NCBI GenBank assembly: GCA_964437445.1
Contig: CAYTGR010000013.1
Span: forward strand, 17,786 to 81,785
From: an uncultured Anaerolineales bacterium
GTDB taxonomy: Bacteria; Chloroflexota; Anaerolineae; B4-G1; SLSP01
Length of the DNA stretch: 64,000 bases
Direction of reading: 5' to 3'
The notes beneath the pieces are model-generated. The model had not been told where the DNA came from. It worked only from the letters and a program-made list of their open reading frames with translations, and did not search any database. Positions 1 to 64,000 of this stretch are shown here, in pieces. Numbering within the stretch: the stretch's first letter is position 1; each line of letters opens with the position of its first letter. The position numbers were made by a program, and so were the translations under genes.

Positions 1-31
1 GGAACTGGCCGCGACGCACTCGCCCCGCCCC

Positions 32-637
32 GTGCATTTCCTGCAGGCCTGGGCCACGGATGCTCAGACGGAATGGATGGCGGCCTTAGAGGGCGAGGGG
101 TACCAAATAGTGCGGCGCTTCAACAATATGCTGCATCCCTTGACTTCAATTCCTGTTAAACCATTACCGGCCGGGTTTGAACTCCGCCCGGTGCAGCCGG
201 AGCATTTCCGGGCGATTTGGGAAGCCCAAAAAGAAATGAATCAGGGTATGTTTGAAAACGCCGACGAGGATTGGACTGAAGACCAATACCCGGCTTGGTT
301 GGAAGCCGCTCAGCGGACCTCCGCGCTGTGGCAGGTAGCCTGGGCAGGTGACCGGCTGGCGGGGATGGTGCTTGCGCGCATTGACGCGGCGCAAAATGCG
401 GAACGGGGACAAAAGCGCGGTTATACGGAGCATATCTACGTGCGCCGGCCCTGGCGGCAACAGGGCCTGGCCGGTGCCTTGATTGTGCGTGCTCTCCAGA
501 TGCTCCGGGCACAAGGCATGGAGGAGGCCGAATTGGGCGTGGATGCGGACAATGAAAGTGCTGCCTATCGGCTGTACGAGAGCCTGGGCTATAAAACCTA
601 CTACGTGGATCTCTGGTGGCGAAAAGCTATGGTTTAG
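32..637 (+). CDS. GNAT family N-acetyltransferase (GTG start; no in-frame stop between the window edge and nt 32, so the true start may lie upstream)
   Basis: 201-aa ORF. Acetyl-CoA motif A (RRPWRQQGLAGALIVRAL, R-x-x-G-x-A) followed by the typical GNAT C-terminal beta strands (AAYRLYESLGY). Confidence 0.7.
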   Translation: MHFLQAWATDAQTEWMAALEGEGYQIVRRFNNMLHPLTSIPVKPLPAGFELRPVQPEHFRAIWEAQKEMNQGMFENADEDWTEDQYPAWLEAAQRTSALWQVAWAGDRLAGMVLARIDAAQNAERGQKRGYTEHIYVRRPWRQQGLAGALIVRALQMLRAQGMEEAELGVDADNESAAYRLYESLGYKTYYVDLWWRKAMV

Positions 638-708
638 CGGGCTGCCGCCATGGGGGCACACGATTTTGGGGTTTGCCAGCTGGTATCTTCTCAATATTTG
701 GGGATTCA

Positions 709-775
709 GGTTTGTAATGAGGCGCTTTAGCGCCGTTTTCAGCGCGCTGAAGCGTGCCACCACGAACTTTTGCCC
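709..775. repeat. Dispersed palindromic repeat, family A copy 1 (GGTTTGT..GGCGCTTTAGCGC..loop..GCGC..AAGCG..CCACCACGAAC)
   Basis: Near-identical core also at 55104..55168 and 60354..60412. Imperfect hairpin. Lies between convergent 3' ends of the GNAT gene and the permease gene. Confidence 0.6.
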
Positions 776-860
776 TGCTTTTTGAGCAGATACCGGTACT
801 GTGTGTCAGGAGCCCGATGCAGCATGATGAGGGTGGGGTTTGTCCACCACCCTCATAGTG

Positions 861-2249
861 TTACACCAGGCCCAGGAGCCGCCACCAGGTGACTTCAATG
901 GGGATCAGGACGAGCAGCGTGACTAACGTGAGCGGCAGACCGTATTTCAGCACCTGGCGGTTGCTGTAACCGCCGATTTCGCCCTGACCGAGCAGGATGG
1001 CGACGTGCTGGAAGGGGAAAAGGTAGTGAATGGAGACGGCGGTATAGACCAGGAGCGCCGGGAACAGCGGACTCCAGCCCGCCGAGGTGGCATAATGGAC
1101 CATCGGTGGCGCGACGATGGACATACAGGCCAGAGCGCTGCCCAACAGCATATGGATGAGCATGGTTGCGCCGCCGATCAAGGCCGCGAAGGCGTAGGGA
1201 TTCTGCGGCGGGATGGCAGGCAGTAAACGGGCGGCCAGCCAGTCCGAGAGGCCGGTCGTTTTGCCCACCGTGCCGATTGCCAGCGCGCCAACCACAAAGA
1301 ACAGAATCGGCCAGTTGATGCCGGTGCTGAGATCTTGAGCCTCCAACACATCGCCCACGCCGGGCAGCGATAACCCTACCACTGCCAGCAACGCCACCCA
1401 GGCCGGATCAAGATGGTGGATGAAGTCCGTGGTCCATAACGCCAGCGCTGCCAGCACCCACAGTAAGGTGACTATTTCGGTGCGGCGCAGGGGACCCAGG
1501 GTGTTCTGCTCTTGCCGCAGGGCGGCGCGGTCAATATGGAGCGGGCCGGTTTGCGGGAACACCAGCAGGTGTAACCCCAGCATCAACAGCGAAGCCAGCA
1601 GGCCCGGCACGGCCATATATCTGGCCCAATCCAGCCACCCCACCGAAAGGCCGCTAAACCCCACCGTCGCCAGATTGAGGGTGGAGTCGCCGGTCAGCAC
1701 CATGGTGGAGGTGGCGGTCGTGGACACAAAAACCGAAAGCCCCACCGAAGCCTGATCCGCCGCGTTCATCCCGGCACGTTGGGTAATGGCGCGCAGCAGC
1801 GACATCAGTAGCAGAGCGCGCGGGAACGGGTGCGGGATGAGAAAGCTCAACACGAACCCCAGTACGTAGGTCAGAACAATGAGACTGTGGTATGAATTGG
1901 CATAGCGGATAATGAAAAAATAGGCTATGCGTTCGGCCAGGCCCGATTTGGTGACCGCGGCGGCGATTAGGAACGAGCCGATAATCAGCCACATCAGCGG
2001 TAAAGTCCAGATGTGAAACACGACCTCCGGCGTCGCCAGCCCCAACAGCAGGTAGCCCATGAGCATCAGCAGGGTGGCGTAGGCCGGCGGGACGACGTTG
2101 AAGATCCACCAGACCACCGTGAACAGGGTGATGCTGAGCGTCTTCCGTCCCGCCGGGCTGAGGTCACCGGGCAAGGGTAGCCCCCATAAAACCACCGCCA
2201 GAAGCAGGGAAAGGCCAATCCCTGCCAGTTTACGATTCCCAAACTGCAC
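861..2249 (-). CDS. Anion/solute permease of the ArsB/NhaD superfamily (DASS/CitMHS-like), polytopic
   Basis: 488-aa ORF (861..2327) with about 12 hydrophobic helices. The first 20 codons overlap the upstream esterase, so the start is probably the internal GTG near 2249. Confidence 0.55.
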   Translation of the reverse strand: MQFGNRKLAGIGLSLLLAVVLWGLPLPGDLSPAGRKTLSITLFTVVWWIFNVVPPAYATLLMLMGYLLLGLATPEVVFHIWTLPLMWLIIGSFLIAAAVTKSGLAERIAYFFIIRYANSYHSLIVLTYVLGFVLSFLIPHPFPRALLLMSLLRAITQRAGMNAADQASVGLSVFVSTTATSTMVLTGDSTLNLATVGFSGLSVGWLDWARYMAVPGLLASLLMLGLHLLVFPQTGPLHIDRAALRQEQNTLGPLRRTEIVTLLWVLAALALWTTDFIHHLDPAWVALLAVVGLSLPGVGDVLEAQDLSTGINWPILFFVVGALAIGTVGKTTGLSDWLAARLLPAIPPQNPYAFAALIGGATMLIHMLLGSALACMSIVAPPMVHYATSAGWSPLFPALLVYTAVSIHYLFPFQHVAILLGQGEIGGYSNRQVLKYGLPLTLVTLLVLIPIEVTWWRLLGLV

Positions 2250-2265
2250 GCGGACGTGATTCAGG

Positions 2266-3165
2266 TTAGCGGCATAAGGCTTGATCAAGGAAATGCAGCA
2301 CTTTCTGGATGTTATGCGGCTGTTCAAACGCCGGGTCGGCGTGCCGTGCCCCGGGTAGCAACTCTAACGTGACCTGCTCCGGGCCAAGCACAGCGCGCAA
2401 TTTGGCGGCCAGGTTAACGGATTGTTGATAGGGCACGGTATCATCCCGGTCGCCGTGCTGAATGAAAAACGGCGGCAGGCCGGGGCGGATGTATGTCTCC
2501 GGGTTGGCCTGGCGCACCACGTCAGGGATTTGGGTGATGGGCTGTCCCAACAGCAAGGATTCGGGCGAGTGCGGCCCGTTGTGGGCCAGGTGCGGCTGTG
2601 GTGCCAGGCCGGATTCGGCCAGTTGGGCATCCATTTGAAGGAAATTGGTTGGGCCGAACCAATCTACCACCGCCTGAACCTGCGCAGGGTCGTCAGGGTT
2701 GCCCAGGGTCAGGTCTTCCAGTTCGGGGATCCCGGCGGAAACGCCCGCCATCAAGGCCAGGTAGCCACCGGCCGAGCCGCCCCAGACGGCAATCCGGGTG
2801 GGGTCAAACAGAAACTGGGTGGTGTTGGCACGCACCCAACGGATGGCGGCTTTCACATCCTGCACCAGCGCCGGGAAAAGCGCTTCGCCGCTCAGGCGGT
2901 AATTGATGGAAACCACGGCATAACCGTGTTTCAGCCCTTCCAGCATGGGCATCAATTGGGCATCGCGTTTATCCCCGCCCATGAAGGCTCCACCGTGGAT
3001 GGCGAGAATGACCGGGAAAGGCCCATTTCCTTCCGCCGGCCAGTACAGGTCTAATTTTTGGGCCGGCGACAGGTTGGCGTAGGGAATATCAAACATTTTG
3101 CGCTCAATGTGATCGGTTTTAGCTTCCGGGATCACCAACGGTACGGCATAATGTTTCTCGTTCAT
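2266..3165 (-). CDS. Alpha/beta-hydrolase esterase (HGG oxyanion motif, GGSAGG nucleophile elbow), cytoplasmic paralog
   Basis: HGGAFMGGDK, SINYRLS, WGGSAGG and HGDRDD motifs. No signal peptide. Start placed at the ATG at 3165, which has an AAGAGG RBS 6 nt upstream; the 3258 start of the ORF track would overlap the permease. Confidence 0.75.
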   Translation of the reverse strand: MNEKHYAVPLVIPEAKTDHIERKMFDIPYANLSPAQKLDLYWPAEGNGPFPVILAIHGGAFMGGDKRDAQLMPMLEGLKHGYAVVSINYRLSGEALFPALVQDVKAAIRWVRANTTQFLFDPTRIAVWGGSAGGYLALMAGVSAGIPELEDLTLGNPDDPAQVQAVVDWFGPTNFLQMDAQLAESGLAPQPHLAHNGPHSPESLLLGQPITQIPDVVRQANPETYIRPGLPPFFIQHGDRDDTVPYQQSVNLAAKLRAVLGPEQVTLELLPGARHADPAFEQPHNIQKVLHFLDQALCR

Positions 3166-3199
3166 AGTTGCCTCTTTGAATCTTGTGGTTAAGGATAGC

Positions 3200-4171
3200 T
3201 CAGGCCGAGGGCGCCGGCTTGCGGGTAGGCCGGCGCTGGCTTTTCTGGTACTCGTCAAACGTCACGGCCCCCAGCAAAATCAGCCCCTTGACGATATACT
3301 GCGCATAGGTGCCCAGGCCGGCCAGCTGCATCCCATTCCCCAGCACGGCCAGGATGAAGACCCCGGTCACCAGCCCCAGCATATTGCCTTCCCCCCCGAT
3401 AAAACTGATGCCGCCGACGATAGCCGCCGTCAGACAGGTGAATTCGGTCCCCGGGCCGAACATGGAATTGGTGGTGTTCGCCTTGGCGATCATCACCAGG
3501 GTGGCGATGGCGACGAAAAAGCCGCATATCGTATAGACGGCTATTTTCATCCAGGTAGTTTTGATCCCCGCTAACCGGGCCGCTTCCTCGTTGCCCCCTA
3601 ACGCCAGCACATTCCACCCGAAAGAGGTCCTGGCGTAGACAAAACTCGCCAGCAGCACAATCGCCAGCGTGAGCCAGACATCGTAGGGAATGTTCAGGAA
3701 CTTCCCACTGGTGATCACCAGAAATTCGGCCGGGTAATTTCTAAACGTATTGGCTTTGGAGACGATATAGGAGAGACCCTGGAAAACTGTGCTGGTGGCA
3801 ATCGTGACAATCAAAGGGAAGACTTTGACCTTGGCGACGATGAAGCCATTGAAAAAACCCAGCAGGGTGCCGAGCGTGATGCCGATCAGGATGGCGAGCC
3901 AGACCGGCAGATGGTAAACCACCATGCTCATCGCCGTGACCACGCCGACCAGGGACATCTGGTAGCCCACCGACAGATCAATGCCACCGCCGATCATCAC
4001 AAACGACAGGCCAACGGCGGCGATAATGAAATAGGTATTTTGGGTGATGATATTGGTCATGTTGCGGAGGGTCAAAAAATAGGGGCTGGAAAAAGAGAAC
4101 AGCACCATCAAGATAATCAGGATGAACATGACCGTATATTTTTGCAGACCACGTAGATTAATTCTGAACAT
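3200..4171 (-). CDS. Sugar ABC transporter permease (RbsC/BPD_transp_2-like)
   Basis: Hydrophobic polytopic protein with GGIDLSVG motif typical of ribose/monosaccharide ABC permeases. Likely start is MFRINLRG (4171), overlapping the ATPase stop by 14 nt; the ORF track extends to 4282. Confidence 0.75.
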   Translation of the reverse strand: MFRINLRGLQKYTVMFILIILMVLFSFSSPYFLTLRNMTNIITQNTYFIIAAVGLSFVMIGGGIDLSVGYQMSLVGVVTAMSMVVYHLPVWLAILIGITLGTLLGFFNGFIVAKVKVFPLIVTIATSTVFQGLSYIVSKANTFRNYPAEFLVITSGKFLNIPYDVWLTLAIVLLASFVYARTSFGWNVLALGGNEEAARLAGIKTTWMKIAVYTICGFFVAIATLVMIAKANTTNSMFGPGTEFTCLTAAIVGGISFIGGEGNMLGLVTGVFILAVLGNGMQLAGLGTYAQYIVKGLILLGAVTFDEYQKSQRRPTRKPAPSA

Positions 4172-5669
4172 AAGAGTCCTCGTTCTCTGCTGGGTGATGG
4201 CCAGAGGCCAGTTCAATGACATAGCGTTGGTCAAATTTTTCATGGGGGATTTCTCCCATGAATCGGCCTTCGCATAACACAATCAGACGATCTGACATGC
4301 CCAGTAACTCTTCCATGTCGGAAGAAATCATCAAGATGGTTTTACCCTGATTGACCAGGTCTACCATCAAATGGTAGATTTCTTGCTTGGCGCCGACATC
4401 AATGCCCCGGGTCGGTTCGTCAAAGATCAAAATACTGGTATCGGCGGCCAGAGTTTTGGCCAGCACCACTTTCTGCTGATTCCCACCCGAAAGGTGAATG
4501 ACGCGCTGCTCCATAGAAGGGGCCCGGATGTTGAACTTCTCTATGTAGTAGCGTGCCACTTGCTTCACGGCGCGGGAATCCACCACGGAATAAGGGGCCA
4601 GCCGGTTAAAGATGGAAAGTGAAATGTTAAAGCGGATACTGGCATTTAAAAGGCACCCGTGATGCTTGCGATCCTCCGGGATAAGGCCGATCCCGCAAGC
4701 CAGGGCCTGATCCGGCGCCCGGATGTCCCGCTTTTTCCCGGCGACCCAGACCTCGCCGCCCTCTTTGGGGGCGGCCCCATAAATGAGACTCGCCAGCTCC
4801 GTCCGCCCGGAACCCACCAGTCCTGCTATGCCCAGAATTTCCCCCTGCCTCACGGCAAAAGAGATATCCTGGTCCCCCAAACCTGAAAGATGGCGTACTT
4901 CCAACACCGTCTCGCCGGGTGCCCCTGTGCGGCGGGGATAATACTCTTTCAACTCCCGGCCCACCATAAGATTGATCAACAGCTGCCGGTTTGCCTGGCT
5001 TGTCACTAACGTATCCACATAACGCCCGTCCCGCATCACCGTCACCCGGTCCGCAATTCTAAACAGCTCCTCCAACCGGTGCGAGATGTAAATGACAGTC
5101 ACTCCCCGTTCTTTGAGCCGGCCGATAATTTCAAACATCGTCTCCACTTCAGCCGCGGAAAGGGGCGCGCTGGGTTCATCCATGATCAGCAGCCGGGCAT
5201 TCTGCGAAATGGCCTTGGCGATTTCCACCAGCTGCTTTTGCGCCGGGCTGAGCTTGCGCACCGGCATGGCGGGATCCAGCGTGACATTCATCAGGGCAAA
5301 GATTTGGGCCGCGCGAGCCTGGACCTCTTGAGCCTGGACCAGCCAGCCCCGCTTTTCACCGAGAAAAACATTTTGGGCCACCGATAACGATTCCACCAGA
5401 CTGAATTCCTGATAGATTACCGCTATCCCCAGCGACCGGGCCAGAGCGGGCGTCATTTTGGCATATTCCTGAGAGTCCCAAACAATACTGCCCCTATCGG
5501 GCGCAATAGCGCCGGAAATGATTTTAATCAGCGTGGATTTCCCGGCTCCGTTTTCCCCCAGGAGGGCATGGACTTCGCCGCGCTCAAAACTCACCGAGAC
5601 ATCGTCCAGCGCTACTACACCTGGATAGGTCTTGGTCAGGTGCCTGACGGTTAAGATGGGTTGTTGCAT
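4158..5669 (-). CDS. Sugar ABC transporter ATP-binding protein, duplicated NBD (RbsA/MglA-like)
   Basis: 503 aa. Walker A GENGAGKST in the N-terminal half. Second NBD carries the LSGGNQQKV signature and a Walker B D/E. Confidence 0.9.
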   Translation of the reverse strand: MQQPILTVRHLTKTYPGVVALDDVSVSFERGEVHALLGENGAGKSTLIKIISGAIAPDRGSIVWDSQEYAKMTPALARSLGIAVIYQEFSLVESLSVAQNVFLGEKRGWLVQAQEVQARAAQIFALMNVTLDPAMPVRKLSPAQKQLVEIAKAISQNARLLIMDEPSAPLSAAEVETMFEIIGRLKERGVTVIYISHRLEELFRIADRVTVMRDGRYVDTLVTSQANRQLLINLMVGRELKEYYPRRTGAPGETVLEVRHLSGLGDQDISFAVRQGEILGIAGLVGSGRTELASLIYGAAPKEGGEVWVAGKKRDIRAPDQALACGIGLIPEDRKHHGCLLNASIRFNISLSIFNRLAPYSVVDSRAVKQVARYYIEKFNIRAPSMEQRVIHLSGGNQQKVVLAKTLAADTSILIFDEPTRGIDVGAKQEIYHLMVDLVNQGKTILMISSDMEELLGMSDRLIVLCEGRFMGEIPHEKFDQRYVIELASGHHPAENEDSYVQN

Positions 5670-5815
5670 GGATGAAACTCCATTGAATCCACAGGTTGTT
5701 GAGGGCTTGGAAGTTTACAAGGCGTGAAACGTTGAAATACTCGCTGATATTGGACGTTTCACGCCCTGGATTTCGCTGACTGCTTTTCGCCTTTTGGGGT
5801 TGCAGCGGCGGCGTT

Positions 5816-7024
5816 TTATTGCGGCGGGCCGGGCAGTACCAACGGTTGCGGGGCGGCCGTCGGCACCACAATGACCCCACTGCTTTCCGCCGGCACCGCC
5901 ATCAGCTGGCCGTCCACGGCTGTCACCAGGTCCAGCACATCCCAGATGATCTTGGGCACCTGTTCATCGTTTAGCATCTTGCCGGCATATTCTATCGTTC
6001 TGCCGACCAGGTCCCCGCCAAAGCGCACGGTACCACGGAACACGCCGTTCCCTTTGGAAGAATCCGCAATTGCGGGACCTTCGCCGCCGATCATGCCCAC
6101 CCCGAAAACTGCCACCTGGCTCAGGTCGCTGATGGCACTGAGGCCCGCGCCCTTGTTGTACTCATCCATGATGGCTTTGGAAGCGCCCATCGCTCCATCG
6201 CCGGCGTAAGCAATGACCAGTTTGACGTTAGGATTGGTAGTCAGGATATTCTGCATCGTCGTCTGGCCGGCCTGGAACATTTCAGCCTGTTGGATCTGGA
6301 CAATTTTGACCGCCGGGGTGTAAACCGGGTTGACTACCCGATCCGCCACCGACTTTCCGGGCAGATAGTTGCCGCTGGCATCCGAGACCGCCGTGCCGGT
6401 GGCATCAATATAGGCGCCGGTAGCATCTTTCAAGTAAGGCTCGCCGATCATCTGCAACCCGGCCGAACGGGCTACCGCTTCCTCGTTCAGGGTGGAGTTG
6501 AAAATTACCGTCTCCACGGAACCAGGAGCCGCCTCAGGATAGGTCATGTCTACCCATTGTTTAGCCATCAGTGCCGCATATTCACCGGCTAAGAACTGGT
6601 TCATTTTCATCACGGCGTCATAGGCGTTTGCATCGCCCGGATCGCCGCCGGCGAACAGGACCTTGACCCCGGCCTGCCGGGCAGCCACTAACTTGGGCAC
6701 CAGACTGGTTGGTTCCACGGCCATGATGAACAGAAACTTGACTTTCATGGCCGTGAAGTTTTCCACCTGGGTGGCCTGCGTGACCGCATTGCCATCGGCG
6801 CTGGCGACCTGGACATCATACTGCGCCCCAAAGGCATTCTTGAAGGCATCCTGGAACCCCAACATGAGGGGGTTATCCAGGGAGGGCAACGCCACCGCGA
6901 TGATCTCTTTTTGGGTGGGGGCCGATGTTGTGGGGGCTGTAGTCGTTGTGCCCGGTGTTGTTGAACAGGCTACCAGTCCCATGATCAACAACCCGATCAG
7001 AGCCACAAACTTGCTTGTCTTCAT
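5816..7024 (-). CDS. Sugar ABC transporter substrate-binding lipoprotein (type I periplasmic-binding fold)
   Basis: Lipobox LVAC after the signal peptide, followed by a Thr/Pro-rich linker (TTPGTTTTAPTTSAPT). Rest is a PBP fold, co-operonic with the ABC ATPase and permease. Confidence 0.75.
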   Translation of the reverse strand: MKTSKFVALIGLLIMGLVACSTTPGTTTTAPTTSAPTQKEIIAVALPSLDNPLMLGFQDAFKNAFGAQYDVQVASADGNAVTQATQVENFTAMKVKFLFIMAVEPTSLVPKLVAARQAGVKVLFAGGDPGDANAYDAVMKMNQFLAGEYAALMAKQWVDMTYPEAAPGSVETVIFNSTLNEEAVARSAGLQMIGEPYLKDATGAYIDATGTAVSDASGNYLPGKSVADRVVNPVYTPAVKIVQIQQAEMFQAGQTTMQNILTTNPNVKLVIAYAGDGAMGASKAIMDEYNKGAGLSAISDLSQVAVFGVGMIGGEGPAIADSSKGNGVFRGTVRFGGDLVGRTIEYAGKMLNDEQVPKIIWDVLDLVTAVDGQLMAVPAESSGVIVVPTAAPQPLVLPGPPQ

Positions 7025-7063
7025 TTCCTATCTCCTTAAGTTTTCCTTTGGCTGATCAACGAC

Positions 7064-8107
7064 TCACTTCAGATAACGATCCAGGAAGGCTAAAATCAGC
7101 TCCACATTAGCAGTTTCCCAGAATTCGGCGGTACCATGCCCTGCCCCTTCCAGAAACATTAGGGTGACCTTTTCTGAGCCAACGGCCGACACCAGCGCGT
7201 CGTAGAGCAACTGGCTTTGTTGCGGGGGGACATTGCAATCCGCCGTGCCATGCTGGATGAGGAAGGCAGCGTCATCAGCGCTGACATAAGTGATAGGATT
7301 GACCGCTTGCACGGCTTCCGGTACTGTCTGGATCGGCGCGCCCACCAGCAAGGATTCGGGAGAATCGGCAGCATCATGGGTGACCGGGCAACTGGTGCCG
7401 GCGAACTGGGCATCCATCTGCAAGAAATCGGTCGGCCCGTACTGATCTACCACGGCCTGCACACAGCTGGATTGATCAGCATACCCCAACTCCGCGCCCT
7501 CCAGAGCCGCCACGCCGCAGGAAGTGCCCAGTAAAGCGACCAGACTGCCGCCTGCCGAGCCTCCCCAGGCCCCGAATTTATCGGGGTTGAGCCGATACTG
7601 GGCCGCGTTAGCTCGCAAAAACCGAACGGCGGTTTTCAGATCCTGAATCTGAGCCGGGGCTAAGGCCTCGCTGCTCAGGCGGTAATTAACGCTGGCTACC
7701 GCATAGCCGGCGGCCAACAGCTGATCCACGCCGGCCTTGCCCATCGCATCCGCTTTATCACCCATCATAAAGCCGCCGCCATGTACCAGGATCACCAACG
7801 GGAAGGGGCCATCACCTTCCGGCAGGTACAAATCCAGTTTTTGGGTCGGCGAAAGGGATGCATACGCCAGGTCAGGGTATTGAGGTTGTGCCACCGTCGT
7901 CGGTAGCCCGCCCCCCATTCTGCCACCGGCAGGACGGCCACCCGCCGCACTGGTAGGCGTTGCGGTCGGCACGGTTGTCGCCGCCGGGATCTCCGGGGAC
8001 GGCGCGACCGTGGTCTGAACAGGCTCTTGGGTCGGAGTTGGCGTCCCGCAAGCCGCAAGCAACCAGACCAGTACCATTGCCAGGGTCAAAGCTAAAGACT
8101 GTCTCAT
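7064..8107 (-). CDS. Secreted lipoprotein esterase, alpha/beta-hydrolase paralog of 2266..3165
   Basis: Likely start MRQSLALTLAMVLVWLLAACG (lipobox) at 8107 with an AAGGAAA RBS. Pro/Thr linker, then HGGGFMMGDK, SVNYRLSSEAL, WGGSAGG and IQHG motifs collinear with the cytoplasmic paralog. Confidence 0.75.
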   Translation of the reverse strand: MRQSLALTLAMVLVWLLAACGTPTPTQEPVQTTVAPSPEIPAATTVPTATPTSAAGGRPAGGRMGGGLPTTVAQPQYPDLAYASLSPTQKLDLYLPEGDGPFPLVILVHGGGFMMGDKADAMGKAGVDQLLAAGYAVASVNYRLSSEALAPAQIQDLKTAVRFLRANAAQYRLNPDKFGAWGGSAGGSLVALLGTSCGVAALEGAELGYADQSSCVQAVVDQYGPTDFLQMDAQFAGTSCPVTHDAADSPESLLVGAPIQTVPEAVQAVNPITYVSADDAAFLIQHGTADCNVPPQQSQLLYDALVSAVGSEKVTLMFLEGAGHGTAEFWETANVELILAFLDRYLK

Positions 8108-8191
8108 GGATATTTCCTTTCGTTTTCTAAAAAATAACGCTTTCACTGTAGATAGTATAACTTTCCCGCGGCCTGGAAGCAATTCAAAATG

Positions 8192-8217
8192 TGCTATAAT
8201 CTATTCCAGAATGGAAT
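8192..8217 (+). promoter_or_regulatory. Extended -10 promoter (TGcTATAAT) and 15-bp palindromic LysR box ATTCCAGAATGGAAT (T-N11-A)
   Basis: Perfect inverted repeat TTCCA-GAA-TGGAA about 30 nt upstream of the LysR start, in the divergent region between the LysR gene and the esterase/sugar operon. Confidence 0.5.
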
Positions 8218-8245
8218 AAGTCGGGGCAATGAATGGGGGGCAGAC

Positions 8246-9130
8246 ATGGAAGTTAAACAACTGGAATACTTCTTAAAGATTGTGGAAACGGGGAACTTCT
8301 CCATGGCGGCTGAGGAGCTGTATATTTCGCAATCTTCGCTTTCCAAGCAGATTATCGCCCTGGAAAAGGAACTGGGGTGCGCCTTGTTTGATCGCAGCAA
8401 GCGCCAAATCGCGCTGACCCCCGCCGGTGAAACCCTGCTGGGCCATGCCCGCGTCCTGGTGCAGGCCTCGCAGGCGCTGCTCTCCGACCTGGCCCAATAC
8501 AAGACTGTCCCGGCTTTAGCGATCGTGGCTATCCCGGTCATTGCCCAATATGGCATCCCGGCCTACCTGACCCGGTTCAGGCAGGCCTTTCCTGCGATCC
8601 AGGTGACCCTGGAAGAGCGCGAGGCCTCCGCCATCCTGCCGGCGCTGAGCAGCCACCAGTTTGATCTGGCTTTGCTCCGCGATAACTATCTGGATAAAAC
8701 CCAATATGCCTGCGTGGAAGTCGCCTGTGATAAGTTTCTGGTGGTGCTCTCCGACCAACACCGGTTGGCTACCCGCTCAACCCTCTCCCTGGCCGAGCTC
8801 GCTAACGAAAACTTCATCATGTTTGATAAAGGTACGGTGGTACACGAACTGGCAGTGGAGGCCTGCCGGCAGGCCGGATTTGAGCCGCGCATTTTCTATG
8901 CCAGCTTGCGGGTGGAAAGTATTCTCGGCCTGGTGGCCTCGCAGGCCGGGATTGCGCTGATGATGGAGAAGGTCTATGCCTATCATCAGCATCCTCATGT
9001 CCTGGCGCTCCCGCTGACCGAAACGATTGAGAGCCATCTTGTCCTGGCCTGGTTGAAGGACAAAAAACTCTCGCGCCCGGCCAGAAAGTTTGTGGCCTTT
9101 ATGGAAGAGGCGGTGACTGTTCAAGGTTGA
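8246..9130 (+). CDS. LysR-family transcriptional regulator
   Basis: N-terminal HTH (LEYFLKIVETGNFSMAAEELYISQSSLSKQI) plus a LysR substrate-binding domain. Start chosen at MEVKQ (GGGGGG RBS) rather than ORF-track start 8189. Confidence 0.9.
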   Translation: MEVKQLEYFLKIVETGNFSMAAEELYISQSSLSKQIIALEKELGCALFDRSKRQIALTPAGETLLGHARVLVQASQALLSDLAQYKTVPALAIVAIPVIAQYGIPAYLTRFRQAFPAIQVTLEEREASAILPALSSHQFDLALLRDNYLDKTQYACVEVACDKFLVVLSDQHRLATRSTLSLAELANENFIMFDKGTVVHELAVEACRQAGFEPRIFYASLRVESILGLVASQAGIALMMEKVYAYHQHPHVLALPLTETIESHLVLAWLKDKKLSRPARKFVAFMEEAVTVQG

Positions 9131-9402
9131 CGGTTGATGGGGGGCAGAGCAATCTCATCACTGGAGCGGGTCATTCTTGCACCGACATCCTGGCCTTGTT
9201 GGCAACTTTTGGCATGGGGATTGGCACAATGGGTGTATACTGTAAGTAAGTGACATCCAGGGGCCGGCAAGAGCCCCTGGCGCGCCAGGCCAGGCGCGGC
9301 AATTCCCCAGAACCGGCAGGGCCTGCTGTCCACGGGACCCGGCAAGTTTCTTGGGGGTAATTAAAAACTATTCAGCATAGCCTGTAACCCAGGAGGTTTT
9401 TT

Positions 9403-11844
9403 ATGGAAGACAAAGAGAAACCCACCATTAACGTAGAACGCCGCCGCCCCGGCAGTAGCACGTCCGCCACGCAGCGCGAACGGGCAGAAGCCCCCTCCCG
9501 CCAGCGCGAACGTCAATCAGTTACAGGGGGGAGTGGTAGTAGCAGTTACCAGGGGGTCCCCTCCATCCCGGGCCTGGAAAATCTGCTTCGCTCGCCCATC
9601 GGCATTGGGGCGATCATTCTGCTGTTCATCTGTGGTCTATCCATTTACTTGCTGTTGGGAGGCACGCTCTCTCTGGAAGATATCAGCCCTCCCGGTTACC
9701 AGGAAGAAACTGCGCCTCCTGGGGTGGTTGAGCAACCCGGGCCAACCCCTACTCGCCGTCCCACCCTGGTGCCGGCCCCGGCCGGGAGCGCCGGGCAAAC
9801 CTGGACTGTCATGTTGTACCAGGATGCAGATGACAAAGTGCTGGAACAGGATATTTTTGTTGACTTGAATGAAGCCGAGCGGGTGGGCTCAGGCCCCAAT
9901 TTGAATATTGTGGCCCAAATTGATCGTTATCAGGCTGGCTTTGCCGGAGATGGCAACTGGGTTGGCGCCCGGCGCTACTTTGTGCGCCAGGATGACGATT
10001 TGAGCGTGGTGGGGTCAGAGCTGGTGCAGGATTTGGGCGAGGTTAACATGGCGAACGGGGACACCCTGGTTGATTTCGCAACCTGGGCCATTGAAAATTA
10101 CCCCGCGGACCATTACGTCCTGATCCTCAGCGACCACGGCATGGGCTGGCCGGGCGGGTGGAGCGATGCCACCGCTACCGGTCACAGCGGGCAGCTGCCG
10201 CTCCAAAGGATGCTGGGAGACAACCTTTACCTGAACGAATTGGACCAGGCTTTGGAAACGATCCGTTCCCAGAGTGGCATAGATCAATTTGAAATGATTG
10301 GCATGGATGCCTGTTTGATGGGCCATATTGAAGTGATGAGTGCCCTGGCTCCCTATGCCAGATACGCAGTGCTCTCGCAGGAAACGGAGCCAGCCCTGGG
10401 TTGGGCCTACGCGGCTTTCCTGGGCGAGCTGCGCGACAATCCGGGGATCACCGGGGCGCAACTGGGACAATTGATCGTAGATAGTTACATTGTGGACGAT
10501 CAGCGCATTGTGGATGATACCGCGCGGGCCGATCTGGTGGGACGCGGGTCCCCGTTGGAGTCTCTGTTCGGCGTGTCCGGTCTGCCCTCTGCTGCGCAGG
10601 TTGCGCGCCAGATGAGCCAGAATGTCACCCTGACTGCCGTTGATCTGCAATCTATGCCGGACCTGATGAGCGGTTTGAACGACTTCGCCGTTGCTTTGCA
10701 GGGGATCAACCAGCGCTCGGTGGCCCAGGCCCGGAGCTATGCTCAATCCTTCACCAATATTTTCGGTCAGAATGTGCCACCGGCCTACATTGACCTGGGT
10801 AACTTTGCTGACCTGGTGGCGCAATCCAGCGGCAACCGTGAGGTGGCCCAGGCCGTTGCCCGGCTCCAGGCGGTCTTGCAGCAGACCATCGTTGCCGAGA
10901 AGCACGGCGCGCGCGTGCCCGGGGCGACCGGGGTGTCCATTTACTTTCCCAATTCGCAGCTTTATGCCACGGCGGCGGCCGGGCCAGAATCCTATACCGG
11001 CCTGGCCCAACGCTTTGCTGCCGAGTCGCTGTGGGACGATTTCCTGGCCTACCATTACACCGGTGAAGCGTTTGAGGCGCAGCGGGGAACGGTCGCCGTG
11101 CCCCCGACGGGCGCGCTACGCGCTCCTGCTGCGGGCGGCATCCAGGTTTCGGCCATCAGCGCGTCGGCGACGGAAGTGGCGCCAGGGGGAAAAGTTCACC
11201 TGAGTGTAGCGCTTGAGGGTGAAAATCTCGGCTATGTGAAGCTGTTGGTGGGTTATCTGGATCAAACTGCCAATTCGCTGTATGTAGCCGATAGTGATTA
11301 CCTGGCCAGCCCCAACACCCGCGAAGTCGGCGGGATTTATTATCCTGATTGGGGCGTCAAAGCATTCACCCTGGCGTTTGACTGGGAGCCCCTGGTCTAC
11401 GCCATTGATGATGGAACGACGCGCTATCCCGCCCTGTTTGCGCCCGCAACCTACGGTAGAACGAGCGAAGAGGCCGTTTACACGGTAGAGGGGATTTATA
11501 CCTTTGCCGATTCTGGCGACCAACGCTACGCCCGCCTGTACTTCGTCAACGGTGTGCTGCAACAGGTCTTTGGTTTTACCGGCGAAGACGCTGCCGGCGC
11601 GCCGCGTGAGATCCTCCCCCGGCCCGGCGATACCTTCACGCTGCTGGAGAAATGGATGGATTTGGATGACCAGGGGCAGGTGGTGCAGACCGTTTTGCAG
11701 GCCGGCAACACGCTGACCTTTAGCGACCGGATGTTCACCTGGGATGTCCTGGATGCGGCGGCGGGGCAATATGTCGTGGGCTTTATCATTGAAGACCTGG
11801 ACGGCAATGCCCAGGTAGTCTTCAAGCCCATCAAGGTGCGCTGA
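9403..11844 (+). CDS. Membrane-anchored clostripain-family (C11, clan CD) cysteine peptidase with C-terminal beta-rich domains
   Basis: Charged cytoplasmic N-terminus, one TM helix (IGIGAIILLFICGLSIYLLLGG), Pro-rich linker. His-Gly (ILSDHGMGW) and Cys (IGMDACLMGH) dyad blocks are spaced as in C11 peptidases. Confidence 0.65.
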   Translation: MEDKEKPTINVERRRPGSSTSATQRERAEAPSRQRERQSVTGGSGSSSYQGVPSIPGLENLLRSPIGIGAIILLFICGLSIYLLLGGTLSLEDISPPGYQEETAPPGVVEQPGPTPTRRPTLVPAPAGSAGQTWTVMLYQDADDKVLEQDIFVDLNEAERVGSGPNLNIVAQIDRYQAGFAGDGNWVGARRYFVRQDDDLSVVGSELVQDLGEVNMANGDTLVDFATWAIENYPADHYVLILSDHGMGWPGGWSDATATGHSGQLPLQRMLGDNLYLNELDQALETIRSQSGIDQFEMIGMDACLMGHIEVMSALAPYARYAVLSQETEPALGWAYAAFLGELRDNPGITGAQLGQLIVDSYIVDDQRIVDDTARADLVGRGSPLESLFGVSGLPSAAQVARQMSQNVTLTAVDLQSMPDLMSGLNDFAVALQGINQRSVAQARSYAQSFTNIFGQNVPPAYIDLGNFADLVAQSSGNREVAQAVARLQAVLQQTIVAEKHGARVPGATGVSIYFPNSQLYATAAAGPESYTGLAQRFAAESLWDDFLAYHYTGEAFEAQRGTVAVPPTGALRAPAAGGIQVSAISASATEVAPGGKVHLSVALEGENLGYVKLLVGYLDQTANSLYVADSDYLASPNTREVGGIYYPDWGVKAFTLAFDWEPLVYAIDDGTTRYPALFAPATYGRTSEEAVYTVEGIYTFADSGDQRYARLYFVNGVLQQVFGFTGEDAAGAPREILPRPGDTFTLLEKWMDLDDQGQVVQTVLQAGNTLTFSDRMFTWDVLDAAAGQYVVGFIIEDLDGNAQVVFKPIKVR

Positions 11845-12128
11845 GCGCCAGGTAGTGCTGCTGTGCAGCCACCTCATCCCCCCACCGGCCAATCCTATGG
11901 AGTGGCGCCGTGGGGGGATGTTTGCGAATGGCTGTACCGACCGGCCTGATGCCCAGCACAACGACCCGCTGCGTGGAGGTGCTGGCGGGCGTGCTGTTGG
12001 CGCTGCCCGTTGCCACCACGAGGCCGCCGTTGAGCGCAATTTTGCAGGCAGGGTGTCAGAGAATTTGCCAGGAGGACGCTGAGAGTTTATTGAGGCTCAA
12101 GTTGCATGACCCCCAGCGTTACGTCTGG

Positions 12129-12818
12129 TCACTGCCGCAGTACCAGCGGCAGCAGCACTGTCGCCACAGTGTAGCCTACCCGGACGCCGCGAATCAGCTG
12201 CTGCGGGTCGAAATCATTCAGGGATGCCAGGATGACGTATTCATTCTGGTTGTTGTCAATGACCCAGGCCGGTGATATGACCAGGTTCCGGCTCAAGATC
12301 TCCGTGCTGGAAATGTTGGTGGTGGTGGTCAAAACCGTGACGATTGTAGTGGTATCCAGGGGAATCCGCACAAGGCCGAGCGTAAGGTTGGCTGAGGAGT
12401 TGTCGCGAAAGTAGAAGAGCAGTTCCTGGACCCGCGCCCCCTGGGGTAGTTGCAGCGGTATGGTCATCTCCGCGGGAAGGAGGGCGGTGGTCGTGAGCAG
12501 GGCTCGCCCACTGTAACCAAAGTTGTACACCAATTGATCCCGGCTATCGTAGGTCTGGAAAGCGAGGCCCGAAAAAGTACGGTACGCGAGACCCGGGGTG
12601 ACTGGTAGCGCCGCGGGACTGGCCGCTTCGTGAGGCCCGACCGGGCCGGGGAGGGAAAACGCGGAGGCCGTCGGTTCTTCCAGAACCGGGAGGGCCGGCG
12701 GCGTCACAACCACCTGGGCGCCGGTGCGGGCGGCGGCCGGCAGCCATCCCGGCCCCAGACTGAGGCCGAGGCCAACGGCGATCATGGCCATCAGGATCAC
12801 AAAGCGCGGGCGAGACAT
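12129..12818 (-). CDS. Secreted hypothetical protein ending in the LPLV tail
   Basis: Signal peptide MSRPRFVILMAMIAVGLGLSLG. C-terminus ...TVLLPLVLRQ. No recognised domain. Confidence 0.5.
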   Translation of the reverse strand: MSRPRFVILMAMIAVGLGLSLGPGWLPAAARTGAQVVVTPPALPVLEEPTASAFSLPGPVGPHEAASPAALPVTPGLAYRTFSGLAFQTYDSRDQLVYNFGYSGRALLTTTALLPAEMTIPLQLPQGARVQELLFYFRDNSSANLTLGLVRIPLDTTTIVTVLTTTTNISSTEILSRNLVISPAWVIDNNQNEYVILASLNDFDPQQLIRGVRVGYTVATVLLPLVLRQ

Positions 12819-13010
12819 AGGTACCTCCTTAAGTTTTAGCAGAAGTTTTTGATAAAAATAGTCAATGGCGGGCGTTCAGCGGTCCGGATTAGTGGCGCAT
12901 AAAGAAGCGCGGGGTGGATGGGTGAGTTTCTGAGTGCGGTGTGGGTGGGGTGACCGCTATAATCATTATAGGCACAGAGCCTCCTCACGTCAACGCCGAT
13001 GCTTGTCCCC

Positions 13011-13037
13011 TTGACCTTGAGGGGATGACTATATAAT
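13011..13037 (+). promoter_or_regulatory. Putative sigma70-type promoter TTGACC-N15-TATAAT, about 255 nt upstream of the Eis-like GNAT
   Basis: Hexamers read directly. The 15-nt spacer is short, so confidence is low. It would give a long 5' leader containing the family-B element. Confidence 0.3.
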
Positions 13038-13190
13038 TGAGGTGATGGGCGAAAATCGAACCCTCAATTAAGACGGCGAACCAAAGTTCGCGTCACGTTG
13101 GCTACTGACTGGGCAACTAAGTGACTGCTTGATTGTTTGCCTTCAGAGGAATTCCCCATGGCCTGGCGTTCACACCAGCCGGGGGGATGA

Positions 13191-13285
13191 AAATGTGAGC
13201 TGTGAGCGGTGAACAGGAAACAGGAACTTCTACCTCCTGCTCTCTGCTCACTCCTTAACTGGTTTCTATTTTCAAAGGAGCTATT
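13191..13285 (+). repeat. Family B conserved leader element, copy 1, ending 6 nt before the start codon
   Basis: AAATGTGAGC(TGTGAGC)GGTGAACAGGAAACAGGAAC..CCTGCTCTCTGCTCAC..CTTAACTGGTTTCTATTTTCAAAGGAG. Near-identical to 55227..55322. Internal imperfect hairpin; contains TGTGAGCGG. Confidence 0.65.
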
Positions 13286-13291
13286 ATTATT

Positions 13292-14554
13292 ATGATGAAC
13301 GACATTCGGTTGTTATCCGATCCGGGTATCGTAGCCTACGTAGATATCGTCATCAATGCTTATCCGGGGTTCAAAATCGCCTCGGAGGAGGACCGGCAGC
13401 ATCTCATTGACCGGCTGGTGGATGTGCAGGCCAATGTCCCAACGGTGCACCTGTACGGCCTCTACCGGGACAACCAATTGTTGGGCGGGATGCGCCTGCA
13501 CGATTTCTGCATGAATATGCTGGGGGTTGAAATCGGTGCCGGCGGCGTGGGCATGGTCGCCGTGGACCTGGTGCACAAGAAGGAGCACGTGGCCCGCGAA
13601 CTGATCGTTTATTTCTTGCAGCACTACCGGCAGCAGGGCGTTACGCTGGCTCTGCTCTATCCCTTCAGGCCCGATTTTTATTACAGGATGGGTTTCGGCT
13701 ATGGCCCTAAGATCAGCCAGTACCGTTTCCAGCCGGCGGGCCTGCACGGGAACGCTTCCAAGGCGCGCGTGCGCTTCCTGACTGCCGACGATAAGCCGGC
13801 CCTGATGGAGTGCTACGACCGCTATCAGGCCCAGACGCACGGCATGATCGTGCGGTACCCGCCGGAGTGGGAGGGCTGGTTCAGAAACCTGGGTCTGGAT
13901 AATCGCATCGCAGGTTACGGGCCGGCGGGCCGGTTGGAGGGCTACCTCATCTTCGGCTTCAAGGCCCGGCCGGTGGATAGCCCGCTGCGTAACGATCTCA
14001 TCGTCAAGGAATTCGTCTATACCAGCCCCGCCGCGCTGAGCGAGTTGCTGGCCTTTCTGCATTCCCAGGCCGACCAGATCGACCGGATTGTGCTGACCAC
14101 GCACGACGAGAACTTCCACCACCTATTGGTGGACCCGCGCAACGAGTGCGAGGCGCTCATCCCTTCAGTTTACCACGAGAGCAACGTCCAGGGGGTGGGG
14201 CTGATGTACCGGGTGATTGACGTACCGGGATTGTTTGCCGCCCTGGCTGGCCATAACTTCAATGGGCAGACCTGCCGGCTGCGGTTGACCGTGCGCGATT
14301 CGCTTTTCCCGATCAATGCCGGGAGCACACTGCTCTATTTTGAACAGGGCCGCGTCAGCCTGCCGGCGACCGGCCCGCACGATGTGGAGATCACGCTAGA
14401 TATCGCCGAGTTCTCATCGTTAGTGGTCGGTGCGGTGGATTTCAAGCACCTCTACACCTACAATCTGGTGGAGATTTCCGACCCGGCCTATCTGCCTGTC
14501 GTCAATGCTATCTTTGCCGTGCCGGAGAAACCGGTCTGCCTGACGGCGTTCTGA
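13292..14554 (+). CDS. Eis-like GNAT acetyltransferase (N-terminal GNAT plus C-terminal SCP2-like domain architecture)
   Basis: 420 aa. Length and layout match the Eis/Acetyltransf_9+17+SCP2 family. AGGAG RBS. Confidence 0.55.
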   Translation: MMNDIRLLSDPGIVAYVDIVINAYPGFKIASEEDRQHLIDRLVDVQANVPTVHLYGLYRDNQLLGGMRLHDFCMNMLGVEIGAGGVGMVAVDLVHKKEHVARELIVYFLQHYRQQGVTLALLYPFRPDFYYRMGFGYGPKISQYRFQPAGLHGNASKARVRFLTADDKPALMECYDRYQAQTHGMIVRYPPEWEGWFRNLGLDNRIAGYGPAGRLEGYLIFGFKARPVDSPLRNDLIVKEFVYTSPAALSELLAFLHSQADQIDRIVLTTHDENFHHLLVDPRNECEALIPSVYHESNVQGVGLMYRVIDVPGLFAALAGHNFNGQTCRLRLTVRDSLFPINAGSTLLYFEQGRVSLPATGPHDVEITLDIAEFSSLVVGAVDFKHLYTYNLVEISDPAYLPVVNAIFAVPEKPVCLTAF

Positions 14555-14778
14555 AGGAGCGGGGTGGGGGCGGGCGCTGTGTTTTGCCCGCCCCGGTTAA
14601 TCTGATCAGTAACGTCGGGCGTTCGTTGGACTCTGGGGAACAGGGGTAGGCCGTGGAAGTGCTCCTTACCCATGCCTTGAGTCGCTCGCCTCACCGAAGT
14701 CCACGGCCTGTTGCTCGGGTTTTCCCGGCCTCCTTAACTTGTTGGGGCCACTCTATCATTCATACTGTGGAGCTATCC

Positions 14779-17469
14779 ATGACATTACGCCTGAAGACAC
14801 TGTTGATCATGGGAGTGCTGTTGGTGGGATTGGTCAGTATTCTTTACCTGGCCCTCTCCACTATCCTGGCCGACGGTTTTAAGCGGGTTGAGGAAACCAG
14901 CATCCGTAAGGATGTGGAGCGGGCGCTGAAAACCGTAGCCAACGACTTGGCGAACTTGAGCTCCACGGCGCGGGATTATGCCGAGTGGGATGACACCTAT
15001 GCCTTTGTCCAGGACCGGAATCCTGATTATATTGAGGCCAACCTGGTTGATTCCACTTTCTCCGAACTCAAGATCAACGTGTTCATGTTGTTTGACGACG
15101 CCGGCCAGCTGGTCTTTGCCAAGGGGTTTGATCTGGATGATGCCGTGGTGACGCCGGTCACGGAAGGATTGTTGAGCTATTTTCAGCCTGGCAGCGCTTT
15201 TTTGTATCATCCCGATTTGCAAACCCGCTACAGTGGCATTTTATTGCTCCCTGAAGGGCCGCTGTTAATGGCGGCCTGTCCTATCCTTACCAGCCAGAAT
15301 AAGGGCCCAATCCACGGGACGCTGGTGTTGGGGCGCTATCTGGATGCGTTGAAGGTGCAGCAGCTGGCCGACCTGACTAATTTGACATTGACCATTCGGC
15401 GGCTGGATGATCCCCAGCTGCCCGACGATGTGCGGGCGATTCAGGGGCAGTTCTCTGATCCCGCGACGATTGTAGTTCAAACATTGGGCGACGAAACCAT
15501 CGCCGGCTACAGTCAGATCACAGACGCTTTTGGCAAGCCGGTGTTATTGTTGCGCGTGGTAGTGGCTAGAGATGTCTATCGGCAAGGTCAACTCAGCCTG
15601 ACCTATTTGCTTTTCTCACTCCTGACCCTGGGATTGATGTTCAGTTTGATTACCTTATGGCTGTTAGAGCGGTTGGTGTTAGCGCCGGTGCTAAGATTGA
15701 GCGCTGAGGTTGGATCGGTGACCCGGCAGGAAGACCCGGCTTTGCGGGTGACGGTTCCCGGCAAGGATGAACTGGGCAAGCTGGCAGTTGCGCTCAACGG
15801 CATGTTGGAAGCGTTGGAGGTTTCTCAGAGACGCCTGCAAGAAAGCGAAGTGCGCTACCGGGCCGTGGTGCAGCAATCGGTAGAAGGTATCGTCGTGGCC
15901 GATGCGGCGACCAAACAGATCCTGGAGGCCAATCTGGCTTTTCAGCGCCTGCTGGGGTACAGTGGGGAGGACCTGCGTTGCCTGACCTTATATGAGGTGG
16001 ATACCCTGAATCGGGAGGCCATTGATTGGACGGTTGAGGCGATCATGGAATCCGGGCAGTCTTTGCTGGGGGAGCGCCAGTTTCGTTGCAAGGATGGCTC
16101 GTTAATTGATGTGGAAATAAGTGCCAACGTGTTGTGGTTGAGCGGGCAGCGGGTCGTGAGTATGCTTGTGCGCCATATCGGCGAGCGCAAGCGGGCCCAG
16201 GCGGAGATTCTGCGGCTCAATGCGCGCCTGCAGCGGCGCGCCGAGGAACTGTCGGCGCTTAACCAAGTGGGACGTTCTATGGCCGCCGTTTTAGAGTTGC
16301 CGGATCTCTTGCAGCTGGTCCAGGTAGAAGCCATGAACCTGCTGGCAGCGGACGCTGCAGCCATATTTCTCTATGAACCGGCCACCGCTTTGTTGACGTG
16401 CGTTGCCGCGCACGGGCCGGGCGAGGCGGAGATGGTGGGCCGGCGTATTCCCGACCGGGTGGGGCTGGCCGGTTGGGTGGCCCAGCATCAACAAACAGCT
16501 CTGGTGACGCAGGTAGCAGACGATCCCCGCTTTCAAGAGTTGTTACCCTTCATGGAATGGTATCGCGGCCGCTCGGTTTTATCTGTGCCGCTGCTGTTTA
16601 ATGCGGTGGTCAGTGGGGTGATTGAAGTGGTCAGCCAGGACAGGCAATTGTTTGATGCCCATGACCAGGAGCTCCTGGAAGCGATTGCTGCGGCCGCGGC
16701 AATTGCCGTCAACAACGCCCAGCTGTACACCAATCTCCAGCTGGCGCTGCGCCAGGAGCAGACGATGCGCGCCCAGCTGATTCAGGCTGGCAAACTGAGT
16801 GCGATGGGACGCATGGTGGCCTCGGTCGCCCACGAGTTCAATAACCCGTTGCAGACTATCAAGAATTGCCTTTTCCTGGTGCAACAGGACATTGGTCCGG
16901 CACTGGCAGAGAATGAGTTTATGCACACGGCCACGTCGGAAATCCAGCGGCTTTCCGACCTGGTGACGCAGTTGCGGGCAGTATATCGCACGCCCGCGGT
17001 CGAGCAGCGCCAGCCTTTGGATCTGGTACAGACCCTGGACGTGGTCCATACGTTGATGCTGCCACACCTGGATAAGCACCGGGTCAGCTGGGAGATCTCC
17101 CTGCCCGCCGTTCCGCTCCAGGTAGTGGGCATTGCAGATCAACTGAAGCAGGTCTTTCTGAACATTGCGTTAAATGCGGTGGATGCCATGCAACCGGGTG
17201 GCGGCGTCCTTACCGTTGCTTTTGTGCTCTCAGACGCGGGCGATAGCGCCGGGGTGGTTTTCCGTGATACCGGACCTGGCCTGGCACCGGAAGTGCTCGC
17301 TAACCTGTTTGAGCCGTTTTTTACAACCCGGGAGGGCGGCATGGGCCTGGGTCTGGCGATCAGTTATGACATTGTGCAGAGCCATGGGGGGCGGATAGAG
17401 GTCACCAGTCCGCCGGGGGCGGGAGCGCAATTCACGGTTTGGCTACCCCTGGCCTCCCCGGACGGATGA
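14779..17469 (+). CDS. Sensor histidine kinase with periplasmic CHASE4-like domain, HAMP, PAS, GAF, HisKA and HATPase
   Basis: TM helix, then the CHASE4 signature (ARDYAEWDDTYAFV), second TM, PAS (QSVEGIVVADAATKQILEAN), GAF, H-box SVAHEFNNPLQ, and a G-box HATPase_c. Start at MTLRL (14779). Confidence 0.85.
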   Translation: MTLRLKTLLIMGVLLVGLVSILYLALSTILADGFKRVEETSIRKDVERALKTVANDLANLSSTARDYAEWDDTYAFVQDRNPDYIEANLVDSTFSELKINVFMLFDDAGQLVFAKGFDLDDAVVTPVTEGLLSYFQPGSAFLYHPDLQTRYSGILLLPEGPLLMAACPILTSQNKGPIHGTLVLGRYLDALKVQQLADLTNLTLTIRRLDDPQLPDDVRAIQGQFSDPATIVVQTLGDETIAGYSQITDAFGKPVLLLRVVVARDVYRQGQLSLTYLLFSLLTLGLMFSLITLWLLERLVLAPVLRLSAEVGSVTRQEDPALRVTVPGKDELGKLAVALNGMLEALEVSQRRLQESEVRYRAVVQQSVEGIVVADAATKQILEANLAFQRLLGYSGEDLRCLTLYEVDTLNREAIDWTVEAIMESGQSLLGERQFRCKDGSLIDVEISANVLWLSGQRVVSMLVRHIGERKRAQAEILRLNARLQRRAEELSALNQVGRSMAAVLELPDLLQLVQVEAMNLLAADAAAIFLYEPATALLTCVAAHGPGEAEMVGRRIPDRVGLAGWVAQHQQTALVTQVADDPRFQELLPFMEWYRGRSVLSVPLLFNAVVSGVIEVVSQDRQLFDAHDQELLEAIAAAAAIAVNNAQLYTNLQLALRQEQTMRAQLIQAGKLSAMGRMVASVAHEFNNPLQTIKNCLFLVQQDIGPALAENEFMHTATSEIQRLSDLVTQLRAVYRTPAVEQRQPLDLVQTLDVVHTLMLPHLDKHRVSWEISLPAVPLQVVGIADQLKQVFLNIALNAVDAMQPGGGVLTVAFVLSDAGDSAGVVFRDTGPGLAPEVLANLFEPFFTTREGGMGLGLAISYDIVQSHGGRIEVTSPPGAGAQFTVWLPLASPDG

Positions 17470-17607
17470 CTTCACTGCAAAGAGGCTCGTGCAAAGTCAT
17501 CCAGACATCAAGAAATAGCTGGCTGAAGACGAAAACCTGCGCGGACTTTGCACTTTGGCGTGAGCTCTCAGGCTTTTTGTAAGTGACTCAGGGATGGGGA
17601 GGTAACC

Positions 17608-18420
17608 ATGGCCGGTGAGACGATTCTGATCATTGATGACGAAGTCAATCTGCGCGTGACCCTGGCTGCCATTCTACAGCGGGCGGGTTATACCGTCACA
17701 GCAGTGGGCCACCCAACGCAGGCATTGCAAAGCCTGACGGCCGGTCCGTTTGACCTGGTTTTTCTGGATCTGCAGCTTCCCGACATGGATGGCTTGACAC
17801 TCTTGGGCGAGCTGCGCCGGTTGTACCCGGAAATGCCGGTCCTGATCTTGACGGCCCACGCTACGTTGAAATCGTCTATTGAGGCCGTGCGGTTGGGAGC
17901 CAGGGATTACTTGCTGAAACCGCTGGATCCCCCGCAGATTCTGAGCCGCGTGCAGGAGATGCTGGAAACCCAGCGCCATGCCCAGCGGCGGCGCGAGATT
18001 GTGGCGCAAATCCAGGCGCTGTTGGCCGAACTACAACAACTGGATCAGGCTGACGGGGAACAGACTCCGTCTGATCTGCTGCTGGCCGGCCTGCAGGCGG
18101 CCGTCCCCAGCAGTCGCTTTTTGCAGCGTGGCCCCTTGACGGTGGATCTACATGCGCGCAGTGTGTTGTGGGAGGGCGCGGCGGTAACTTTACCACCGGG
18201 AGCGTTTGATTATCTGGTGACGTTGGTACGCCATGCCCCGGAGCCGGTCACTTATACCGCCTTGGTGATGCAATCGCAGGGATACGAGGTGAGCCGCCAC
18301 GAAGCGCAGGAATTGGCGCGCTGGCGCATCCATCAACTCCGCCAGGCTCTGGAGCGCGATCCGGGCCAACCCCAATATATCCATACCGTCCGGGGGATAG
18401 GGTACCGTTTAGTCATTTGA
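17608..18420 (+). CDS. Response regulator: receiver plus OmpR/PhoB-type winged helix, separated by a long coiled-coil linker
   Basis: DDE..D phospho-acceptor motif (IIDDE..DLVFLDLQLPDMDG). C-terminal Trans_reg_C (...IHTVRGIGYRLVI). Confidence 0.85.
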   Translation: MAGETILIIDDEVNLRVTLAAILQRAGYTVTAVGHPTQALQSLTAGPFDLVFLDLQLPDMDGLTLLGELRRLYPEMPVLILTAHATLKSSIEAVRLGARDYLLKPLDPPQILSRVQEMLETQRHAQRRREIVAQIQALLAELQQLDQADGEQTPSDLLLAGLQAAVPSSRFLQRGPLTVDLHARSVLWEGAAVTLPPGAFDYLVTLVRHAPEPVTYTALVMQSQGYEVSRHEAQELARWRIHQLRQALERDPGQPQYIHTVRGIGYRLVI

Positions 18421-18460
18421 TTGGTTCAAAAGAGCTCCTACCACTTAGCGAGTTCTTAAA

Positions 18461-18490
18461 CCCGGTGGCATAACCCCACCGGGTTTTTCT
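18461..18490 (+). terminator. Rho-independent terminator after the response-regulator gene
   Basis: Perfect 8-bp stem CCCGGTGG/CCACCGGG with loop CATAACC, followed by TTTTTC. Confidence 0.7.
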
Positions 18491-18639
18491 TCCAGACGTT
18501 ACCTCAAATAATAATCATGAGAGCGCGCCAATGAAGTCCTACGATAACCTCACGTTTCCCGCCAGGATCAATGGTATTATTTTAGTAAGAAGAAAGCGAA
18601 TGGCAGTCAGAGCTTCAGAGGTCAACTTTAGGAGGGGCC

Positions 18640-19800
18640 ATGGATATCAAAGGGGAACGCGGGCAAGCATTGTTTGTAGTATTGTTTGCCATGGTGGCCT
18701 TACTGGTCATTGTGGGCCTGGCGATTGATGGTGGGCAGTTATACAAGGCGCGGCGTGACGTTCAGACCGCGGCCGACGCCGCGGCCCTGGCCGGGACTCG
18801 CGAACTGTCCCAGGCTATCGTCACCTGTAGTGCCGGCGGCAGCGCCCAGGATCGCCTGGTCCGGGATGCGATTGTAGAGTATGCCGCGCTCAACGGCGTC
18901 ATTCACGACAATGTGAATGGCCGCATTTGGGCCTGGTACGTCGACAAAAATCAGGCTCGCTTGAGCAGCGTGGGGTTGGGAAGCGTGCCTAACGGGGCCA
19001 CCGGCGTGGAGGTTTCCATGGTTGTGACCCATCCGACGGCCTTCCTCCGGGTCGTGGGGCAGAATGATATTGTCGCCCCAGGCGAGGCGCTGGCGATGGC
19101 CGGGCGACTCACCCAGATGTCCGGGAATCTGATGCCGGTCGGCGTCCCGGACGAGGTGATTGGGCAGATCAATCCGAATGATACGCTCTGGATCTTTGAC
19201 GATGGGCGCTATTGCCGGGACAACGCGGGGAGCGAGTGTCTGGATACCGGAGACTCGGCGGCGTACCGTGGCTGGTTCAACTTTAACTACATCTACAACC
19301 TGGAGCACCTGCCTAAGGCGGATCCCCTATACCGGACGATTACCACCAGCCGCAGCAATGCTGATATCAAAAACTGGCTGCAAGGAATCGGGGTGCCGGT
19401 CATCCTCGCCGGCAACGTCGGCGCGACGAACGGTGATTACATCTACGGAGATACGGGTGAGCGCGCCGGCGCGATGGATGAGATTTACGATACCTATGAG
19501 GGAGAGACGATTTACTTCCCGGTCTATGATATGGTTTACTCGGGCGAGTACCTGGCCCAGTATCCCGGCATCTTCCAGGCCCCAGAAGGGGGATGGGCCA
19601 ATACCATCATCGGGAAAAAGAACGCCTTTATGTACCACATCGTCGGGTACGTGGCCGCCATTCCCACGGGGGTGTCTAAGGATAAGTTGCGCACCAGCTT
19701 TCAGACTTCCATTATTGGTGAGGGTCAGATTCAACCGGGTGACGGTCTGGGAACCTGTTCTAGTCGCATGTTGACCTATGCCGTGACCTTGTGGCGGTAG
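18640..19800 (+). CDS. TadG-like (Flp-pilus TadE/G-like N-terminal domain) protein with large C-terminal domain
   Basis: N-terminus GQALFVVLFAMVALLVIVGLAIDGGQLYKARRDVQTAADAAALAG is a pseudopilin-like hydrophobic segment plus Tad N-domain. TAGGAGGGG RBS. Confidence 0.6.
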   Translation: MDIKGERGQALFVVLFAMVALLVIVGLAIDGGQLYKARRDVQTAADAAALAGTRELSQAIVTCSAGGSAQDRLVRDAIVEYAALNGVIHDNVNGRIWAWYVDKNQARLSSVGLGSVPNGATGVEVSMVVTHPTAFLRVVGQNDIVAPGEALAMAGRLTQMSGNLMPVGVPDEVIGQINPNDTLWIFDDGRYCRDNAGSECLDTGDSAAYRGWFNFNYIYNLEHLPKADPLYRTITTSRSNADIKNWLQGIGVPVILAGNVGATNGDYIYGDTGERAGAMDEIYDTYEGETIYFPVYDMVYSGEYLAQYPGIFQAPEGGWANTIIGKKNAFMYHIVGYVAAIPTGVSKDKLRTSFQTSIIGEGQIQPGDGLGTCSSRMLTYAVTLWR

Positions 19801-19866
19801 GCCATTTCATCAAGGTCCTGAAGGGTTCTGATTTCAAAGTTAAGGATCAGCAGCAGGGGGTGGGGG

Positions 19867-21759
19867 ATGATAAAATCTGGCAGACACAACCGGGGGCAGG
19901 CACTGGTAGAATTTGCGTTGATACTGCCTCTTTTGCTGTTGATCATCTTTGGGATTATTGATTTTTCGCGCGCGTTTTTTGTCTACGTCAACCTGACCAA
20001 TGCCGCGCGCGAGGGCACCCGCTATGGACTGGTCAATCCGCGCGATTACACAGGGATTGATACTCACGCGCGCAGTACAGTTGACCTGGTGCCGGCTCCG
20101 TTGGTGACCGTCAATGTCTGGTATGATAAAGGTCCCGGCACGGCCACTTTTAGTAATCCCCAGTATGTGACCGTGGGGGATCGGGTCGTGGTGGAAATTG
20201 CTTACGATTTGGAGCCGGTGACACCGCTTATCCAACCCTTTGCCCCGGTTTTTCCGTTGCATACAGTGAATGCGCGCACCATTCAGACCTTGGGCACAGT
20301 CGTGAGCGACAATCCCAACCCGGCGCCGCCGAACGAGCCGCCTGGGGATGGAGCGACGCCGACCTCCACGCCCGGGGGTGGGCCAACCGCTACCGCCACG
20401 CCGGTTGCCCCGACGGCGACCGCGACGCCACGGCCGCCGACGGCCACGCCTACGCCGGTCCCCCTGCGCATTGTCCGGCCGCTGCTGCCGGGGAGTACCC
20501 AGGTGGGCGGGATTGGGCAGCCGGGGCAGATGGTGACGCTGCGCATTGTGCAAACCGGCTTCCAGCAGAGCGTGTTTGTAAATTCCAACGGACAGTTCTT
20601 GTTCACGGGCATTCCGCCTCTGGTGGCAGGGTACACCGTGATTGTGCAGGGCTATGGTCAACAGGACCTGGTTGTGGTGGAGACCGGAACGGCCACACCG
20701 ACGGCGACCCCGACTCCTCTCCCTTCTCCCACTCCCACCCCAAGCGGGGTGTTTATCGCCGTTACGCCCGGCTGTGCTCCGGTGGGCGCAACCCAAACGT
20801 TCCAGGTGACCGGATCTAACTGGCCGACCGGCAGCGCTCAAAAAAGGATCGCCATCTATTGGGATACGGTGGATAGTTCACCGGAAGCCCGGATCAGTGC
20901 CGCGGTGTCCTTCAATACCTCCATTCAGGTCAATGTGACGGCCGGCACGCATACCATCATAGCCCGGACGGAGGACAACCAGGGTAATTACACGGGAGGT
21001 GCTCAAGTCACTTTCCAGGTAACGGCTCCTTGCCCGGCCACCCCAACGCCAAGGCCCCAGGCGCGCCCCAACCTGATCATCAATGGGATGCTGTTGCGTG
21101 ATACGCCGCCGTTGGGCACCTACCAGAAGCTGCATCTGGAAGTGGGGATCTCTAACCAGGGGGCTCTCGACGCGGCCTCGCTGTTCTGGGTGGATTTGTT
21201 TGCTGATACACCTGCCGACCCCCTGGCTTTCAGCAGCGTGGATTATGTGGCAGTGGATGGCCTCCTGGCTGGCAGCACCCTTTCGTTTACCATGTATGTG
21301 CCCGACGGATTTGCTGCCACGGGGGTGCATACCCTGACGGCTATGGTGGACACCTGGGATCAGATCGCCGAGACCAGTGAACTGGATAACCTCAGCCGGG
21401 TTTACACGGTTACGATTGCGAGCGCTAACCCGACGCCCACGCCCACGCCGACGCCGGAGGTGACGCCGGGAGCCGGTGGCGCGATTGAGGGCACCACGTA
21501 CATGTACACCGACGGGTTGCGGCCGCAGAGCGGGGTCAGTGTCTACGTTTACGACGCGCAGGGTCGCCTTTATGGTTCTACCCGTTCGGATAACAACGGC
21601 GCGTATCATATCGGCGATTTGCCGCCCAACTCCACCGGCTATACCGTGCGCGCCGTCTTGCGGATTGGTGACCAGTTGTACGTGGATCAGGCCGTAGCGC
21701 CGGTCTATGCCGGGATGACTACCACCGGGGTTGACTTCACTTTTGTTCCTGCTAATTGA
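19867..21759 (+). CDS. TadE-like N-terminal domain fused to Pro/Thr linkers, Ig-like, CARDB-like and carboxypeptidase-regulatory-like domains (adhesin-like)
   Basis: N-terminus GQALVEFALILPLLLLIIFGIIDFSRAFFVYVNLTNAAREGTRYG is a TadE motif. Two PT-rich linkers. C-terminus SGVSVYVYDAQGRLYGSTRSDNNGAYHIGDL is a CarbopepD_reg-like beta-sandwich. Confidence 0.65.
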   Translation: MIKSGRHNRGQALVEFALILPLLLLIIFGIIDFSRAFFVYVNLTNAAREGTRYGLVNPRDYTGIDTHARSTVDLVPAPLVTVNVWYDKGPGTATFSNPQYVTVGDRVVVEIAYDLEPVTPLIQPFAPVFPLHTVNARTIQTLGTVVSDNPNPAPPNEPPGDGATPTSTPGGGPTATATPVAPTATATPRPPTATPTPVPLRIVRPLLPGSTQVGGIGQPGQMVTLRIVQTGFQQSVFVNSNGQFLFTGIPPLVAGYTVIVQGYGQQDLVVVETGTATPTATPTPLPSPTPTPSGVFIAVTPGCAPVGATQTFQVTGSNWPTGSAQKRIAIYWDTVDSSPEARISAAVSFNTSIQVNVTAGTHTIIARTEDNQGNYTGGAQVTFQVTAPCPATPTPRPQARPNLIINGMLLRDTPPLGTYQKLHLEVGISNQGALDAASLFWVDLFADTPADPLAFSSVDYVAVDGLLAGSTLSFTMYVPDGFAATGVHTLTAMVDTWDQIAETSELDNLSRVYTVTIASANPTPTPTPTPEVTPGAGGAIEGTTYMYTDGLRPQSGVSVYVYDAQGRLYGSTRSDNNGAYHIGDLPPNSTGYTVRAVLRIGDQLYVDQAVAPVYAGMTTTGVDFTFVPAN

Positions 21760-21774
21760 TCTGTAGAGGATGAG

Positions 21775-23034
21775 ATGCGACCACGTTATTGGGGTCTGGT
21801 TATCGGAATGGTGTTAGCTTTGGTGCCGGTCATCGTTGGGGCGGCGGCCTTAGCCGAATGGGTGGGGGCCGATCCGGCGTTCCAGCTGGTTGCCAACGGC
21901 GATGGACAACATGCCGACCTGGCGATCAGAACCGGGCAGACGGCAGTAGTCTGGGCCGGCCGCAGTACGCCGGGCATTTACCTGGGCACTGCGGGCGGGA
22001 GCAGCTGGACGACAACCACTCTGACGACGGCTGCCGAGGTCCATCATCCGGTCGTTGTTTATTCGGGTACCCGCTGGATTGCTGTGTGGGCGCAGGGCAT
22101 TCTTTCAGATGTGACGATTATGAGCCAGGATCAGGACGGCCTGGCGCAAGCTGTGGTTACGCATATGTTCGGTGAGGCCTTCCCGCAGCTCAAAAGTGGC
22201 CCTACCGGACAATATCTAACCTTTGCTGCCAGCACTTCTTACGCCGAACGCACGTTGACCGATCTCTATCTCAGCCACCGACCGCTGACGGCTACGGCCT
22301 GGGCTACCGCCATTGTAGTGACTCGTACGCAGGTGATCCCCGGTCAGACCGGCGGGGGCGTATGGAACCCCCGCCTGGCACTCAGCCCGGATGGACTGAC
22401 TCTGCACCTGGTCTGGCAGCAGACAGTGGGCATCACCCGCACGGTCTGGTATCTCTCCGGTACCTGGACTCCAGGCGGTGTCATGTGGGGATCGCCGCAA
22501 CAGGTCTCGCCACCCGATCAGAGTGTAGCGGTGTTGCCGGATGTGGCCGCGACGGCGGACCAGGTGTATGTCACCTGGACTGAAGTGGCGGGGGGGGTGG
22601 CCTATTCCAATACCCAGTATATCAACCTGTGGCAGCTGGGAAAGCCGGCTGTCCGGGTCTCCCCTGATTTCTATGTCAACAACGTCCAACCTACCTGGGC
22701 AGCCTCAACGCTGGATGCGCAGGGGCAGCAGGTCTGCTTCACCTGGCACGCTAATGCCCCTGGCCTTCCCTCCGGGGAGGGAAAAGAGGAAGTCTGGCTG
22801 CGGTGTTCCAAAGATGGCGGAGCGACCTGGATGGAGATGGTAAATGTCTCCGAGAGCCCGGCCACTTATTCTTTGAATCCCAGAGTGGAGCTGGACGCCA
22901 GCGGGCGGGTAGCGCTGGTCTGGACCGAAGTGGCCATGGATCAGGAACAGCGGAAATTTTATGATGTTTATTACCGCAGCGGCCCGGCACAAATGTTGCA
23001 TGTCTACTTGCCCCTGGTATTGCGGAGATCTTGA
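21775..23034 (+). CDS. Secreted BNR-repeat (sialidase-like beta-propeller) protein ending in the LPLV tail
   Basis: N-terminal signal/anchor. One canonical BNR motif SKDGGATW plus degenerate copies. C-terminus ...HVYLPLVLRRS. Confidence 0.5.
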   Translation: MRPRYWGLVIGMVLALVPVIVGAAALAEWVGADPAFQLVANGDGQHADLAIRTGQTAVVWAGRSTPGIYLGTAGGSSWTTTTLTTAAEVHHPVVVYSGTRWIAVWAQGILSDVTIMSQDQDGLAQAVVTHMFGEAFPQLKSGPTGQYLTFAASTSYAERTLTDLYLSHRPLTATAWATAIVVTRTQVIPGQTGGGVWNPRLALSPDGLTLHLVWQQTVGITRTVWYLSGTWTPGGVMWGSPQQVSPPDQSVAVLPDVAATADQVYVTWTEVAGGVAYSNTQYINLWQLGKPAVRVSPDFYVNNVQPTWAASTLDAQGQQVCFTWHANAPGLPSGEGKEEVWLRCSKDGGATWMEMVNVSESPATYSLNPRVELDASGRVALVWTEVAMDQEQRKFYDVYYRSGPAQMLHVYLPLVLRRS

Positions 23035-23642
23035 CCATGCGCGCTATAAAGGGGTTGGCTTTATTGCTGGGGGGGCTGGTGGTCCTGCTGGTTCTGCTGG
23101 TCGCAGGCTGGCAGGGCCGGCGCTGGTTGACCACGGCGTTCCCGGAGCCTACCCTGGCCTGGAGCGGGCTAAGCGCTCCCGTGGCGTTGTCGGATGCCGC
23201 CGGGCGTAGCGCGGAGCGGGCGACGGCCTGGGCCGCGGATGCTGTTCTGGTGGAGGTAGAGGGGGCCTGGCGTCCGGCCCCGGACTGGATCCAGGTGGAG
23301 ACGCCGCCGCTGGCCTGGACGTTTTATTACTACTCTGCCATCCAGCGGTCAGTCGCGGCGGTGACGGTACAGGGAGATTCTCTGCTCTGGTCTCCCCCTC
23401 TGGAAGTCACAGTCGCGCCGGAGGTGTTGTCCACCTTCCCGCCCGTGTACGGCGCTAACGTGGCCTGGCTCTCTCTGCGGGCCGCCGGTGGCGATCAACT
23501 GTTGCAGGAAGATGGCGAAACTACCGTGCGGCTGACGTTGCATCAGGTTGAGGGCACACCCCTCTGGGAAGCTGTAGCATTTCGGGAGGGACAATTTTTG
23601 CAGGTACGATTAGATGCTCAGACCGGCCAGGTTGTCCCCTAA
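23031..23642 (+). CDS. Membrane-anchored hypothetical protein (type II topology), translationally coupled (ATGA) to the BNR gene
   Basis: N-terminal TM LALLLGGLVVLLVLLVAGW. Remainder extracytoplasmic with no known motif. Confidence 0.45.
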   Translation: MTMRAIKGLALLLGGLVVLLVLLVAGWQGRRWLTTAFPEPTLAWSGLSAPVALSDAAGRSAERATAWAADAVLVEVEGAWRPAPDWIQVETPPLAWTFYYYSAIQRSVAAVTVQGDSLLWSPPLEVTVAPEVLSTFPPVYGANVAWLSLRAAGGDQLLQEDGETTVRLTLHQVEGTPLWEAVAFREGQFLQVRLDAQTGQVVP

Positions 23643-23745
23643 GGGCGGCGCGTAGTTACGCCAATCCTGAGCTATGCTCAGGCCAGGCCTTGCTGACACG
23701 GCCAGCGGGTGGCCTCAAGGCCGTTCAGAGCTGACTTTTTAGGAG

Positions 23746-23795
23746 GTTCTTCGCGGGCGGGCCTTGTCTGCCGGCGAAGAACTTCTGTTTTTATC
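23746..23795 (+). terminator. Rho-independent terminator closing the TadG/TadE/BNR operon
   Basis: 9-bp stem GTTCTTCGC/GCGAAGAAC with a 19-nt GC-rich loop, followed by TTCTGTTTTTAT. Confidence 0.65.
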
Positions 23796-23879
23796 CCTCG
23801 TGCTTCTACCACCGGTCGCTTCGCTGAAAGCGCAGTAGTTGAAACCACCAACCCGGGTGGTTACATCCCGGGTTAATGA

Positions 23880-23997
23880 TGAGGACACAGCAACGAATTC
23901 TCATGGTTATCTCATGTTATTAACGTAAGAAAATGGTATTATTTAGGTAAGATATAACCTACCGGAAATTTGAAGCTTAGCAATCAGGAGGCGTGAA
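23880..23997 (+). promoter_or_regulatory. AT-rich promoter region upstream of the small TadE-like gene
   Basis: Local AT island (for example ..ATGGTATTATTTAGGTAAGATATAACC..) in a 65% GC background. AGGAGG RBS before the ATG at 23998. Confidence 0.35.
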
Positions 23998-24417
23998 ATG
24001 TTTAAAATTGCCCAGCGCCGTGAACAGGGACAGAGTCTGGTGGAATTTGCACTTTTGTTGCCGTTGTTGCTGATTTTGTTGTTGGGAGTGCTTGACCTGG
24101 GGCGTGTTTTTTACGTTTTGGTAGCCTTGAAAGACGCTGCCGACGAAGGAGCTACCTACGCTGCCATCCGACCATCGGATACCCAGGGAATTCAATTGCG
24201 AACTGCGGATGCTTCTGGCTCATTAGTGACCATTGATCCGGCCCAGGTGACGGTGGTGCGGCCGGCGACGGTAGTCCCCGGTGCTCCGATCACGGTGACG
24301 GTTGAGCACTCTTTTGAATTCTTCAACCCCTTCATTGCCCCGGTGCTTACCAGCGCTGCGAACAACAGTATGGTCCTGCATACCAATTCCACTCATCCCA
24401 TTATTTCAGTGCGGTGA
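23998..24417 (+). CDS. TadE-like protein (minor pseudopilin-like), stand-alone
   Basis: N-terminus GQSLVEFALLLPLLLILLLGVLDLGRVFYVLVALKDAADEGATYA is a TadE family signature. 139 aa. Confidence 0.7.
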   Translation: MFKIAQRREQGQSLVEFALLLPLLLILLLGVLDLGRVFYVLVALKDAADEGATYAAIRPSDTQGIQLRTADASGSLVTIDPAQVTVVRPATVVPGAPITVTVEHSFEFFNPFIAPVLTSAANNSMVLHTNSTHPIISVR

Positions 24418-24541
24418 GTGCGCGCGTTGAGGTGGGGGCAGGGCTGGCGAAGGGGGCGGATGGATGATCACCCATGAGGGTAGGAATTAGGATTTGCGCT
24501 GTCTAGGGATAATTTAAGACAAGACTGTTGAGAATGAAAAT

Positions 24542-24573
24542 CTGCCGCCGGGGGTAAATTATCCCCCGGCGGC
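24542..24573 (+). terminator. Strong hairpin (12/13-bp stem CTGCCGCCGGGGG..CCCCCGGCGGCA), probable terminator or attenuator with a weak U tract
   Basis: Inverted repeat read directly. Followed by ATGTTGCTGGTTGG. Confidence 0.4.
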
Positions 24574-24743
24574 AATGTTGCTGGTTGGCGGGCGATCCCG
24601 GCGCTGGCGCCGGTCCGGTGGCGGGTGCAACCGCCTGGACCCGATGGCGTGGCTCAAGAAAAACCGCCCCCAGCACGTAATGGCTCCGTTATCGCCTCCA
24701 CGGGGAGTTTATCTTACGCAAAACATACCTGTATCCACATTTG

Positions 24744-24752
24744 TGTTATAAT
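24744..24752 (+). promoter_or_regulatory. Extended -10 promoter element TGtTATAAT upstream of the PHP/PKD gene
   Basis: TGTTATAAT lies 70 nt upstream of the ATG at 24824. No good -35, which extended -10 promoters tolerate. Confidence 0.4.
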
Positions 24753-24823
24753 GTGCCCCTGTTTTGCTGTTGCCGGCGCTCTCAACCGTATGATTTTTGC
24801 AGACTCTGTTCAGGAGGCTTAAC

Positions 24824-27286
24824 ATGCACTTGCACCGTTCCCGCATCGTGTGCGCCCTGGTGGGGCTGGCGCTCCTCGGCGCGTTCTGGCTGTCCGGCGT
24901 CCGGCCGGGCTCCGGGCCGGTCCAGATCGCTCGCGCTCAGACCACCGGCGTCACGCCCACCGGCCTCCAGGACTATGAGCGCTGGGTGGGCTCGCTGCAT
25001 TCCCACGTCGGCATGGACGGTGACGATGGCGCGAATGGCTCCACCGCCGCGCAGGCCTTCGCCTACGCCCGCAACCTGCCCCATCTCCAGTATTTCGCCG
25101 TCAGCCCCCACCTGCACGCTTCCCGCAGCGGCGACGCCACCCTCTGGTATGAAAACACCTACGATACCCTCCGGGCGCAGGCGGCCGGCGCTACTACCGC
25201 CGACTTTGTGGCCGTGGCCGGGGTGGAGGTCGGTACAATCTCCAAAGGCGGCCACTGGAATCTCTTCAATGCCCAGGACCTGGTGGGACAGGATCATCCC
25301 GACGGTGACTGGAACGACGCCGATGACTACTACGATCATCTTGCCGGGCTGGGGGCTGCCAGGGAGCTGGTCGCGGCGCAATTCAACCATCCCAACACCA
25401 CTGACTTTGGCAACCGCTACGACGCCAATGCCGCGCCCTACGTTGGCACGCTCGCCGTCTCCAGCGGGCCGGCCTTCTCTGCTGCTACCGATTTCGGCGA
25501 CAGTGGCAGCAATTACGAATCGGTCTGGGCGCATTTCCTGAGTCTGGGCTGGAAACTGGCCCCGGCGGCCGATCAGGACAATCACAACGCCACATGGGGC
25601 GCCTCGTCCAGTGAGTACACCGTCATCGTGCGGCCCAAAGGGACGGCGTTGACGCCGGCCAACGTCGTGCAGGGGCTGCGGGAGCACATGACCTACGCCA
25701 CCGAGGATGCCAACCTGCAATTAGGCTTCATCGCCAACGGTTGGAGCATGGGGCAGACGATCGGCGGCAGCCCAAACGTGGCCTTCGTCGTCTGGTGGAA
25801 CAATCCCTCGGCTACGATTTACAATCTCAACAACAATACGGCCCGCGCTGAGGCCGCCAGTGACGCCATTCAGAATATCTGGCTCTACAAAAACGGCTTT
25901 AGCACGCCGGTAGCGAGCTACCAGCCGCGGACGGTAAGCGGGGCGTGGGCAGTTACCGTCACCGCCACGGCGGGGGACTGGTTCGTGGTCAAATTCCAGG
26001 ACAGCAGTACATTAGCGACCACTGGCCGGACAACCGACCTGGCCTGGTCGGCCCCGGTCTGGTACGATCCGGCGCACGCCGACGTACCGCTGACCGTCAA
26101 CGGGGCTGCCCCCGTGCCGGTGGCCGGGGTCGCCCTGAGCGGGCCGCTCAGCGGGACCGTGGGGGCGACTTCAGCCTTTACCGCCACAGTTACGCCGTTC
26201 TCGGCAACGTTGCCCATCACTTACGTCTGGGAGGCAGTTGGACAGGCTCCGCTCACCCACACCGGCGGCTTGAGCGATACGGCAATGTTGGCCTGGGGTA
26301 TGCCGGGGACCTACCCGGTGACGGTCACCGCGCGCAACGCGGCCGCCAGCGTCCAGGCCAGCCAGATTATGGTGGTCGTAGCACCTCCGGCCTCCACCGC
26401 CGTCGCTGTTGAGGGTGTCGCTCTGAGCGGGCCGCTCAGCGGGACCGTGGGGGCGACTTCAGCCTTTACCGCCACAGTTACGCCGTTCTCGGCAACGTTG
26501 CCCATCACTTACGTCTGGGAGGCAGTTGGACAGGCTCCGCTCACCCACACCGGCGGCTTGAGCGATACGGCAATGTTGGCCTGGGGTATGCCGGGGACCT
26601 ACCCGGTGACGGTCACCGCGCGCAACGCGGCCGCCAGCGTCCAGGCCAGCCAGATTATGGTGGTCGTAGCACCTCCGGCCTCCACCGCCGTCGCTGTTGA
26701 GGGTGTTGCCCTGAGCGGGCCGCTCAGCGGGACCGTGGGAAGCATGGCGACCTTCACGGCCACGGTCACGCCGCTTTCAGCGACGTTGCCTATCACCTAT
26801 GTCTGGGCGGTGACCGGGCAGCCGCCAATCACCTGCACCAACGAGGGGTTGACCAGCACCGTCACGTTCCCCTGGCTGCTGGCCAGGACCCAGGAGGTCA
26901 CCGTGACCGCGGTCAATATCCAGGGGAGCGCTACCGCGACACAACCGGTTTCAGTGACGGAGCCGGTGGCCGGGGTGGCCGTAGCCGGGATGTGGCTCAG
27001 CGGTCCCGGCCAGGTGCTGGTCGGAACCGGGGCCACGTTCACTGCCACGGTCACGCCGCCCGACGCAACCGTGCCGCTCACGTACACCTGGCAGGCCACC
27101 GGGCAACTGCCGGTCACGCACACGCACGCGCAACTGAGTGACACCGTCGCCTGGACGTGGGACACCCCTGGTATCCAGACGTTCACCGTGACCGTCCAGA
27201 ATATCGGCGGGCCGGTGGTCCAGGTCGCCGCCGTGACCGTGACCGCGCACACGCTCTATGTGCCGCTGGTCCTGGCGCAGTGGTAG
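24824..27286 (+). CDS. Secreted PHP-domain (CehA/McbA-like metallo-phosphoesterase) protein with four PKD/Ig-like repeats and the LPLV tail
   Basis: Signal peptide. PHP motifs LHSHVGMDGDDG and PHLHAS. Four ~96-aa repeats (..SGPLSGTVGATSAFTATVTP..PITYVW..). C-terminus ...HTLYVPLVLAQW. Start at 24824 (AGGAGG RBS). Confidence 0.65.
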   Translation: MHLHRSRIVCALVGLALLGAFWLSGVRPGSGPVQIARAQTTGVTPTGLQDYERWVGSLHSHVGMDGDDGANGSTAAQAFAYARNLPHLQYFAVSPHLHASRSGDATLWYENTYDTLRAQAAGATTADFVAVAGVEVGTISKGGHWNLFNAQDLVGQDHPDGDWNDADDYYDHLAGLGAARELVAAQFNHPNTTDFGNRYDANAAPYVGTLAVSSGPAFSAATDFGDSGSNYESVWAHFLSLGWKLAPAADQDNHNATWGASSSEYTVIVRPKGTALTPANVVQGLREHMTYATEDANLQLGFIANGWSMGQTIGGSPNVAFVVWWNNPSATIYNLNNNTARAEAASDAIQNIWLYKNGFSTPVASYQPRTVSGAWAVTVTATAGDWFVVKFQDSSTLATTGRTTDLAWSAPVWYDPAHADVPLTVNGAAPVPVAGVALSGPLSGTVGATSAFTATVTPFSATLPITYVWEAVGQAPLTHTGGLSDTAMLAWGMPGTYPVTVTARNAAASVQASQIMVVVAPPASTAVAVEGVALSGPLSGTVGATSAFTATVTPFSATLPITYVWEAVGQAPLTHTGGLSDTAMLAWGMPGTYPVTVTARNAAASVQASQIMVVVAPPASTAVAVEGVALSGPLSGTVGSMATFTATVTPLSATLPITYVWAVTGQPPITCTNEGLTSTVTFPWLLARTQEVTVTAVNIQGSATATQPVSVTEPVAGVAVAGMWLSGPGQVLVGTGATFTATVTPPDATVPLTYTWQATGQLPVTHTHAQLSDTVAWTWDTPGIQTFTVTVQNIGGPVVQVAAVTVTAHTLYVPLVLAQW
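26129..26704 (+). repeat. Two perfect 288-bp tandem copies encoding PKD-like repeats 1 and 2, with more diverged copies downstream
   Basis: The 288-nt block from 26129 is repeated base-for-base from 26417. A third copy from about 26705 and a fourth near 27000 are diverged. In frame (96 aa). Confidence 0.85.
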
Positions 27287-27394
27287 CAGGATACAAAAGT
27301 CCAGCCGCATCATGATGCTGGCGTCGCCGGTGAGCTGGCGGCGCCAGCGTTCAAGGGATTGGCTCTCACCGGGTCTCCCCCGCAGGGGGCCGTT

Positions 27395-28447
27395 TTACAG
27401 GTCCTCCGGCAGATGGATGGCAAACCGGCACACGTCATCGCCCCGGAGCACCGAGGCGACGATTTCAATCGTTACCGGTCGGCCAATCGCCCCTTCAAAT
27501 TGCCGGCGATACCAGCCCGAGCCGCAGTAGCAGAAGGCCACCGGCATCCCTTGATCCAGCTGATGGCGGATCAGCGGGCAGAAGCAATAGGCGCTGCGCC
27601 GCTCTAGCTCGGTTTTAGCCGCGGTGTAAGCCTGCGGGTCGCGGGGCCCTTTGGTGGCGTAGATCGTATGGCCTGCGCGCGTGGGGTGCTCGCCCCAGCC
27701 CGGGTCGTGTTCCATCAAGTCAAGGACGGCGTCCACGGCCTGGAGACCGTCGTGGGTTTGGGCATATGCTGCATCAAAGGCGGCCTTGAGTTTGGCGACC
27801 TGGCCCGGCGGGAAGACGTGGGCGCAACCGGAGAGGATGTTATACTTTTGCTGTTCGTCCGCCAGGCCCTCCAGCCGTTCCAGCATTCCTTTTACCCACA
27901 GAAAGCGCTCCTCTGGGCGAGAGGTGATGCTCAACGTTTCGCTCCCTTGCATCACCACGGCGCGTGCCTCTTGACCCAGGACTTGTTCCAGACCGTGGGC
28001 CAGCTTGCCGTTCCAGTCATGGATGATGTACTGTGCTTCGGTCCCCGGCCCGCCTGGATGGGCGGCGTCGGTGTACACTTCGCGCCCAAACTCGTCAGAG
28101 ATGAGGGCGTGCTCGGCGGCGTAGGCGTAGAGCTGGCTGTAAGTTTCCCGGAGCTTTTCGGGCGCATCCTGATGGACGAGGGCGAGCACTTCCAGGGCCG
28201 GCAAAACCCTGGTGCGGAGGGTCGGCGTCGTGACTTCGCGCTGGACAGGGAAGCCAATTTCGGCGTCGTACCCATCGGTGACGCTGGTGACAAACTGGAA
28301 GAGGGCGAAGGGCGCCCCGGCGATAACGTCCTCTGGCAACTCCTGAACCATTTGAGCCAGGAGCGGCCCGATATCGCTGCGCCGTTGTACCACAAACCTG
28401 GCTGTGGCCACCAGACTGGCTGCTAAATGCTTGTGCTGAATCTCCAT
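27395..28447 (-). CDS. GyrI-like (AraC-effector/SOUL-type) ligand-binding domain fused to an unknown Cys-rich C-terminal domain
   Basis: N-terminal ~150 aa resembles GyrI-like small-molecule-binding fold. C-terminus has CFCP..CYCGSGWYRRQFE..C cysteine cluster. No match recalled for the C-terminal domain. Confidence 0.4.
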   Translation of the reverse strand: MEIQHKHLAASLVATARFVVQRRSDIGPLLAQMVQELPEDVIAGAPFALFQFVTSVTDGYDAEIGFPVQREVTTPTLRTRVLPALEVLALVHQDAPEKLRETYSQLYAYAAEHALISDEFGREVYTDAAHPGGPGTEAQYIIHDWNGKLAHGLEQVLGQEARAVVMQGSETLSITSRPEERFLWVKGMLERLEGLADEQQKYNILSGCAHVFPPGQVAKLKAAFDAAYAQTHDGLQAVDAVLDLMEHDPGWGEHPTRAGHTIYATKGPRDPQAYTAAKTELERRSAYCFCPLIRHQLDQGMPVAFCYCGSGWYRRQFEGAIGRPVTIEIVASVLRGDDVCRFAIHLPEDL

Positions 28448-28839
28448 TTCACTCCTTTTTTAAGTTCTGGGATCACTTTCCCTGCCCGGCTAACACCTGC
28501 TGAAGATTCCTCGTGGCCCAGGATAACCGCGCCGCTTTTTTTCTCCGGCAGTAAGTCAGAGAATTTGTCCCACTGAAGCCCATGCCGCCGTGGCTGGCCG
28601 TTTCCACCCTGTCAAAGAGCAGGAGCCTTTTTCAGTATACTGAGGCTTGGAGCGCTTGTCATCGTCTAAAATGAGGATTTAGCCGGCTATTTAACGCCAC
28701 CAGGAGGACCTGTCACTCCACATTTCGCTGATGAGGGCCGGTTTTATGCTCAACGCCCAGCTGAGACCTGCGGAAAGGCGGCCGTTGGTGTAGCAAATTC
28801 CATGACTCTGCAGAGAAAAGCTCTTTTACCGCTGAATGT

Positions 28840-28904
28840 GCTGAGTACGCAGAGAATTGTCTGAAAACTCAGTGTTCTCTGCGTACTCAGCGGGAGATTT
28901 TTTC
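28840..28904 (+). terminator. Intrinsic-terminator-like hairpin (17-bp perfect stem, 18-nt loop) with T6 tract on the plus strand
   Basis: GCTGAGTACGCAGAGAA..TTCTCTGCGTACTCAGC then GGGAGATTTTTTC. Both flanking genes are on the minus strand. Confidence 0.55.
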
Positions 28905-28915
28905 GGGGCGGTCTT

Positions 28916-29497
28916 CTATGTATCATGATTTAGCAGAGCGTACAAATACACATCCTGATAGCGTCCCTTCCAAAAGCCGAACTCGCGCCGTACTCCTTCC
29001 CGGTCAAAACCGAGTTTCTCCAGGACGCGGATGGAGCCGCCATTGTCGGGGATGACCAGCGCCTCAATGCGGTGGACAGGCATCAGGTCCTGTGGGCCGA
29101 AGCTGAAACGGATTATCGCCTGCAAGGCTTCGGTCATGAAGCCTTTGTGCCAGTGATCGGGATGGAGTTCGTAGCCGGCCTCCACAGTCTGCGTCCCGCG
29201 TCGCACGCTGAAATAGCCGCATGAACCAATCACAAGGGCCGGGTTTTCTCGCAGGGCAATCGCCCAGCGGAAGCCCATCTTGTCCTTGAACAGATTCATC
29301 CGGCTCTTGACACGTGCCTCGGCCTCGTTGATGGATTGCAGCGGCTCGGTTTCCAGCCACTCGTTGACATCCGCGCGGCGCAATATATCAAATACTGCCT
29401 GGGCGTCGTCCAGACTAAACTCACGCAGAATTAGTCTTTGAGTGGTCAATACGGGAAAAGTGCAGGGAGCTGGCGAGTTTTCGCTATCATGGTTCAT
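28916..29497 (-). CDS. GNAT N-acetyltransferase (RimJ/RimL-like, Acetyltransf_3)
   Basis: 193 aa. LILREFSLDDAQAVFDIL N-terminal signature and a GNAT core. Confidence 0.7.
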   Translation of the reverse strand: MNHDSENSPAPCTFPVLTTQRLILREFSLDDAQAVFDILRRADVNEWLETEPLQSINEAEARVKSRMNLFKDKMGFRWAIALRENPALVIGSCGYFSVRRGTQTVEAGYELHPDHWHKGFMTEALQAIIRFSFGPQDLMPVHRIEALVIPDNGGSIRVLEKLGFDREGVRREFGFWKGRYQDVYLYALLNHDT

Positions 29498-29779
29498 CGG
29501 ATTACCTCAGATAGGAGTTATCTGCAGGATTGTGAATTCATTATATCCGACTTTGCCGGGGGCGGCAATTGGCCGGGCGCCATCCGGGTGCGTTTCAGTT
29601 CTCGGGCCATTTTTGCCAGTCAAGGGGATTTTTTAAAAAGGGGAGATTTTGTGCGCGGGTTGAGCGGTCGGGCAGCGACGTTGAAGAGAGCCTGCGCGTG
29701 GCAGGCTCTCCTGGCCTTGCCGCTTCAGCCCCTGGATGGGGAAAGACGGCAATGGAAGTTCTGCTGGGATTGTTTTCCC

Positions 29780-31699
29780 TCAGGGTCGCTGCCCGCCGGG
29801 AAGACCTGGGTTGCCGCCTGGCCGGCCAGGGCCGCCCTCCACAGCCGAGCCGGCACTGGTGACCATGCTGGAAATCGTAAAACTGGTAATCTGAGTGCCG
29901 GCGGTATAGGTTCCACCAGAATATAGACCGTCGGTCACTGTACCGGTTGAACTTCCACCAGTGTAGACCAGATAGGTTGTCCCATTCTTGAGTTCAGGTG
30001 AGCACAACACGACTGACTGGTACACTTTGGTCGGTACAAAGGTCAGAATGCCCTCGCCATCTTGAGTTTCAATGTGGACCGGCGTCCCGGCAGCCTGCTG
30101 GCTGGCGAAATTATACAGCACTGAATACTGCGTGGAGGAAGCACTGGGGGCTTGGGCCATGCCGGCGCTGCCCGCAGCCACCAGAAGACCGCCGGTGACC
30201 TTAAACTCGCCGGTATAATCCAGGGGACCGTTCCCGTTGTCGGTGGGCCCGTTGACGATCACCGTCCCGCCGGTCATGGCAATGGGACCGTTGGCGTCAA
30301 TCCCGTCGCCGCCAGCATCAATGACGATGTAGCCTCCGTTGAGGTAAAGTGGATAGTTGCCGGCCGCCATGAAGTCGTTTTGCCCCGGGCGCTCGTTGAC
30401 TGAAGAGCCATCCACGCCGCCGGCGGTGTTGATCCCATCGTCGCTGGCCAGCAGGTGGATCTCCCCGCCATTGATCGTAATCATGGCGCTTTCAATCCCC
30501 TCATAGGATTGGGTAATGTTCAGCTGGCCGCCGCTGATAGTCAGGGTAGCATCGGAATGGAGGCCGTCATCGCCGGAGGTTAGCAGCAGTTCCCCGCCGC
30601 TTAGCGTTAAACTGCCGTTGGAATGGATCGCGTCATCTGCGGAATCAATGGTGATCATACCACCGGTAATGGCAATATCCACGCCGGCCTTCAGCCCTTT
30701 GGCACTGGCCGTAGTATCCGCGTCGCTGGCGCTGCTTTCCATGCCTTGATTGCCCCAGCCAGCTTGATGACTGACGCCGTTGCTGCTGCCGCCACCCGAG
30801 ACGAGGGCAAGAGTGCCGCTGCTGACCACCAGCCTGGTCGCGGCCTGCACCGCGTCCAGCCCGGCCGTGATGTTCAAAGTGCCGCCCTCAATGACAATGT
30901 ACCCCTTTTCAGCATCGTCCGTATTGTTGGCTTGCAGCCCGTCGCCCCCCGCGTTGACCGTGATTGTTCCGGCTTTGACCGCAATGGAGTCCCGGCCCTT
31001 GATACCATCGTTGGTGGCGTTGATGATGAGCGTGCCGCCGGTAATTTTCAGATCGTCTTTGCTGACAATGCCGTGGTTATAGGTGGCGTTGACGGTGAGT
31101 GCACCGTTGCCGTTAAAAGTGAGGTCATCATGGCTGAAAATCGCCGCATTGGGCTCATCTGATTCCGCGCTCTCCAAGCGATAAGCGCTCCCGTCGGCGA
31201 CATAGTTTTCAGTCCCGGCGGCCAGGGTGATGACCGTCTTCTCCGCATTGGCTACGTAAATAGGCGCGCTGGTGGAGCAGGTGATGTTCGCTCCATTCAG
31301 CACAAGCCTGACGGTTTCTTTGTCCTCTGTATTGACGACAATCTGCCCGTCATTCAAGACGCCGCTGAGGCTGTACCGGCCGGCCTTCGTGATGGTGACG
31401 ACCGTGCCGTTCACCGTGACGCCGTCCCCCTCAACGGTGACGGTATTGCCCTCCAACTTGATGTAGGACATACCGGAACTGTTGGTACTGGTATCCAGGT
31501 CCTCGCTTTCGTATTCTACGGTAATGGGGGCGTACACTACCGCCGCGTCCTGTTCCGTCTCGCCCGCGGGATTGGCTACGGTTCCGGCCTGGCCGGTCGC
31601 CGCCGCCAAAGTCCCCGCGCTGCCAACGGCAGCACCGGAACAAGCGGTGAAGGTCAAGATAAGAACGAAGAGCAATCCTAATGCTATGATTTTTTTCAT
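29780..31699 (-). CDS. Secreted lipoprotein with right-handed beta-helix repeats, Cthe_2159-like carbohydrate-binding family
   Basis: Lipobox signal MKKIIALGLLFVLILTFTACSG. Many ~22-aa repeats (G.DGI..NG.L.I.GG.L). C-terminal Gly/Pro-rich tail. Confidence 0.5.
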   Translation of the reverse strand: MKKIIALGLLFVLILTFTACSGAAVGSAGTLAAATGQAGTVANPAGETEQDAAVVYAPITVEYESEDLDTSTNSSGMSYIKLEGNTVTVEGDGVTVNGTVVTITKAGRYSLSGVLNDGQIVVNTEDKETVRLVLNGANITCSTSAPIYVANAEKTVITLAAGTENYVADGSAYRLESAESDEPNAAIFSHDDLTFNGNGALTVNATYNHGIVSKDDLKITGGTLIINATNDGIKGRDSIAVKAGTITVNAGGDGLQANNTDDAEKGYIVIEGGTLNITAGLDAVQAATRLVVSSGTLALVSGGGSSNGVSHQAGWGNQGMESSASDADTTASAKGLKAGVDIAITGGMITIDSADDAIHSNGSLTLSGGELLLTSGDDGLHSDATLTISGGQLNITQSYEGIESAMITINGGEIHLLASDDGINTAGGVDGSSVNERPGQNDFMAAGNYPLYLNGGYIVIDAGGDGIDANGPIAMTGGTVIVNGPTDNGNGPLDYTGEFKVTGGLLVAAGSAGMAQAPSASSTQYSVLYNFASQQAAGTPVHIETQDGEGILTFVPTKVYQSVVLCSPELKNGTTYLVYTGGSSTGTVTDGLYSGGTYTAGTQITSFTISSMVTSAGSAVEGGPGRPGGNPGLPGGQRP

Positions 31700-31743
31700 G
31701 TCACTTTATCCCCTTGATGGTTTGTGTAGTCACAGGCCCGGCG

Positions 31744-32400
31744 TTAATTTTCATCCAACCGCTGCGTGGAAAAAAGTCCGGTATAGTCCAGGGACGGTTC
31801 GGTGGAACGGACTACCACGACTTCGTCCTGCGGTTCAGTATAGGTGATTTTGATCTCCGCGACGTCGTGCAGAAAATCAATCTTCCCGATTTCGCAGCGG
31901 AGGATATCCAGCCCTGTCCGCTCGCGCAGGTCGGCGAGCAAGGACTGGTAGTGTTCCGGTTTGATCCACTCAATACGCTCATACGTAATGGATTTCTGGC
32001 TGACGTTGCGCAGACCCCATTCCTTCTCAATCAAAAGCAACATCGCTGCAATTGCCAGATCGGCAATGACCAGGCTGGCGTAAACTTCCTGCGCGATCAA
32101 CACCGCGTTGATGACCGGGAGCGCCAGCATCACGAACAGGTACGACATCTCGCGGATCGGGATGGGATCGGTGCGAAAGCGCAGGATTGTGAAGATGGCA
32201 AAGAGGCTGAGGCCCAACCCTATACTGAAATCTACGTCGCTGAGCAAACTGGTGATCAAGAAAGCCAGCGTGTTGAACGTCAGAAACATCAGGACATAGT
32301 TCTTATCGCGCCTGGCGGGAGCATAGATGTAGCGCACGATCAAAAGTGCTACCCCGCCGTTGAACAGAAAACTTAAGCCAAAGACCAGAAAATCGTCCAT
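31744..32400 (-). CDS. DUF4956-like small membrane protein, translationally coupled (TAATG) to the VTC gene
   Basis: Three or four TM helices then a soluble C-terminal domain. Start MDDFLVFGLS overlaps the VTC stop by 1 nt. Confidence 0.45.
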   Translation of the reverse strand: MDDFLVFGLSFLFNGGVALLIVRYIYAPARRDKNYVLMFLTFNTLAFLITSLLSDVDFSIGLGLSLFAIFTILRFRTDPIPIREMSYLFVMLALPVINAVLIAQEVYASLVIADLAIAAMLLLIEKEWGLRNVSQKSITYERIEWIKPEHYQSLLADLRERTGLDILRCEIGKIDFLHDVAEIKITYTEPQDEVVVVRSTEPSLDYTGLFSTQRLDEN

Positions 32401-33227
32401 TACTTGCTCTCCTGGATGATGCGATTGAGCCACACCTGTTGTGGCTTGAAATGGTTATGCTTGACCTGCGGCACGAGCAGGGAGACCCCCAGACAGTACT
32501 TGCTAAAACTCAGCGGCCGTATCCCCCATTGTCGCAGTTGCCCGATGAATTCGGACCGTAAAGCGTGAACTGATTGCTTGATCTCGGCGATGACGACGCC
32601 GGGGAGCGCCATTTCCGTTTGCCCGACGCGAAAGGAGAGGCCGATATCCAATGTCAGGCGTTCTGCCCGGTGCTTGCTCACCAACGTGATCCGCTGGAAG
32701 TGGCTCCAAAGTGCGGGGACTAAGCCGGCGGCGGGATAGGGGAAGACGGCAGCCAGGAAGTCGCTGCCGCGCCGGCTGATCTGGGGTGTGATCCCCGGAA
32801 TGGGCAGGCGTTCCTTGACGGTGACGTCCTGATTGGTTTTACGCTTCACCTCCAGGAACGCTAAGCCGGAGTCCGCATACGCTCGGGCGCGCACCTTGTA
32901 CCGTTCGCGCCGCCCGTTGTGATGCTGGTGATAGAGGGCATAATCTGGAGTATCAAAGTACAGGGTTTGGTAACGGTGTATCCGGCGCCCGTCAATATCC
33001 AGCACCTCGTAACCGTCGCCGAGCTGGGCGAGGGCACGGGCCAGTTGGCCCTCGCTCAGCACCATTTTCGTGTCAATGCGTCGCAGCAGCGCGACATCCT
33101 GCATCTCCGCCAGGCTGACGGGCGCAAAACCCGATAATGTGTGCGCCAACGACTGGCGCGCTAACGTGGTGGCCGGCGTTCTCGCTGCCGGCAGATAGGG
33201 TTCTTCATGTCGTATCTGGGTCAACAT
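32400..33227 (-). CDS. VTC-domain (CYTH-like, polyphosphate-polymerase-domain) protein
   Basis: 275 aa with charged beta-tunnel motifs (YQTLYFDTPDYALY, RYKVRARAY, LEVKRK) typical of the VTC/CYTH fold. Confidence 0.55.
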   Translation of the reverse strand: MLTQIRHEEPYLPAARTPATTLARQSLAHTLSGFAPVSLAEMQDVALLRRIDTKMVLSEGQLARALAQLGDGYEVLDIDGRRIHRYQTLYFDTPDYALYHQHHNGRRERYKVRARAYADSGLAFLEVKRKTNQDVTVKERLPIPGITPQISRRGSDFLAAVFPYPAAGLVPALWSHFQRITLVSKHRAERLTLDIGLSFRVGQTEMALPGVVIAEIKQSVHALRSEFIGQLRQWGIRPLSFSKYCLGVSLLVPQVKHNHFKPQQVWLNRIIQESK

Positions 33228-33509
33228 AGCTCTACTTTCCTTAATTTCCTTATTTCCTTTTTTCCTTAGCCTTCAGAATTTCCCGTACCTCCAAACTTTA
33301 TGTGCAGTTTACAACATTGATCTGAGAGCAAACCAAGAAAGAGCTGAGAGATAACTTAGAGTCCAGCTAAAAATTTTCCTGACGTGTGCTCTGTGGGCTT
33401 GCCCTACCGTCAGAGGAAAGCCAAAGCGGATCCAACCGGCGCTAAGGTAAATGCCTGATCCAGGACTGGCAGAAGTGACCTGAAAGTTGAAACGCATCTT
33501 GATTTTTGC

Positions 33510-33538
33510 TTGACAAGCCGTACAGCAACCCTATACTG
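33510..33538 (+). promoter_or_regulatory. Sigma70 promoter TTGACA-N17-TATACT for the 33571 gene
   Basis: Consensus -35, 17-nt spacer, -10 TATACT, about 30 nt upstream of the start. Confidence 0.55.
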
Positions 33539-33570
33539 GACCTCAGTAACTCATTTGAGGGAGATCACAC

Positions 33571-35802
33571 ATGGCGCTCCACAAACCCTGTTTACTCCTC
33601 GTGGCCTTGCTGTGCCTGTTGCCGGGCCTCAAGGCCGTGCCTTCGCCCCAGCCGGCGCTGGCGGTGCAGGAGATTTATACCGACGCGCTGGCAGCGGGGT
33701 GGAGCAATTGGTCCTGGGCCACAGTGAATTTGCAGGCCACCGCGCCGGTCCACTCGGGCAGCCGCAGCATTGCCGTGACCTGTAGCGCCTGGCAGGGACT
33801 TTATTTGCATTACCCTGAACTTGCCACGGCCGGCTTTACACATTTACGCTTTTTCATCCATGGCGGCAGCGCCGGTGGCCAGCAGCTCCACGTGTACGCG
33901 ACCTATCCGGTCAACGGCTCCGACCAGAATGGGCCGGCGGTCGCTGTGTCGCCGCCGGCGGCCAATACCTGGAGCGAAGTGCGCATTGCCCTCGCCGACC
34001 TGGGGGTGGCGAACGTCGCGCTGACCGGCCTGATCTGGCAGAATACGACCGGCGGCGCGCAGCCTACGTTTTACGTGGACGATATCGCCCTGGTGGCGGA
34101 CGAAAGCCCCGACGGTCCCACCCTGAGCGCCGGCTACCTGCGGCCGCGCGCGGTGCCCGCCGATGGGGGGACGCAAACCGTGGTCCGCGTCCGGGTCGGT
34201 GATCCCCAGGGCCTGTCTGACATCGCCAGCGTGACGTTGGACGGCAGCGCGCTGGGCCGGGGCGCGATCCCCTTGCGCGACGACGGCTGGAGCAACGACG
34301 GCGCGACGGGCGATGGTGTGTACGGGGCCGTGTTCACGGTCGCGCCGGGCACGGCCAGCGGCGAGCCCCAGCTGCTTGTCACCGCGCAAGACCAGGCCGG
34401 ACATCGCGCCAGTTTGCAATTGGGCGCGCTGGCCGTGCTGGCCTCGGCGGGCGGCCGGATTCCCTCGGCGTTGCCGCAGCGCCTGGGCTGGGGCTCCAAC
34501 GCCTGGAGTGAGACGCCCGGCCAGGACTGGCAGGTCAATAGCGGCGTCCCCTGGAACTACGTTTACCAGTACATCACCTACGACTGGTACGTGAACGGTT
34601 GGGGCGGCAACTTTGTCGGGCGCTTTGTGAACCAGGCCTGGAACAAGGGCTACGTCCCGCTGATATCGGTTTACATGATCCTGGAAGTGCCGCCCAACTG
34701 TGGCGAGAGCGCCACCTGTTACGCCGCCAAGTTGCAGAACTCCCAGACGGTGAGCACTTATCTGGCCGCACTGCAGGAAGCGGCCCGGCAGGCCCAGGGC
34801 CCGCATCCCGTCATCTTTCACCTGGAGCCTGATTTTTACGGCTACATGCAGCAATTGAGCAACAGCGCCGAGCGCCCGGCCGGCGTCCAGCCCGACGATC
34901 CCAGCTCCTACCCCGTGGCGTTGAACGTGGCCGGCTATCCCAACACCCTGGCCGGATTCGGGCGGCGCATGGTGGATCTGATCCACGCTACCGCGCCCAA
35001 TGCGCTGGTCGCGCCGGCCGCGAGCATGTGGGCGACCAACGGCGACCCGAACTCGGTTCCCGTCGCGCAAGTGACCAGCATGGGGCAACGCACGGCGGCC
35101 TTCCTGGAAGCGATGGGCGGGGCGCAGGCGGACCTGCTGGTGGTAGAGTGGAGCGACCGCGACGCGGGTAGCGGCCTGCGTCCCTGGTGGGACGATACGA
35201 ACCTCACCCTGCCGCGCCCCACACGGGCGATCTTGTGGGAGAATGCGCTCTCGGTCGCGGCGCACAAGCGGCTGATCTTGTGGCAAATGCCCGTCGGCAA
35301 CATGGCGTTGGATAACACCTGCGACCATTATCGCGATAACCGTGCGGCTTACGTGTTCCAGCACCCCCGTGATTTGGTGGATGCCGGGGTCTTGGCCGTG
35401 CTGTTCGGCGGCGGGGCCGAGTGCCAGACGCAGGTGACGACCGACGGCGGATTTGTCGCCGCGCAAGGCGCGATCGCGTATGCCCGCCCGCTGACGCCAA
35501 CAGGGCTTGCAGCGGGCCCGGTGGTCGGACCGCTGGTGCCTGTGCGCTGGGATGAGAACACCGAGCCGGACCTGTGGGGCTATCGGGTCAGCCAGCAACG
35601 GGCGCAGGGGGGAGCAGCTCTTGCCGTTGATGCCGGCCGGAAGAACGCGCGGATGCTTTTGCTTCCGCAGGCCGGCGACTGGCGCGTCAGCGTGGCGGCT
35701 TACGACGCCATGGGGCAGCTGGGGCCGGCCTCGGCCGTCATTACCGTCACAACCACTATCAACGCCCAACAGGTTTTCCTGCCCCTCGTTCAACGCCATT
35801 AG
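33571..35802 (+). CDS. Secreted multidomain protein: N-terminal CBM-like, Ig-like, central putative glycoside-hydrolase-like barrel, C-terminal Fn3-like; ends in the LPLV tail
   Basis: Signal peptide MALHKPCLLLVALLCLLPGLKA. Central region rich in W/Y (GWGSNAWSE..WNYVYQYITYDWYVNGWGGNF). C-terminus ...QQVFLPLVQRH. Enzyme family not identified. Confidence 0.4.
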   Translation: MALHKPCLLLVALLCLLPGLKAVPSPQPALAVQEIYTDALAAGWSNWSWATVNLQATAPVHSGSRSIAVTCSAWQGLYLHYPELATAGFTHLRFFIHGGSAGGQQLHVYATYPVNGSDQNGPAVAVSPPAANTWSEVRIALADLGVANVALTGLIWQNTTGGAQPTFYVDDIALVADESPDGPTLSAGYLRPRAVPADGGTQTVVRVRVGDPQGLSDIASVTLDGSALGRGAIPLRDDGWSNDGATGDGVYGAVFTVAPGTASGEPQLLVTAQDQAGHRASLQLGALAVLASAGGRIPSALPQRLGWGSNAWSETPGQDWQVNSGVPWNYVYQYITYDWYVNGWGGNFVGRFVNQAWNKGYVPLISVYMILEVPPNCGESATCYAAKLQNSQTVSTYLAALQEAARQAQGPHPVIFHLEPDFYGYMQQLSNSAERPAGVQPDDPSSYPVALNVAGYPNTLAGFGRRMVDLIHATAPNALVAPAASMWATNGDPNSVPVAQVTSMGQRTAAFLEAMGGAQADLLVVEWSDRDAGSGLRPWWDDTNLTLPRPTRAILWENALSVAAHKRLILWQMPVGNMALDNTCDHYRDNRAAYVFQHPRDLVDAGVLAVLFGGGAECQTQVTTDGGFVAAQGAIAYARPLTPTGLAAGPVVGPLVPVRWDENTEPDLWGYRVSQQRAQGGAALAVDAGRKNARMLLLPQAGDWRVSVAAYDAMGQLGPASAVITVTTTINAQQVFLPLVQRH

Positions 35803-35863
35803 CGGGATTGGGTTTTCCCCTCTCTATCATTACAGACAAACAGTCAAGGTCACGTACAAAATT

Positions 35864-35893
35864 CACAGAGCGGCGCTTGAGCGCCGCTCTGTG
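35864..35893 (+). terminator. Perfect 13-bp stem hairpin CACAGAGCGGCGC-TTGA-GCGCCGCTCTGTG after the 33571 gene (weak U tract)
   Basis: Perfect palindrome read directly, followed by TGTTGAAG. Confidence 0.5.
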
Positions 35894-35916
35894 TGTTGAA
35901 GCGCGGTATAAAGTAC

Positions 35917-35975
35917 TTGACAAAATTAAGTTGTATGTTAATATTATCAATATACGACTTGATATTATCAACATA
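35917..35975 (+). promoter_or_regulatory. Promoter TTGACA-N16-TAATAT with two direct repeats ATATTATCAA(T/C)ATA spaced 21 bp apart (candidate operator)
   Basis: AT-rich island immediately upstream of the DUF2089 HTH gene. The repeats overlap the -10 and +1 region. Confidence 0.5.
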
Positions 35976-35988
35976 AACCAGGGAGGTT

Positions 35989-36360
35989 GTGATGCATCCA
36001 GTTCCTACGGAATGTCCGGTCTGCCACGACGATTTATTAGTCACGCGGCTGGTTTGCCGGCGCTGCGGTACGGTGCTCAAAAACCGGTTTGAGCTGGACG
36101 CGCTTTCGCGTCTGATACCAGAGCAGCGCCATTTCGTGGAGGTGTTTCTCCGCTGTGAGGGGAAACTCAACTGCGTCCAGGACGCGCTGGGGATCTCTTA
36201 TCCCACCGTCCGCAGCCGGCTGGACGAAGTCATCCGGGCGTTGGGACCCCGGGCCCCGGAGCCGGCGGGCGCGCCCGCGTCACGTCAGGAGATCCTGGCG
36301 CGGCTGGCCCGCCAGGAGATCACCGCCGAAGAGGCCTTGACCCTGCTGGAAACTTTGTGA
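35989..36360 (+). CDS. DUF2089-type zinc-ribbon plus HTH protein
   Basis: CPVCHDDL..CRRCG zinc ribbon, then a sigma-70 region-4-like HTH (ISYPTVRSRLDEVIRAL). Confidence 0.6.
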   Translation: MMHPVPTECPVCHDDLLVTRLVCRRCGTVLKNRFELDALSRLIPEQRHFVEVFLRCEGKLNCVQDALGISYPTVRSRLDEVIRALGPRAPEPAGAPASRQEILARLARQEITAEEALTLLETL

Positions 36361-36374
36361 CGAAGCTGGCTTAA

Positions 36375-37634
36375 TTGAATCAAAAGGAGCAAAAGGAGAA
36401 GGAGATGTTTGACCAAACTGTAGCAACCGGGGCCGCGCCCCACATTGTGGTAGAAGAATGTTCAGGTAGCCTGGCCGTGCGGGGGACGGAAACCCGGCAA
36501 GTCCGTATCCGCATGTCGGGTGACGCCGAATCCAGCGCGCTGACCCAGGAAGGGGACGTCCTCACGTTCCGGGCGCCTGGAGATTGCCGTCTTACCTGCC
36601 CGCCTGGCACTATGCTGACCCTCAAAGCCGTGCGGGGGGACTTGCAGGTGCGCATGGTGCACGGGGCGATCACCGCAGGCCAGGTCAATGGTAGCGCCGA
36701 TTTGCGGGACGTCGGCTCGCTGGCCCTGGGACAGGTCTCTGGCGATTTGCGCGCGCGGGGTGTGGCCGGGGACGTGGTGGGACAAGGGGTGTCCGGCGAC
36801 GCCCGCGTCCGGGCGGTGGCCGGACAACTCACGCTGCACCAGGTCGGCGGCGACCTGCGGGCCGACGCTGTGCAGAAAGGGATCGCCGTGGAAGCTGTGA
36901 GCGGCGACGTGCGTTTAGGCCCGCCCTTTGCTCCGGGGGCTGCTTATCGCCTCAGCGCCGGCGGGGACCTGGTCGTCAGGCTGAATAGAGAGGCCAGCGT
37001 CCATTTTAAACTCCAGGCCAGGGGAAACGTTCAGGTGCGCGTCCCCAACCTGGCCCTGCAAGAGCAAGAGGGAGCGCTGGTAGGGGATTTAGGGACCGGC
37101 GAGGCGTTGCTGGAGGCCTCGGTCGGCGGGCGAGCCGTGCTCAAAGCGGGTGAGTTGGAGAGCGACGAGTTCCCTGAGTCCTACGATCTTGACCTGAGCG
37201 TCCTGGATGACCTTGGCCCGCTGGTTGAGGCGCGGGTCGCTGAGGCCATGGCTGACCTTAATCTGCGGCTGGAAAACGAGGGCTGGTTCATGGCCGATGA
37301 AGGCCGGTTGCGGCAGCGGGTGGAGCAGATTGCCGAACAGGCGGCCGAGCGCGCCCGTCAGGCCGCCGAACGGGAGGCCGAGCGGGCCCGCCGGGCGGCC
37401 GAACGGGAGGCCGAGCGGGCCCGTATCCAGGCGGAACAGGCTGAGCGGCGCTGGCAGCGGGCCAGTGGTCACCGGCCGGCCGCCCCGCCGACGCCACCGG
37501 CTCCTCCAGCTCCGCCGGCCTCTGCGACCGACACGATCACACGCGAGGAACGGCTGCGGGTGTTGCGGTTGGTGGAAGCGGGCCGGCTCACGCCCGAGGA
37601 GGCCTCCGATTTGATTGCAGCTCTGATGAGCTGA
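36375..37634 (+). CDS. DUF4097 (toast-rack/putative adhesin beta-strand repeat) protein with Ala/Glu/Arg coiled coil and C-terminal EERLRVLRLVEAGRLTPEEA motif
   Basis: Repeated V.GD.R motifs (VSGDLRARGVAGDVVGQGVSGDARVRAVAG), the AEREAERARRAAEREAERAR repeat, and a Pro-rich segment. Confidence 0.55.
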   Translation: MNQKEQKEKEMFDQTVATGAAPHIVVEECSGSLAVRGTETRQVRIRMSGDAESSALTQEGDVLTFRAPGDCRLTCPPGTMLTLKAVRGDLQVRMVHGAITAGQVNGSADLRDVGSLALGQVSGDLRARGVAGDVVGQGVSGDARVRAVAGQLTLHQVGGDLRADAVQKGIAVEAVSGDVRLGPPFAPGAAYRLSAGGDLVVRLNREASVHFKLQARGNVQVRVPNLALQEQEGALVGDLGTGEALLEASVGGRAVLKAGELESDEFPESYDLDLSVLDDLGPLVEARVAEAMADLNLRLENEGWFMADEGRLRQRVEQIAEQAAERARQAAEREAERARRAAEREAERARIQAEQAERRWQRASGHRPAAPPTPPAPPAPPASATDTITREERLRVLRLVEAGRLTPEEASDLIAALMS

Positions 37635-37835
37635 GGCTGTTCTCGGCGTGATGCAATCCGTATGGAAGAAGAATGGGGTTTTTGCGCGCGGCTTCGCCGC
37701 GCGCAAAAACCAGCTTATAAAGATAAAGATTTGTCGTCTGCGGTTGATTTGACAGAATCCTCATCCGGTATAAAATAGTTTCATCTGTTAACTGTTAAGA
37801 TTCTTTATTAATCGCCCTGCGTCAGGAGACATCTT

Positions 37836-38303
37836 ATGCTAAATGAACCGCTGCCGGCAGAGCAGCTGGAGCAGGTGATTGACCGGTTCTGGGAGACGGT
37901 TCCGCCGCTGTGGAACCAGGTCCGTGCCCATATCCGCGCCGTCGCCGCTGCCGAGTTTGGTCTCACGGTGGAGCAGTTCCACATCCTCCGGCATATCCGC
38001 CGGGGCGTGACTTCGGTGAGCGAGCTGGCGGCCGCCAAGCAGATCAGCCGCCCGGCCGTCAGTCAGGCCGTGGATGGACTGGTCCAGCGCGGCCTGATCA
38101 GCCGCACGCCCAACTTAGTCGACCGGCGCTGCGTGCAGCTGGAACTCACGCCGGCCGGCAGCGCTTTGCTGGCAGCGGTGTTTGAAAACACCCACGCCTG
38201 GATGAAGGAGCAGCTGGCAGGGCTCACTCCGGGGGAGTTAGCGGAGCTGCTGGGGGCCCTGGAAGCGCTGAAAAAGGTACAGGCCCGCTGGTCGGCCGAA
38301 TGA
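37836..38303 (+). CDS. MarR-family transcriptional regulator
   Basis: Winged HTH HILRHIRRGVTSVSELAAAKQISRPAVSQAVDGLVQRGLISRTPNLVDRR. Confidence 0.85.
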   Translation: MLNEPLPAEQLEQVIDRFWETVPPLWNQVRAHIRAVAAAEFGLTVEQFHILRHIRRGVTSVSELAAAKQISRPAVSQAVDGLVQRGLISRTPNLVDRRCVQLELTPAGSALLAAVFENTHAWMKEQLAGLTPGELAELLGALEALKKVQARWSAE

Positions 38304-38342
38304 TGGTTTTCCAGGCGGGCGAAGCGCGAGGGGAGGGGTAAG

Positions 38343-40304
38343 ATGATGGGAATGCATGGGGGTGGCCCCTGGCCCGGGTTTTTGCGGGCACCTGCCGAAA
38401 AGCCTCAGCTCACCTGGGGGCTGCTGAAGCGCGTCCTGGGGTACTCCACGCCCTATCGCTGGCAAATTGCAGCTGTAGCCGCGATCATTTTTCTCACCGC
38501 GTTCCTGAATCTGTTGCCCCCGCTGATTTTTCGGGAATTGATTGACCACACGCTGCCGGACCGCGACCTCCAGCGTTTGGTCTTGTTGGCCGGGGGGATT
38601 TTTCTCGTGCCGCTAGCCAATGGCGGGCTGGATGTGATCCAACGACGGCTGCGCGCGCAGGCCGGCGAAGGGGTGATTTACGACCTGCGGGTGGCGCTCT
38701 TCGCCCATTTGCAACGCCTGTCGTTGCGCTTCTTTACCCACACCAAGGTCGGCGAGCTGATGAGCCGTTTGAACAACGACGTGGTCGGCGCGCAAAATGC
38801 CATCAGCAACACGCTGGTGAACATTTTTTACGATCTGGTGCAAGCCATTGTTCTGTTGGTCGTGATGTTCTCTCTGGAATGGCGGCTGACCCTGCTCAGC
38901 CTGATTTTGTTGCCGCTATTCGTCGTCGTTGCGCGGCGGGTGGGGGTACGCCTGCGCGACACCGCCCGCGAGCAGATGGATCTCAACGCCCAGATGAATG
39001 CCATGGCGAACGAAACGCTCAACATCGGCGGGGCGTTGCTGGTGAAGCTCTTTGGCCGCTCTGTTGTAGAGGTAGAACGTTTCAGTGGGCGCGCTGCCCT
39101 GGTGCGCGACAAGGGGGTGGAGCGCGCCGTCTTGGGCACCCTCTTTTTCATCAGCATCAGCCTGTTGAGCGCGGCCGGCTCCGCGTTGATCTATGGCGTC
39201 GGCGGCTATTTTGTCATTCAAAGGGTTTTCACCATTGGCACAATTGTGGCCTTCAGCACCTATCTGGGCAACCTGTACCGGGCCTTGAACTCGCTGGCCA
39301 ATGCGCCGGTGGAATTTGCGACCTCGGTGGTCAGCTTTGAGCGCGTCTTTGAGGTGCTTGACCTGCCGCCCGACATCCCCGAGTCGCCCGACGCCATGGT
39401 GCTCCAGGAAGTACGCGGCGAACTGGTCTTTGAGGATGTTACCTTCAAATATGACGTGGACGAAAAGGCGCTGCTCAGCGACGTGCATCGTTACGGGCAG
39501 ATGGAAGCCGTGACGGCGGTGCTCTCCGGGGGCAAAGGGGCAGGTACGGGGAGAAGCCGGGAGGGCAACGGTGGCGGTGAAGAAGCCATCCGCACCCAGG
39601 CGCGCGAGATGGCCCTGGAACACATTGATTTCCGCGTCGCACCCGGCCAGCTGGTGGCGTTGGTCGGCCCCAGCGGGGCGGGCAAGACGACGCTGACCTA
39701 TCTGATCCCCCGGCTCTACGATCCCACCGCGGGGCGGATTCTGCTGGATGGGCACGATCTGCGCGCGGTGACGCTGGCCTCGCTCGCGGCCCAGATTGGC
39801 ATGGTCACCCAGGAAGCGTATCTGTTTCACGACACGATCCGCACGAACCTGCTCTATGCCCGGCTGGATGCTACCCAGGACGAGCTGGAGGTCGCTACCC
39901 GGGCCGCCAACATCCACGATTTCATCATGAGCCTGCCCGCCGGCTACGATACCATCGTCGGCGAGCGCGGTTACCGGTTGAGCGGCGGCGAGAAGCAGCG
40001 GATTGCGCTGGCGCGTGTCATCCTCAAGAACCCCCGCATTCTGGTGCTGGATGAAGCCACCAGCCACCTGGATAGCGAATCTGAGGCGCTGATTCAGGAG
40101 GCGCTCAAGCGGGTCATGGCCGGACGCACCAGTATCGTCATCGCGCACCGCCTGAGCACCATCCTGGCCGCCGACCTGATCCTGGTCTTTGACCGGGGCC
40201 GGATTGTGGAGCGCGGCACGCATCAAGACCTGTTGGCCCTGGGCGGGCTGTACGCCCAATTATACGAGACCCAGTTCAGCCGTGGGCGCGGGTTCTCATT
40301 CTGA
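38343..40304 (+). CDS. ABC exporter, fused TMD-NBD (MsbA/MdlB-like), with a Gly-rich insertion preceding Walker A
   Basis: Six TM helices. GPSGAGKTT, LSGGEKQR, ILVLDEATSHLD. Extra ~45 aa (SGGKGAGTGRSREGNGGGEE) between the NBD N-terminal strand and the P-loop. Confidence 0.85.
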   Translation: MMGMHGGGPWPGFLRAPAEKPQLTWGLLKRVLGYSTPYRWQIAAVAAIIFLTAFLNLLPPLIFRELIDHTLPDRDLQRLVLLAGGIFLVPLANGGLDVIQRRLRAQAGEGVIYDLRVALFAHLQRLSLRFFTHTKVGELMSRLNNDVVGAQNAISNTLVNIFYDLVQAIVLLVVMFSLEWRLTLLSLILLPLFVVVARRVGVRLRDTAREQMDLNAQMNAMANETLNIGGALLVKLFGRSVVEVERFSGRAALVRDKGVERAVLGTLFFISISLLSAAGSALIYGVGGYFVIQRVFTIGTIVAFSTYLGNLYRALNSLANAPVEFATSVVSFERVFEVLDLPPDIPESPDAMVLQEVRGELVFEDVTFKYDVDEKALLSDVHRYGQMEAVTAVLSGGKGAGTGRSREGNGGGEEAIRTQAREMALEHIDFRVAPGQLVALVGPSGAGKTTLTYLIPRLYDPTAGRILLDGHDLRAVTLASLAAQIGMVTQEAYLFHDTIRTNLLYARLDATQDELEVATRAANIHDFIMSLPAGYDTIVGERGYRLSGGEKQRIALARVILKNPRILVLDEATSHLDSESEALIQEALKRVMAGRTSIVIAHRLSTILAADLILVFDRGRIVERGTHQDLLALGGLYAQLYETQFSRGRGFSF

Positions 40305-40387
40305 CGAAAATGAGCGGCATAAGAATCCCACAAACGGGGGGGCGCTTCTGCTCTCTATTTCCTGCCCCCTCTTAACGGAGCAATTTC

Positions 40388-42133
40388 ATGGCCTATGTTT
40401 TTAAACTCAAGTCGTTCGTCAAGCCGTATTGGCGATTGGCGCTGCTCTCGCTGGTCCTGCTGGTCGGCCTCGTGTTTATGGATCTTGCCATTCCCCGGTT
40501 GATTCAGCGCATCATTGACCAGGGGATCGCCCGCCAGGATCTGCCGACGGTGGTCAACACGGCGTTGATCATGCTTGGCCTTTCGGTGTTGAGCACGCTC
40601 TTTGCCGTCGGCAACAACATCTTTTCCATCCGGGCCGGCGAAGGGGTGGCGCGCGACTTGCGGGAAGCGCTTTTTCTCAAAATCCAATCCTTCTCCTTTG
40701 GCAACCTGGATCAGTTGAGCACCGGGCAATTGCTGGTTCGGCTCAGTAGCGATACTACGCTCTTCCAGCGGATGGTGCAGGTGCTTTTGCGCATCGGTAC
40801 CCGCGCACCGCTGCTGATGATCGGCAGTTTGATTTTGATGTTTAATACCGACCGCCGGCTGGCCCTGCTGATGATCCCTTTGCTGATCATCACTTTGGGG
40901 ATTGTCACCTTTTTCATTGCTAAGATGGGGCCGCTTTTCCGCACCGCCCAGCAAAAGCTGGATTGGTTGAATACGGTGTTGCAGGAGGCCATTGCCGGCG
41001 TGCGCGTCGTCAAGGCCTTTGTGCGCGAGGACCACGAGCGCGCGCGTTTCGCTGCGGCCAATGAGTCCTACACTGACCGCTCCATTCAGGTGATGCGTTT
41101 TATGGCGACGCTGGGCCCGGCGTTGAGCATTTTCGTGAACGTGGGGGTGGTGATGGTCATCTGGGCCGGCGGGCTCCAGGCGATCCAGGGCCGGCTCTCG
41201 TTAGGGCAGATTGTTGCTTTCACCAATTACTTGCTTACCACACTGGGACCACTCACCATCATGGTCATGCTCTCCAACGTGGTGGCAGCGGCGACTGCCT
41301 CCGCCGAGCGGATTGTCCAGGTGCTGGAGATGGTGCCGGAGGTGCAGGACGCCCCGGATGCCCTCACGCTCCCGGCGCTGGAAAAGCCACAGGTGGTCTT
41401 TGAGAATGTGGCCTTTCACTATAACGGCGCGACCGACAGCGCGGTGCTGAACGGTGTGACCTTTACCGCCGAACCCGGCCAGACGGTGGCCCTGCTGGGC
41501 GCGACCGGGGCCGGGAAATCCACTCTCGTCAATTTGATCCCCCGCTTTTACGACGTGGCCGCCGGCCGGGTGTTGCTCAACGGCGTGGATATCCGCCGGC
41601 TGCAGCAGGATAGCCTGCTGGCCCACATCGGCATTGTGCCGCAGGAGACGGTGCTCTTCTCCGGCACCGTGCGCGATAACATCCGCTACGGTTGCCCCAA
41701 CGCCGACGACGCGGCGGTCGTCGCGGCGGCCCAGGCGGCCCAGGCCCACGAGTTTATCCTGAATCTGCCTCAAGGCTACGACACGCACGTTGAGGAGCGC
41801 GGGGTCAACCTCTCGGGCGGCCAAAAGCAGCGCCTGGCCATCGCCCGCGCGCTGCTCATGCGCCCGGCCATCCTTATCCTGGACGACAGCACCAGTTCGG
41901 TAGACGTGGAGACCGAGACGAAAATCCAGGATGCGCTCGTGACGTGGATGCACGACCGGACCTGTTTTGTGGTGGCGCAGCGCATCAGCACCGTTTTGCG
42001 GGCCGACAAAATCCTGGTGCTGGATCAGGGCCGCGTGGTCGCTGAGGGGACGCACAGTCAGCTGTTGCAGTCCTGTCCGATTTATCAAGAGATCTACGCC
42101 TCCCAGCTGGGCAATGGCGTGACCCTGGAGTAG
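40388..42133 (+). CDS. ABC exporter, fused TMD-NBD
   Basis: GATGAGKST, LSGGQKQR, ILILDDSTSSVD. Confidence 0.85.
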   Translation: MAYVFKLKSFVKPYWRLALLSLVLLVGLVFMDLAIPRLIQRIIDQGIARQDLPTVVNTALIMLGLSVLSTLFAVGNNIFSIRAGEGVARDLREALFLKIQSFSFGNLDQLSTGQLLVRLSSDTTLFQRMVQVLLRIGTRAPLLMIGSLILMFNTDRRLALLMIPLLIITLGIVTFFIAKMGPLFRTAQQKLDWLNTVLQEAIAGVRVVKAFVREDHERARFAAANESYTDRSIQVMRFMATLGPALSIFVNVGVVMVIWAGGLQAIQGRLSLGQIVAFTNYLLTTLGPLTIMVMLSNVVAAATASAERIVQVLEMVPEVQDAPDALTLPALEKPQVVFENVAFHYNGATDSAVLNGVTFTAEPGQTVALLGATGAGKSTLVNLIPRFYDVAAGRVLLNGVDIRRLQQDSLLAHIGIVPQETVLFSGTVRDNIRYGCPNADDAAVVAAAQAAQAHEFILNLPQGYDTHVEERGVNLSGGQKQRLAIARALLMRPAILILDDSTSSVDVETETKIQDALVTWMHDRTCFVVAQRISTVLRADKILVLDQGRVVAEGTHSQLLQSCPIYQEIYASQLGNGVTLE

Positions 42134-42136
42134 GCC

Positions 42137-43975
42137 ATGTCACATTCATCTATGCCCTCTCGTGAAGCGTCCCCCGATTACCGCGCGCGTATGGCGAGCC
42201 GGGGGCCGGCGCGGCCCGGCAAAATTGAGAAGGCCCGCGACCCCCGCCAGGCATTGCGACGACTTGTGCGCTATCTCAGTCCGTACAAGGCGGCCCTGGT
42301 GCTGGTCGTGGGGCTGGTGTTGCTCTATACCCTTCTGGGGTTGCTGGAGCCCTACCTGATGGGCGTCGCCATTGACCGTTTCATCGCTACCAGGAACGCC
42401 GCCGGGTTGGGACGCATGGCGCTGTTGATGTTGGGGGTCTACCTGCTGGATAACGGGTGTCAGGCCGCTGCCAGCTGGGCGATGGCGCGCATCTCTCAGA
42501 GCGCGCTCCAACGGCTGCGCGGCGATCTGTTCGGTCACTTGCAAAGTCTCTCTATCAGTTTCTTTGACCGCCACACGGCCGGCGAACTGATGAGCCGCCT
42601 GACTAACGACATTGACGCCATCAACCAGGCCGTCTCGCAAAACGTGGTCTCGTTGGTGGCGAGCGTCCTCTCGCTGGGGGGGATGCTCATCGCCATGTTC
42701 GTGCTGAACTACTGGCTGGCGCTGGCGTCGTTGCTGGTCGTTCCCATCATGGCCTGGTTTACCAACTTTGTCGCTCGCTATACGCGCAAGGGTTTTCGTG
42801 AATTGCAAAAGCAGCTCGGCGAGCTCAGCGGGGTGATGGAGGAGGCGATCAGTGGGCAGCGCGTGGTCAAGGCGTTCCGCCGCAACGACACCGTGATCGC
42901 CGCTTTCCGCCAGCACAACCAGGAGGTCTACCGGGCGGGCGTTTACGCCAACACTTACGCGATGCTCTTGATGCCGTTGACCAACGTGTTAGGCAACTTT
43001 TTCGTGATCGTGTTGGCCGGGTTTGGCGGTTGGCTGGCGCTACAAGGGCTGGTCACGGTGGGGATGATCGCCACCTTCATCAACTACGGCCATAATTTCG
43101 TCAACCCGCTGCGCCAGCTCGCCAACCTTTACAACTCCATCCAGGCGGCGCTGGCCGGAGCCGAGCGGGTCTTTGAGATCCTTGATATCCCCGCTGAGGT
43201 GGACGATACCTCCGAGGCGGCGCGCCTGCCGGCAATGGCCGGCGATGTCCGCTTTGAGAATGTTCAGTTTGGCTACGTCCCCGGCACCCCGATCATCAAA
43301 GCGATGTCGTTGGAGGCGCACCCCGGCGAGACGGTGGCGCTGGTTGGGCCGACGGGCGCGGGCAAGACCACGCTCATCAATTTGCTGATGCGCTTCTACG
43401 AGGTAGAGGGCGGCCGCATCACGATTGACGGCCGCGACCTCCGCCAGCTCCGCAAGGCCGACCTGCGCCAGCAGTTGGGGCTGGTACTGCAAGACACCTT
43501 CCTCTTCTCGGCAACGGTGCTGGAGAACATCCGTTACGGGCGGCTGGACGCGACCGACGAGGAGTGCGTGGAGGCTGCCCGCCTGGCGGACGCCGATCCC
43601 TTTATCCGGCAGTTGCCGCATGGGTATCAGACGTTGCTTTCGGAGCGGGGCAGCAACCTCAGCCAGGGCCAGCGCCAGCTGCTTTCCATCGCCCGCGCGA
43701 TCCTGGCCGATCCCGGCATTTTGATCCTGGACGAGGCGACCAGCAGCGTGGATACCCGCACCGAGGCGCGGATCCAAAAGGCGCTGCTGCGGTTGATGCA
43801 GGGGCGGACCAGCTTCGTCATTGCACACCGCCTGAGCACCATCCGCGACGCCGACCAGGTCATTGTGATCAACAACGGGGAGATCGTGGAACAAGGGACA
43901 CACCAGCAGTTGTTGGAGCGGCGCGGCTTTTACCACCACCTCTACGTCAGCCAGTTCAAAGGGCAGGCGATTTAA
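42137..43975 (+). CDS. ABC exporter, fused TMD-NBD (probable heterodimer partner of the preceding gene)
   Basis: GPTGAGKTT, LSQGQRQL, ILILDEATSSVD. The two genes are 3 nt apart. Confidence 0.85.
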   Translation: MSHSSMPSREASPDYRARMASRGPARPGKIEKARDPRQALRRLVRYLSPYKAALVLVVGLVLLYTLLGLLEPYLMGVAIDRFIATRNAAGLGRMALLMLGVYLLDNGCQAAASWAMARISQSALQRLRGDLFGHLQSLSISFFDRHTAGELMSRLTNDIDAINQAVSQNVVSLVASVLSLGGMLIAMFVLNYWLALASLLVVPIMAWFTNFVARYTRKGFRELQKQLGELSGVMEEAISGQRVVKAFRRNDTVIAAFRQHNQEVYRAGVYANTYAMLLMPLTNVLGNFFVIVLAGFGGWLALQGLVTVGMIATFINYGHNFVNPLRQLANLYNSIQAALAGAERVFEILDIPAEVDDTSEAARLPAMAGDVRFENVQFGYVPGTPIIKAMSLEAHPGETVALVGPTGAGKTTLINLLMRFYEVEGGRITIDGRDLRQLRKADLRQQLGLVLQDTFLFSATVLENIRYGRLDATDEECVEAARLADADPFIRQLPHGYQTLLSERGSNLSQGQRQLLSIARAILADPGILILDEATSSVDTRTEARIQKALLRLMQGRTSFVIAHRLSTIRDADQVIVINNGEIVEQGTHQQLLERRGFYHHLYVSQFKGQAI

Positions 43976-44101
43976 GCGGCCGGTATCGTGAGGGGGCGTA
44001 ACGCCGGGAGGATTGGCCATTGGGGATGACCTGATGGGCGTGGTAATCCCTGACGCTGGTCTCGCCGGGCTGCGGGAAGACACTGCCCGACGGCGGGGAA
44101 G

Positions 44102-45421
44102 CTATCCTTTGCGCCGGGCGCGCTGCTGTTGAAATAGTGCCGGCCAGGCTCGTATCCCCAATACGGCAAACGGAACCAGAACGGTCACATAGCGGTTAGC
44201 GTCAAAGCGGATCAGCGTTAGCTGGGCTGTCCTATCGGCCGGGCAGGTGATGGGCAATCCACCGATGACAATAATCCCTTGTCCAACGCAGTCATACATG
44301 GCGGGCACGCGCAGCAGCACCAACCCCATCAACGCCAGCGCCGCCAGGCCCAGGATTTTCGCGTGGCGGCTGGTGCTCACTCCCAGCCCCAGTAGTCCCA
44401 GGGAGATGAGGGCCGACCAGATCAAAATTCCCGACTGCGGGTTGAGCAGACTGGCAAAAATGTATCCCCCATCCAGCGTTAGCCGGTTGATGTCGCCTTT
44501 GAGAATACCGACATGCCAGGGCGTGCCAAACTGCGTGGCGTTGTACACCAGCAAGATCACTGCCGCTGCCAGACCTCCTGATATCCACCGGTGCAACCAG
44601 CGCCATTCCCTGAGGATTACCAGAGCGACCGTAACCACTGCCACCATGACCGCCGTTTCCAGCCGAACCAGTACCAGCACCCCCCCACACAATCCGGCCA
44701 GCCATTGTGTCCCGGCTGTTGGGGTGAGTGAGCTTTTGACAAAGAAGTAGCAGAACAGGGCACTGATGCCCAGGGCAGTCAGGGTGGCGTAGGCGGGCGT
44801 TTGGACGATATTGTGCATCAGCACCGGTGCTGTGACCACCATCAGCGGCGCCAGACTGACCCCCTGGACGGACCGGGACTCCAGGGACAGCGTCTTGATC
44901 ATGATCAGCAGCCCGCCGAAGAGCAGGCCGTAGCTTGTTAACAGCATGGCGGCGATGATCTTCCACCGGAACCAGCTGTTCTCGGCAGCGATGTAAAAGT
45001 CCTTGAAAAAGAGTTCCCGGAATAGAAGGGGGGTGGCAGGAATCAGCGTTTGCTCTGTGACCGGTGCTGGCGATGGGGGCACCTGTTCCGGCGGGAAGGA
45101 GGGGGGAGTCACGGTTACAGTTTGCACGAAAGGTTCCACTACCAGCGAGAGGACGGTATAGGGGATCAGCGTGAGGATGGGATAGCCGGGCGAGCGTTGT
45201 TCCAGGAAGGGCAGATTGTGGACCAGGGGCGTGCTATCGCTTCCGGCCAGTCTCTGTACGATAGCGTAATAATCAATCGCATCAGTTTGGACGTTGGCCA
45301 TTCCTGCTGTCACAATGACAACTGCCAGCAAGATCAATAACGCAGCGCACAGTGCGTAATCCAGCCGGTGTAACCATTGCATTTTGTTCTTTCCCCCGTG
45401 GATTGGGTTTTGGAATCCCAT
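44102..45421 (-). CDS. Polytopic membrane protein, possibly a GT-C-type glycosyltransferase (weak)
   Basis: About 11 hydrophobic helices with a central Pro-rich extracytoplasmic loop. No definitive motif. Confidence 0.3.
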   Translation of the reverse strand: MGFQNPIHGGKNKMQWLHRLDYALCAALLILLAVVIVTAGMANVQTDAIDYYAIVQRLAGSDSTPLVHNLPFLEQRSPGYPILTLIPYTVLSLVVEPFVQTVTVTPPSFPPEQVPPSPAPVTEQTLIPATPLLFRELFFKDFYIAAENSWFRWKIIAAMLLTSYGLLFGGLLIMIKTLSLESRSVQGVSLAPLMVVTAPVLMHNIVQTPAYATLTALGISALFCYFFVKSSLTPTAGTQWLAGLCGGVLVLVRLETAVMVAVVTVALVILREWRWLHRWISGGLAAAVILLVYNATQFGTPWHVGILKGDINRLTLDGGYIFASLLNPQSGILIWSALISLGLLGLGVSTSRHAKILGLAALALMGLVLLRVPAMYDCVGQGIIVIGGLPITCPADRTAQLTLIRFDANRYVTVLVPFAVLGIRAWPALFQQQRARRKG

Positions 45422-45675
45422 TGCTCAGATCAGCCCGCGAGTATTATCGTTTGGAAATGGAGCAAAGGCAAGCCCAGACCGTTGGCTCCCTTTCCCTCTG
45501 CCCAAAAAGGGCGATAATGGGGGGTGGGGAGATGCGGAGCGGAGATAAAATGGAGGGGGAATTCCCTGAACCGGAGTTCACGAACGCCGGGCGAACTAAA
45601 GCTCGCGTTACGTTTGCCACTGGCTGAGCAACTAAGCGACCCAAGGCTCATTGACTTTAAAGAGGAGGTATTGCC

Positions 45676-47016
45676 ATGCAAGTCAACCCGGGGATTTTTA
45701 AAGCTTACGATATTCGTGGCCTCTACCCGACCGATCTGAACGAGGCGATTGCCTATCTCATCGGGCGGGCCTTTGTGACCTACGTGGCCGGGCAGCAGGT
45801 CATCGTTGGGCGCGACATGCGCCTCTCCGGCCCGGCGTTGATGGCGGCGGTCGTGCGGGGGATCACCGACCAGGGGGCGGACGTGCTTGACATCGGGATG
45901 GTCAGCACCGACCAGTATTACTTCGCCTGCGCGCAGTTGGGGCTGCCGGGCATGATGGTGACCGCGTCGCACAACCCCAAGCCTTACAACGGCTTCAAGA
46001 TGGTCCAGAAGATGCCCTACCTGCTCAGCGGCGACGCCGGCATCCAGGAGCTGCGGCAGCTGGTGGAGAGTGAAGCTTTCCCTGTTCCCGCGCGCCACGG
46101 GCAGGTGGTGGCGCAGGACTTCCGCGCCGCCTTTGTGGAGAAGCTGCTCTCACTCATTGATGTCCCGGCGCTCCGGCCGCTCAAGGTCGTCGCCGATACC
46201 GGCAACGGCATGGTCGGCCCCAGCCTGCTGGAGGTCTACAGCCGGCTGCCGGTGCAGCTGGTCGGCCTCTATCTGGAACCTGACGGCAACCTGCCCAACC
46301 ACGGGCTGGATCCGCTCATGCCGGAGAATCGCGCCGAGCTCCAGCGGCGGGTGGTGGAGGAGGGGGCCGACGTCGGCTTTGCCTTTGACGGCGACGGCGA
46401 TCGCTTTTTCGTCATTGACGACCGGGGGCAGTTTGTCCCTGGTGATTTTCTCACCGCGCTGTTGGGCAGCTATCTGCTGGAGAAACAGCCCGGCGCGAAG
46501 ATCATTCATGACGTGCGGGCCTCGTGGGCTGTCCGTGACCTGATCCAGGCCGGCGGCGGGACACCGCTCATGGAGCGGGTGGGGCATGCCTTCATCAAGC
46601 GGCGGATGGCGGCCGAGGGCGCGGTCTTCGCCGGCGAGGTCTCCGGGCACTATTACTTCAAGGATTTCTTCTACGCCGATTCAGGCCTTACCCCGTCGTT
46701 GTTGGTGCTGGAGATGCTCTCCAAACGCGGCGTGAAAATGTCCACGCTCCTGCAGGCGCTGGAGGCGCGCTACTTTATCTCCGGCGAGATCAACTCTACC
46801 GTGCGCGACCCGGCGGCCAAGATGCAGGAATTGACCGAGCGGTATAGCGACGGAGAGCAGCAAACGTTAGACGGCATCTCCGTCATTTATCCGACCTGGC
46901 ACTTCAACGTGCGGCCTTCCAACACCGAGCCGTTGTTGCGGCTGAACTTAGAGGCAATGAGCCGCGCGGAACTGGAACAGCGGCGCGACGAGGTACTGGC
47001 GATCATCCGGGGATAA
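45676..47016 (+). CDS. Phosphomannomutase/phosphoglucomutase (alpha-D-phosphohexomutase)
   Basis: Active-site TASHNP, metal loop DGDGDR, sugar-binding GEVSGH. Confidence 0.9.
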   Translation: MQVNPGIFKAYDIRGLYPTDLNEAIAYLIGRAFVTYVAGQQVIVGRDMRLSGPALMAAVVRGITDQGADVLDIGMVSTDQYYFACAQLGLPGMMVTASHNPKPYNGFKMVQKMPYLLSGDAGIQELRQLVESEAFPVPARHGQVVAQDFRAAFVEKLLSLIDVPALRPLKVVADTGNGMVGPSLLEVYSRLPVQLVGLYLEPDGNLPNHGLDPLMPENRAELQRRVVEEGADVGFAFDGDGDRFFVIDDRGQFVPGDFLTALLGSYLLEKQPGAKIIHDVRASWAVRDLIQAGGGTPLMERVGHAFIKRRMAAEGAVFAGEVSGHYYFKDFFYADSGLTPSLLVLEMLSKRGVKMSTLLQALEARYFISGEINSTVRDPAAKMQELTERYSDGEQQTLDGISVIYPTWHFNVRPSNTEPLLRLNLEAMSRAELEQRRDEVLAIIRG

Positions 47017-47053
47017 CCCGGGCAAAAATGATTTCACTGACACAGTTCCACCC

Positions 47054-47872
47054 ATGATTGAACTTCCTGCCACTCATTATGCCAACGTGTTACCGTTATT
47101 GCGGGACGCCAGGCAGCCGGTGGTCCCGCACTCGGTTTGCGAAGGGTACAATCCCGGCCGCGTCTTCGCCGATGACCCCGACCGTCCCACGAGCGCATTG
47201 GTCTGGCTCCCGTGCGGCTATCTCTTCCTGGCCGGCGAACCGGCAGCGGAGCTCACGCCGGCGGCCCTGGCCCCGCTCCTGTGGGAGACGCTCGTGCCGG
47301 CCTGGCAGGCCGCCGGCGAGACCGGGTTCGTGCTCGTGCCGTTCTCCGCTGCCTGGGCCGCGTTGTTGGCGGCCTTGCTGCAGGACCAGCCCCATGAGCT
47401 GATCTATCGCCGGACGTTCACGTTTGACTTGCAGCGCTTCGCCGCGCACCGTGATTGGGCGGCGCGCATCCCGGCTGGGTTTGGGATGCAGCGCATGGAC
47501 CAGGCGCTGGTGGAGCGCCTGGGGGGGATGCCGTCGTGGGCCTCCACGGAGGATTTTCTCGCGCGGGGGATCGGCTACTGCCTGCTGAAAGCGGATGCTG
47601 TCGCCAGTACCTGCACGACGGTGTTTGCCACCTCCACCCGCGTGGAAATTGACGTGCATACCGACGCGGCTTATCGCGGGCAAGGGCTGGCAACGCTGAC
47701 CGCCGCGGCGCTGATTGATGAGTGTCTGCGCGGCGGGCGGCAGCCCCATTGGGAGTGCTTTTGGAATAACGCGGCGTCGGATCGCCTGGCCGGCCGCCTG
47801 GGCTTTGAATTCAAGGAAGATTACCCGGTCTACTTTTGGGAGCCGCCGGCGGCAGCGGACGGTAGACCGTAG
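47054..47872 (+). CDS. GNAT-fold acetyltransferase-like protein
   Basis: C-terminal RGQGLATLTAAALIDE..LGFEF block is a GNAT motif A/B. Confidence 0.55.
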   Translation: MIELPATHYANVLPLLRDARQPVVPHSVCEGYNPGRVFADDPDRPTSALVWLPCGYLFLAGEPAAELTPAALAPLLWETLVPAWQAAGETGFVLVPFSAAWAALLAALLQDQPHELIYRRTFTFDLQRFAAHRDWAARIPAGFGMQRMDQALVERLGGMPSWASTEDFLARGIGYCLLKADAVASTCTTVFATSTRVEIDVHTDAAYRGQGLATLTAAALIDECLRGGRQPHWECFWNNAASDRLAGRLGFEFKEDYPVYFWEPPAAADGRP

Positions 47873-48070
47873 ACGGCGAACAAGGTCTGAAAAAGCCGGC
47901 ATTCTCTGTAGTGTTGGTGGTGGGCGCAAGAATCGTCAAGGTGGGGCCGTTGACGTGCCTGGGTGGGGGGCAAATGCGCAAGCGGCGTCAAGACGGGGCG
48001 GGGCTGATCGGCTATACTGAGGGCGTGAACCGGGGGAACCGGTCCAAAAATCGCTTTCAGGAGGCTGGGA

Positions 48071-48559
48071 ATGGACGCGCAAGAGTTTGTGGTGAAGCCG
48101 ATCGGGCATGTACGGGCAGGCGAGAATGGTTTTTGCCTGGAGATTGATCCGGCTTATGCGCCGGCGTTGCAGGGGTTGCAGGGGTTCGGTTACGTAGTGG
48201 TGCTCTGGTGGTGCCATCTGCTGGATGGGCCGGAGTACCGGCAGGTTTTGATCTGCCAGCAGCCGTACAAGGAAGCGCCGGCCGAAATGGGCATTTTTGC
48301 CACCCGGGCGCCAGTCCGCCCCAATCCGATTGCGGTGACGCCGGTGGCGGTCCTGGACCTGGACGTAGAGCGGGGTATCATTACCATCCCCTACATTGAC
48401 GCCGAGGACGGGACGCCGATCCTGGATCTCAAACCCTATTCTCCTTGCAGTGACCGGGTGCGCGATGCGCGGGTGCCGGACTGGTGCGCCGCCTGGCCGC
48501 AATGGTATGAGGATTCTGCCACCTTTGATTGGTCCGCGGTCTTCGTCAACGCGCGGTAA
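48071..48559 (+). CDS. trmO: tRNA (adenine37-N6)-methyltransferase TrmO (TsaA/YaeB family)
   Basis: GIFATRAPVRPNPIAVT and DAEDGTPILDLKPY match TsaA family conserved blocks. Confidence 0.7.
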   Translation: MDAQEFVVKPIGHVRAGENGFCLEIDPAYAPALQGLQGFGYVVVLWWCHLLDGPEYRQVLICQQPYKEAPAEMGIFATRAPVRPNPIAVTPVAVLDLDVERGIITIPYIDAEDGTPILDLKPYSPCSDRVRDARVPDWCAAWPQWYEDSATFDWSAVFVNAR

Positions 48560-48664
48560 CGGCGCGGCTGAAGCCGCAGAAGATAAGGTTAAAGAGGGTT
48601 TTTCAGGGGTGGGCAAAGCCTGCCCGTGAAAAACCCTTAAACCTTTGGGGGAGGGCCCGAGACG

Positions 48665-49177
48665 ATGAAAGCACGTCTGGTTGAAATGCCGGCCTTGTGG
48701 CTGGTCGGGTTTGATTTTTTCGGCGATCCGTTTAGGAGCCACGGTGGTTGGAGCGCCGAGAACGAAATCGGCCGGCTGTGGCAGCGCTGGATGAATTACC
48801 TGGAGACGGCGCCCTCCTCCCTGGATGCCGTTAAAGAGATGGCAGTCATGTACGAAGTCCACATCTACCACCCGGAGACGCTCCAGACCGGCGAGTTGGA
48901 GGTTTTCACCGGCGTGGAAGTCGCCCAGGTGCAGGTGATGGAACTGCCGCTGGAGGTCGTGGTCAAGCGGGTGCCGGGAGGGCGCTATGCCGTCTTTACC
49001 CTCACCGGCGAGGCGATTGTTTCCGACTGGCTCTGGCAGCTGGACACCGAATGGCTGCCGGCGCTGGGGGTGCAGCGGTTAGCCACACACAGTTTCCAGC
49101 GGTATGACGCGCGTTTCAAGGGGATGGACCGGATCGCTGAATCAGAGTTGGACGTCTACATTCCGCTGGCGTCGTGA
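48665..49177 (+). CDS. GyrI-like small-molecule-binding domain protein
   Basis: 170 aa with alpha/beta GyrI-like pattern. Directly upstream of an AraC regulator that carries its own GyrI-like domain. Confidence 0.55.
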   Translation: MKARLVEMPALWLVGFDFFGDPFRSHGGWSAENEIGRLWQRWMNYLETAPSSLDAVKEMAVMYEVHIYHPETLQTGELEVFTGVEVAQVQVMELPLEVVVKRVPGGRYAVFTLTGEAIVSDWLWQLDTEWLPALGVQRLATHSFQRYDARFKGMDRIAESELDVYIPLAS

Positions 49178-49187
49178 GGGCAGGGCG

Positions 49188-50033
49188 ATGGCGGATGTGG
49201 AGAGCATGGCGCGCGCGGTGGATTTCATTGAAGCGCACCTGCAAGAGCCGATCGGGGTGGGCGAGATGGCGTTGGCCGTCTCGTATTCCCTCTATCATTT
49301 TTGCCACACCTTCAGCCGGCTGACGGGCCACACGCCTTATGACTACCTGATGCGCCGCCGTATCGCCGAGGCCGCGCGCACGCTCTGGCAGACCGACCAT
49401 AAAATCATTGACGTTGCCCTGATGTATCAGTTTAACAGCCCGGAGACCTTTTCGCGGGCTTTCAAGCGGGTGCTGGGATGGCAACCGCAGCAGTGGCGCC
49501 GGCAGGCGCGGATCGGGCCGCGCCAGTTGATGCCGCCGTTGACGCTAACGCACCTGCGCCACTGGCAGCGGTGCGCCTGGCGGCCGGTGGTTGAGCAGCG
49601 GCCGGCGCTCTCGTTCGTGGGGGCGATGACCTGGCTGCCGGCGGAGACGGCGGACCCTGCTCCGGCGTGGGCCTGGTTGCGGCGCGAATTGGGTGATGCC
49701 GCGCCGGGGCCGTTTTACGGGTTGACCTGCGGGGCGGCTGATGGTGCGCCGGACGTGACCTGCTTAGCGGCGGTGGCGGATAGCGGCGCACTCGCGGCCG
49801 GCCGCGCGCTCGTCGTCAAGTCGCTGCCGCCGTTGACCTGGGGGATCGTTACCCATCGCGGCCCGGCGGGCGATTTCGGCCTGACGCTGGATTATCTTTA
49901 CCACACCTGGCTGCCGCAGACCGACTACCGTCCGGCCTGGCCGGGGTATCTGGAGTCCTACGGTCCCACACCGGGGCGGTCGGCGGCGGAAGAGAGCGCG
50001 TGGGAGGTCGCGGTCCCGCTGGTGAGGGGGTGA
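49188..50033 (+). CDS. AraC-family transcriptional regulator with C-terminal GyrI-like effector domain
   Basis: AraC HTH pair (MALAVSYSLYHFCHTFSRLTGHTPYDYLMRRRIAEA..PETFSRAFKRVLG). Start at MADVES (49188). Confidence 0.8.
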   Translation: MADVESMARAVDFIEAHLQEPIGVGEMALAVSYSLYHFCHTFSRLTGHTPYDYLMRRRIAEAARTLWQTDHKIIDVALMYQFNSPETFSRAFKRVLGWQPQQWRRQARIGPRQLMPPLTLTHLRHWQRCAWRPVVEQRPALSFVGAMTWLPAETADPAPAWAWLRRELGDAAPGPFYGLTCGAADGAPDVTCLAAVADSGALAAGRALVVKSLPPLTWGIVTHRGPAGDFGLTLDYLYHTWLPQTDYRPAWPGYLESYGPTPGRSAAEESAWEVAVPLVRG

Positions 50034-50044
50034 GCGGGCCGCGG

Positions 50045-50536
50045 TTACGCCGCGCCGCGAAAGACGACGCGGAATCGCTCGCAGAGTACCGGCATGGTCT
50101 CAGTACATTCCAGGCCGAGCGCCGCGCACTCCCGCCCAAAGTAGCGCCAGTGGACCTCACGCCAGGCCGCCAGTGAGCGGTCATCCTCGCCCTCGGCATA
50201 GGCGTGCTCGGCCGTCACTGCATTGAACGGGCGAATTTCCAGGTGCGTGGTCTGGATGATACAGAGTGGCTGGCCCGCACCGTTGAGGATTACGCTGTAA
50301 TCACCCACCTGGGGCAGCGGCTCGTGTTGGACCTCGTAGGCCTGCAAGAGCGAGGCGGTGCCGGTCTTGCGGCCTGCCATGACCAGCGCTCCCAATTCAT
50401 CGGCGACGGCGGGAGTGTGGCCGAAGCTCCAGGCCGTGAACGTAGCGGGCCGGTTGGCCTCCGGTAGGGTCGCCAGGTAAGCTGCCCAGAAAGCGGCAAC
50501 CTTTGGGCTGTTCCCACTCTCATCATTGTTATCCAT
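50045..50536 (-). CDS. ASCH-domain (PUA-like) protein
   Basis: About 160 aa, small beta-barrel pattern with the conserved GxKT..E stretch (AGRKTGTASLLQAYEVQHEPLP). Confidence 0.45.
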   Translation of the reverse strand: MDNNDESGNSPKVAAFWAAYLATLPEANRPATFTAWSFGHTPAVADELGALVMAGRKTGTASLLQAYEVQHEPLPQVGDYSVILNGAGQPLCIIQTTHLEIRPFNAVTAEHAYAEGEDDRSLAAWREVHWRYFGRECAALGLECTETMPVLCERFRVVFRGAA

Positions 50537-50576
50537 ACGTTTGCCCCCACTGCCATGAGTAAAATAACCCAAGTTG

Positions 50577-51626
50577 CTACCTATCATTGGTAAGGGTTGC
50601 CGTTTCTGCTCCCGCCCTCATCCCTTTGCCTTCATCCTTCTTACTGACTGCGTCCCGGAAGAGCGCCGCCATCCGGCAGGCAGCTACCGGAGCGTGCCCC
50701 ACGGCGGTCTCGTCGGAGAGGACCAGGCCGCGATAGCCCTGTTGCAGCGCCGCGTAGAGATAGCAGAGCTCCGAACGGGTGGGGTCGGCGTGGGCGGTCA
50801 TGTGCTCCAGCACCTGTCCTGCCAGCAACGTGGGCCTGGGGAGCGCGCTCACCTGCGCTGAGAAGCGGTAGACGGTCTCGGCGAGCGCCCGCAGGCCCAC
50901 TTCTGCCCCTAAATCCCCGCGACAGAGCCAGAGCTCATCGGCGTAAGTGGCCAGCGACGCCGCTTCGCTCACGGCCGGTTCCCGCTCCAACTTGGCGATC
51001 AGATAGGCTGCCGGCCCGATCAGATTCCGGTAGCGAGCCATCTCCACCGCGTCCTTCACGTAAGAGAGCGCGTAACGCACCGCCGGCAACGTCTGTGTCT
51101 CGGTGATGATCTGGCGATCTTTCTCCGATAGCGCCTCCTGCCGGTGCTCGGAGGCGGTGTAGGTGATCCCTTTGCGGGCGGATAGTTCGCCGCCCTGGAG
51201 GACGCGAGCGCGGAGTTGTGTCGCCGTGGCTGCCTCCACCGCCAGCCTGACGCGGGCGTCGTTCAGCGCGATGACGCCGCTGGAGCCGGGGGCGGCCTGG
51301 AAGAAGTCGGGGTGGGGGACCGGCAGCACGGCGGGTTGGTCGCTGGCGGCGGCGTAGATCAGCGTCACCTCCGCACCGGCCTGGAGCGTCGCCGATGGGA
51401 AATCTCCCAACCGCCATTTGCTCCCTTGCAGGTCCAGGATGAGGGGCGGTTGCATCTGGCCTGCATGGTAGTGTTCCCACCGCTCTACCCAGCGGCGCAT
51501 TTGCGGCAGGTCCAGGTGCGACGTGTTGAGCCGGAACGCGGTCGCGCCGGCGGCCCGCAGCGCGTCCCAGATCGCTTCGCCCTCGCTGCTGGGACCTAAG
51601 GTGGCGACAATCTCGTAGTCCAGCAT
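50577..51626 (-). CDS. Pyruvate-kinase-like protein comprising only the barrel (A) and B domains, lacking the C-terminal regulatory domain
   Basis: FRLNTSH (R/N/S substrate loop), KLEREPAV (KIEN-like), LCRGDLGAEVG (GDLG), QVLEHMT (QMLESM-like). 349 aa, versus about 470 aa for canonical PK. Confidence 0.7.
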   Translation of the reverse strand: MLDYEIVATLGPSSEGEAIWDALRAAGATAFRLNTSHLDLPQMRRWVERWEHYHAGQMQPPLILDLQGSKWRLGDFPSATLQAGAEVTLIYAAASDQPAVLPVPHPDFFQAAPGSSGVIALNDARVRLAVEAATATQLRARVLQGGELSARKGITYTASEHRQEALSEKDRQIITETQTLPAVRYALSYVKDAVEMARYRNLIGPAAYLIAKLEREPAVSEAASLATYADELWLCRGDLGAEVGLRALAETVYRFSAQVSALPRPTLLAGQVLEHMTAHADPTRSELCYLYAALQQGYRGLVLSDETAVGHAPVAACRMAALFRDAVSKKDEGKGMRAGAETATLTNDR

Positions 51627-51649
51627 AGCACTCCGTTAAAGGTGTTTTA

Positions 51650-51735
51650 CCCGTTGAAACGGGACCGCAGACCGCGGACCACAGACCACGGACTTGAAAC
51701 CCGTGGTCTGTGGTCTGTCGTCTGTGGTCATCGCG
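51650..51735. repeat. Family C long palindrome built from GACCACR heptamers, copy 1
   Basis: GACCACAGACCACGGAC-TTGAAAC-CCGTGGTCTGTGGTC is a perfect 15-bp stem that extends imperfectly to about 30 bp. Sits between the helicase 3' end and the PK-like gene. Second copy at 57075..57160. Confidence 0.6.
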
Positions 51736-51760
51736 AGCAGCGTCCAGCCATGACTGGCAC

Positions 51761-54700
51761 CTACCGCCACCGCTCAAACGCCAGCTGGCGGATGCGGCGC
51801 CGGGGCCGGGCCCGCGCCTGGAGCAGGATGCGCCGTCCCTCCTCGGTGCGGGTGTAGATGAGCCGCCCGCCGCCGACGTAGTGCCGCCAGTGGCGCGCTA
51901 ACGCTTCGGCGCGCTCTTTGCGGGTCGCCAGCACTTCAGGGACGCGATGGTAGGCCCGCAGGTCTTCGCTCAGTCCCAACAGGGCGCGCACGGCGGCCCA
52001 GAGCGGCCGGTAGATGAGGCCGCGCAAGGAGGCGCTGTCGCGCTCAATCAGGTAGCGGGCGTCACCTAAAGGCCCCAGCAATTCGCGGTAGGCGCGCGCG
52101 AAGGTGTCGGCATCTTCCGGCGAGGCGTAGTCCACGAAAACCTCGTAGCCGCCCTCCTCTGTCTCTACCACGCGGAGATAGGCATCGGTCAGGGTGTGGC
52201 TGACCAGACCCGCGTCACGCAGCGCCGCCAGCAGCGCCCGCCCCATATCCAGGAGCACCGCGTCGGCGGGCAGCTCCAGAAAGGTCCGCCGGAAGAGCTT
52301 GTAAATCTCGTAGCCGTTGAGCGCGAGCGTTCCGACCAGCGCAGCGAGGGTGGCAAGCGGGATGCACAGGAGCAGCGCTTCGGGCGCCCCACTGCCCAGG
52401 TAAATCAGGTTGAGCCAGATCACCGCTGCGGTAGCCACCAGGCTGACCAGGAGCCGCCGGCTCATCGCAGTGAGCGATTCCTGCACGGTGTAGGCTGTAC
52501 GGAACGTCAGGTCTTCTTTGACCAGGTGGGTGGCGCTGTAACTGAAGTTGGAGTAGGGTTGCCCCACGCCCCACAGGTCGTAGATGTGGTCTCGCTCGCC
52601 GACGGCGGCTAACATCCGGCGCGTGTAAGTGTCAAAATGGATCTGCTTGAAAGGCCGCTGCCAGAGGTCACGGGCCAGGTTCAGATCCACGTGGGCGACG
52701 CCGCGCACGATCTGGCCGGCCAGCGCCGGGGGTGCAACCTGGCCCTGGAAGGCCGCGCCGAGCTGCCGTTGCAGGTCCTGGGCGGGACGCTGGGCCACGA
52801 CGCCCCAGGTGCGGCTATGTTTGGCGACAAAGCGGCGCAGGTCGGCATCGCCTTTATCAAAGGCGCGGCTGACGCAGACGACATCCCAGTTGTGCGCCAC
52901 TTTGCGCGGCCAGGCCGGATCCAAGCGGATGCTGCGCCCGCGAATTTGCTGGACGCCGGTGCTGGTGGTGACGGCGGTCAGGTCAATCAGCGTGTTGAGG
53001 CTGAGCGCGTCCCAGCCCTCGCCGAAAATGCCGCGCGTCCCGACTAAACAGCGGGTCAGCCCCTGTTCAAACAGCGCCGTGAGGAGCGCCACGTAGGTGC
53101 GTGATGACCACACGGCCCCGCTCCCCACCAGTTGCAGGATGCGCGGATCGTCGGTCGGCTGCCAGTCCCAGGTGAAGGTTGTGCCGCGCGCCGCCAGCCA
53201 CTGGCGGATGGCGGCGTCTAAGGCGTCGCGGCGACGGGCATCTATCAGCACCAGCTGGCCGGTGACCAGGATGGGGCCTAATACCTCGGCGACCGGGGCG
53301 GCGACCAGGCGGCGGAAGACGCGCACGGCGCTGCCGGCGTCGGCATCCAGCACCCCTTTCAAGCCGCGCGTGCTGGCGCTCAGCCGTTCGTAATCGGTGA
53401 TCACGACAGCGCGCAAAGGCGGGCCGAGTGCGGCGGCCTCGGCGGTGAGGATTTCTACCACGGCCTCATCTTTGGCTTCCGAAAGCGCGAGCACCAGGTC
53501 GCCGGGGGAGCGCCCGTGGCGGATCCCCCGCTCGCTGAGCGTGATGCCGAACGTCAGCAGCAGCTCGCGCAGCTCGCGGTAGAGCGCGTGCGCGCCGGGG
53601 TCGGCGCTGGGTTTGAGCACAACCAACCCAAACCGCTCCAGCAACGTCAGCCAGTCATCCATGGTGGGTGATCCCTGCATCTCTTCCGTGATGAGCACAT
53701 CGGCCGGGAGCGGCGCTCCCAAGGCCTGTAGCACTTTCACGGCAGCGCTACAGAGCAGCGGCTCGCGGTTGAAGAAGGCCTCAAAAGAGAGAGGGGCAGC
53801 GGGGGAAGGAGGAGAGGGGGAGAAGGAAGAAGGGGAGAGGGGGGTATTGGCCATGTCTGTGCCGTTTTCGGCTTCCGCGTCTGTCTCAGCGGGCTCTTCT
53901 GCCGTGGATGCGTTGGAGACGTTGATGCGCCGATTGGCTGCTTCGTCTCGCTGCTCCACCAGGGCTACCACCCAATCGCGGAAGGCCGGTGTGCCTGTGA
54001 CCCGCTGGATGGCGGTCTCAAACTCCTGCTGGATATGCTTGAGGTAGTGCTGTTCGCGCGGAGATGGCTCGCAGAAGTAGACCAGGTCGCGGTAGGGGGC
54101 GAGATTCCCCTCTTTGACCACGGCGGGAGTGGGCACCTCAAAATCCACCTCGCCGAGCAGCCAGGTGTAGTTCTCGTACTCCGTTTCGTTTTCGGGCGAG
54201 GGCAGCGTGGCTGTCAGGCCGATGACGCGCACTCCCGGCAGCGCCTGGATCAGCGCGCGCAGGACGAAGGCCCAGTAGTCCAGCAGGTGGTGGCATTCGT
54301 CTAAGATGACGGTGCCCGTTCCCTGCGCTACCAGGCGGGCAATCAGGTCGCGGGCGTTGGGGTGGAGGAATTGCTGCACGGACACCTCGCCGCGCTGCAA
54401 AATCTCGCGCTTGAGGCGGCGATACCGTTTGGCGATCTCGGCGCGAAAGGCGGCGGGGTTGCTGCTGCGCAGGGCCTCAATCCGCACGCGGGCGGCCTCT
54501 TCAGTCTCGGTTTTGCTCCCGCTCAGCAGGTCATCCACCCAGCGCTCCAGCGCGACTTCGGTCACGAACTCCAACGCCTCGCCGGGGGTGGAGAGCGCCT
54601 GGTAGGTGAGGCAGGTGATCTCGGCCAGGCGACCCGGCTCTAAGCTGGTATGCCCGGCTATCCAGGCCGGATCGTCGATGAAGAGGCCGATCTTCTCCTG

Positions 54701-54964
54701 CCATTGCTGCTGGATGGTGGTGGTCGGCGCAAAGACGACGGCGGGCTGCCCGAACCGGCGGATCAGCTCCAGGCCGACAATCGTCTTGCCCGCGCCCGGC
54801 GGGGCGACGATGTGGTATTTGGCGTCATCGTGCTGCGGGGCGGCCAGCTGGCGTTCTACCAGGTCCAGCACCATCTGCTGGTATTTGCGGAAGGTGCCGC
54901 GAAAGCGCAGCGCAGCCAGCGCCGGCGCAGCCGGGGGAGCGGGAGGGCTTTGGCTTTTCTTCAT
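51761..54964 (-). CDS. Superfamily-2 DEAH-type (ResIII-like) helicase with a low-complexity insertion and a C-terminal two-TM membrane module
   Basis: Walker A VAPPGAGKTIVG, motif II ILDECHHL, motif VI QIRGRSIRL. Ser/Pro-rich insertion. C-terminal ~330 aa contains LVSLVATAAVIWLNLIYL and LLLCIPLATLAALVGTLAL hydrophobic helices. Confidence 0.8.
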   Translation of the reverse strand: MKKSQSPPAPPAAPALAALRFRGTFRKYQQMVLDLVERQLAAPQHDDAKYHIVAPPGAGKTIVGLELIRRFGQPAVVFAPTTTIQQQWQEKIGLFIDDPAWIAGHTSLEPGRLAEITCLTYQALSTPGEALEFVTEVALERWVDDLLSGSKTETEEAARVRIEALRSSNPAAFRAEIAKRYRRLKREILQRGEVSVQQFLHPNARDLIARLVAQGTGTVILDECHHLLDYWAFVLRALIQALPGVRVIGLTATLPSPENETEYENYTWLLGEVDFEVPTPAVVKEGNLAPYRDLVYFCEPSPREQHYLKHIQQEFETAIQRVTGTPAFRDWVVALVEQRDEAANRRINVSNASTAEEPAETDAEAENGTDMANTPLSPSSFSPSPPSPAAPLSFEAFFNREPLLCSAAVKVLQALGAPLPADVLITEEMQGSPTMDDWLTLLERFGLVVLKPSADPGAHALYRELRELLLTFGITLSERGIRHGRSPGDLVLALSEAKDEAVVEILTAEAAALGPPLRAVVITDYERLSASTRGLKGVLDADAGSAVRVFRRLVAAPVAEVLGPILVTGQLVLIDARRRDALDAAIRQWLAARGTTFTWDWQPTDDPRILQLVGSGAVWSSRTYVALLTALFEQGLTRCLVGTRGIFGEGWDALSLNTLIDLTAVTTSTGVQQIRGRSIRLDPAWPRKVAHNWDVVCVSRAFDKGDADLRRFVAKHSRTWGVVAQRPAQDLQRQLGAAFQGQVAPPALAGQIVRGVAHVDLNLARDLWQRPFKQIHFDTYTRRMLAAVGERDHIYDLWGVGQPYSNFSYSATHLVKEDLTFRTAYTVQESLTAMSRRLLVSLVATAAVIWLNLIYLGSGAPEALLLCIPLATLAALVGTLALNGYEIYKLFRRTFLELPADAVLLDMGRALLAALRDAGLVSHTLTDAYLRVVETEEGGYEVFVDYASPEDADTFARAYRELLGPLGDARYLIERDSASLRGLIYRPLWAAVRALLGLSEDLRAYHRVPEVLATRKERAEALARHWRHYVGGGRLIYTRTEEGRRILLQARARPRRRIRQLAFERWR

Positions 54965-55103
54965 GCGGGGTATTGTAACCGGAATTGGATTTTGGACAAG
55001 AGGCCGGGTGGGGATACAATGGGGGAGAGCGGGAGAAGGTGAGAGCGGGAGAGGGTGAGAGCGGGAGAGCAGGAGAGCAGGAGAAGGGAAATAAAATAGG
55101 TGT

Positions 55104-55168
55104 GTAGTTTGTAGTGACGCGCTTTAGCGCGGCAAAACGGCACTGAGGCGCCTCACTACTACAAACAG
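55104..55168. repeat. Family A palindromic repeat, copy 2
   Basis: GTAGTTTGTAGTGACGCGCTTTAGCGCGGCAAAACGGCACTGAGGCGCCTCACTACTACAAAC. Lies in the divergent region between the helicase and GH13 genes. Confidence 0.6.
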
Positions 55169-55226
55169 AGCGCTATGTTCAAGGGAGGAGATTTCATCCT
55201 TTTACCTTCATCCTTCATCCTTTTTT

Positions 55227-55322
55227 CAAATGTGAGCGGTGAGCAGGAAACAGGAACTGCTACTTGCTGCTCTCTGCTCTCTGCTCTCTGCTCACTTCTT
55301 AACTGGTTTCTATTTTCAAGGG
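55227..55322 (+). repeat. Family B conserved leader element, copy 2, about 58 nt upstream of the GH13 start
   Basis: Near-identical to 13191..13285. Lacks the TGTGAGC duplication but has (CTGCTCT)4 versus 2 in copy 1. Followed by (TGCAACGC)3 at about 55335..55358 and a GGAGG RBS. Confidence 0.65.
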
Positions 55323-55379
55323 ATGAGATTCTGCTGCAACGCTGCAACGCTGCAACGCTTTTTTACTGGGAGGTATACC

Positions 55380-57071
55380 ATGAAACGCTTATCGCTGCTG
55401 GTTCTCTTGGGGGTTCTGACCGCTTGTGTGACCCCGACAACACCGGCTACACCGGCGCCCACCACGCCGCCGCCCGCACCGACCACCGCGGTGCCAACGG
55501 CGACGCTTACGCCGTCTCCCTCCACCGGCTGGTGGAACGACGCGGTCTTCTACGAAGTCTTTGTCCGCAGTTTTTACGATAGCAATGGCGATGGCATCGG
55601 TGATCTTCAGGGGCTGATCGCCAAACTGGATTATCTTAACGATGGCGATCCGCAGACCGACACCGATCTCGGCGTCACGGCGCTCTGGTTGATGCCGATC
55701 ATGGAGTCGCCCAGTTATCACGGCTACGATGTGGTGGATTACTACACCGTGGAACAGGACTACGGGACGAACGAGGATTTCAAGCAGCTGATCGCCGAGG
55801 CGCACCAACGGGGTATCCAGGTGATCGTGGACCTGGTCATCAACCACACCTCCAGCCAGAACCCCTGGTTCCTGGAAAGCGCGCGCGACCCCAACTCGCC
55901 CAAACGGGATTGGTACATTTGGAACCAGCAGGACCTCCAATTCCTTGGCCCCTGGAAGCAGGATGTCTGGTATGAGAAGAACGGCGCTTATTACTATGCG
56001 GTCTTCTGGTCGGAGATGCCCGATTTGAACTACCAGACGCCGGCTGTGACTAAGCAGATTTACGATGTGGCCCGCTACTGGCTCCAGGAGATGGATGCCG
56101 ACGGCTTCCGCATGGACGCGGTGCGCTACCTGGTGGAGGAGAATCTGCTGGAGAAGAATCGCCTGTTAGCCAGCAGCCCGGCCAATCTCCGGTGGCTCCA
56201 GGAGTTCCGGGACTATTGCGCCACGGTGGACCCAGAGGCGCTGACCATCGGCGAGGTCTGGACCGACACGCCCGAAGCCTCCCGTTACGTCAAGCAGGGG
56301 GCGCAAGACCTGGTCTTTGAGTTTGATCTGGCCGAGGATCTGTTGAGCAGCGTGATGATCGGCTCGCCCGGCAAGTTCCAGGCCACCCGCCAGGAGGTGC
56401 TGGCGAGCTATCCGCCGGGACAGTACGGCACTTTCCTGACCAACCACGATCAGAACCGCGTCATGAATGTGCTCCAGGGAGATCAGGACAAGGCCAAACT
56501 GGCCGCGGCGGCCTTGTTGACGCTCCCCGGTGTCCCCTTTATCTACTACGGCGAGGAGATCGGCATGGTGGGAGCCAAGCCCGATGAGCAGATCCGCACG
56601 CCGTTCCAGTGGTCAGCGGAGCCAGCGGCCGGCTTCACCACGGGGATGCCGTGGCAACCGGTCAACGCTGATTACGTTACCGTCAATGTGGCCGTGCAAC
56701 AGAAGGACCCGAATTCGTTGCTCAACACCTACCGCCAGCTGATCCACCTGCGGCAGGCGCACGCAGCCTTGCGCACCGGCTCGTTCACGGCGCTGAACAG
56801 CAGCAGCGGCCTGGTGGATGCCTTCCTGCGGGAGCAAGGGGACGACCGCCTGCTGGTGGCGCTCAATTTTGACGGGCAGCGCCAGGAGGGGGTGACGCTG
56901 TCGCTTGCGGGCGGCCCGCTGCCGGCCGGCACCTATGCCGTCACCAACGCGCTGACCGGCGCCGACCTGCCCGCGCTCAAAGTAGGCGAGGGAGGGCAGC
57001 TCAACGGCTACCGGCTGCCGCCTTTGGCTCCCCGCCAGGCGCTGATCGTGCTGCTGCGGCGGGTCTTCTGA
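55380..57071 (+). CDS. GH13 alpha-amylase-family lipoprotein (oligo-1,6-glucosidase/trehalose-synthase-like subfamily)
   Basis: Lipobox LLGVLTAC plus PT linker. Regions I-IV present: DLVINH, GFRMDAVRYL, EVWT, LTNHDQNR. Start at MKRLS (55380). Confidence 0.9.
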   Translation: MKRLSLLVLLGVLTACVTPTTPATPAPTTPPPAPTTAVPTATLTPSPSTGWWNDAVFYEVFVRSFYDSNGDGIGDLQGLIAKLDYLNDGDPQTDTDLGVTALWLMPIMESPSYHGYDVVDYYTVEQDYGTNEDFKQLIAEAHQRGIQVIVDLVINHTSSQNPWFLESARDPNSPKRDWYIWNQQDLQFLGPWKQDVWYEKNGAYYYAVFWSEMPDLNYQTPAVTKQIYDVARYWLQEMDADGFRMDAVRYLVEENLLEKNRLLASSPANLRWLQEFRDYCATVDPEALTIGEVWTDTPEASRYVKQGAQDLVFEFDLAEDLLSSVMIGSPGKFQATRQEVLASYPPGQYGTFLTNHDQNRVMNVLQGDQDKAKLAAAALLTLPGVPFIYYGEEIGMVGAKPDEQIRTPFQWSAEPAAGFTTGMPWQPVNADYVTVNVAVQQKDPNSLLNTYRQLIHLRQAHAALRTGSFTALNSSSGLVDAFLREQGDDRLLVALNFDGQRQEGVTLSLAGGPLPAGTYAVTNALTGADLPALKVGEGGQLNGYRLPPLAPRQALIVLLRRVF

Positions 57072-57074
57072 GCT

Positions 57075-57160
57075 GGACCACGGACAACAGACCACAGACC
57101 ACAGACCACGGACAACAGACCACGGACCACCCGTGATGGAGTGTGGTCCGTGGTCTGACC
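57075..57160. repeat. Family C heptamer-based palindrome, copy 2
   Basis: GACCACGGACAACAGACCACAGACCACAGACCACGGACAACAGACCACGGACCAC-loop-GTGGTCCGTGGTCTG. Lies between convergent GH13 and H+-PPase genes. Confidence 0.6.
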
Positions 57161-57250
57161 TGTCGGGAGTCAGGCGCTTGAGCGCTATCCCACCCGCTGA
57201 AGCGCGTTACAACAAACTGTTATCGGCTGTCTGTCGTCCGTGGTCGGTGG

Positions 57251-59314
<2,064 letters not shown>

Positions 59315-59422
59315 AGAATTCCCTTTCTAAGATAACAATCTTTCATAATCTTTCCTGCATTCGCAAAACAGCGAACCGGCGGGGCCGATTCGCTGAACGG
59401 TCACCAGGTACGGGTTACATAC

Positions 59423-60229
59423 TTACATGTTGGCCGAGCGCCACCAGGCGTAGTGGTTGGCGCGCAGATCGTCTTGTGAGGGCATCGGGAACCAGATCAG
59501 GTCCTCATAGTTGCCCACGTAGAATCCCCCCTTGATGGTACGGTACGGGAAAGTGGCCGGATTAGCGCGGTCCACCATCTTGGAGTTGACCGTCTTGGTC
59601 TTCAAATCCAGCAAGCATTCCCGCAGGTGATCAATGTTGGAGTAGGGCAGATTGCCCACCGCGCCGAACTCCGGGTCCAGGGCCAGCTCGCCCAGTTGCA
59701 GCTCCACAAAGGCGACTGCCGGCAACGTCAGCAACGTGGTGGGGTTCTTGCCGATCAGGTCGTGGAAGGCGCAGGGACCCAGGCTGCTGACTACCAGCGG
59801 CGTCACGGGCACCAGCTCTTTGTAGAGGTGCAGTCCTAACGTATCGGCCGGGCACTCCCACTTGGGATCCAGCCCTAATACGCGCCCATCAGAGGTCGCC
59901 AGGTAAAGCTTTTGCAGCGCCTTGAGATCAAGGTGCTCCAGCACCCGGTAGACGGAGATGTAGATGGAACGCTTGGGGCTGCCATCTTCATGCGGGACGC
60001 AGCGACGGATCCCCTCATCTATCTGGAAATATTCATGCCGGAAAGAGGGGTCCACTTCCACAAAAATAGCCTGCCCACGGGACTTTTTCTTGGTGCCGGT
60101 GGCGTAATAAACGCCGAATTCCTCCGGGGACAACATGGAAGCAATGAGCGCTTCGGGGATCATAGAAAAGTACAGATGTACAGCCATAAGGCACTCCTTT
60201 CTGGTTAGCTTCTGGCAAACAGGATCCAA
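59423..60229 (-). CDS. Hypothetical cytoplasmic protein
   Basis: 268-aa ORF with protein-like composition but no motif I recognise. Confidence 0.4.
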   Translation of the reverse strand: MDPVCQKLTRKECLMAVHLYFSMIPEALIASMLSPEEFGVYYATGTKKKSRGQAIFVEVDPSFRHEYFQIDEGIRRCVPHEDGSPKRSIYISVYRVLEHLDLKALQKLYLATSDGRVLGLDPKWECPADTLGLHLYKELVPVTPLVVSSLGPCAFHDLIGKNPTTLLTLPAVAFVELQLGELALDPEFGAVGNLPYSNIDHLRECLLDLKTKTVNSKMVDRANPATFPYRTIKGGFYVGNYEDLIWFPMPSQDDLRANHYAWWRSANM

Positions 60230-60353
60230 ATCTCAGGCATTATAACGCATTTTGCGATAATTCCAAGCGAGCGCCAGGGCGGGCCTCCTGCCGGCGTTTG
60301 CGGCGCTTGTTTTCTATGCTATATTGTGCCCTGGCGCTGCTATTTACGAAGAT

Positions 60354-60412
60354 AGGTTTGTCGTGCGGCGCTTTAGCGCGGTCAAGACGGCGTTAAAGCG
60401 CCGCACTACGAA
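60354..60412. repeat. Family A palindromic repeat, copy 3 (best-formed hairpin)
   Basis: GTGCGGCGCTTTAGCGC-GGTCAAGACG-GCGTTAAAGCGCCGCAC gives a 16/17-bp stem, flanked by GGTTTGTC and TACGAACA as in the other copies. Confidence 0.6.
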
Positions 60413-60432
60413 CAATTACCGGGAGGTTAACG

Positions 60433-61127
60433 ATGAGGTATTTATCCGTTCTCTGTGCGTTGACCTTTACTATTCTTATCCTTTCGGCTTGTGGGCCATC
60501 TCAACCCGGCTCCCCCACGGTCTCGCCGACTACACCGCCGGTTTCGCCTACGGCCACGGCTATGCCGCCTACACCGACTCCTACGCCGCCTCCGCCGCCC
60601 CCCACGCCAACCGCCACAGCGGTCATCCCTTCTCCCACACCTTCTCCCACGCCGTTTACCACCTCAGGCTGGTCTACCACTGCCTCAACCCGCACCGAGT
60701 TGAGTTTTGCTTTCCCCGGCCACTGGGATGGGTCTTCTCCGCTTACCTTTGGCGAGGGTGAATTCGTCAAAGACCCCAAGCAAGCGATAGGGGTGACGTT
60801 CCAAATCAAGCTGAGCGGGCGGCCGGCGGCGCTTTTAAATGCCTGGGGGGCTAAGACCGTTGGTATCGTGGGCATCGTCACCTTTGCCCCGGAATCCGTG
60901 ACCGATGGCCCTGCGGTTACTATTGCGCGCCTGGAGGTGCCGACGAAAATCGCGCAAGGGAATGGGATGACGGCTCAGGTGGCCTATGTTCAGCTGAGGT
61001 GGCTTTTGTGCCGAACAAGAACCGGGTGCTGGAATTCATCACTTATGCGCCCTCGGCCACCTGGACTGAGGCCAATCAGGTGGCTTTCAGACATTTGTTG
61101 GGCCTGATGATAGACATCCGGCCGTAG
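60433..61127 (+). pseudogene. Pro/Thr-linker lipoprotein gene interrupted by an apparent -1 frameshift at about 60994 (20-bp imperfect tandem duplication)
   Basis: Frame 1 reads lipobox LILSAC, a PT-rich linker, ..MTAQVAYV, then junk to 61107. Frame 0 from about 60993 reads AEVAFVPNKNRVLEFITYAPSATWTEANQVAFRHLLGLMIDIRP* (stop 61125..61127). GCTCAGGTGGCCTATGTTCA and GCTGAGGTGGCTTTTGTGCC are adjacent. Confidence 0.5.
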
Positions 61128-61240
61128 CTTGTTAAGGGGCGGCTGGGGATTGACGCAGACGCCGCTATTTTTCACCGCCGAGGCTGCCGAGAAGCCATGC
61201 ATGACTCTGCACCCTCTGTGTTCTCGGCGGTACAATTCAG

Positions 61241-62659
61241 GTGGTGACTATGACGGAACGAGAGGTGGCACAACCGGCGGTAATGGAGCTCCCCGCCGTT
61301 CATAAAGGCTGGCTGCTGGTGGTGGTGGGGATAGCCACCTTTATGACCGCGCTGGATGGCAGTGTGGTCAACACGATTGTGCCGGTCATCCAGCGGGTCT
61401 TTGGCGTGTCTGAAGCGGCTATCCAATGGGTGGTGACGACTTACCTGCTGGTGGTGAGCGGCTTACTGCTGAGCTTTGGGCGGTTGGGCGATCTGCGGGG
61501 GCATCGGGCCATCTATCTGACCGGATTTGGCATTTTTGTCCTCGGCTCGGCGCTCTGCGGCCTGGCGCCGACGTTGACGGTATTGGTGGCAGCGCGCGCG
61601 CTCCAGGCGCTGGGGGCCGCCATGCTCGCGGCCAATGCGCCGGCGATCCTGACCCGCTCTTTCCCGGCGGCCCAGCGGGGACAGGCTTTGGGGCTGGCGG
61701 CGACTATGACCTACCTGGGGCTGACGGTGGGGCCTTCCCTGGGAGGCTGGTTGGCGCGCGCCTATGGCTGGCGGGCCGTCTTTTATATCAATCTGCCGGT
61801 AGGGGCGGTAGCCCTGATCCTGGGCCGGCTGTTCATTCCCCACGACGAGGGGGCTGAGCGACCGGAGTCGTTTGATCTGACCGGCGCTGTGCTCTTCACC
61901 GTGGGGCTGGTAACGCTGCTTTTGGGGCTGAATCGCGGTTCGGCCTGGGGGTGGGGCTCGCCCCGTGTCCTGGGATTGTTGGGCCTGGCGCTGGTGCTGC
62001 TGGCGGCCTTTCTGGTGGTGGAGCGCCGCGTGGCCCAGCCGATGCTGGATCTGAGCCTCTTTCGGCGCTGGCTTTTTTCCGCTGCGGCCTTCAGCGCGGT
62101 ATTGAATTACATTTGCACGTACACGGTGATTTTTCTGTTGCCGTTTTACCTGATCCGGGGGCGCGGGCTGGATTCGGCGGAAGCCGGACTGGTGCTCACC
62201 GCGCAGCCGCTGGTGATGGCGCTGGTAGCGCCGCTCAGCGGGACCCTTTCCGACCGGATCGGCTCGCGGTTGCCGGCGACGTTGGGGATGAGCGTGCTGG
62301 CGCTGGGACTTTTCCTGCTGGCGCGCCTGACGCCCACCACGCCGCTGCCTGGCGTGATGGCCCGCCTGGCCGTGACCGGGTTGGGGTTGGGGCTGTTTGT
62401 CTCGCCGAACAACAGCGCCTTGATGGGGGCTGCGCCGCGCCACCGCCAGGGGATCGCCGCCGGGATTCTGGCCACCGCCCGCAGCGTCGGGATGGTGTTG
62501 GGCGTGGGACTGGCGGGCGCGATTTTCACGACCGTGCTCACGCGCGGGGAAGCGGCCGGCTCGCTCACGGCGCTCCTTGACGGGGTAGCGGCCAGTTTCA
62601 CCGTCGCAGCCGGGATTGCGCTCCTGGGGGCCGTGATCTCGGTCGTGCGCGGCAGGTAG
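61241..62659 (+). CDS. MFS transporter, 14-TMS DHA2-type drug:H+ antiporter family
   Basis: 472 aa. Motif A-like GRLGDLRGHR between TM2 and TM3. 14 predicted helices. Confidence 0.85.
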   Translation: MVTMTEREVAQPAVMELPAVHKGWLLVVVGIATFMTALDGSVVNTIVPVIQRVFGVSEAAIQWVVTTYLLVVSGLLLSFGRLGDLRGHRAIYLTGFGIFVLGSALCGLAPTLTVLVAARALQALGAAMLAANAPAILTRSFPAAQRGQALGLAATMTYLGLTVGPSLGGWLARAYGWRAVFYINLPVGAVALILGRLFIPHDEGAERPESFDLTGAVLFTVGLVTLLLGLNRGSAWGWGSPRVLGLLGLALVLLAAFLVVERRVAQPMLDLSLFRRWLFSAAAFSAVLNYICTYTVIFLLPFYLIRGRGLDSAEAGLVLTAQPLVMALVAPLSGTLSDRIGSRLPATLGMSVLALGLFLLARLTPTTPLPGVMARLAVTGLGLGLFVSPNNSALMGAAPRHRQGIAAGILATARSVGMVLGVGLAGAIFTTVLTRGEAAGSLTALLDGVAASFTVAAGIALLGAVISVVRGR

Positions 62660-62671
62660 GCTACCTTCGTG

Positions 62672-64000
62672 ATGCATGATTTAAAACGCTCTCCATACGC
62701 GATTTACGTGGTGCTCGTGCCGTTGCTGGTGGGGATAGGGCTCGCCGGCTACGGCTGGTTCTCCCAGCGAACGGTGGCCCCGGCGGCAACGGTCGTCGCG
62801 GTGACGCCAACGCCGGCCGCCCATCCTACCTTCCGCCCGCAATTCCAGGCCGCGCCGATCACGCCGACGCCGTTACCCACGCGCCAACCTCCACCTGTGC
62901 CCACTACCACTTACACCGTTCGCGCCGGCGATACGCTCTCCGGCATTGCCGGGGCGGTGGGTGTCCCCGTAGAGGAGCTGATCCGGCTGAATAACCTGAC
63001 CGACCCCGATCATTTGCTGGCAGGGCAGGTGTTACAGTTGCCGATCCAGACACCGCTGAGCGGCTCTGGTGTCTTGCTCATCCCCGATAGCGAGCTGGTC
63101 TACGGACCGGGTTATGCCGGCTTTGACGTAGCCGCTTTTACCGCTTCTTACCCCGGTTACTTCAACCAATACACCGAAGAGCTCAACGGGCGCACCTATA
63201 CTGCTGCTGAGCTGGTAGAGCTGGTGGCGCTTCAGTACAGTGTTGGCCCGCGGGTGTTGCTGGCCTTGCTGGAACTGCGCAGCGGCTGGCTCAGCAACCC
63301 CGATCCGGCCCCTGAAGCCCGGCTGTATCCGCTGGGGTATCACCAGGAAGATTGGCAGGGGCTGGCGGTGCAGCTGAACATCGCCGCTAATCAGCTCAAC
63401 GCTGGGTTCTACGGCTGGCAGCGCGGGACGCTCTGGACGTTACGGCTGAGCGACGGGCAGTATATCCAGCTGGCGCCGACCCTCAATGCCGGGACGGTGG
63501 GAGTCCAGCGGGCGCTGGCCTGGCAGACCGATACGGCGACCTGGACGCGCCAGGTCTCAGCCGCCGGGTTCCTGGCCGTCTACCGGCAGCTCTTCGGCGA
63601 TCCCTTTGCCTATGCCGTGGAGCCACTGTTGCCCACTAATTTGCACCAGCCGTCCTTCAACCTGCCCTGGGAACGGGGCACGACCTGGTATTTCACCGGC
63701 GGCCCGCATGGGGGGTGGGGGACGGGCAGCGCCTGGGCCGCGCTGGATTTCGTCACCGACGAGCAGCAGATCGGCTGCCAGGTCAGTACCCAGTGGGTAG
63801 CGGCGGCTGCCCCTGGACAGATCATTTTCAGTGACGACGGCATGGTGTTGGAGGACGTAGACGACGACGGCTTTGCCGGGACCGGGTGGGTGTTGCTCTA
63901 CCTGCACGTCGCCGCGCGCGACCGGGTGCCGGTGGGCAGCTGGCTGCGGGCGGGCGACCGGATCGGCCATCCCTCCTGTGAAGGGGGCGTGGCGGAGGCG
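62672..64000 (+). CDS. LysM-domain M23 metallopeptidase, 3'-partial (runs off the window end)
   Basis: N-terminal TM, PT linker, LysM (YTVRAGDTLSGIAGAVGVPVEELIRLNNL..GQVLQLP). M23 motifs near the end (LYLHVAARDRV..GDRIGHPSCEGG). No stop before 64000. Confidence 0.65.
   Translation, partial: MHDLKRSPYAIYVVLVPLLVGIGLAGYGWFSQRTVAPAATVVAVTPTPAAHPTFRPQFQAAPITPTPLPTRQPPPVPTTTYTVRAGDTLSGIAGAVGVPVEELIRLNNLTDPDHLLAGQVLQLPIQTPLSGSGVLLIPDSELVYGPGYAGFDVAAFTASYPGYFNQYTEELNGRTYTAAELVELVALQYSVGPRVLLALLELRSGWLSNPDPAPEARLYPLGYHQEDWQGLAVQLNIAANQLNAGFYGWQRGTLWTLRLSDGQYIQLAPTLNAGTVGVQRALAWQTDTATWTRQVSAAGFLAVYRQLFGDPFAYAVEPLLPTNLHQPSFNLPWERGTTWYFTGGPHGGWGTGSAWAALDFVTDEQQIGCQVSTQWVAAAAPGQIIFSDDGMVLEDVDDDGFAGTGWVLLYLHVAARDRVPVGSWLRAGDRIGHPSCEGGVAEA

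Follow-up and report, generated by a model that had tools for sequence, protein, structure and literature searches.

Clostripain of Hathewaya histolytica (9cip), the founder of the C11 family of cysteine peptidases, is freely secreted and has no transmembrane anchor, cytoplasmic tail or double β-sandwich. The Bacteroidales members PmC11 (3uws), thetapain (6n9j), iotapain (6nag), distapain (6mzo) and fragipain (5dyn) are single-module proteins of about 350-380 residues with cleavable signals, and several of them were deposited as secreted enzymes or zymogens. PmC11 is activated by cleavage at Lys147. In clostripain, calcium-dependent automaturation removes the loop Arg181-Arg188 (PMC13178200). 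GelP and LarF, from class V lasso-peptide clusters, are extracytoplasmic C11-type enzymes whose target is a C-terminal basic residue and whose leaving group is a single residue; GelP, which is without an activation loop, joins the carboxyl group of a C-terminal lysine to a lysine side chain and releases a single glycine (PMC13178200). Sortase A, exosortase, archaeosortase, rhombosortase and myxosortase, which belong to unrelated families, embody the same idea: many otherwise unrelated secreted proteins share a short C-terminal tag, with which a membrane-bound protease is paired. Sortase-type signals are tripartite (motif, transmembrane helix and basic tail). PorU of the T9SS, a cysteine peptidase of clan CD, works at the cell surface, where it takes off a C-terminal signal; it belongs to family C25 and acts on a folded C-terminal domain of about 80 residues at the outer membrane.

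Here we analysed a stretch of 64 kb (the window) from an uncultured Anaerolineales bacterium, which carries a gene that we identify, from its sequence and predicted structure, as that of a clostripain-family (MEROPS C11) cysteine peptidase with a real open reading frame.

9391..9396, + strand: Shine-Dalgarno sequence AGGAGG, 6 nt upstream of the ATG (direct reading)
9403..11844, + strand, stop codon included: whole open reading frame of the predicted membrane-anchored C11 peptidase, 813 residues (open reading frame list, PF03415, homologues)

The ATG start matches the N-termini of homologues in the alignment and, together with the AGGAGG, bears out exactly the reading frame given in the preliminary description. 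The Pfam profile of the C11 family, PF03415, matched residues 139-550 over profile positions 2-358 of 359 with 128.9 bits (E 4.4e-37; cut-off 25.8 bits), far above chance, and was the sole Pfam domain of the protein at E ≤ 1. A sequence search against solved clostripain gave E 5.5e-8 and 20-21% identity, and the dyad blocks of the two proteins fell opposite each other in the alignment. The clostripain equivalog TIGR02806 (NCBIfam) reached 46.2 bits over its N-terminal 189 profile positions only, against an equivalog cut-off of 550 bits; by these scores the protein is a member of the C11 family and no orthologue of clostripain proper. The AlphaFold model (pLDDT 83.9, pTM 0.82) presents the caspase-like clan CD α/β fold with the C11 helical subdomain, and the ten best Foldseek matches were to clostripain (9cip, E 1.3e-17, TM 0.63), thetapain, iotapain, the distapain zymogen, PmC11 and fragipain, with 6n9j, 6mzo and 6nag at TM 0.65-0.73 and the Bacteroidales enzymes as a whole sharing the core fold at a target-normalised TM of 0.61-0.73. 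Clostripain is the best match in both sequence and fold. Profile, fold and dyad all agree with the C11 membership that had been read from the sequence.

Unlike the Bacteroidales enzymes, the 813-residue protein has a signal anchor and an extra C-terminal region, and its N-terminal part is built as follows.

9403..9594, + strand: predicted N-terminal cytoplasmic tail, residues 1-64, with 11 Arg/Lys (charge count, alignment)
9595..9660, + strand: predicted single transmembrane helix, or uncleaved signal anchor, residues 65-86 (hydropathy, AlphaFold helix)
9661..9792, + strand: predicted disordered, Pro/Thr/Glu-rich extracytoplasmic stalk, residues 87-130 (low pLDDT, low conservation)

The segment 65-86 is strongly hydrophobic (Kyte-Doolittle 2.6 over 19 residues), a helix spans residues 65-84 in both AlphaFold models, that of the full protein and that of residues 1-130 alone, and no Ala-x-Ala-type cleavage site follows it in the sequence. 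In relatives that share the C11 and C-terminal domains, ordinary Sec or lipoprotein signals take the place of the anchor, and in FHA-TM proteins the same C-terminal domain is placed after a transmembrane helix. The hydrophobic helix, the charge of the tail, the Sec and lipobox signals of relatives and the FHA-TM display together support a predicted N-in/C-out single-pass (type II) membrane anchor. The single helix behind a charged tail of some 70 residues had been recognised at the outset, and the stalk had been put in the wrong place, before the C-terminal domains; it lies between the helix and the C11 domain, with pLDDT below 50 at residues 86-118 and 27% identity in the family. The statement that known C11 enzymes are soluble and secreted agrees with the depositors of the matched solved structures, who call them secreted proteins or zymogens. 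In our literature search no publication on a C11 enzyme with a transmembrane anchor came up, and the evidence supports the anchor as new among the C11 enzymes matched here or found in that search.

The tail carries a motif at residues 6-33, K-P-[ST]-I-x-V-x-R-R-R-P-G ... R-E-R-A-E-A-P-x-R, in which R13, R14, R15, A28 and P31 are invariant and K6, R27 and R33 nearly so, followed by a variable Gly/Ser-rich spacer. The RRR was considered as a Tat signal and ruled out, as it stands about 50 residues ahead of the hydrophobic helix with the variable spacer between them. AlphaFold gave residues 8-30 a pLDDT of about 90 in the presence of the ectodomain and of about 60 when residues 1-130 were folded alone, a dependence that fits poorly with a membrane between tail and ectodomain.

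The catalytic part comprises the following features.

9793..11067, + strand: C11 catalytic domain including the helical subdomain, residues 131-555 (Pfam, Foldseek, conservation)
10135..10137, + strand: predicted catalytic His245 in the SDHGMGW block (aligned with the clostripain HG block; invariant in 121/121)
10168..10215, + strand: variable loop between the His and Cys blocks, residues 256-271, candidate auto-activation loop with Arg269 (alignment, analogy with clostripain and PmC11)
10306..10314, + strand: Asp302-Ala303-Cys304, predicted S1 specificity Asp and catalytic Cys (alignment with the clostripain D-A-C block; invariant)

The two blocks singled out in the preliminary description, ..LILSDHGMGW.. 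and ..IGMDACLMGH.., can be aligned position by position with the HG and DAC blocks of 9cip, including the Asp two residues before the Cys. His245, Asp302, Ala303 and Cys304 are invariant in all 121 homologues, and the C11 domain as a whole averages 68% identity within the family. In the AlphaFold model His245 follows strand 237-243 and Cys304 follows strand 296-302, each residue at the end of a β-strand, and the structure prediction confirms the C11 fold. None of the 121 sequences departs from the dyad, the S1 Asp or the blocks around them, and we therefore predict an active enzyme. By alignment, Asp302 is the acidic S1 residue that gives C11 enzymes their Arg/Lys preference at P1. As in clostripain, a loop lies between His and Cys that might take an activation cleavage: 118 of 121 homologues have one or more Lys/Arg within residues 256-271, at a shifting position, with Pro266-Leu267 conserved and Arg269 replaced by Ser/Thr/Ala in most homologues. 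By analogy, this loop is a candidate auto-activation site.

Beyond the catalytic domain lie a linker and an all-β region.

11068..11193, + strand: second linker, residues 556-597 (without secondary structure in the AlphaFold model)
11194..11841, + strand: all-β C-terminal region with two predicted β-sandwich-like domains, residues 598-813 (AlphaFold, conservation)

This region, originally put at about 350 β-rich residues, is shorter, about 215 residues (598-813), or about 260 if everything past residue 550, where the Pfam match stops, is included. It is modelled with 17 strands at a pLDDT of about 90, shows 65% identity in the family, where it is as well conserved as the C11 domain, and matched no Pfam family; Foldseek returned only weak, Ig/FnIII-like matches to it. 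The domain is carried by 357 representatives, the FHA-TM proteins included.

The 813-residue protein has more than 2,379 homologues, with relatives in at least 442 species genomes. The best 80 relatives are all from Chloroflexota and full length, at 51-80% identity (median 55.5%), and the named carriers, annotated as "hypothetical" or "clostripain-related", are likewise all Chloroflexota and mainly Anaerolineae, the cultured Longilinea arvoryzae being among the carriers of an orthologue. A single orthologue was seen at each locus, and in many Anaerolineae genomes one highly conserved full-length orthologue each was found. When all genes up to 5 kb away from the C11 gene were clustered across 83 loci, no conserved operon partner emerged, and no peptide-transporter or other partner gene was conserved nearby; the commonest neighbour families were generic, ABC-ATPase and histidine-kinase/response-regulator, at 13 of the 83 loci each. 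Few true orthologues were seen among the flanking genes of C11 loci. The M14 carboxypeptidase gene adjoining the C11 gene in locus L057 would equally fit a digestive pair.

Taken together, we give a probability of roughly 60% to the reading that the protein is a type II membrane-anchored, self-activating clostripain-family endopeptidase with limited Arg/Lys-directed processing of exported proteins as its task. The enzyme would be made as a zymogen, a state that we infer here and that was deposited for several of the Bacteroidales enzymes, and it would activate itself, as do clostripain and PmC11, by cutting the loop 256-271 on the C-terminal side of a basic residue (here Arg269). On the outer side of the cytoplasmic membrane it would then cleave exported proteins or peptides in a limited, Arg/Lys-directed way. 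The β-sandwich region may position substrates or bind the envelope, and the conserved cytoplasmic Arg-rich motif may couple the enzyme to something intracellular. A housekeeping role in processing appears more likely than bulk digestion of protein for food, a preference that we base solely on conservation, copy number and the cytoplasmic motif.

Degradation of environmental proteins at the membrane for peptide uptake, with the β-sandwich binding polymeric substrate, is nevertheless possible, if rather unlikely. Clostripain is itself a secreted protease, sediment surveys count C11 genes as extracellular peptidases (PMC6469976), the M14 gene of L057 lies only 48 bp upstream, and L001, L085 and L087 have trypsin-PDZ and M28 peptidase genes no more than 10 kb away; yet across the 83 loci there is no conserved linkage to oligopeptide transporters, the one orthologue per locus stays within a narrow band of 51-60% identity across orders, and an invariant cytoplasmic motif has no obvious use in a digestive enzyme. 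AlphaFold also docks the protein's own strand-plus-RRR (residues 8-15) on the ectodomain with high confidence, which hints at a groove for a β-strand with Arg behind it. A catalytically silent scaffold or receptor that binds Arg-ending peptides without cutting them would suit such a groove, but the invariance of the dyad, the S1 Asp and their surroundings is the signature of an active enzyme and makes this very improbable.

The preliminary description had proposed the enzyme as a plausible maturase or sortase-like enzyme for cell-surface proteins, with peptides that carry an LPLV tail as test substrates. This tail is the already NCBI-curated YLP-box putative sorting motif (NF053834, NF050076), an ultrashort C-terminal pattern of hydrophobic-Y/F-L-P-hydrophobic-hydrophobic-x-R/K which, unlike sortase-type signals, has no transmembrane helix. 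In the literature we found no paper naming the YLP-box and nothing relevant on sorting signals of Anaerolineae, and the databases and literature searched assign no enzyme to the motif. The C11 peptidase might be that missing enzyme, cleaving Sec-exported proteins or transpeptidating them onto an envelope acceptor in the manner of GelP/LarF, AEP ligases or sortases. Three YLP tails, ending in R-Q, R-RS and R-H, and one variant occur in the window, and the convergent neighbour of the C11 gene carries a tail of this kind.

12129..12818, - strand: convergent neighbour, secreted protein of 229 residues ending ..VLLPLVLRQ (YLP-box-like), putative substrate (open reading frame list, tail)

The neighbour has no Pfam or NCBIfam match and no homologue in the 82 other loci. 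C11 gene and YLP tails share a contig in the window and in L002, L016, L035, L049, L057 and L083, and the expectation that orthologues occur in genomes with such tails stands to this extent. Most C11 loci, about 78 of 85 independent ones, have no YLP-tailed gene within 10 kb. Mutually unrelated tailed secreted proteins lie less than 1 kb from the C11 gene in four lineages (window, L016, L035 and L057) and within 6 kb in L002, L049 and L083. A permutation of the mean distance from tailed genes to the C11 gene gave a nominal p = 0.035 (n = 6), but the enrichment within 1 kb (3/223 against 4/884 genes) was not significant (Fisher p = 0.15). The S1 Asp suits the conserved Arg/Lys of the motif, and transpeptidation has been proven for GelP, which is clostripain-like and has a signal peptide (PMC13178200). 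GelP and LarF form a mechanistic precedent for a C11 'sortase', being likened to our protein by description and not by sequence; they are soluble enzymes of about 48 kDa encoded in RiPP clusters, and no lasso-peptide genes were seen around the C11 gene here.

The tails themselves weigh against sorting by this enzyme. In one YLP-tailed orthologous family of 120 members the last residue is Arg/Lys in 92 of 114 tails, and in 91 of 110 tails nothing follows the basic residue or run; an Arg-specific cut therefore has no scissile bond there and releases nothing. Some other tails lack a basic residue altogether (..YVPLVLAQW, ..FLPMMLQGGD and ..YLPFILHNNE). The three tails of the window, with residues beyond the Arg, are of the minority type; they fit a rule in which Arg is P1 with a leaving group of one or two residues, as for GelP and butelase, which as a general rule is ruled out by the 91 of 110. 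The loop sequence GQLPLQR was likewise rejected as a tail mimic and shared site of recognition or cleavage, since Arg269 is not kept in most homologues and the tail-like LPLQR is not conserved. MAGs that bear the labels Herpetosiphonaceae and Kouleothrix, of the class Chloroflexia, also contain YLP-like tails; every named C11-family carrier noted is labelled as Anaerolineae-type or only generically. The proximity of the genes remains a hint, and we regard a sorting role as improbable. The comparison with PorU that went with the proposal holds as an analogy only, as the protein has no C25 domain at E ≤ 1 and no evidence of a T9SS was seen in the window.

How surface proteins are anchored in Chloroflexota has, to our knowledge, hardly been studied. 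If the link to the YLP-box were true, this would be the first sortase-like system with a clostripain fold and a tag without a membrane-spanning segment, and the enzyme would attach or retain Sec-exported proteins at the surface of filamentous bacteria by a chemistry related to that of GelP and LarF; clostripain-like enzymes have recently been proven as dedicated transpeptidases, which makes the sorting idea testable. The analysis defines, within a known family, a conserved and uncharacterised subfamily in which a cytoplasmic Arg motif, a predicted signal anchor and a C11 domain are joined by a fourth part, a new double β-sandwich, and which spans hundreds of Anaerolineae genomes and has hitherto been labelled only "hypothetical" or "clostripain-related".

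The open reading frame at 9403-11844 (+) proved exactly as the preliminary description had it, with an ATG start and 813 codons, and its start codon is supported by homologues whose N-termini begin at the same methionine. Further features of the gene and its product:

6 nt upstream of the ORF start, canonical ribosome-binding site AGGAGG
9418-9507, cytoplasmic motif (aa 6-35)
11194-11841, double beta-sandwich, C-terminal module of the peptidase

The product scores 128.9 bits against Pfam Peptidase_C11, whose cut-off is 25.8, with 357 of 359 profile positions covered, and this match together with the predicted fold confirms the proposed C11 membership. Among solved structures, the closest in sequence is clostripain (9cip; E 5.5e-8), and the HG and DAC blocks of the two proteins align. 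A score of 46 bits for TIGR02806, where the cut-off is 550, ruled out a clostripain orthologue, and NCBIfam holds no model specific to this subfamily. The AlphaFold2 model, computed from an alignment of 73 sequences, has high confidence (pLDDT 83.9, pTM 0.82) and places His245 and Cys304, found in the expected blocks LILSDHGMGW and IGMDACLMGH, each where a central beta-strand ends, in agreement with the dyad that had been suggested. In a Foldseek search of the PDB with this model, C11 structures took all of the first ten places, among them clostripain (E 1.3e-17), thetapain, iotapain, the distapain zymogen, PmC11 and fragipain. His245, Asp302, Ala303 and Cys304 do not vary across 121 sequences; Asp302 is the position that confers Arg/Lys preference in C11 enzymes, and the same specificity is predicted here. 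In 118 of 121 homologues at least one Lys or Arg, at no fixed position, occurs in the variable loop that separates the two blocks (aa 256-271), which would fit self-activation by analogy with clostripain and PmC11.

There is a single strongly hydrophobic segment (aa 65-86, Kyte-Doolittle 2.6); the 64 residues ahead of it include 11 Arg/Lys, and an acidic stretch rich in Pro and Thr comes after it. Four lines of evidence support an N-in/C-out orientation: the charge distribution around the helix; the lack of a signal-peptidase site after it; the occurrence of standard Sec or lipoprotein signals immediately ahead of the C11 domain in homologues that share both the catalytic and the C-terminal domain (P0155, P0156, P0160, P0164 and P0132); and proteins of roughly 500 aa (P0201, P0202, P0222, P0232 and P0270) in which an FHA domain and a single TM helix precede this C-terminal domain. 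Both the family assignment and the anchoring of the membrane-tethered, surface-facing peptidase originally envisaged are well supported. That account was right in substance and needed correction on two points: the Pro-rich stalk (aa 87-130) connects the membrane helix to the catalytic domain, and the beta-rich C-terminus, put at ~350 aa, spans aa 598-813, ~215 aa (~260 aa if counted from where the Pfam match stops).

The C-terminal region matches no Pfam family and gives weak fold matches, Ig/FnIII-like only; its identity is 65% versus 68% for the catalytic domain. It is a separate module, also present outside this peptidase architecture, and P0155, P0156 and P0164 carry extra C-terminal domains besides their export signals. 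The cytoplasmic tail contains a nearly invariant motif, K-P-[ST]-I-x-V-x-R-R-R-P-G ... R-E-R-A-E-A-P-x-R. In the full-length model aa 8-13 form a beta-strand with pLDDT about 90, whereas with aa 1-130 folded alone, on a shallower alignment, they are coil with pLDDT about 60. Because strand and confidence depend on the presence of the ectodomain, the tail appears in the model to be docked onto its own ectodomain, although the membrane should forbid such contact.

A protein search returned more than 2,379 relatives; the best 120, mostly full-length and 54-99% identical, come from Anaerolineae or Thermoflexales MAGs, where they bear the name "hypothetical protein" or "clostripain-related cysteine peptidase". 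When one genome per species was scanned, at least 442 genomes contained a relative; the best 80 are all Chloroflexota, some with generic or probably loose labels, and include Anaerolineales, Caldilineales, Ardenticatenaceae, Promineifilaceae and the cultured Longilinea arvoryzae KOME-1. Orthologues are 51-80% identical to the window protein (median 55.5%). Within a known family, these proteins make up an uncharacterised subfamily that already bears generic labels in databases. Upstream of the peptidase lie:

7064-8182, - strand, secreted BD-FAE/alpha-beta hydrolase esterase
8189-9130, + strand, LysR-type regulator, divergent pair with the esterase

Neither is kept beside the C11 gene in other loci. 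No neighbourhood was conserved across the fetched loci, and clustering of all genes within 5 kb yielded only ABC-ATPase and two-component families, both generic. The gene thus appears to stand alone, in one copy in each fetched locus and strongly constrained. In five loci (L010, L027, L029, L038 and L058) a gene of a histidine kinase/response regulator cluster follows 23-178 bp downstream on the same strand, the one inspected (L010) being a PAS sensor kinase, and in the window a CHASE4-PAS-GAF kinase is encoded 2.8 kb downstream (14653-17469). The arrangement could reflect local synteny, or chance given the very large size of the sensor kinase family.

The window also encodes several secreted proteins with a short C-terminal "LPLV tail", some of them within a Tad-type pseudopilin cluster (18640-27286, + strand):

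12129-12818, - strand, secreted protein ending ..LLPLVLRQ, convergent neighbour of the C11 gene
18640-19800, + strand, TadG-like gene
19867-21759, + strand, 630-aa TadE-like protein with CARDB/Ig domains
21775-23034, + strand, secreted 419-aa protein ending ..YLPLVLRRS, interleaved with the Tad-type genes
23998-24417, + strand, second TadE-like gene
24797-27286, + strand, PKD-domain signal-peptide protein with variant tail ..YVPLVLAQW, likewise interleaved
33571-35802, + strand, secreted 743-aa 'choice-of-anchor X'/FnIII protein ending ..FLPLVQRH

The tail is already known: NCBIfam models NF053834 "ultrashort_CTERM" and NF050076 "sort_motif_YLP", both "YLP-box putative sorting motif", cover it and both stop at Arg. 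Three of nine tails tested passed the NF053834 cut-off, two from the window and one from L002, another C11-bearing locus. Our literature search found no paper on the motif, and the databases and literature searched named no processing enzyme. The 743-aa protein is conserved at 60-85% identity (homologues include P0291 and P0303), and nearly every one of 120 family members carries the tail (consensus V-[YF]-L-P-L-[VI]-x-[RK]-COOH), 92 of 114 tails terminating at Arg/Lys. YLP-tagged proteins may be linked to the pilus-like apparatus of this Tad-type cluster.

A maturase or sortase-like role for the C11 enzyme on these tailed proteins, as first proposed, is an attractive and testable idea that we regard as quite improbable. 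C11 orthologues and YLP-tailed secreted proteins do share contigs (L002, L016, L035, L049, L057 and L083), so the complete lack of co-occurrence that the preliminary description took as refuting the link was not observed. In four lineages (the window, L016, L035 and L057) the C11 gene has a tailed gene as neighbour within 1 kb, the adjoining tailed proteins being mutually unrelated, and a permutation test on the distance from tailed genes to the C11 gene gave p = 0.035 (n = 6, window and syntenic duplicates excluded). The chemistry has a precedent in GelP: this clostripain-like enzyme, which carries a signal peptide, is a proven transpeptidase and links the Lys17 carboxyl to a Lys side chain with release of one Gly (PMC13178200). 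These points hint at such a role, but most loci have no tailed gene near the C11 gene and the within-1-kb contrast was not significant (3/223 versus 4/884 genes, p = 0.15). The clear objection is chemical: nothing follows the basic residue or run in 91 of 110 tails of the 743-aa family, so the typical tail offers no leaving group for an Arg-directed cut or transfer, and certain YLP-like tails lack any basic residue. Moreover, the tag is not confined to Anaerolineae, since this family retains the tail in MAGs carrying the labels Herpetosiphonaceae and Kouleothrix (class Chloroflexia); among the named C11 carriers listed, none bears either label. Homologues also do not preserve the tail-like LPLQR of the enzyme's loop.

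Food digestion is a serious rival, if an unlikely one. A secreted 655-aa Peptidase_M14 zinc carboxypeptidase encoded in L057 (7932-9899), with 48 bp separating it from the C11 gene downstream, would suit such a role, and an Arg/Lys endopeptidase could form a functional pair with it; the carboxypeptidase itself carries a YLP-like tail (..KAYLPFILHNNE). We favour a housekeeping role over digestion because of the narrow identity band, the equally conserved C-terminal module and the invariant cytoplasmic motif. For the C11 enzyme, identity, dyad, fold, anchor and distribution are shown by the analysis, and activation from a zymogen, specificity and the processing role are inferred. It is most likely a membrane-tethered, extracytoplasmic endopeptidase, probably directed at Arg/Lys, that would activate itself and confine its proteolysis to limited cleavage of exported proteins at the membrane surface.

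Follow-up and report, generated by a model that had tools for sequence, protein, structure and literature searches.

YLP-box tails on four exported proteins of an Anaerolineales bacterium, members of a catalogued putative sorting motif of Chloroflexota

Background

Tripartite C-terminal sorting signals consist of a short motif followed by a transmembrane (TM) helix and a cluster of arginines (bioRxiv 10.1101/2023.06.07.544157). A tag of Chloroflexota is already described as a putative sorting motif in NCBIfam release 20, where two models of only 10-11 positions, NF050076 (sort_motif_YLP) and NF053834 (ultrashort_CTERM), are both titled 'YLP-box putative sorting motif-containing protein'; literature and structure searches yielded no paper, solved structure, partner or experiment on the YLP-box. 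To our knowledge, every bacterial C-terminal sorting signal characterised by experiment relies on a segment that spans the membrane and on a dedicated endopeptidase, a way in which the YLP-box cannot work, and we know of no characterised bacterial system that sorts by an uncleaved, receptor-bound peptide. In eukaryotes, a binding protein recognises the KDEL/HDEL, PTS1 (-SKL) and PTS2 signals and leaves them uncut. A leaving group of only 2-3 residues suffices for soluble transpeptidases of the asparaginyl-endopeptidase ligase type (clan CD, C13), such as butelase (N|HV).

Sludge, sediments and soils harbour abundant Chloroflexota, a phylum with a poorly understood cell envelope: the gene content is that of a monoderm, yet the envelope is multilayered (PMC13319060). 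Here we describe a window, the whole analysed stretch of 64,000 nucleotides of an uncultured Anaerolineales bacterium, in which four unrelated secreted proteins had been proposed to share an undescribed C-terminal sorting or anchoring tag.

Results and discussion

Four carriers in the window

All four open reading frames (ORFs) were verified, with the ends originally predicted, and all have signal-peptide-like, non-lipoprotein N-termini (here and below, signal peptides were called by a crude rule of hydropathy instead of a trained predictor). Carrier 1 (12129..12818, minus strand) is an exported protein of 229 aa without a fold assignment, ending in ..TVLLPLVLRQ; it had no Pfam or NCBIfam match, its AF2 model from the single sequence was uninformative, and its box (12132..12155, minus strand) is the variant LLPLVLRQ, which has no aromatic residue at box position 1. 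Carrier 2 (21775..23034, plus strand), whose gene sits within a TadG/TadE pseudopilin gene cluster, is an exported, sialidase/BNR-like protein of 419 aa ending in ..HVYLPLVLRRS, with the canonical box YLPLVLRRS at 23005..23031 (plus strand). Carrier 3 (24824..27286, plus strand) is an exported protein of 820 aa that has four PKD-type repeats besides a catalytic-like region at its N-terminus (PKD match at 1.7e-12 in the domain scan); it ends in ..HTLYVPLVLAQW, and its box (27257..27283, plus strand) is the variant YVPLVLAQW, in which Ala replaces the basic residue.

Carrier 4 (33571..35802, plus strand) is a modular, glycoside-hydrolase-like exported enzyme of 743 aa (CBM, Ig, GH-like barrel and FN3) ending in ..QQVFLPLVQRH. 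Its Foldseek matches are CBM8/CBM11, mannanase-type barrels and FN3, and a choice_anch_X domain scored 26.2 bits (cutoff 25). In its AF2 model (pLDDT 93, pTM 0.91), the last strand, at residues 724-728, belongs to a confidently folded FN3 domain. The box FLPLVQRH (35776..35799, plus strand) lies beyond it and is predicted to be disordered, without packing onto the fold: residues 736-743 form no secondary structure and have a pLDDT of less than 50. The modelled box is thereby shown to protrude as an unstructured peptide.

Two of the four tails, those of carriers 2 and 4, are matched by the NCBIfam models, the curated cutoffs of which are 10 bits (NF053834) and 15 bits (NF050076). Carrier 4 scored 12.2 bits at full length and 16.6 bits as an isolated tail with NF053834, and 16.2 bits as an isolated tail with NF050076, which did not report the full-length protein. 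The isolated tail of carrier 2 scored 13.2 bits with NF053834 and 13.7 bits, just below the cutoff, with NF050076; the full-length protein was reported by neither model (in the case of NF053834, owing to the HMMER filters). Both models describe the same peptide and match it at the very end of carriers 2 and 4 and of further carriers in other Chloroflexota. They are, however, annotation models with the word 'putative', and the tails of carriers 1 and 3 lie below their detection, with no match to either model at E<=10 for tails or full-length proteins. We file these two as divergent instances, because they have the same register and position and a signal peptide, and because equally degenerate tails occur among the orthologues of carrier 4. 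Operationally, the YLP-box may be defined by a signal peptide, a box within ~10 residues of the stop and a Chloroflexota host, a combination present in all four carriers. A sorting or anchoring tag is the most reasonable reading of these tails, and is that of the NCBI curators themselves, but the tag is not undescribed; since the motif is already catalogued, the window adds members and is not a discovery.

Conservation at the peptide level

The core [LIVFYM][LV]PL[VI] occurs five times in the 47 gene-like ORFs (19,220 aa) of the window, against 1.1 occurrences expected. Within the last 12 residues it was observed four times against 0.022 expected (Poisson P ~9e-9, from the composition of the window), which bears out the common end of four unrelated proteins. 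The codons of the four tails differ synonymously, including CTN and TTR for Leu, and therefore conservation is at the peptide level and not at the DNA level, as had been proposed. Among the tails of related loci, both CGN and AGR are used for Arg.

A codon-fixed DNA pattern for YLPLVLR, which includes no stop codon, was scanned over 185,579 species genomes. Of 50 Chloroflexota-titled loci, 41 have the heptapeptide at 0-7 residues from the stop, as do just two of 30 non-Chloroflexota loci, both in ORFs of less than 35 aa (Fisher P ~2e-11); outside Chloroflexota it is internal to conserved enzymes of other phyla. C-terminal placement of the box is found in Chloroflexota only, and the box-bearing taxa are Anaerolineae, Thermoflexia, Caldilineales and related metagenome-assembled genomes.

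A motif so short, built from common residues, might have no function and reflect chance similarity, a DNA element that gene ends share, or a C-terminal domain common to the carriers, of which it would be the last strand. This reading is refuted, and has practically no chance of being correct: in addition to the window statistics, the synonymous codon variation and the stop-free scan, conservation does not extend upstream of about position -3, the tail is unpacked in the AF2 model, and it is kept in orthologues at 37-50% identity.

Consensus, position and retention of the box

The consensus of the carrier tails is [RKHY]-[RKHY]-[VIL]-[YF]-L-P-L-V-[LVI]-[RK]-[N/x]-x, usually followed by the stop; Pro is invariant, L/L/V exceed 90%, Y/F is fixed and the basic residue is strongly preferred. 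L-P-L-V is followed by 3-4 residues in the window and by 2-9 in 59 carriers, with at least two residues always present after P-L-V. The basic residue is followed by 0-4 residues and no TM helix, 12 of the 59 tails stopping exactly at Arg/Lys, and the final residue (Q, S, W and H in the window) is variable elsewhere. The box was originally placed at the extreme C-terminus, which is correct for about 80% of the copies, but the other ~20% lie just after the signal peptide (10-20 residues past it) or between domains, beside Pro/Thr linkers. Because such internal copies exist, a free carboxylate is not needed. The N-proximal copies score 9.5 bits at most, or are undetected, with the NCBIfam models. 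In one homologue (P0031), the box is followed by a TM helix and KRRM.

Homologues of carrier 1 with 79-98% identity keep [LM]LPLVLRQ, and a 37%-identical homologue of carrier 2 (P0002) ends in IYLPLVLRTS. All 13 C-terminally complete orthologues of carrier 4 (~38-70% identity) keep [YFM]-x-P-x-x-x-[RKH], degenerate tails such as LYAPMARR and IFIPFAVR included. The tail is thus not lost from the orthologues of related genomes, being retained down to ~37-40% identity.

This retention bears on the idea that the box is itself a physical anchor, a seven-residue hydrophobic core with basic flanks that would dip into the outer leaflet of the cytoplasmic membrane or a hydrophobic envelope layer without any protein partner. 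The core is indeed bracketed by R/K/H at -3/-2 and +6, boxes are found at either terminus or in linkers, and no partner gene was recognized in 47 loci. However, the conservation is far above what lipid insertion needs, a stretch of seven residues with Pro in the middle would hold only weakly to a membrane, and the orthologues drift yet keep the aromatic-x-P-x-x-x-basic register, a pattern that suggests, at the level of sequence, a shaped binding site. We consider direct anchoring improbable.

Proteins that carry the box

A signal-peptide-like N-terminus without a further TM segment was recognized in 31 of 41 carriers and 15 of 93 neighbours (OR 16, P = 5e-11, in loci selected by the motif). 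The predicted enrichment on signal-peptide proteins was also seen in an independent 816-kb sample, in which five of 48 signal-peptide proteins and two of 408 others have the box (P = 2e-4); in the sampled contigs, about 10% of signal-peptide proteins carry it. The domains of the tagged proteins are unrelated, as expected: 72 Pfam families were found among 56 carriers, including beta-helix adhesin-like, PKD, CARDB, S8, C25 and M14 peptidase, GH5 and nuclease families. The 'choice-of-anchor Q' domain is present in 14 carriers, and we take the names choice-of-anchor Q and choice-of-anchor X to reflect co-occurrence with different sorting signals. These analyses show that the box is under peptide-level selection, tied to signal-peptide proteins of dozens of unrelated families and conserved in their orthologues.

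Every exported soluble protein in the window has either a lipobox or a YLP-box. Lipoproteins with a lipobox Cys are encoded at 5816-7024, 7064-8182, 29780-31699, 55239-57071 and 60433-61107, and the N-terminally membrane-anchored exported proteins are a C11 peptidase, a TadG-like protein, a TadE-like protein and a 203-aa ORF; the tail therefore marks a subset of the secretome, as had been noticed. Members of the Cthe_2159 family are either a box-less lipoprotein (29780-31699 in the window) or have a plain signal peptide and a box (locus L125). The boxed P0002 weakly resembles the lipoprotein family NF053835, and an SBP_bac_5 ABC-transporter binding protein (locus L108) has the tail and no lipobox. 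In a monoderm, an ABC-transporter binding protein must remain at the membrane. The alternation has exceptions, since the independent sample includes some secreted proteins that appear to be free, and its best reading is that the box is an alternative to the lipoprotein anchor.

The box could instead serve folding or export, not localisation, as a site for an extracytoplasmic chaperone or a prolyl isomerase (acting on the Leu-Pro bond) or as a late-translocation signal. The invariant Leu-Pro in a hydrophobic context, the placement at chain ends and domain boundaries, and the mostly large, beta-rich and repeat-containing cargo would all fit. However, small, non-repeat proteins also carry the box (the 229-aa carrier 1 and the substrate-binding protein), and the way in which boxes and lipoprotein anchors alternate favours a role in localisation, so that we hold such a handle to be a poor prospect.

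The C11 peptidase and the question of cleavage

The membrane-anchored C11 peptidase, encoded 285 bp from carrier 1, had been proposed as a processing enzyme. More generally, an extracytoplasmic endopeptidase or transpeptidase might recognise the box, cut within it (for example, LPLV|LR, likened to LPXT|G) or after the Arg, and attach the protein covalently to an acceptor in the wall or envelope, the very short leaving group recalling that of asparaginyl-endopeptidase ligases. Such an enzyme might belong to clan CD, like the C11 protein of the window or the C25 peptidases that make up three of the 56 carriers. Cleavage after Arg is known from clostripain and Arg-gingipain. The near-invariant L-P-L-V with its following residues would also suit an enzyme recognition or cleavage site, and the strong basic preference is also in keeping with processing. 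The C11 orthologues form a well-conserved family of 381 relatives, and every carrier near one of them is at most three genes away.

However, a carrier is present in only five of 80 C11 orthologue loci, the adjacency is not significant (two of 125 immediate neighbours and two of 374 others are carriers; P = 0.26), and no C11 homologue occurs in the 47 other carrier loci, in which no non-carrier gene family recurs beside the carriers. The 12 tails that end at Arg/Lys leave no bond for an Arg-specific enzyme and, on their sequences, argue against obligatory cleavage after Arg; where the box is 10-20 residues past the signal peptide, just a stub would stay attached. There is also no TM segment to hold the substrate at a membrane enzyme. 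The proposed role of the C11 peptidase is thus not upheld, and we judge enzymatic processing of any kind rather unlikely, although it deserves more weight than direct anchoring or a folding handle.

Proposed function

The best explanation overall, which we think has about an even chance of being right, is that the YLP-box, a short linear motif of Sec-exported non-lipoproteins of Chloroflexota, is an exposed peptide that is read in trans. An envelope component would read it, and exported proteins would thereby be retained or sorted at the surface of the filaments, which have no outer membrane, the box taking the place of an N-terminal lipid or transmembrane anchor. Such a mechanism would require no cleavage after Arg and, unlike classical C-terminal sorting signals, no segment that spans the membrane. 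Binding is preferred to C-terminal processing because boxes are also N-proximal or inter-domain and because tails may end at the basic residue. More tentatively, and with somewhat less than an even chance, this may be a mechanistically new, TM-independent retention pathway, in which a disordered peptide of 8-11 residues, at either end or in linkers, is bound uncleaved by a dedicated envelope receptor or scaffold. If so, receptor-based retention would tether about one-tenth of the signal-peptide proteins to the multilayered envelope.

The tag, found on hydrolases, proteases, binding proteins and adhesin-like proteins, probably sets which enzymes stay on the filament surface. The mechanism is narrowed by the N-proximal and internal copies, the Arg-ending tails, the predicted disorder, the alternation with the lipobox and the lack of a genomically linked enzyme, and these added observations make the YLP-box question experimentally approachable.

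Comparison with known sorting systems

The tails had been said to differ from LPXTG, PEP-CTERM, GlyGly-CTERM and the T9SS C-terminal domain (CTD), and this holds: there is neither a TM helix nor a folded domain of ~80 aa, and apart from the YLP-box models no NCBIfam sorting-domain model matches them. The outer-membrane protein beta-signal, in which a terminal aromatic residue closes a beta-barrel, was rejected because the last residue of the tails varies, in the window as elsewhere, and because the carriers, multi-domain enzymes and adhesin-like proteins, are soluble.

The systems LPXTG/sortase, PEP-CTERM/exosortase, PGF-CTERM/archaeosortase, GlyGly-CTERM/rhombosortase and MYXO-CTERM/myxosortase resemble the box in being short motifs near the C-terminus of unrelated signal-peptide proteins. 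They have the same position on 'choice-of-anchor' domains, and L-P-L-V loosely recalls L-P-x-T. However, the few residues that follow L-P-L-V rule out a tripartite signal, and the box also occurs in N-proximal and internal positions and has no linked sorting enzyme. A sortase substrate was likewise rejected, as LPLV[LVI][RK] lacks Thr-Gly and no sortase lies beside the carriers in 47 loci.

The T9SS CTD, also a C-terminal tag on diverse secreted proteins, is removed by PorU, a C25 enzyme of clan CD. This situation is different from that of the YLP-box: in diderm Bacteroidota the CTD folds into a beta-sandwich of ~80 aa, and the YLP-box tag is ~8-14 disordered residues. T9SS cargo was rejected because the fold of carrier 4 ends before its disordered tail and Pfam/NCBIfam scans gave no CTD family; the C25/PorU-like matches in the carrier loci are box carriers themselves. 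The asparaginyl-endopeptidase ligases belong to the same clan CD as the enzyme originally proposed, but the box has no conserved Asn/Asp at P1, Arg-ending tails have no leaving group, and the only clan CD enzyme nearby, C11, is not consistently linked to the box. KDEL/HDEL, PTS1 and the N-terminal PTS2 act in another domain of life and in other compartments, show no sequence similarity to the YLP-box, which also has internal copies. What the box shares with these signals is that a few residues at the chain end mark unrelated cargo.

Four C-terminal tails in the window

Four exported proteins of the window end in a short peptide around L-P-L-V, with the coordinates and endings originally predicted: carrier 1 (12129-12818, minus strand) in ..TVLLPLVLRQ, carrier 2 (21775-23034) in ..HVYLPLVLRRS, carrier 3 (24824-27286) in ..LYVPLVLAQW and carrier 4 (33571-35802) in ..QVFLPLVQRH. 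Across 19,220 residues in 47 gene-like ORFs of the window, the core [LIVFYM][LV]PL[VI] was observed five times (1.1 expected by composition), and four of these copies lie in the last 12 residues, where 0.022 were expected (Poisson P about 9e-9), an excess that rules out a chance explanation. The codons vary among the four tails, and the codons used in 23 further tails of other genomes include CTN and TTR for Leu and CGN and AGR for Arg. Selection therefore acts on the peptide, as had been proposed, and a shared DNA element is ruled out.

The original prediction took the tail for an undescribed sorting tag. The proposed sorting role is identical to the label already given by the NCBI curators; the novelty is not upheld. 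Isolated tails match, at a permissive E-value, the NCBIfam models NF050076.1 sort_motif_YLP (11 positions, cutoff 15 bits) and NF053834.1 ultrashort_CTERM (10 positions, cutoff 10 bits). Both carry the description 'YLP-box putative sorting motif-containing protein', and the tag is thus the YLP-box and not new. Carrier 4 exceeds the cutoff of NF053834 even at full length (12.2 bits), and its isolated tail exceeds both; that of carrier 2 scores 13.2 bits on NF053834, above the cutoff, and 13.7 bits on NF050076, narrowly below. Because neither model matches the tails of carriers 1 and 3, these are treated as divergent instances, and carriers 2 and 4 as clear members. Box-like strings also end a lipoprotein sugar-binding protein (5816-7024, minus strand; ..AAPQPLVLPGPPQ) and a cytoplasmic AraC-family regulator (49104-50033; ..VAVPLVRG); both are probably due to chance, since the YLP models match neither protein. 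Literature searches by the peptide, the name 'YLP-box' and Chloroflexi sorting returned nothing relevant, and the box is absent from Haft's 2023 survey of sorting signals (preprint, bioRxiv 10.1101/2023.06.07.544157), so that knowledge of it appears to stop at the database label.

Carrier 2 lies inside a pseudopilin cluster (18640-24417) of TadG-like (386 aa), TadE-like (630 aa, with CARDB and Ig domains) and TadE (139 aa) proteins, together with a 203-aa membrane-anchored ORF whose start overlaps the stop of carrier 2. A CHASE4 histidine kinase and a response regulator precede the cluster, carrier 3 comes after it, and all six contigs recovered share this gene order. Two PKD-type repeats of carrier 3, each about 96 aa long (VEGVALSGPLSGTVGATSAF...PPASTAVA), are identical, which looks like a very recent internal duplication.

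Distribution and consensus of the YLP-box

A codon-fixed DNA pattern for Y-L-P-L-V-L-R, written without a stop codon, was searched in one genome per species (185,579 species), and the next stop was then located. Among the 80 loci listed with titles, 50 belong to Chloroflexota (Anaerolineae, Anaerolineales, Thermoflexia, Caldilineales and 'Chloroflexia/Chloroflexota' MAGs), and in 41 of these 50 the stop lies 0-7 residues past the Arg, versus two of the 30 non-Chloroflexota loci, both in ORFs of <35 residues (Fisher P about 2e-11). Outside Chloroflexota, the heptapeptide is internal to conserved enzymes, for example in the aminotransferase motif DEVVLFQPLYDAYLPLVLRAGGVP. The tails of the window thus turn out to exemplify a phylum-wide feature of Chloroflexota. 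About 20 more tailed ORFs that fall outside the codon pattern (FLPLILR, YLPLVVKG and YLPVVLRNGD, for example) were found in the same loci, which shows that carriers lie clustered in the genome. Aligned, 59 tails give the profile [RYHK]-[RKYH]-[VIL]-[YF]-L-P-L-V-[LVI]-[RK]-[N..]-x-stop, with the Pro invariant; the stop follows the basic residue directly in 12 tails and after one, two and three residues in 6, 25 and 11, respectively. A profile search with the tail alignment in a set of 5.8 billion proteins collected 88 short candidates, gave nine weak matches and is unusable as a census.

Cargo, conservation and structure

Signal peptides were assigned by a crude hydropathy rule. Of the 41 complete carriers in loci selected by the motif, 31 begin with a signal-peptide-like stretch and lack any further transmembrane segment, versus 15 of 93 neighbours (odds ratio 16, P = 5e-11). 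In an independent sample of 816 kb, picked via the C11 peptidase and not via the motif, the tail occurs on 5 of 48 signal-peptide-like proteins versus 2 of 408 others (P = 2e-4), both of the latter being false positives of the loose regex; the enrichment test called for in the original prediction, applied here to a sample in place of a whole proteome, is thus positive. The cargo is modular: 56 carriers scanned matched 72 Pfam families, including right-handed beta-helix, DUF11, CARDB, PKD, peptidases C25, S8 and M14, GH5 cellulase, ExeM/NucH nuclease, beta-propellers and ABC-transporter binding proteins. The Peptidase_C25 (PorU/gingipain-like) proteins of four Chloroflexota loci (L023, L029, L106 and L112) themselves end in a YLP-box, although a type IX secretion system is not expected in this phylum.

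The tail is kept in the homologues of carriers 1, 2 and 4, and a loss that would have spoken against a sorting tag was not seen. [LM]LPLVLRQ is retained in all three carrier 1 homologues, and a carrier 2 homologue of 37% identity ends in IYLPLVLRTS. Carrier 4 has 13 orthologues with a complete C-terminus (about 38-70% identity), every one of which has a recognisable though degenerate box, with VYLPLILR, VYLPLLLK, LYLPAIQR, IFIPFAVR, LYAPMARR and LMLPMVVH among their endings.

AlphaFold2, run on carrier 4 with a 46-sequence alignment (mean pLDDT 93, pTM 0.91), gave a CBM, an Ig domain, a glycoside-hydrolase-type barrel and an FN3 domain. The final strand of the fold is 724-728, and since the box (736-743) has pLDDT <50 and no secondary structure, the tail of carrier 4 is predicted to be a free peptide and not the closing strand of a common domain. 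An alignment of all carriers showed no conservation upstream of position -3, and this, with the unpacked tail of carrier 4, rules out a shared terminal domain. That the box is a handle for folding or export seems very unlikely. The carrier 1 model, made without an alignment, is uninformative (pLDDT 42), and a PDB profile search with the box gave chance matches to triose-phosphate isomerase only, no PDB chain containing the box.

Alternation with other anchors

Of the exported soluble proteins of the window, five have a lipobox Cys and the other four have the box; all remaining exported proteins are N-terminally membrane-anchored. The Cthe_2159 family includes a box-less lipoprotein (29780-31699) and, in locus L125 of another genome, a boxed protein that is not a lipoprotein; an SBP_bac_5 binding protein likewise has the box and no lipobox. 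A 'choice-of-anchor Q' domain is present in 14 carriers, and 'choice-of-anchor X' in carrier 4. The box thus alternates with other anchors, although not absolutely, as the independent 816-kb sample showed. That the box itself acts directly as a hydrophobic anchor seems very unlikely. P0002, a homologue of carrier 2, weakly matches NF053835 'PDIAV motif-containing lipoprotein' (32.5 bits, cutoff 90), the accession of which adjoins that of the ultrashort_CTERM model, and this hints that carrier 2 relatives with a lipoprotein anchor in place of the box may exist.

Box position

The extreme C-terminal placement originally described holds for most copies and fails for about one-fifth of the Chloroflexota copies, which are N-proximal or interdomain. 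In L119:239-2164, L123:1986-4064 and L123:4054-5502, boxes lie 10-20 residues past the signal peptide and so are N-terminal in the mature protein; these proteins are phospholipase-D-like, beta-propeller-like and DNRLRE-domain proteins, and the two L123 genes are adjacent. Interdomain boxes, found in L038 (two copies), L045, L097, L020 and L011, typically precede D/N-[YF]-x-P-P and Pro/Thr linkers. A signal placed at either terminus fits binding more readily than it fits C-terminal transpeptidation.

In L125, from a strain 98% identical to the organism of the window, an extra 965-aa gene (10935-13829, minus strand) forms a 2.9-kb insertion between the C11 peptidase and carrier 1, corresponding to 11922-12049 of the window. 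It encodes two tandem fused Cthe_2159 modules, the first ending in VIYLPLVLRTS and a long Pro/Thr linker and the second without a box, which shows how fusion can give rise to internal boxes.

The C11 peptidase

The gene at 9403-11844 encodes a genuine Peptidase_C11 that is anchored in the membrane and carries a large C-terminal extension, and its orthologue family is strongly conserved (381 metagenome relatives, 52-77% identity over the full length; loci L125-L204). Its proposed role as the processing enzyme of the tail found no support. No C11 homologue was found in 47 other carrier loci, only five of 80 C11 loci have a carrier, and carriers make up 2 of 125 immediate C11 neighbours versus 2 of 374 other genes (not significant, P = 0.26). 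All carriers seen near a C11 gene are within three genes of it, and a weak association may exist. A C11 enzyme of the clostripain type would be expected to cleave after Arg; since the basic residue is the very last one in 12 of the 59 tails, such cleavage cannot be obligatory. C11 was thus rejected as a consistent partner on 80 orthologue loci, and its function does not appear to be tied to the YLP-box. A signal processed by some enzyme, with an ultrashort leaving group, is the leading rival reading; we consider it unlikely, and the box is presumably not cleaved. Searches for another linked gene gave no candidate: in tblastn searches of the carrier loci, 17 proteins of the window matched only PKD, CARDB and response-regulator domains, and all-against-all clustering of neighbours in 47 loci revealed no recurrent non-carrier family beside carriers.

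Comparison with known systems

Classical sorting signals are tripartite, with a motif, a transmembrane helix and an Arg cluster (bioRxiv 10.1101/2023.06.07.544157). Unlike these, the YLP-box has neither a transmembrane segment nor an Arg cluster after it, so that the usual arrangement, in which the membrane keeps the substrate within reach of an intramembrane or membrane-anchored endopeptidase, is not available to the carrier. The end of P0031, a carrier 4 homologue of 1089 aa (IYMPLVVK, 12 residues, PEGG, a hydrophobic helix and KRRM), looks like a YLP-like box followed by a classical tripartite signal. The most likely mechanism, which we favour with moderate confidence, is that the box of an exported protein is an exposed peptide read in trans by a component of the envelope; such reading would lead to retention or docking, in place of a lipid or transmembrane anchor. 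As an analogy for peptide reading, and not as evidence, the YLP-box resembles the docking peptide D-I-P-x-F-L-R-K/N at the C-terminus of the cytoplasmic protein FtsZ.

Follow-up and report, generated by a model that had tools for sequence, protein, structure and literature searches.

A dispersed intergenic repeat of an uncultured Anaerolineae lineage as a putative portable leader and RBS cassette

A repeat of about 95 nt, which we call module B, occurs twice in a 64,000-nucleotide stretch of DNA (the window) from an uncultured Anaerolineae (Chloroflexota) bacterium, and it is carried by this bacterium and its close relatives. It was found to be a multicopy, recently inserted and polar module with hairpin potential, whose orthologous copies drift in a nearly neutral manner. 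Module B represents a new family within a known class of elements, and it is neither a riboswitch nor a lac-type operator. The reading that we favour, and hold with moderate confidence, is that it is a portable 5'-leader/RBS cassette, akin to putative mobile promoters, BOX or REP elements, and one module among the lineage-specific, dispersed, mosaic intergenic repeats; any regulatory role of the module is putative. In this uncultured Anaerolineae genome, leaders that seem to be shared and regulatory are recent insertions of a dispersed repeat and should not be annotated as riboswitches or operators. The repeat also accounts for the breaks that short-read assemblies of the lineage show just 5' of many genes. 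The main value of the result lies in correct annotation and in a candidate for a natural case in which a repeat family provides RBSs.

Anatomy of module B and its neighbouring modules

Both copies lie on the + strand where the original prediction had placed them, and the differences between them are mainly indels of heptamer units, as it had said. In a repeat search of the window they align as a 55-nt block with 89% identity and a 43-nt block with 95% identity. A core 22-mer and a core 26-mer each occur exactly twice in the 64 kb, while none is expected from shuffled sequences. Copy 1 ends 6 nt before the ATG (13292) of an Eis-like GNAT gene, and copy 2 ends 58 nt before the ATG (55380) of a gene for a GH13 lipoprotein (Pfam Alpha-amylase). 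The features of the two loci are given below in window coordinates.

Locus of copy 1
13141..13193, + strand: module H, a CCCCATGGCCTGGCGTTCACACCAGCCGGGGGG hairpin followed by ATGAAAA (nhmmer match at 13141-13200, E=1.7e-7)
13191..13285, + strand: copy 1 of module B (nhmmer profile match of 120.6 bits; hairpin in both the MFE and the centroid structures)
13202-13216, + strand: 5' arm of copy 1, GTGAGCGGTGAACAG
13237-13251, + strand: 3' arm of copy 1, CTGCTCTCTGCTCAC
13252-13275, + strand: U-rich tail of copy 1, with its own Shine-Dalgarno (SD) sequence AAGGAG at 13275-13280
13283..13291, + strand: (ATT)3 spacer between the SD and the ATG of the gene after copy 1, missing in the 97% strain (L064)
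13292..14554, + strand: Eis-like GNAT gene led by copy 1, 420 aa (Pfam Acetyltransf_9, Acetyltransf_17, SCP2_2)

Locus of copy 2
54993..55020, + strand: promoter-like site TGGACA-16-TACAAT, conserved in the 88% locus (L061)
55023..55087, + strand: octamer array (GGGAGAGC) of about 8 copies, the first part of the mosaic inserted at the GH13 locus
55107..55186, + strand: module R, a REP/REPIN-like palindrome GTAGTGACGCGCTTTAGCGCG...GGCGCCTCACTAC with the 3' end TATGTTCAAGGGAG
55187..55226, + strand: module S, a TTCATCC heptamer array of about 4 copies that joins R to B
55227..55322, + strand: copy 2 of module B (repeat search, profile match, predicted fold)
55232-55246, + strand: 5' arm of copy 2, with extra CTGCTCT units at 55267-55280 and the 3' arm at 55281-55295
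55296-55319, + strand: tail of copy 2, followed by a degenerate SD, GGGA, at 55320-55323
55333..55359, + strand: (GCTGCAAC)3.4 array 3' of copy 2, a single-copy TGCTGCAACGCTG in the 81% GH13 orthologue (L062)
55368..55382, + strand: start of the GH13 lipoprotein gene, with SD GGGAGG at 55368-55373 and ATG at 55380, in an SD-ATG layout similar to that of its orthologues

From the alignment of the family (alignment A2), the consensus of module B is AAATGTGAGCnGTGAGCGGTGAGCAGGAAACAGGAACTTCTACCTGCTGCTCTCTGCTCAC TCCTTAACTGGTTTCTATTTTCAA GGGAGG. It consists of an imperfect hairpin of about 15 bp, the U-rich tail TCCTTAACTGGTTTCTATTTTCAA and an SD of its own, RGGAG(G). The hairpin is built from inverted heptamer arrays, (GTGAGCN)2-3 on the 5' side and (CTGCTCT/CTGCTCAC)2-4 on the 3' side, set around GGAAACAGGAAC and a loop. 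The proposed pairing of GTGAGC with GCTCAC is borne out, since each of the six folds contains a hairpin of about 15 bp, and its positions pair in 92% of the alignment cells compared with 30-62% in slid controls. Among the paralogous copies, whose mean pairwise identity is about 86% (70-98%), the number of heptamer units varies in both arms, from 2 to 3 units in the 5' arm and from 2 to 4 or more in the 3' arm. The TGTGAGC unit that had been read as a duplication in copy 1 is indeed one unit more than copy 2 has, but three GTGAGCN units are about the norm of the family and, according to alignment A2, copy 2 is the one that lost a unit. The difference in CTGCTCT units (about 2 in copy 1 and 3.9 in copy 2) and the GCTGCAAC array after copy 2 (3.4 units) are both real. 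At copy 1 the conserved element reaches further 5' than had been noted, into module H at 13141-13193.

The usual 5' neighbour of module B is module H or module S, and module R is often found further upstream. Module H also stands 5' of B in L029, L039, L046, L051, L055, L058 and L059. Module R, which recurs near positions 710 and 60357 of the window, is a palindrome doublet that carries a GTAG/CTAC foot (GTAGTGACGCGC...GCGCCTCACTAC). The sequence TATTTTCARRGGAG ends both R and B and appears again at module junctions, which may be a sign of a favoured target or of a recombination joint. The intergenic regions of the lineage are nested mosaics of the B, R, H and S modules and other 7- or 8-nt arrays. 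GACCACA and TTCATCC are among the 7-nt arrays of the window. A mini-ORF in module H (MxWRSPAGG*, 13158-13190) was considered as a leader peptide; it is open in five copies with one in-frame 3-nt difference, but it is lost, truncated or without an ATG in L029, L051(-), L059 and all H' variants, and the candidate was rejected.

Copy census and insertion at orthologous loci

The census consists of 19 copies of module B, 2 in the window and 17 in loci of the metagenome Ga0067045. The pattern of the metagenome scan was the 19-mer AACTGGTTTCTATTTTCAA, and the whole element was recovered on 14 contigs of one other metagenome only, Ga0067045; a profile HMM made from the Ga0067045 copies added 3 more diverged copies in the same loci, independently of the 19-mer. 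In 12 of the 19 copies the start codon of a long ORF lies 11-25 nt past TTTTCAA, a proportion to be read with the location of the 19-mer in mind, as it sits in the tail beside the SD and the census may therefore over-represent intact, RBS-adjacent copies. Eleven of these 12 are among the 16 copies with the exact 19-mer, and the twelfth (L021a) was found without it. The recurrence of the module as a same-strand leader in fixed register with the RBS, which had been proposed from the two window copies, is supported by these 12 copies. Another four copies (copy 2, L022, L051+ and L058) are sense-upstream at 58-180 nt; in L058 an FMN riboswitch and a TTGTCA-N16-TATACT site, the latter seen by eye and not by scanning, lie between module B and the gene. 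The other three (L025, L046 and L051-) point at the 3' end of a convergent gene, so that module B is not always 5' of an ORF. No copy (0 of 19) was found inside a gene.

The genes led by module B are unrelated and include Eis-like GNAT, glmS-like, aldo-keto-reductase-like and asparagine-synthase-like genes, lipoprotein genes and others. No common functional theme was seen among the genes after the 12 RBS-adjacent copies. Since RGGAG follows TTTTCAA even in copies without an adjacent ORF, the SD belongs to the element; and since this SD is usually at the RBS position, the module would behave as a portable leader/RBS cassette. The three copies that face convergent genes, together with the layout of L058, indicate that the cassette is not always used.

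When the GTDB species representatives were scanned with the 19-mer (the source species is not among them), there were 16 single and unrelated matches, and the only Chloroflexota one (L016) contains no other part of the element. No family members were found in the viral, plasmid and phage collections, where the one viral match is the 19-mer in an unrelated sequence, and none of the modules B, R and H occurs in the 138 kb of loci taken from other Anaerolineae. The window proteins are matched exactly in the JGI metagenome 3300022666 and in SRR6476076, a Logan run whose contigs end within the element, as would be expected of a repeat. For the homologues of GH13, Eis-like and glmS, the source labels are Anaerolineae or Chloroflexota. 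One Logan series (SRR19214159, SRR19214160 and SRR19214163) holds 97% orthologues of both the window Eis-like gene and the Ga0067045 glmS gene, from which we infer that the two organisms, that of Ga0067045 and that of the window, are closely related. Apart from the repeats, the Ga0067045 loci show no synteny with the window. An elevated conservation of module B between the two metagenomes was also considered and was dropped, their organisms being close relatives.

Comparison of orthologous loci indicates that module B is an insertion and not an ancestral leader. It is missing in orthologues at 88% (GH13), 80% (glmS), and 72% and 65% (Eis-like) protein identity, and 97% strains carry it at the Eis-like locus as well as at the glmS locus. 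Such presence/absence polymorphism at orthologous sites is a criterion by which MITEs are recognised. L061, the 88% GH13 orthologue, shares with the window the divergent helicase neighbour and the TGGACA-N16-TACAAT site, and the stretch from the helicase start codon to TACAAT is mostly conserved between the two. The mosaic of the window begins directly after the -10 box of this site and lies before the RBS, and the GH13 spacer is 97 nt long and repeat-free in L061 versus 415 nt in the window. As module B lies downstream of the conserved promoter-like site, it is probably transcribed there as 5'UTR; that module B is part of the mRNA is proposed on the basis of this one conserved site, at GH13 only. 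Judged from L062 (the 81% GH13 orthologue), which has one TGCTGCAACGCTG where the window has (GCTGCAAC)3, the array is an expansion of a single-copy sequence.

The retained tails provide a measure of drift. In the 97% Eis-like strain the 47 nt kept upstream of the gene are the B tail with 3 substitutions and without (ATT)3, and in the 97% glmS strain the 46 nt kept upstream are the B tail, identical to the Ga0067045 copy at 41 of 46 positions; the CUCCUU box is among the 5 differences. For comparison, the third-codon identity of the 97% strains is 84% for glmS and 89.5% for Eis-like. The orthologous tails therefore appear to drift roughly at the synonymous rate, and the glmS values (41/46 versus 84%) suggest that the primary sequence of module B is weakly constrained. 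An origin of the tail from the ancestral Eis-like leader was rejected, as its match of 12/13 to L067 lacks significance, being equalled by 15 of 300 shuffles.

Leader cassette, selfish repeat or regulator

If module B is a portable leader/RBS cassette, its copies would have been inserted in sense orientation into transcribed leaders and intercistronic spacers. The 3' end of the module is 5-10 nt from the start codon in most copies, and the SD of the element would then serve as the RBS of the gene. The effect on expression would be generic and post-transcriptional. The stable upstream hairpin may protect the 5' end of the mRNA, take part in its processing or insulate it, the A/U-rich ribosome-landing tract and the strong SD may promote ribosome loading, and slippage of heptamers would change the length of the hairpin stem. 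If the SD of the element is really used, the family would be a clear natural case of repeats supplying or replacing the RBSs of unrelated genes. It would be relevant to the evolution of expression signals and would constitute a natural "insulated RBS" part.

The main rival is a selfish, non-autonomous repeat (MITE, REP or PATE-like) without function, whose position at start codons would come from a preference for SD-like or U-rich targets (TTTTCAARGGAG) or from tolerance of insertion there. We consider it rather unlikely. In its favour, module B is polymorphic in presence among relatives, it is nested with R, H, S and heptamer arrays, three copies stand at convergent gene ends, and the near-synonymous drift of orthologous copies fits a selfish or neutral repeat. 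TATTTTCARRGGAG recurs at the module junctions, and in copy 2 the S+B unit stands between direct repeats of 16 nt, TTCAAGGGAKGAGATT. In addition, the native RBS of the 72% Eis-like orthologue is TTTCCAAAGGAGC, which is near the end of the element. This likeness to the L067 RBS is however not significant, as 15 of 300 shuffles score as well. About 16 of the 19 copies are sense-upstream of genes, whereas the parasitic repeats BOX, RUP and SPRITE are enriched between convergent genes and not directly before start codons (PMC3049150). There are also no terminal inverted repeats: the ends of module B (AAATGTGAGC... and ...TATTTTCAAGGGAG) are not inverted repeats of each other, and the inverted heptamer arrays are internal. 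The pairs of empty and filled sites that were compared do not show the junction at nucleotide resolution, and the direct repeat around S+B of copy 2 is a candidate target-site duplication. The leader had been predicted to be a cis-regulatory module rather than a MITE, which was wrong in spirit: it is absent in orthologues, three of its copies are not 5' of an ORF and it is embedded in repeat mosaics, so it is a dispersed inserted repeat, even if one strongly biased to the RBS position.

A bolder version of the portable cassette is a mobile translation-initiation cassette that homes to RBSs and would have brought at least a dozen unrelated genes under one post-transcriptional control, either through an RNA-binding factor on the GGA-rich hairpin or through temperature- or structure-dependent occlusion of the SD. 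We regard it as distinctly unlikely. If true, it would be a regulon built by a repeat element and not by point evolution of each leader. Slightly less credible in our judgement is a post-transcriptional regulon as such, in which module B binds one trans factor (a CsrA-like, S1 or Csp-type protein or an sRNA) or acts as a thermometer-like switch that occludes the SD, and the genes led by it are co-regulated. The hairpin carries conserved GGA motifs (CAGGAAACAGGAAC) and the SD contains a further GGA; in the tail, CUCCUU and GGUUUCU can each pair with the SD, and the fold of copy 1 pairs UGGUUUCU with AGGAGCUA. Heptamer repeats just 5' of many unrelated start codons have also been proposed as sites of translational regulators (PMC4679880). 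Against this, neither of the two alternative helices that would occlude the SD outperforms slid controls, which makes the thermometer or anti-SD idea speculative, and pairing of the SD is missing from the centroid structures of L059, L042 and L021. The 5 of 46 tail positions that differ between the 97% strains include the CUCCUU box, and the downstream genes have no functional theme.

A phase-variable or tunable leader, with slippage in the heptamer, ATT or GCTGCAAC arrays, is doubtful to a still greater degree. The number of heptamers differs among paralogous copies, (ATT)3 is present between SD and ATG in the window and absent in the 97% strain, and (GCTGCAAC)3 appears to have grown from a single-copy sequence; a precedent is phase variation reported for simple sequence repeats in the 5'UTR that acts through RNA structure (PMC12721329). 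However, no variation of the heptamers at the same locus was observed, where the short-read contigs of related strains break inside the repeat, (ATT)3 being the one difference seen, and the arrays are short (2-4 units) and lie outside reading frames and outside promoter (-35/-10) spacers. The contigs of JGI 3300022666 are identical to the window over the upstream regions that were read.

The least credible explanation, and one that we hold to be highly improbable, is that a LacI/GntR-type repressor uses the element as a DNA operator, or that the element is a riboswitch or attenuator, as had been predicted from its position in a leader, its hairpin and the 9-mer TGTGAGCGG, which equals the core of lacO1. 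The likeness to lacO does not stand up: TGTGAGCGG occurs 3 times in the window when 0.93 are expected, and 7 of 100 shuffles reach 3. It has no palindromic or inverted partner at operator spacing (a LacI operator has two half-sites over about 16-21 bp), and most members of the family have AGTGAGCGG in its place. The 9-mer is a chance-level product of two adjacent heptamer units. Nor does Rfam point to a riboswitch or attenuator: the window gave no match at gathering score, and at E<=10 the two copies gave only noise. None of the 19 pairs (0/19) changed on both sides and the covariation values do not exceed those of shuffles, although variation in the alignment is too low for this test of selection on structure to be decisive. 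No sense-strand terminator-like site (a GC-rich hairpin and a U-tract) was seen at module B in any of the regions scanned. Riboswitch paralogues usually conserve structure rather than sequence, unlike the paralogous copies of module B with their identity of about 86%, and both an operator and a riboswitch are at odds with the absence of the module at orthologous loci. A sense-strand scan for promoters of the sigma-70 type gave none within modules R, H, S and B, and none that is convincing upstream of copy 1.

Comparison with known repeat families

The closest geometry is found among the putative mobile promoters (PMPs), which are stretches of at least 50-100 nt with at least 80% identity directly upstream of non-homologous CDSs (PMC3488235). 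Their upstream neighbours are non-homologous as well, and their distribution is specific to a strain or lineage (PMC3488235; Matus-Garcia, Nijveen, van Passel 2012). For example, conservation in a PMP family of Treponema brennaborense extends from about -5 to about -120, counted from the start codon (PMC3488235), and the geometry of module B is the same. The family of module B falls within the operational definition of a PMP, its two window copies having more than 50 nt aligned at 80% or above (55 nt at 89%, 43 nt at 95%), non-homologous CDSs downstream (Eis-like GNAT versus GH13) and non-homologous CDSs upstream (a 229-aa protein without a Pfam match versus a ResIII helicase). Contrary to the name, the sigma-70-type scan found no promoter-like site inside module B, and the one at GH13 is upstream of the whole mosaic. 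Module B brings a leader and an RBS, not demonstrably a promoter, and it has an internal heptamer-array architecture, unlike the PMPs.

Several repeat families share other features with module B, which is set apart from BOX, BIME, Correia and heptamer repeats by its strong polarity, its canonical SD and its heptamer-array hairpin. The BOX elements of Streptococcus pneumoniae (boxA-boxB(n)-boxC; Croucher et al. 2011, PMC3049150) are also modular with a variable number of internal subunits, form a stem-loop if transcribed and are restricted to a lineage; they are often co-transcribed as UTR and have no known dedicated transposase (PMC3049150). There is no sequence relationship, however, and BOX elements are over-represented between convergent genes and supply no RBS, whereas module B is mostly sense and directly before start codons and its variable subunits are of 7 nt and not of the boxB type.

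The BIME, REP and REPIN elements of proteobacteria are likewise intergenic mosaics of a palindromic unit and other short motifs, and BIME/REP hairpins in transcripts can stabilise or attenuate the mRNA. Module R, with its doublet of GTAG...CTAC palindromes, looks like a REP/REPIN, but module B itself has no GTAG/CTAC foot. It is longer than REP/REPIN elements, asymmetric (a hairpin, a single-stranded tail and an SD) and has a strong polarity relative to the gene that follows. The Correia (CREE/NEMIS) elements of Neisseria and the ERIC elements of enterobacteria are, similarly, dispersed repeats in 5'UTRs and operons, where they are co-transcribed as long hairpins that affect mRNA processing or the expression of adjacent genes. 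They are classical MITEs with terminal inverted repeats, in the case of Correia also with TA target duplications, and neither feature was found in module B.

Finally, the TAACTGA repeats of Beggiatoaceae, Cyanobacteria and Bacteroidetes (MacGregor 2015, PMC4679880) and the STRR of cyanobacteria are abundant in intergenic DNA and are based on heptamers, as are the arms of module B. Most TAACTGA repeats lie a few nt upstream of unrelated start codons, and their translational role is proposed but unproven (PMC4679880). Module B differs in being a fixed unit of about 95 nt, in which inverted arrays form a hairpin and are joined to a unique tail and a canonical SD, rather than a plain run of direct repeats. 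Canonical RBSs seldom accompany the heptamer repeats of the BOGUAY genome (PMC4679880), whereas module B carries a canonical SD of its own.

Assembly breaks at module B

Module B, a dispersed repeat of about 95 nt with a hairpin, a U-rich tail and an SD, systematically breaks assemblies of this lineage just 5' of genes. In four sample sets, the short-read Logan contigs (L018, L020, L064-L066, L077 and L078) all start within the B tail, which makes up their first 20-50 nt, and these starts lie 40-100 nt 5' of the start codon. At another locus with a B copy, L058, an FMN riboswitch (L058 170-302; RF00050, 114.5 bits) follows about 60 nt 3' of the repeat. A promoter-like TTGTCA-N16-TATACT was found by eye between the two, so this B copy would be upstream of the promoter and outside the leader.

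The leaders of the Eis-like and GH13 genes

Between B's SD and the ATG of the Eis-like gene lies (ATT)3 (13283-13291), which is missing in L064 (positions 1-47), a 97% strain; the SD-to-start spacing is 11 nt with this repeat and 3 nt without it (6 nt to the second ATG). The neighboring repeat, module H, contains the following short reading frame:

13158-13190: mini-ORF MAWRSHQPGG*, 10 codons, inside module H, with SD-like AGAGGA in front

Its stop overlaps the start-stop ATGAAAATGTGA. The frame is open in five H copies and lost in several others, and therefore it is probably incidental.

For the GH13 gene, an array of about 8 copies of the octamer (GGGAGAGC) occupies 55023-55087. It begins 3 nt past TACAAT, the conserved -10-like box of the GH13 promoter-like site, and thus would form the extreme 5' end of the GH13 leader; the array is absent at the 88% orthologous locus L061. 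Further downstream, window 55333-55359 carries (GCTGCAAC)3.4 where the 81% orthologue L062 (positions 74-87) has TGCTGCAACGCTG just once; the former is native leader sequence that has been expanded locally in tandem.

Palindromes, hairpins and other repeats

Module R is a family of REP/REPIN-like palindromic repeats, GTAGTGACGCGCTTTAGCGCG ... CGCTAAAGCGCCTCACTAC with a GTAG/CTAC foot. Long hairpins are also formed by inverted arrays of the heptamers GACCACA/GACCACG, and such hairpins are a general trait of intergenic DNA in this genome.

Copies of module R and heptamer arrays in the window
710-767: module R
55107-55186: module R
60349-60415: module R
57160-57216: module R, weak copy
51663-51729, - strand context: heptamer array directly 3' of the helicase stop codon
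57076-57150: heptamer array directly 3' of the GH13 stop codon, with convergent genes on either side

The R copy at 60357-60415 is followed after 7 nt by GGGAGG, the SD of a lipoprotein-like gene whose start is at 60434. Many copies of R are present in the loci of the related metagenome Ga0067045. Other Anaerolineae loci, 138 kb in all, have none. The next minus-strand gene, which the precomputed gene table lists as pyruvate kinase (Pfam PK), has its SD and ATG about 40 nt 3' of the heptamer array at 51663-51729.

There are more repeats, and more nesting among them, than the described modules B, H, R and S would suggest. Two loci with B copies, L025 (~8130-8356) and L051 (~1860-2040), have in common a larger composite repeat, over 200 nt long, in which a second palindrome, GGGTAGTGACGCCTTTAGGCG...CGCCTGAAGGCGTTACTAC, is followed by GACCGAATTATTTTCTCAAAGATCAT and half an R module. 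Two tandem repeats were also observed in the window, one at 26109-26810 (288-bp unit, 2.4 copies, 94% matches) and the other at 37332-37424 (33-bp unit, 2.8 copies); because their periods are in frame, they may encode repeated protein domains or motifs.

Follow-up and report, generated by a model that had tools for sequence, protein, structure and literature searches.

A probable Tad-pilus tip module of minor pilins, detached and under separate regulation, in Anaerolineae-lineage Chloroflexota

CofB of ETEC is a modular type IV pilin whose C-terminal adhesive or cargo-binding domains stand at the fibre tip. PMC12075869 summarises the like for Streptococcus sanguinis PilB/PilC and Vibrio cholerae TcpB, in which a pilin module is followed by such domains at the tip. 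Tad minor pilins form tip complexes as well, and in Myxococcus their genes lie in four clusters, only one of which is within a kil gene cluster (PMC12075869). The three TadE/TadF/TadG-like minor pilins of the Myxococcus xanthus Kil system (kilL/kilM/kilN) are encoded in several clusters, mostly apart from the core; a prepilin peptidase of their own processes them, and the extra modular domains that they carry are predicted to form a pilus tip that can be exchanged (PMC12075869). In Caulobacter crescentus (CpaJ/CpaK/CpaL) and Aggregatibacter (TadE/TadF/TadG), two small TadE-type proteins and a large TadG-type one share a G/A-X4-E/F cleavage motif, and the extreme C-terminal strand of TadG/CpaL is needed for assembly (PMC12607857, PMC12918778). 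Type IVa minor-pilin operons encode PilY1/PilC, a beta-propeller protein with a signal peptide, and the C-terminal peptide of PilY1 is a strand that locks it into PilK (PMC12918778). Within the Anaerolineales, a conserved and expressed flp-cpaB-cpaE-cpaF-tadB-tadC cluster has been drawn without tadE/F/G (PMC4877987), and Tad pili were seen in other Chloroflexota (PMC7332563, 10.1101/2025.08.19.671072); the five-gene cassette presented below and its regulators are not part of these three descriptions.

We looked at a 64-kb stretch of DNA (the window) in which positions 14779-24417 encode, all on the plus strand, a CHASE4 kinase, an OmpR-type regulator, a terminator, a TadG-like protein, a long TadE protein (TadE-long), a propeller, a PepSY protein, a second terminator and a short TadE protein (TadE-short). 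ORF and Pfam searches recovered every gene where the initial annotation had placed it. The sensor histidine kinase (14779..17469, 896 aa) is composed, according to Pfam, of a TM segment, an extracytoplasmic CHASE4 domain (E 3.9e-40), a second TM segment, HAMP, PAS, GAF, HisKA and HATPase_c. Its start at 14779 equals that of an 896-aa gene call in the relative L080 (95% identical). The response regulator (17608..18420, 270 aa) contains Pfam Response_reg and a Trans_reg_C winged helix, its top partial NCBIfam matches being RpaB, OmpR and MtrA.

TadE-long (19867..21759, plus strand, 630 aa) matched the Pfam TadE N-domain (5.5e-18) and further a weak Big_6, CARDB and CarboxypepD_reg, with PT linkers in addition. 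The prepilin motif RG/QALVEF opens a pilin-like domain (residues ~1-150), which is followed by a PT linker (156-190) and by beta-sandwich domains at 200-272, 290-390, 400-520 (CARDB) and 536-630 (CarboxypepD_reg-like); in the alignment columns, Cys303 is invariant and Cys389 nearly so, both within domain 290-390. In the AF2 model (pLDDT 87.2), a 48-residue N-terminal helix (9-56) and a small sheet make up a lollipop of pilin type that precedes four beta-sandwich domains, and the modular 630-aa architecture claimed at first was borne out. TadE-short (23998..24417, plus strand, 139 aa) matched Pfam TadE (E 6e-15) and, weakly, the NCBIfam minor pilin TadE_Rv3655c, and it bears the motif QG/QSLVEF. 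The initial annotation had raised the question of a prepilin cleavage site: G/QxLVE(F/Y), which is also the motif of the relatives' Flp pilins, is present in both TadE N-termini. The TadE-long family has more than 200 members; of the 120 homologues listed, about 115 keep this motif with Glu at +5, as do TadE-short orthologues.

The TadG-like protein (18640..19800, plus strand, 386 aa) matched the Pfam Tad N-domain only (PF13400, E 2.5e-12). Its hydrophobic Tad/pilin-type N-terminal segment, RG/QALFVV, is followed by about 330 aa with no recognised fold, by Pfam no vWA domain and no PDB sequence match; its pilin nature is proposed because of the N-domain and synteny. Contrarily to CpaL/TadG, no vWA/MIDAS was detected by Pfam, and the protein has neither Glu nor Phe at +5. 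Like TadG/CpaL, it ends in a conserved, strand-like peptide (..TYAVTLWR; 46-member alignment and orthologue termini). Compared with CpaJ/CpaK and TadE/TadF, one of the "small" pilins here reaches 630 aa, and in this lineage the genes lie outside the tad locus. The initial premise that TadE, TadF and TadG are all short was inexact, since large size is the norm for TadG/CpaL and minor pilins of modular build have been described (PMC12075869, PMC12607857). PilB/PilC, TcpB and CofB are T4a or T4b proteins with lectin, vWA or beta-rich domains, unlike the Big_6, unknown, CARDB and CarboxypepD_reg string of TadE-long.

The window was then searched for the Tad core, which the initial annotation had reported absent. 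Pfam gave no T2SSE, T2SSF, RcpC or A24 peptidase among plausible ORFs of at least 150 aa, those left out of the scan overlapping scanned genes in other frames or strands. In a six-frame motif scan, an N-terminal G-X4-E-[YF/L/V/I] followed by a hydrophobic run was found only in the two TadE genes, and therefore the window has no flp gene; a third match, at 47234, falls 91 residues into a frame of 303 aa and is not N-terminal. Both scans agree with the absence of motor, Flp pilin and prepilin peptidase from the window. For comparison, 79 related loci were fetched, corresponding to 76 distinct genome loci. The cassette, in the order TadE-long, propeller, PepSY, TadE-short and TadG (1-3 copies), was found in about 55 of the 76, nearly all labelled as Anaerolineae-lineage Chloroflexota. 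In L042, L045 and L046 it lies within a complete Tad locus, with flp genes reading EEG/QGLVEYALILVLV directly 5' of it and rcpC-tadZ-tadA-tadB-tadC downstream. These downstream genes encode in L045 RcpC, TadZ (REC+ParA), a T2SSE ATPase (E 2e-65) and two T2SSF proteins, and BLAST detected these core genes in L042 and L046 as well. Shorter TadE/TadE/TadG sets lie within Tad loci in L064, L071 and L074. CpaF was present in only 8 of the 79 fetched loci, and elsewhere most relatives have no Tad genes within 10 kb of the cassette; no prepilin peptidase was found among the scanned ORFs of the Tad-linked loci.

We consider it likely that these genes form a minor-pilin tip module for a Tad (type IVc) pilus of Anaerolineae-lineage Chloroflexota, detached from the Tad core and under separate regulation, because the cassette is found inside three full Tad loci and the TadE proteins carry the Flp-type motif. 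Together with the lollipop model, these data support the pseudopilin-mediated surface display suggested initially. Most likely, the gene set builds the adhesive tip of a Tad pilus, and the motor genes lie at another place in the genome; the flp-cpaB-cpaE-cpaF-tadB-tadC machine of Anaerolineales (PMC4877987), a gene set that flanks the cassette in the three complete loci, is its likely partner. TadE-long and TadE-short would enter the membrane and, as their motif predicts, be cut after the Gly of G/QxLVEF by a TadV-type prepilin peptidase, a likeness to the processing of Kil minor pilins. With the TadG-like protein they would assemble as a priming complex, onto which the Tad motor (TadZ, TadA/CpaF, TadB, TadC, RcpC), presumably encoded elsewhere in this genome, would polymerise Flp pilin. 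The priming complex would finish at the distal tip, and the four beta-sandwich domains of TadE-long, on their PT linkers, could extend from it as the adhesive or recognition element. The cassette thereby appears similar to the dispersed Tip clusters of the Kil pilus. Contrarily to Kil, the large modular subunit is TadE-type (four beta-sandwich domains, PT linkers) and not TadG alone, a propeller and a PepSY protein are fixed non-pilin members, and a dedicated sensor/regulator pair is attached; moreover, the window holds a single cassette, and the host, a filamentous Chloroflexota, has another envelope type.

The propeller (21775..23034, plus strand, 419 aa) is sialidase-like, secreted or anchored, as judged from AF2, Foldseek and orthologue Pfam matches. 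It has a signal-peptide-like N-terminal helix and one clear Asp-box (SKDGGATW). The name BNR propeller given to it initially stands through its AF2 fold (pLDDT 81.7, pTM 0.82) and the BNR_4/BNR_2 matches of 19 of 53 orthologues, but the window protein itself has no significant Pfam match, including none to a Pfam sialidase model. Directly downstream, the PepSY-like bitopic protein (23037..23642, plus strand, 201 aa; ATG start inferred from the L080 gene call) consists of an N-terminal TM helix and an extracytoplasmic PepSY-like domain, which refines the "membrane protein" of the initial annotation. PF03413 was matched by 18 of its 30 orthologues, and a weak PDB profile match to a PepSY propeptide was obtained. 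The two genes occur together in 55 of 76 loci and are obligatory cassette members, a point that the initial annotation had missed, as it had the conserved tail of the propeller. Such an obligatory secreted sialidase-like propeller with an FLPLVxR tail, plus its PepSY partner, had not previously been described.

The preferred role of the propeller, which is also the least certain step of the mechanism, would be that of a tip- or fibre-associated glycan-binding or -cleaving partner, PilY1-like in function. Like PilY1/PilC, it is a beta-propeller with a signal-peptide-like N-terminus from a minor-pilin operon. It is sialidase/BNR-like with no detectable PilY1 sequence relation, and Pfam gave no match to a PilC/PilY1 model. 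A possible though rather unlikely alternative, which would exclude a tip-associated propeller, is that it remodels envelope glycans, clearing a way for the nascent pilus through the thick, multilayered envelope of Chloroflexota, with the PepSY protein as membrane-bound partner or inhibitor. The best Foldseek matches are propellers of glycoside hydrolases and lyases (GH145, sialidase GH33, PL42); Glu338 is invariant, and His147, Arg169, His265 and Tyr285 are almost so. PepSY domains occur in protease propeptides and inhibitors (Pfam description), the L074 Tad locus of the same phylum has cell-wall enzymes (LysM/TPR protein, Amidase_2), and multilayered Chloroflexota envelopes are described (10.1101/2025.08.19.671072). 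However, a catalytic role is putative for a protein that reaches no sialidase model. Moreover, Ardenticatenales-type loci have at the same position a different, BLAST-undetectable body with a similar tail, and the positional protein of L064 is a Kelch propeller with DUF11; this changing body is more in keeping with a binding module than with one conserved catalytic activity.

The propeller ends in ..VYLPLVLRRS, a conserved FLPLVxR tail present in 45 of 56 locus orthologues and 65 of 81 library representatives, and disordered in the AF2 model. PilY1 also has a conserved C-terminal peptide, but the tail here is shared with unrelated secreted proteins, and docking to a pilin is putative; since the window has four signal-peptide proteins with this tail, a Tad-specific role for it is weakened. 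It is improbable, in our view, that the cluster builds no adhesive fibre and instead forms a short pseudopilus, a T2SS-like piston or tip exporting or presenting the propeller and perhaps other tailed proteins. This would fit a gene always located between pilin genes, a product with a signal-peptide-like N-terminus and such a C-terminal peptide, the large tailed proteins adjoining the cassette in the window (PKD protein), L044, L066 and L070, and the loading of secreted proteins by minor pilins in T2SS and TcpB/TcpF (cited in PMC12075869). Yet tail genes showed no significant clustering in the flanks of cassettes (5 of 607 genes, permutation p 0.25), one tail-bearing gene of the window lies ~9 kb past the cluster, and complete loci contain genuine flp major pilin genes beside the cassette. 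We also know of no precedent for Tad-dependent secretion of proteins of the propeller/tail type. Least probable is the generic-anchor reading, with membrane-tethered TadE-long as adhesin, a surface enzyme and no fibre: the missing core in the window, the detached cassettes of most relatives and PT linkers with Ig-like domains typical of stalks spanning cell walls speak for it, but it is disfavoured because the cassette sits inside complete Tad loci, between flp and motor genes, and an exact Flp-type motif with Glu at +5, unneeded by a plain anchor, is kept across the family, the three pilin-like genes being always together as in minor-pilin sets (PMC12075869).

A regulator gene of some kind adjoins the cassette in most relatives' loci: depending on the lineage, CHASE4 two-component systems, ECF sigma/anti-sigma pairs or NarL-type systems. 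CHASE4 kinases recur there with two different transmitter and output regulator classes, and the CHASE4/OmpR pair is one of at least four regulator types joined to the cassette across lineages. The PprA/PprB two-component system of Pseudomonas aeruginosa, encoded beside tad genes, turns on Flp/Tad pilus genes; sensor (CHASE4 here) and regulator class differ between the two, and only the tip module is regulator-linked here. Control of the cassette by the neighbouring two-component system is plausible, given that six genomes keep the synteny and that both transcription units share a promoter element. The kinase would detect an extracytoplasmic cue and signal to the regulator, which would switch on one promoter for tadG/tadE-long/propeller/PepSY and another for tadE-short.

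Both candidate regulator-dependent promoters were read from the sequence on the plus strand. That of the tadG operon (18538..18580) comprises the 11-bp direct repeats CCTACGATAAC and CTCACGTTTCC, a 15-nt gap and TATTAT; that of tadE-short (23900..23942) has the same geometry, with CTCATGGTTAT and CTCATGTTATT, a 15-nt gap and TATTAT. The repeats would lie over the -35 position, and their geometry suggests that the regulator may bind there. A simple sigma-70 scan called neither promoter. The two have a 21-nt motif in common (chance expectation 0), and CTCAYGTT-N-TGGTA occurs in the window only at these two sites; it is also found upstream of TadE-long in L003, where the repeat, 15 nt and TATTAT geometry recurs. 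Compared with L080, the proximal ~130 nt upstream of tadE-short are nearly identical, like a footprint, while the distal part has diverged.

The two terminators announced by the initial annotation are indeed strong hairpins followed by U-runs. T1, 3' of the regulator gene (18458..18486, plus strand; -18.6 kcal/mol, z -3.49), has an 11-bp stem and then UUUUUCUU. T2, 3' of the PepSY gene (23742..23786, plus strand; -34.1 kcal/mol, z -6.88), sits within a ~120-nt segment that is missing from L080 in the alignment. Finally, a strong hairpin (24543..24574, -31.8 kcal/mol), not assigned to a strand, closes the cluster, its T-run being on the minus strand only.

The gene and terminator layout proposed for 14779-24417 in the initial annotation was borne out by ORF calls, Pfam and hairpin folding, with all of its features on the plus strand. 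It opens with an 896-aa histidine kinase (14779-17469) in which Pfam recognised CHASE4 (E 3.9e-40), HAMP, PAS, GAF, HisKA and HATPase_c domains, followed after a gap of 138 nt by an OmpR-type response regulator (17608-18420, also by Pfam); sensor, kinase core, receiver and DNA-binding output are all present. A hairpin with a U-run, T1, comes after the regulator gene (18458-18486, -18.6 kcal/mol). The next genes encode a 386-aa TadG-like protein (18640-19800), in which the N-terminal Tad domain PF13400 alone is recognisable by Pfam (E 2.5e-12), a 630-aa protein called here TadE-long (19867-21759), with a TadE N-domain, PT-rich linkers, a weak Big_6 match, CARDB and CarboxypepD_reg, a 419-aa propeller protein (21775-23034) and a PepSY-like protein of about 201 aa (23037-23642) with a single N-terminal TM helix. 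A second hairpin with a U-run, T2 (23742-23786, -34.1 kcal/mol), follows the 201-aa gene and precedes TadE-short (139 aa, 23998-24417), the last gene of this five-gene cassette. Both terminators came from direct folding of the sequence; in a consensus promoter/terminator scan, sites were no more numerous than in shuffled sequence, T1 appeared as a 5-bp fragment only and T2 was missed. With NCBIfam, none of the cassette proteins was assigned to a specific family, and no model matched the C-terminal tail described below.

The absence of a Tad core from the window, as initially claimed, was also found in Pfam scans of plausible ORFs and in a six-frame motif scan. Plausible ORFs of 150 aa or more across the 64-kb window gave Pfam matches to transporters, hydrolases, regulators and similar, and none to a T2SSE ATPase, a T2SSF platform protein, RcpC or an A24 peptidase. 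When all six frames were scanned for G-X4-E-[YF/L/V/I] followed by a hydrophobic run, N-terminal matches were found in the two TadE genes only, the sole further match sitting deep within an unrelated frame. Since the N-terminal prepilin motif is confined to the two TadE genes, the window contains no flp gene.

We then looked at the same cassette in 76 distinct related loci (handles beginning with L), obtained by scanning one genome per species. In L045, the cassette, including homologues of the 419-aa and 201-aa proteins, is followed by RcpC/CpaB, a TadZ-like receiver plus ParA ATPase, T2SSE (ATPase E 2e-65) and two T2SSF proteins, and BLAST with the L045 proteins recovered the same Tad core set in L042 and L046. 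In these three loci, and also in L063, L071 and L075, TadE-long is directly preceded by one or two flp genes encoding products of about 40 mature residues that read ..EEG/QGLVEYALILVLVAIVV... Shorter TadE/TadE/TadG sets were found within the Tad loci of L064, L071 and L074. None of the ORFs that were scanned in relatives' Tad-linked loci was found to encode a prepilin peptidase. By its neighbourhood and motifs, the cassette is assigned to the Tad system, because it adjoins flp and the Tad core in relatives and shares a common TadE/Flp motif. Linkage to the Tad motor and flp is seen for the orthologues of the cassette in L042, L045 and L046 and not for the window copy; in the lineage of the window, the cassette has probably been separated from the motor. 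This detachment agrees with the conserved, transcribed flp-cpaB-cpaE-cpaF-tadB-tadC cluster of Anaerolineales, whose published drawing has no tadE/F/G (PMC4877987). Other Chloroflexota have been seen to bear Tad-type pili, and for Litorilinea 'grappling hook' appendages formed by a DUF11 protein were reported recently (10.1101/2025.08.19.671072). Among the loci compared here, L064 has, between TadG and RcpC, a protein that combines a Kelch propeller with DUF11 (13096-15495), L044 encodes a 970-aa DUF11-repeat protein with the C-terminal tail directly 5' of TadE-long (6635-9547), and L074 carries a LysM/TPR protein and an Amidase_2 protein beside CpaF (6542-8338 and 9734-10975).

Both TadE proteins match the TadE domain PF07811 (E 5.5e-18 for TadE-long, 6e-15 for TadE-short). 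The TadV-type cleavage site that their N-termini might be expected to bear has a candidate in each: RG/QALVEF in TadE-long and QG/QSLVEF in TadE-short, with Glu at +5 and then a hydrophobic helix. The families read ..RG/QGLVEFALILP.. and ..G/QSLVEFAL.., and the Glu +5 motif is common to the neighbouring Flp pilins in relatives. In the AF2 model of TadE-long (mean pLDDT 87.2), a helix of 48 residues (9-56) and strands 81-87, 106-115 and 129-138 form a block with pLDDT above 90, and the protein up to about residue 150 is predicted to be a pilin lollipop made of a three-stranded sheet and a helix. A disordered PT linker (156-190) leads to beta-sandwich domains at 200-272, 290-390, 400-520 (CARDB) and 536-630, the second having an invariant Cys303 and a nearly invariant Cys389. 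Because the linkers are flexible, Foldseek with the whole model was uninformative past 'beads on a string', returning generic Ig/MG strings and MSCRAMM-type adhesins with TM of about 0.1. The TadG-like family shows G/QA and then hydrophobic residues, without Glu/Phe at +5. A vWA domain is common in TadG/CpaL-type proteins and is not universal. In the TadG-like protein, no Pfam domain and hence no vWA/MIDAS was recognised past residue 52, and the family profile had no match among PDB sequences. The extreme C-termini of the family are conserved and strand-like (..VTLWR, ..VIKMTQ); in Caulobacter CpaL, an extreme C-terminal strand is required for pilus assembly (PMC12918778).

We consider it probable that the cluster is a detached, separately regulated minor-pilin/tip module of a Tad pilus. 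The three pilin-like proteins would prime Flp polymerisation and cap the fibre, TadE-long would show its beta-sandwich string as an adhesive or recognition element, the CHASE4 two-component system would turn the module on, and the secreted propeller and the PepSY protein would be conserved accessories. We infer cleavage of the pilin-like proteins, their tip location, adhesion and binding of the regulator. That TadE/TadG-type N-termini simply anchor these proteins independently of any pilus would suit the motor-free window copy and is less likely given the flp and core neighbours of its orthologues. In digesters, activated sludge and sediments, Anaerolineae abound and form filaments and flocs. 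Their Tad pili are the explanation put forward for this adhesiveness (PMC4877987), and in the cassette there is now a concrete candidate for the end of such a pilus that adheres and sets its specificity, one that comes with a defined, testable sensor, regulator and putative operator. The nearest described system is the Myxococcus Kil pilus with its kilLMN Tip clusters (PMC12075869), and mechanistic models are offered by Caulobacter CpaJ/K/L (PMC12607857) and by T4aP minor pilins with PilY1 (PMC12918778). Under the tip-module reading, the recent idea of exchangeable minor-pilin tips customising Tad pili would extend to a monoderm-like phylum, and two accessory proteins, unseen in the Tad loci described so far, would join the system.

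The 419-aa protein is modelled as a sialidase-like (BNR) beta-propeller preceded by an N-terminal helix at 4-22 (AF2 pLDDT 81.7, pTM 0.82, from a shallow alignment of 10 sequences, as word-indexed homologue searches gave only 5 and 8 proteins). The best Foldseek matches in the PDB were GH145 enzymes (5mum and 5mvh, TM 0.63-0.64), sialidases and a PL42 lyase, with E about 1e-8; the fold matches listed include GH33 sialidase and GH43. The initial name of BNR propeller thus holds for the fold and for 19 of 53 orthologues, which match BNR_4 or BNR_2; the window protein itself has no Pfam match, PilY1-type families included, and contains the Asp-box SKDGGATW. Against PDB sequence profiles only weak, Asp-box-level matches were obtained. 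An exhaustive profile search returned 237 cluster representatives of the family at E <=1e-30, and the N-termini of orthologues (..A-x-A) look like cleavable signal peptides. As for the 201-aa protein, 18 of 30 orthologues match PepSY PF03413 (best E 3.4e-6), the window protein has no Pfam match and a PDB profile match was weak (E 0.03), so that we describe it as a putative TM helix plus PepSY-like domain. Together, the two proteins could serve in tip-associated glycan binding, or in envelope-glycan remodelling with a membrane partner.

The propeller family ends in a conserved tail, (V/I)(F/Y)LP(L/I)V(L/M)(R/K) plus 0-3 residues, which was found in 45 of 56 locus orthologues and 65 of 81 full-length library representatives, several others ending in similar tails outside the pattern. 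Over about 334,000 residues of related loci, the motif matched 58 times at a terminus and 4 times internally, and AF2 models residues 408-419 as a disordered stretch outside the propeller. BLAST does not detect the propeller in Ardenticatenales- and Promineifilaceae-type loci, where the protein at its position keeps a similar tail (..VLFLPIIR.., ..VLFLPTMRAD, ..SFLPAIFSK). Four proteins of the window with signal-peptide-like N-termini bear the tail, which is not cassette-specific: the propeller (..VYLPLVLRRS), a PKD-repeat protein (24797-27286, ..LYVPLVLAQW) and two unknown proteins, a 229-aa ORF (12129-12818, minus strand, ..VLLPLVLRQ) and a 743-aa ORF about 9 kb beyond the cluster (33571-35802, ..QVFLPLVQRH); DUF11 proteins are further bearers. 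Tail-bearing genes did not cluster significantly near cassettes (5 of 607 flank genes, permutation p 0.25), and with this p value and the distant fourth protein we make no claim of a Tad-specific tail. A search of the literature library for the tail heptapeptides found no paper. We regard the tail first of all as a candidate C-terminal signal of the whole lineage, and FLPLVxR could be a sorting or docking signal that has so far gone unrecognised. A secretion pseudopilus for the tail-bearing proteins is less likely than the tip module, as their genes did not cluster significantly near cassettes. The propeller also invites comparison with PilC/PilY1, a beta-propeller adhesin of the pilus tip whose last ~10 residues were recently found to lock it into the minor pilin PilK (PMC12918778): both are beta-propellers with a conserved extreme C-terminal peptide, and this accessory would echo the PilY1 logic of propeller plus terminal strand. 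The similarity is one of functional analogy only. It is doubtful, and for us a minority hypothesis because the tail is neither cassette-specific nor significantly clustered near cassettes, that the propeller has converged on the role of PilY1 for Tad pili, with (V/I)(F/Y)LP(L/I)Vx(R/K) as a docking strand into the minor-pilin tip complex. In that improbable case, tails elsewhere might mark interchangeable fibre-loaded passengers or an undescribed C-terminal sorting signal of Anaerolineae-type Chloroflexota.

To place the cassette phylogenetically, we searched for TadE-long and found more than 200 homologues with the same architecture, the named ones coming from Anaerolineae or Chloroflexota MAGs; the best match among species representatives has 53% identity. 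Chloroflexota labels apply to 75 of the 76 loci, mostly Anaerolineae, plus Thermoflexales, Ardenticatenales and Promineifilaceae. ORF mapping by BLAST and HMMs gave a usual order in about 55 loci of TadE-long, 419-aa gene, 201-aa gene, TadE-short and one to three TadG-like genes, and the 419-aa and 201-aa genes were found together in 55/76. The window and L080, a 95%-identical Logan contig, have TadG first and TadE-short last on its own promoter, a circular permutation of the order of all other loci. Such an order would be explained by a tandem duplication and subsequent loss of the outer copies, an idea that fits the duplicated promoter element in the window. Scattered Tad minor-pilin clusters, modular pilins and two-component control of Tad genes are already known. 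Apparently undescribed are the fixed five-gene composition with a 630-aa TadE-type pilin, the obligatory propeller with a terminal tail plus PepSY partner, and the exchange of regulators, lineage by lineage, around a cassette that stays constant.

Nearly every cassette adjoins a dedicated regulator, whose type varies. A CHASE4 HisKA kinase with an OmpR-type regulator is present in the window, L080, L001, L003, L019 and L056, and a CHASE4 HisKA kinase lies just 3' of TadG in L065, where the contig ends. CHASE4 is joined to a HisKA_3 kinase with a GerE-type regulator in L069 and L016 (kinase only in L044); HisKA_3 kinases with GerE regulators and without CHASE4 accompany L040, L042, L045, L046 and others, and an ECF sigma factor with a DUF5667 anti-sigma accompanies about 30 loci. 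Because CHASE4 recurs with two transmitter/output classes, the signal it senses may be tied to cassette function. In L011, L009, L014 and L027, an upstream ECF sigma/anti-sigma pair, a downstream GAF-HisKA_3 kinase/GerE regulator and two or three tandem TadG paralogues were observed, an arrangement that suggests layered regulation and TadG diversification.

Both transcription units of the window are preceded by two 11-bp direct repeats, a 15-nt gap, TATTAT, a leader of about 50 nt and a Shine-Dalgarno sequence. The repeats are CCTACGATAAC/CTCACGTTTCC at the candidate tadG promoter (18538-18559) and CTCATGGTTAT/CTCATGTTATT at the candidate tadE-short promoter (23900-23921), and the two sites have a 21-nt motif in common (0 expected by chance). 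Direct repeats of 11-bp period overlapping the -35 element are the classical geometry of PhoB/OmpR-activated promoters, and by this analogy we infer that the regulator would bind here. The composite pattern occurs in the window at these two sites only and, among all fetched loci, only 5' of TadE-long in L003, the closest representative; the candidate operator motif is shared with L003 and L080 only. When the intergenic regions between regulator and cassette were aligned for L001, L019 and L056, a different, sigma-70-like element (TTTACA..TAGAAT) appeared in place of the repeats found in the window. In L080, the proximal 130 nt 5' of tadE-short are almost identical and the distal part, including T2, is diverged or absent. 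A segment of about 120 nt carrying T2 is missing there (window 23643-23790 versus L080 10283-10400), the gap from PepSY to tadE-short being 355 nt in the window and 236 nt in L080, and it is a strain-specific insertion or deletion.

Several features around the cluster were also noted. A very stable hairpin (24543-24574, -31.8 kcal/mol) lies 3' of tadE-short, with a T-run on the minus strand only, although no gene of that strand terminates there. A clostripain-family Peptidase_C11 protein of 813 aa (9403-11844) is putatively extracytoplasmic and tail-free; an ORF at 11116-12039 on the minus strand was rejected as a spurious frame overlapping its gene. Another putative extracytoplasmic protein without the tail is a 639-aa Cthe_2159 carbohydrate-binding-domain protein (29780-31699, minus strand), whose N-terminus ..LTFTAC.. 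resembles a lipoprotein signal. Inside the PKD-protein gene, a 288-bp tandem repeat (26129-26807, 2.4 copies, 94% matches) codes for PKD repeats that are almost identical, and the number of these repeats differs between close strains, as the L080 counterpart has 724 aa against 829 aa in the window.
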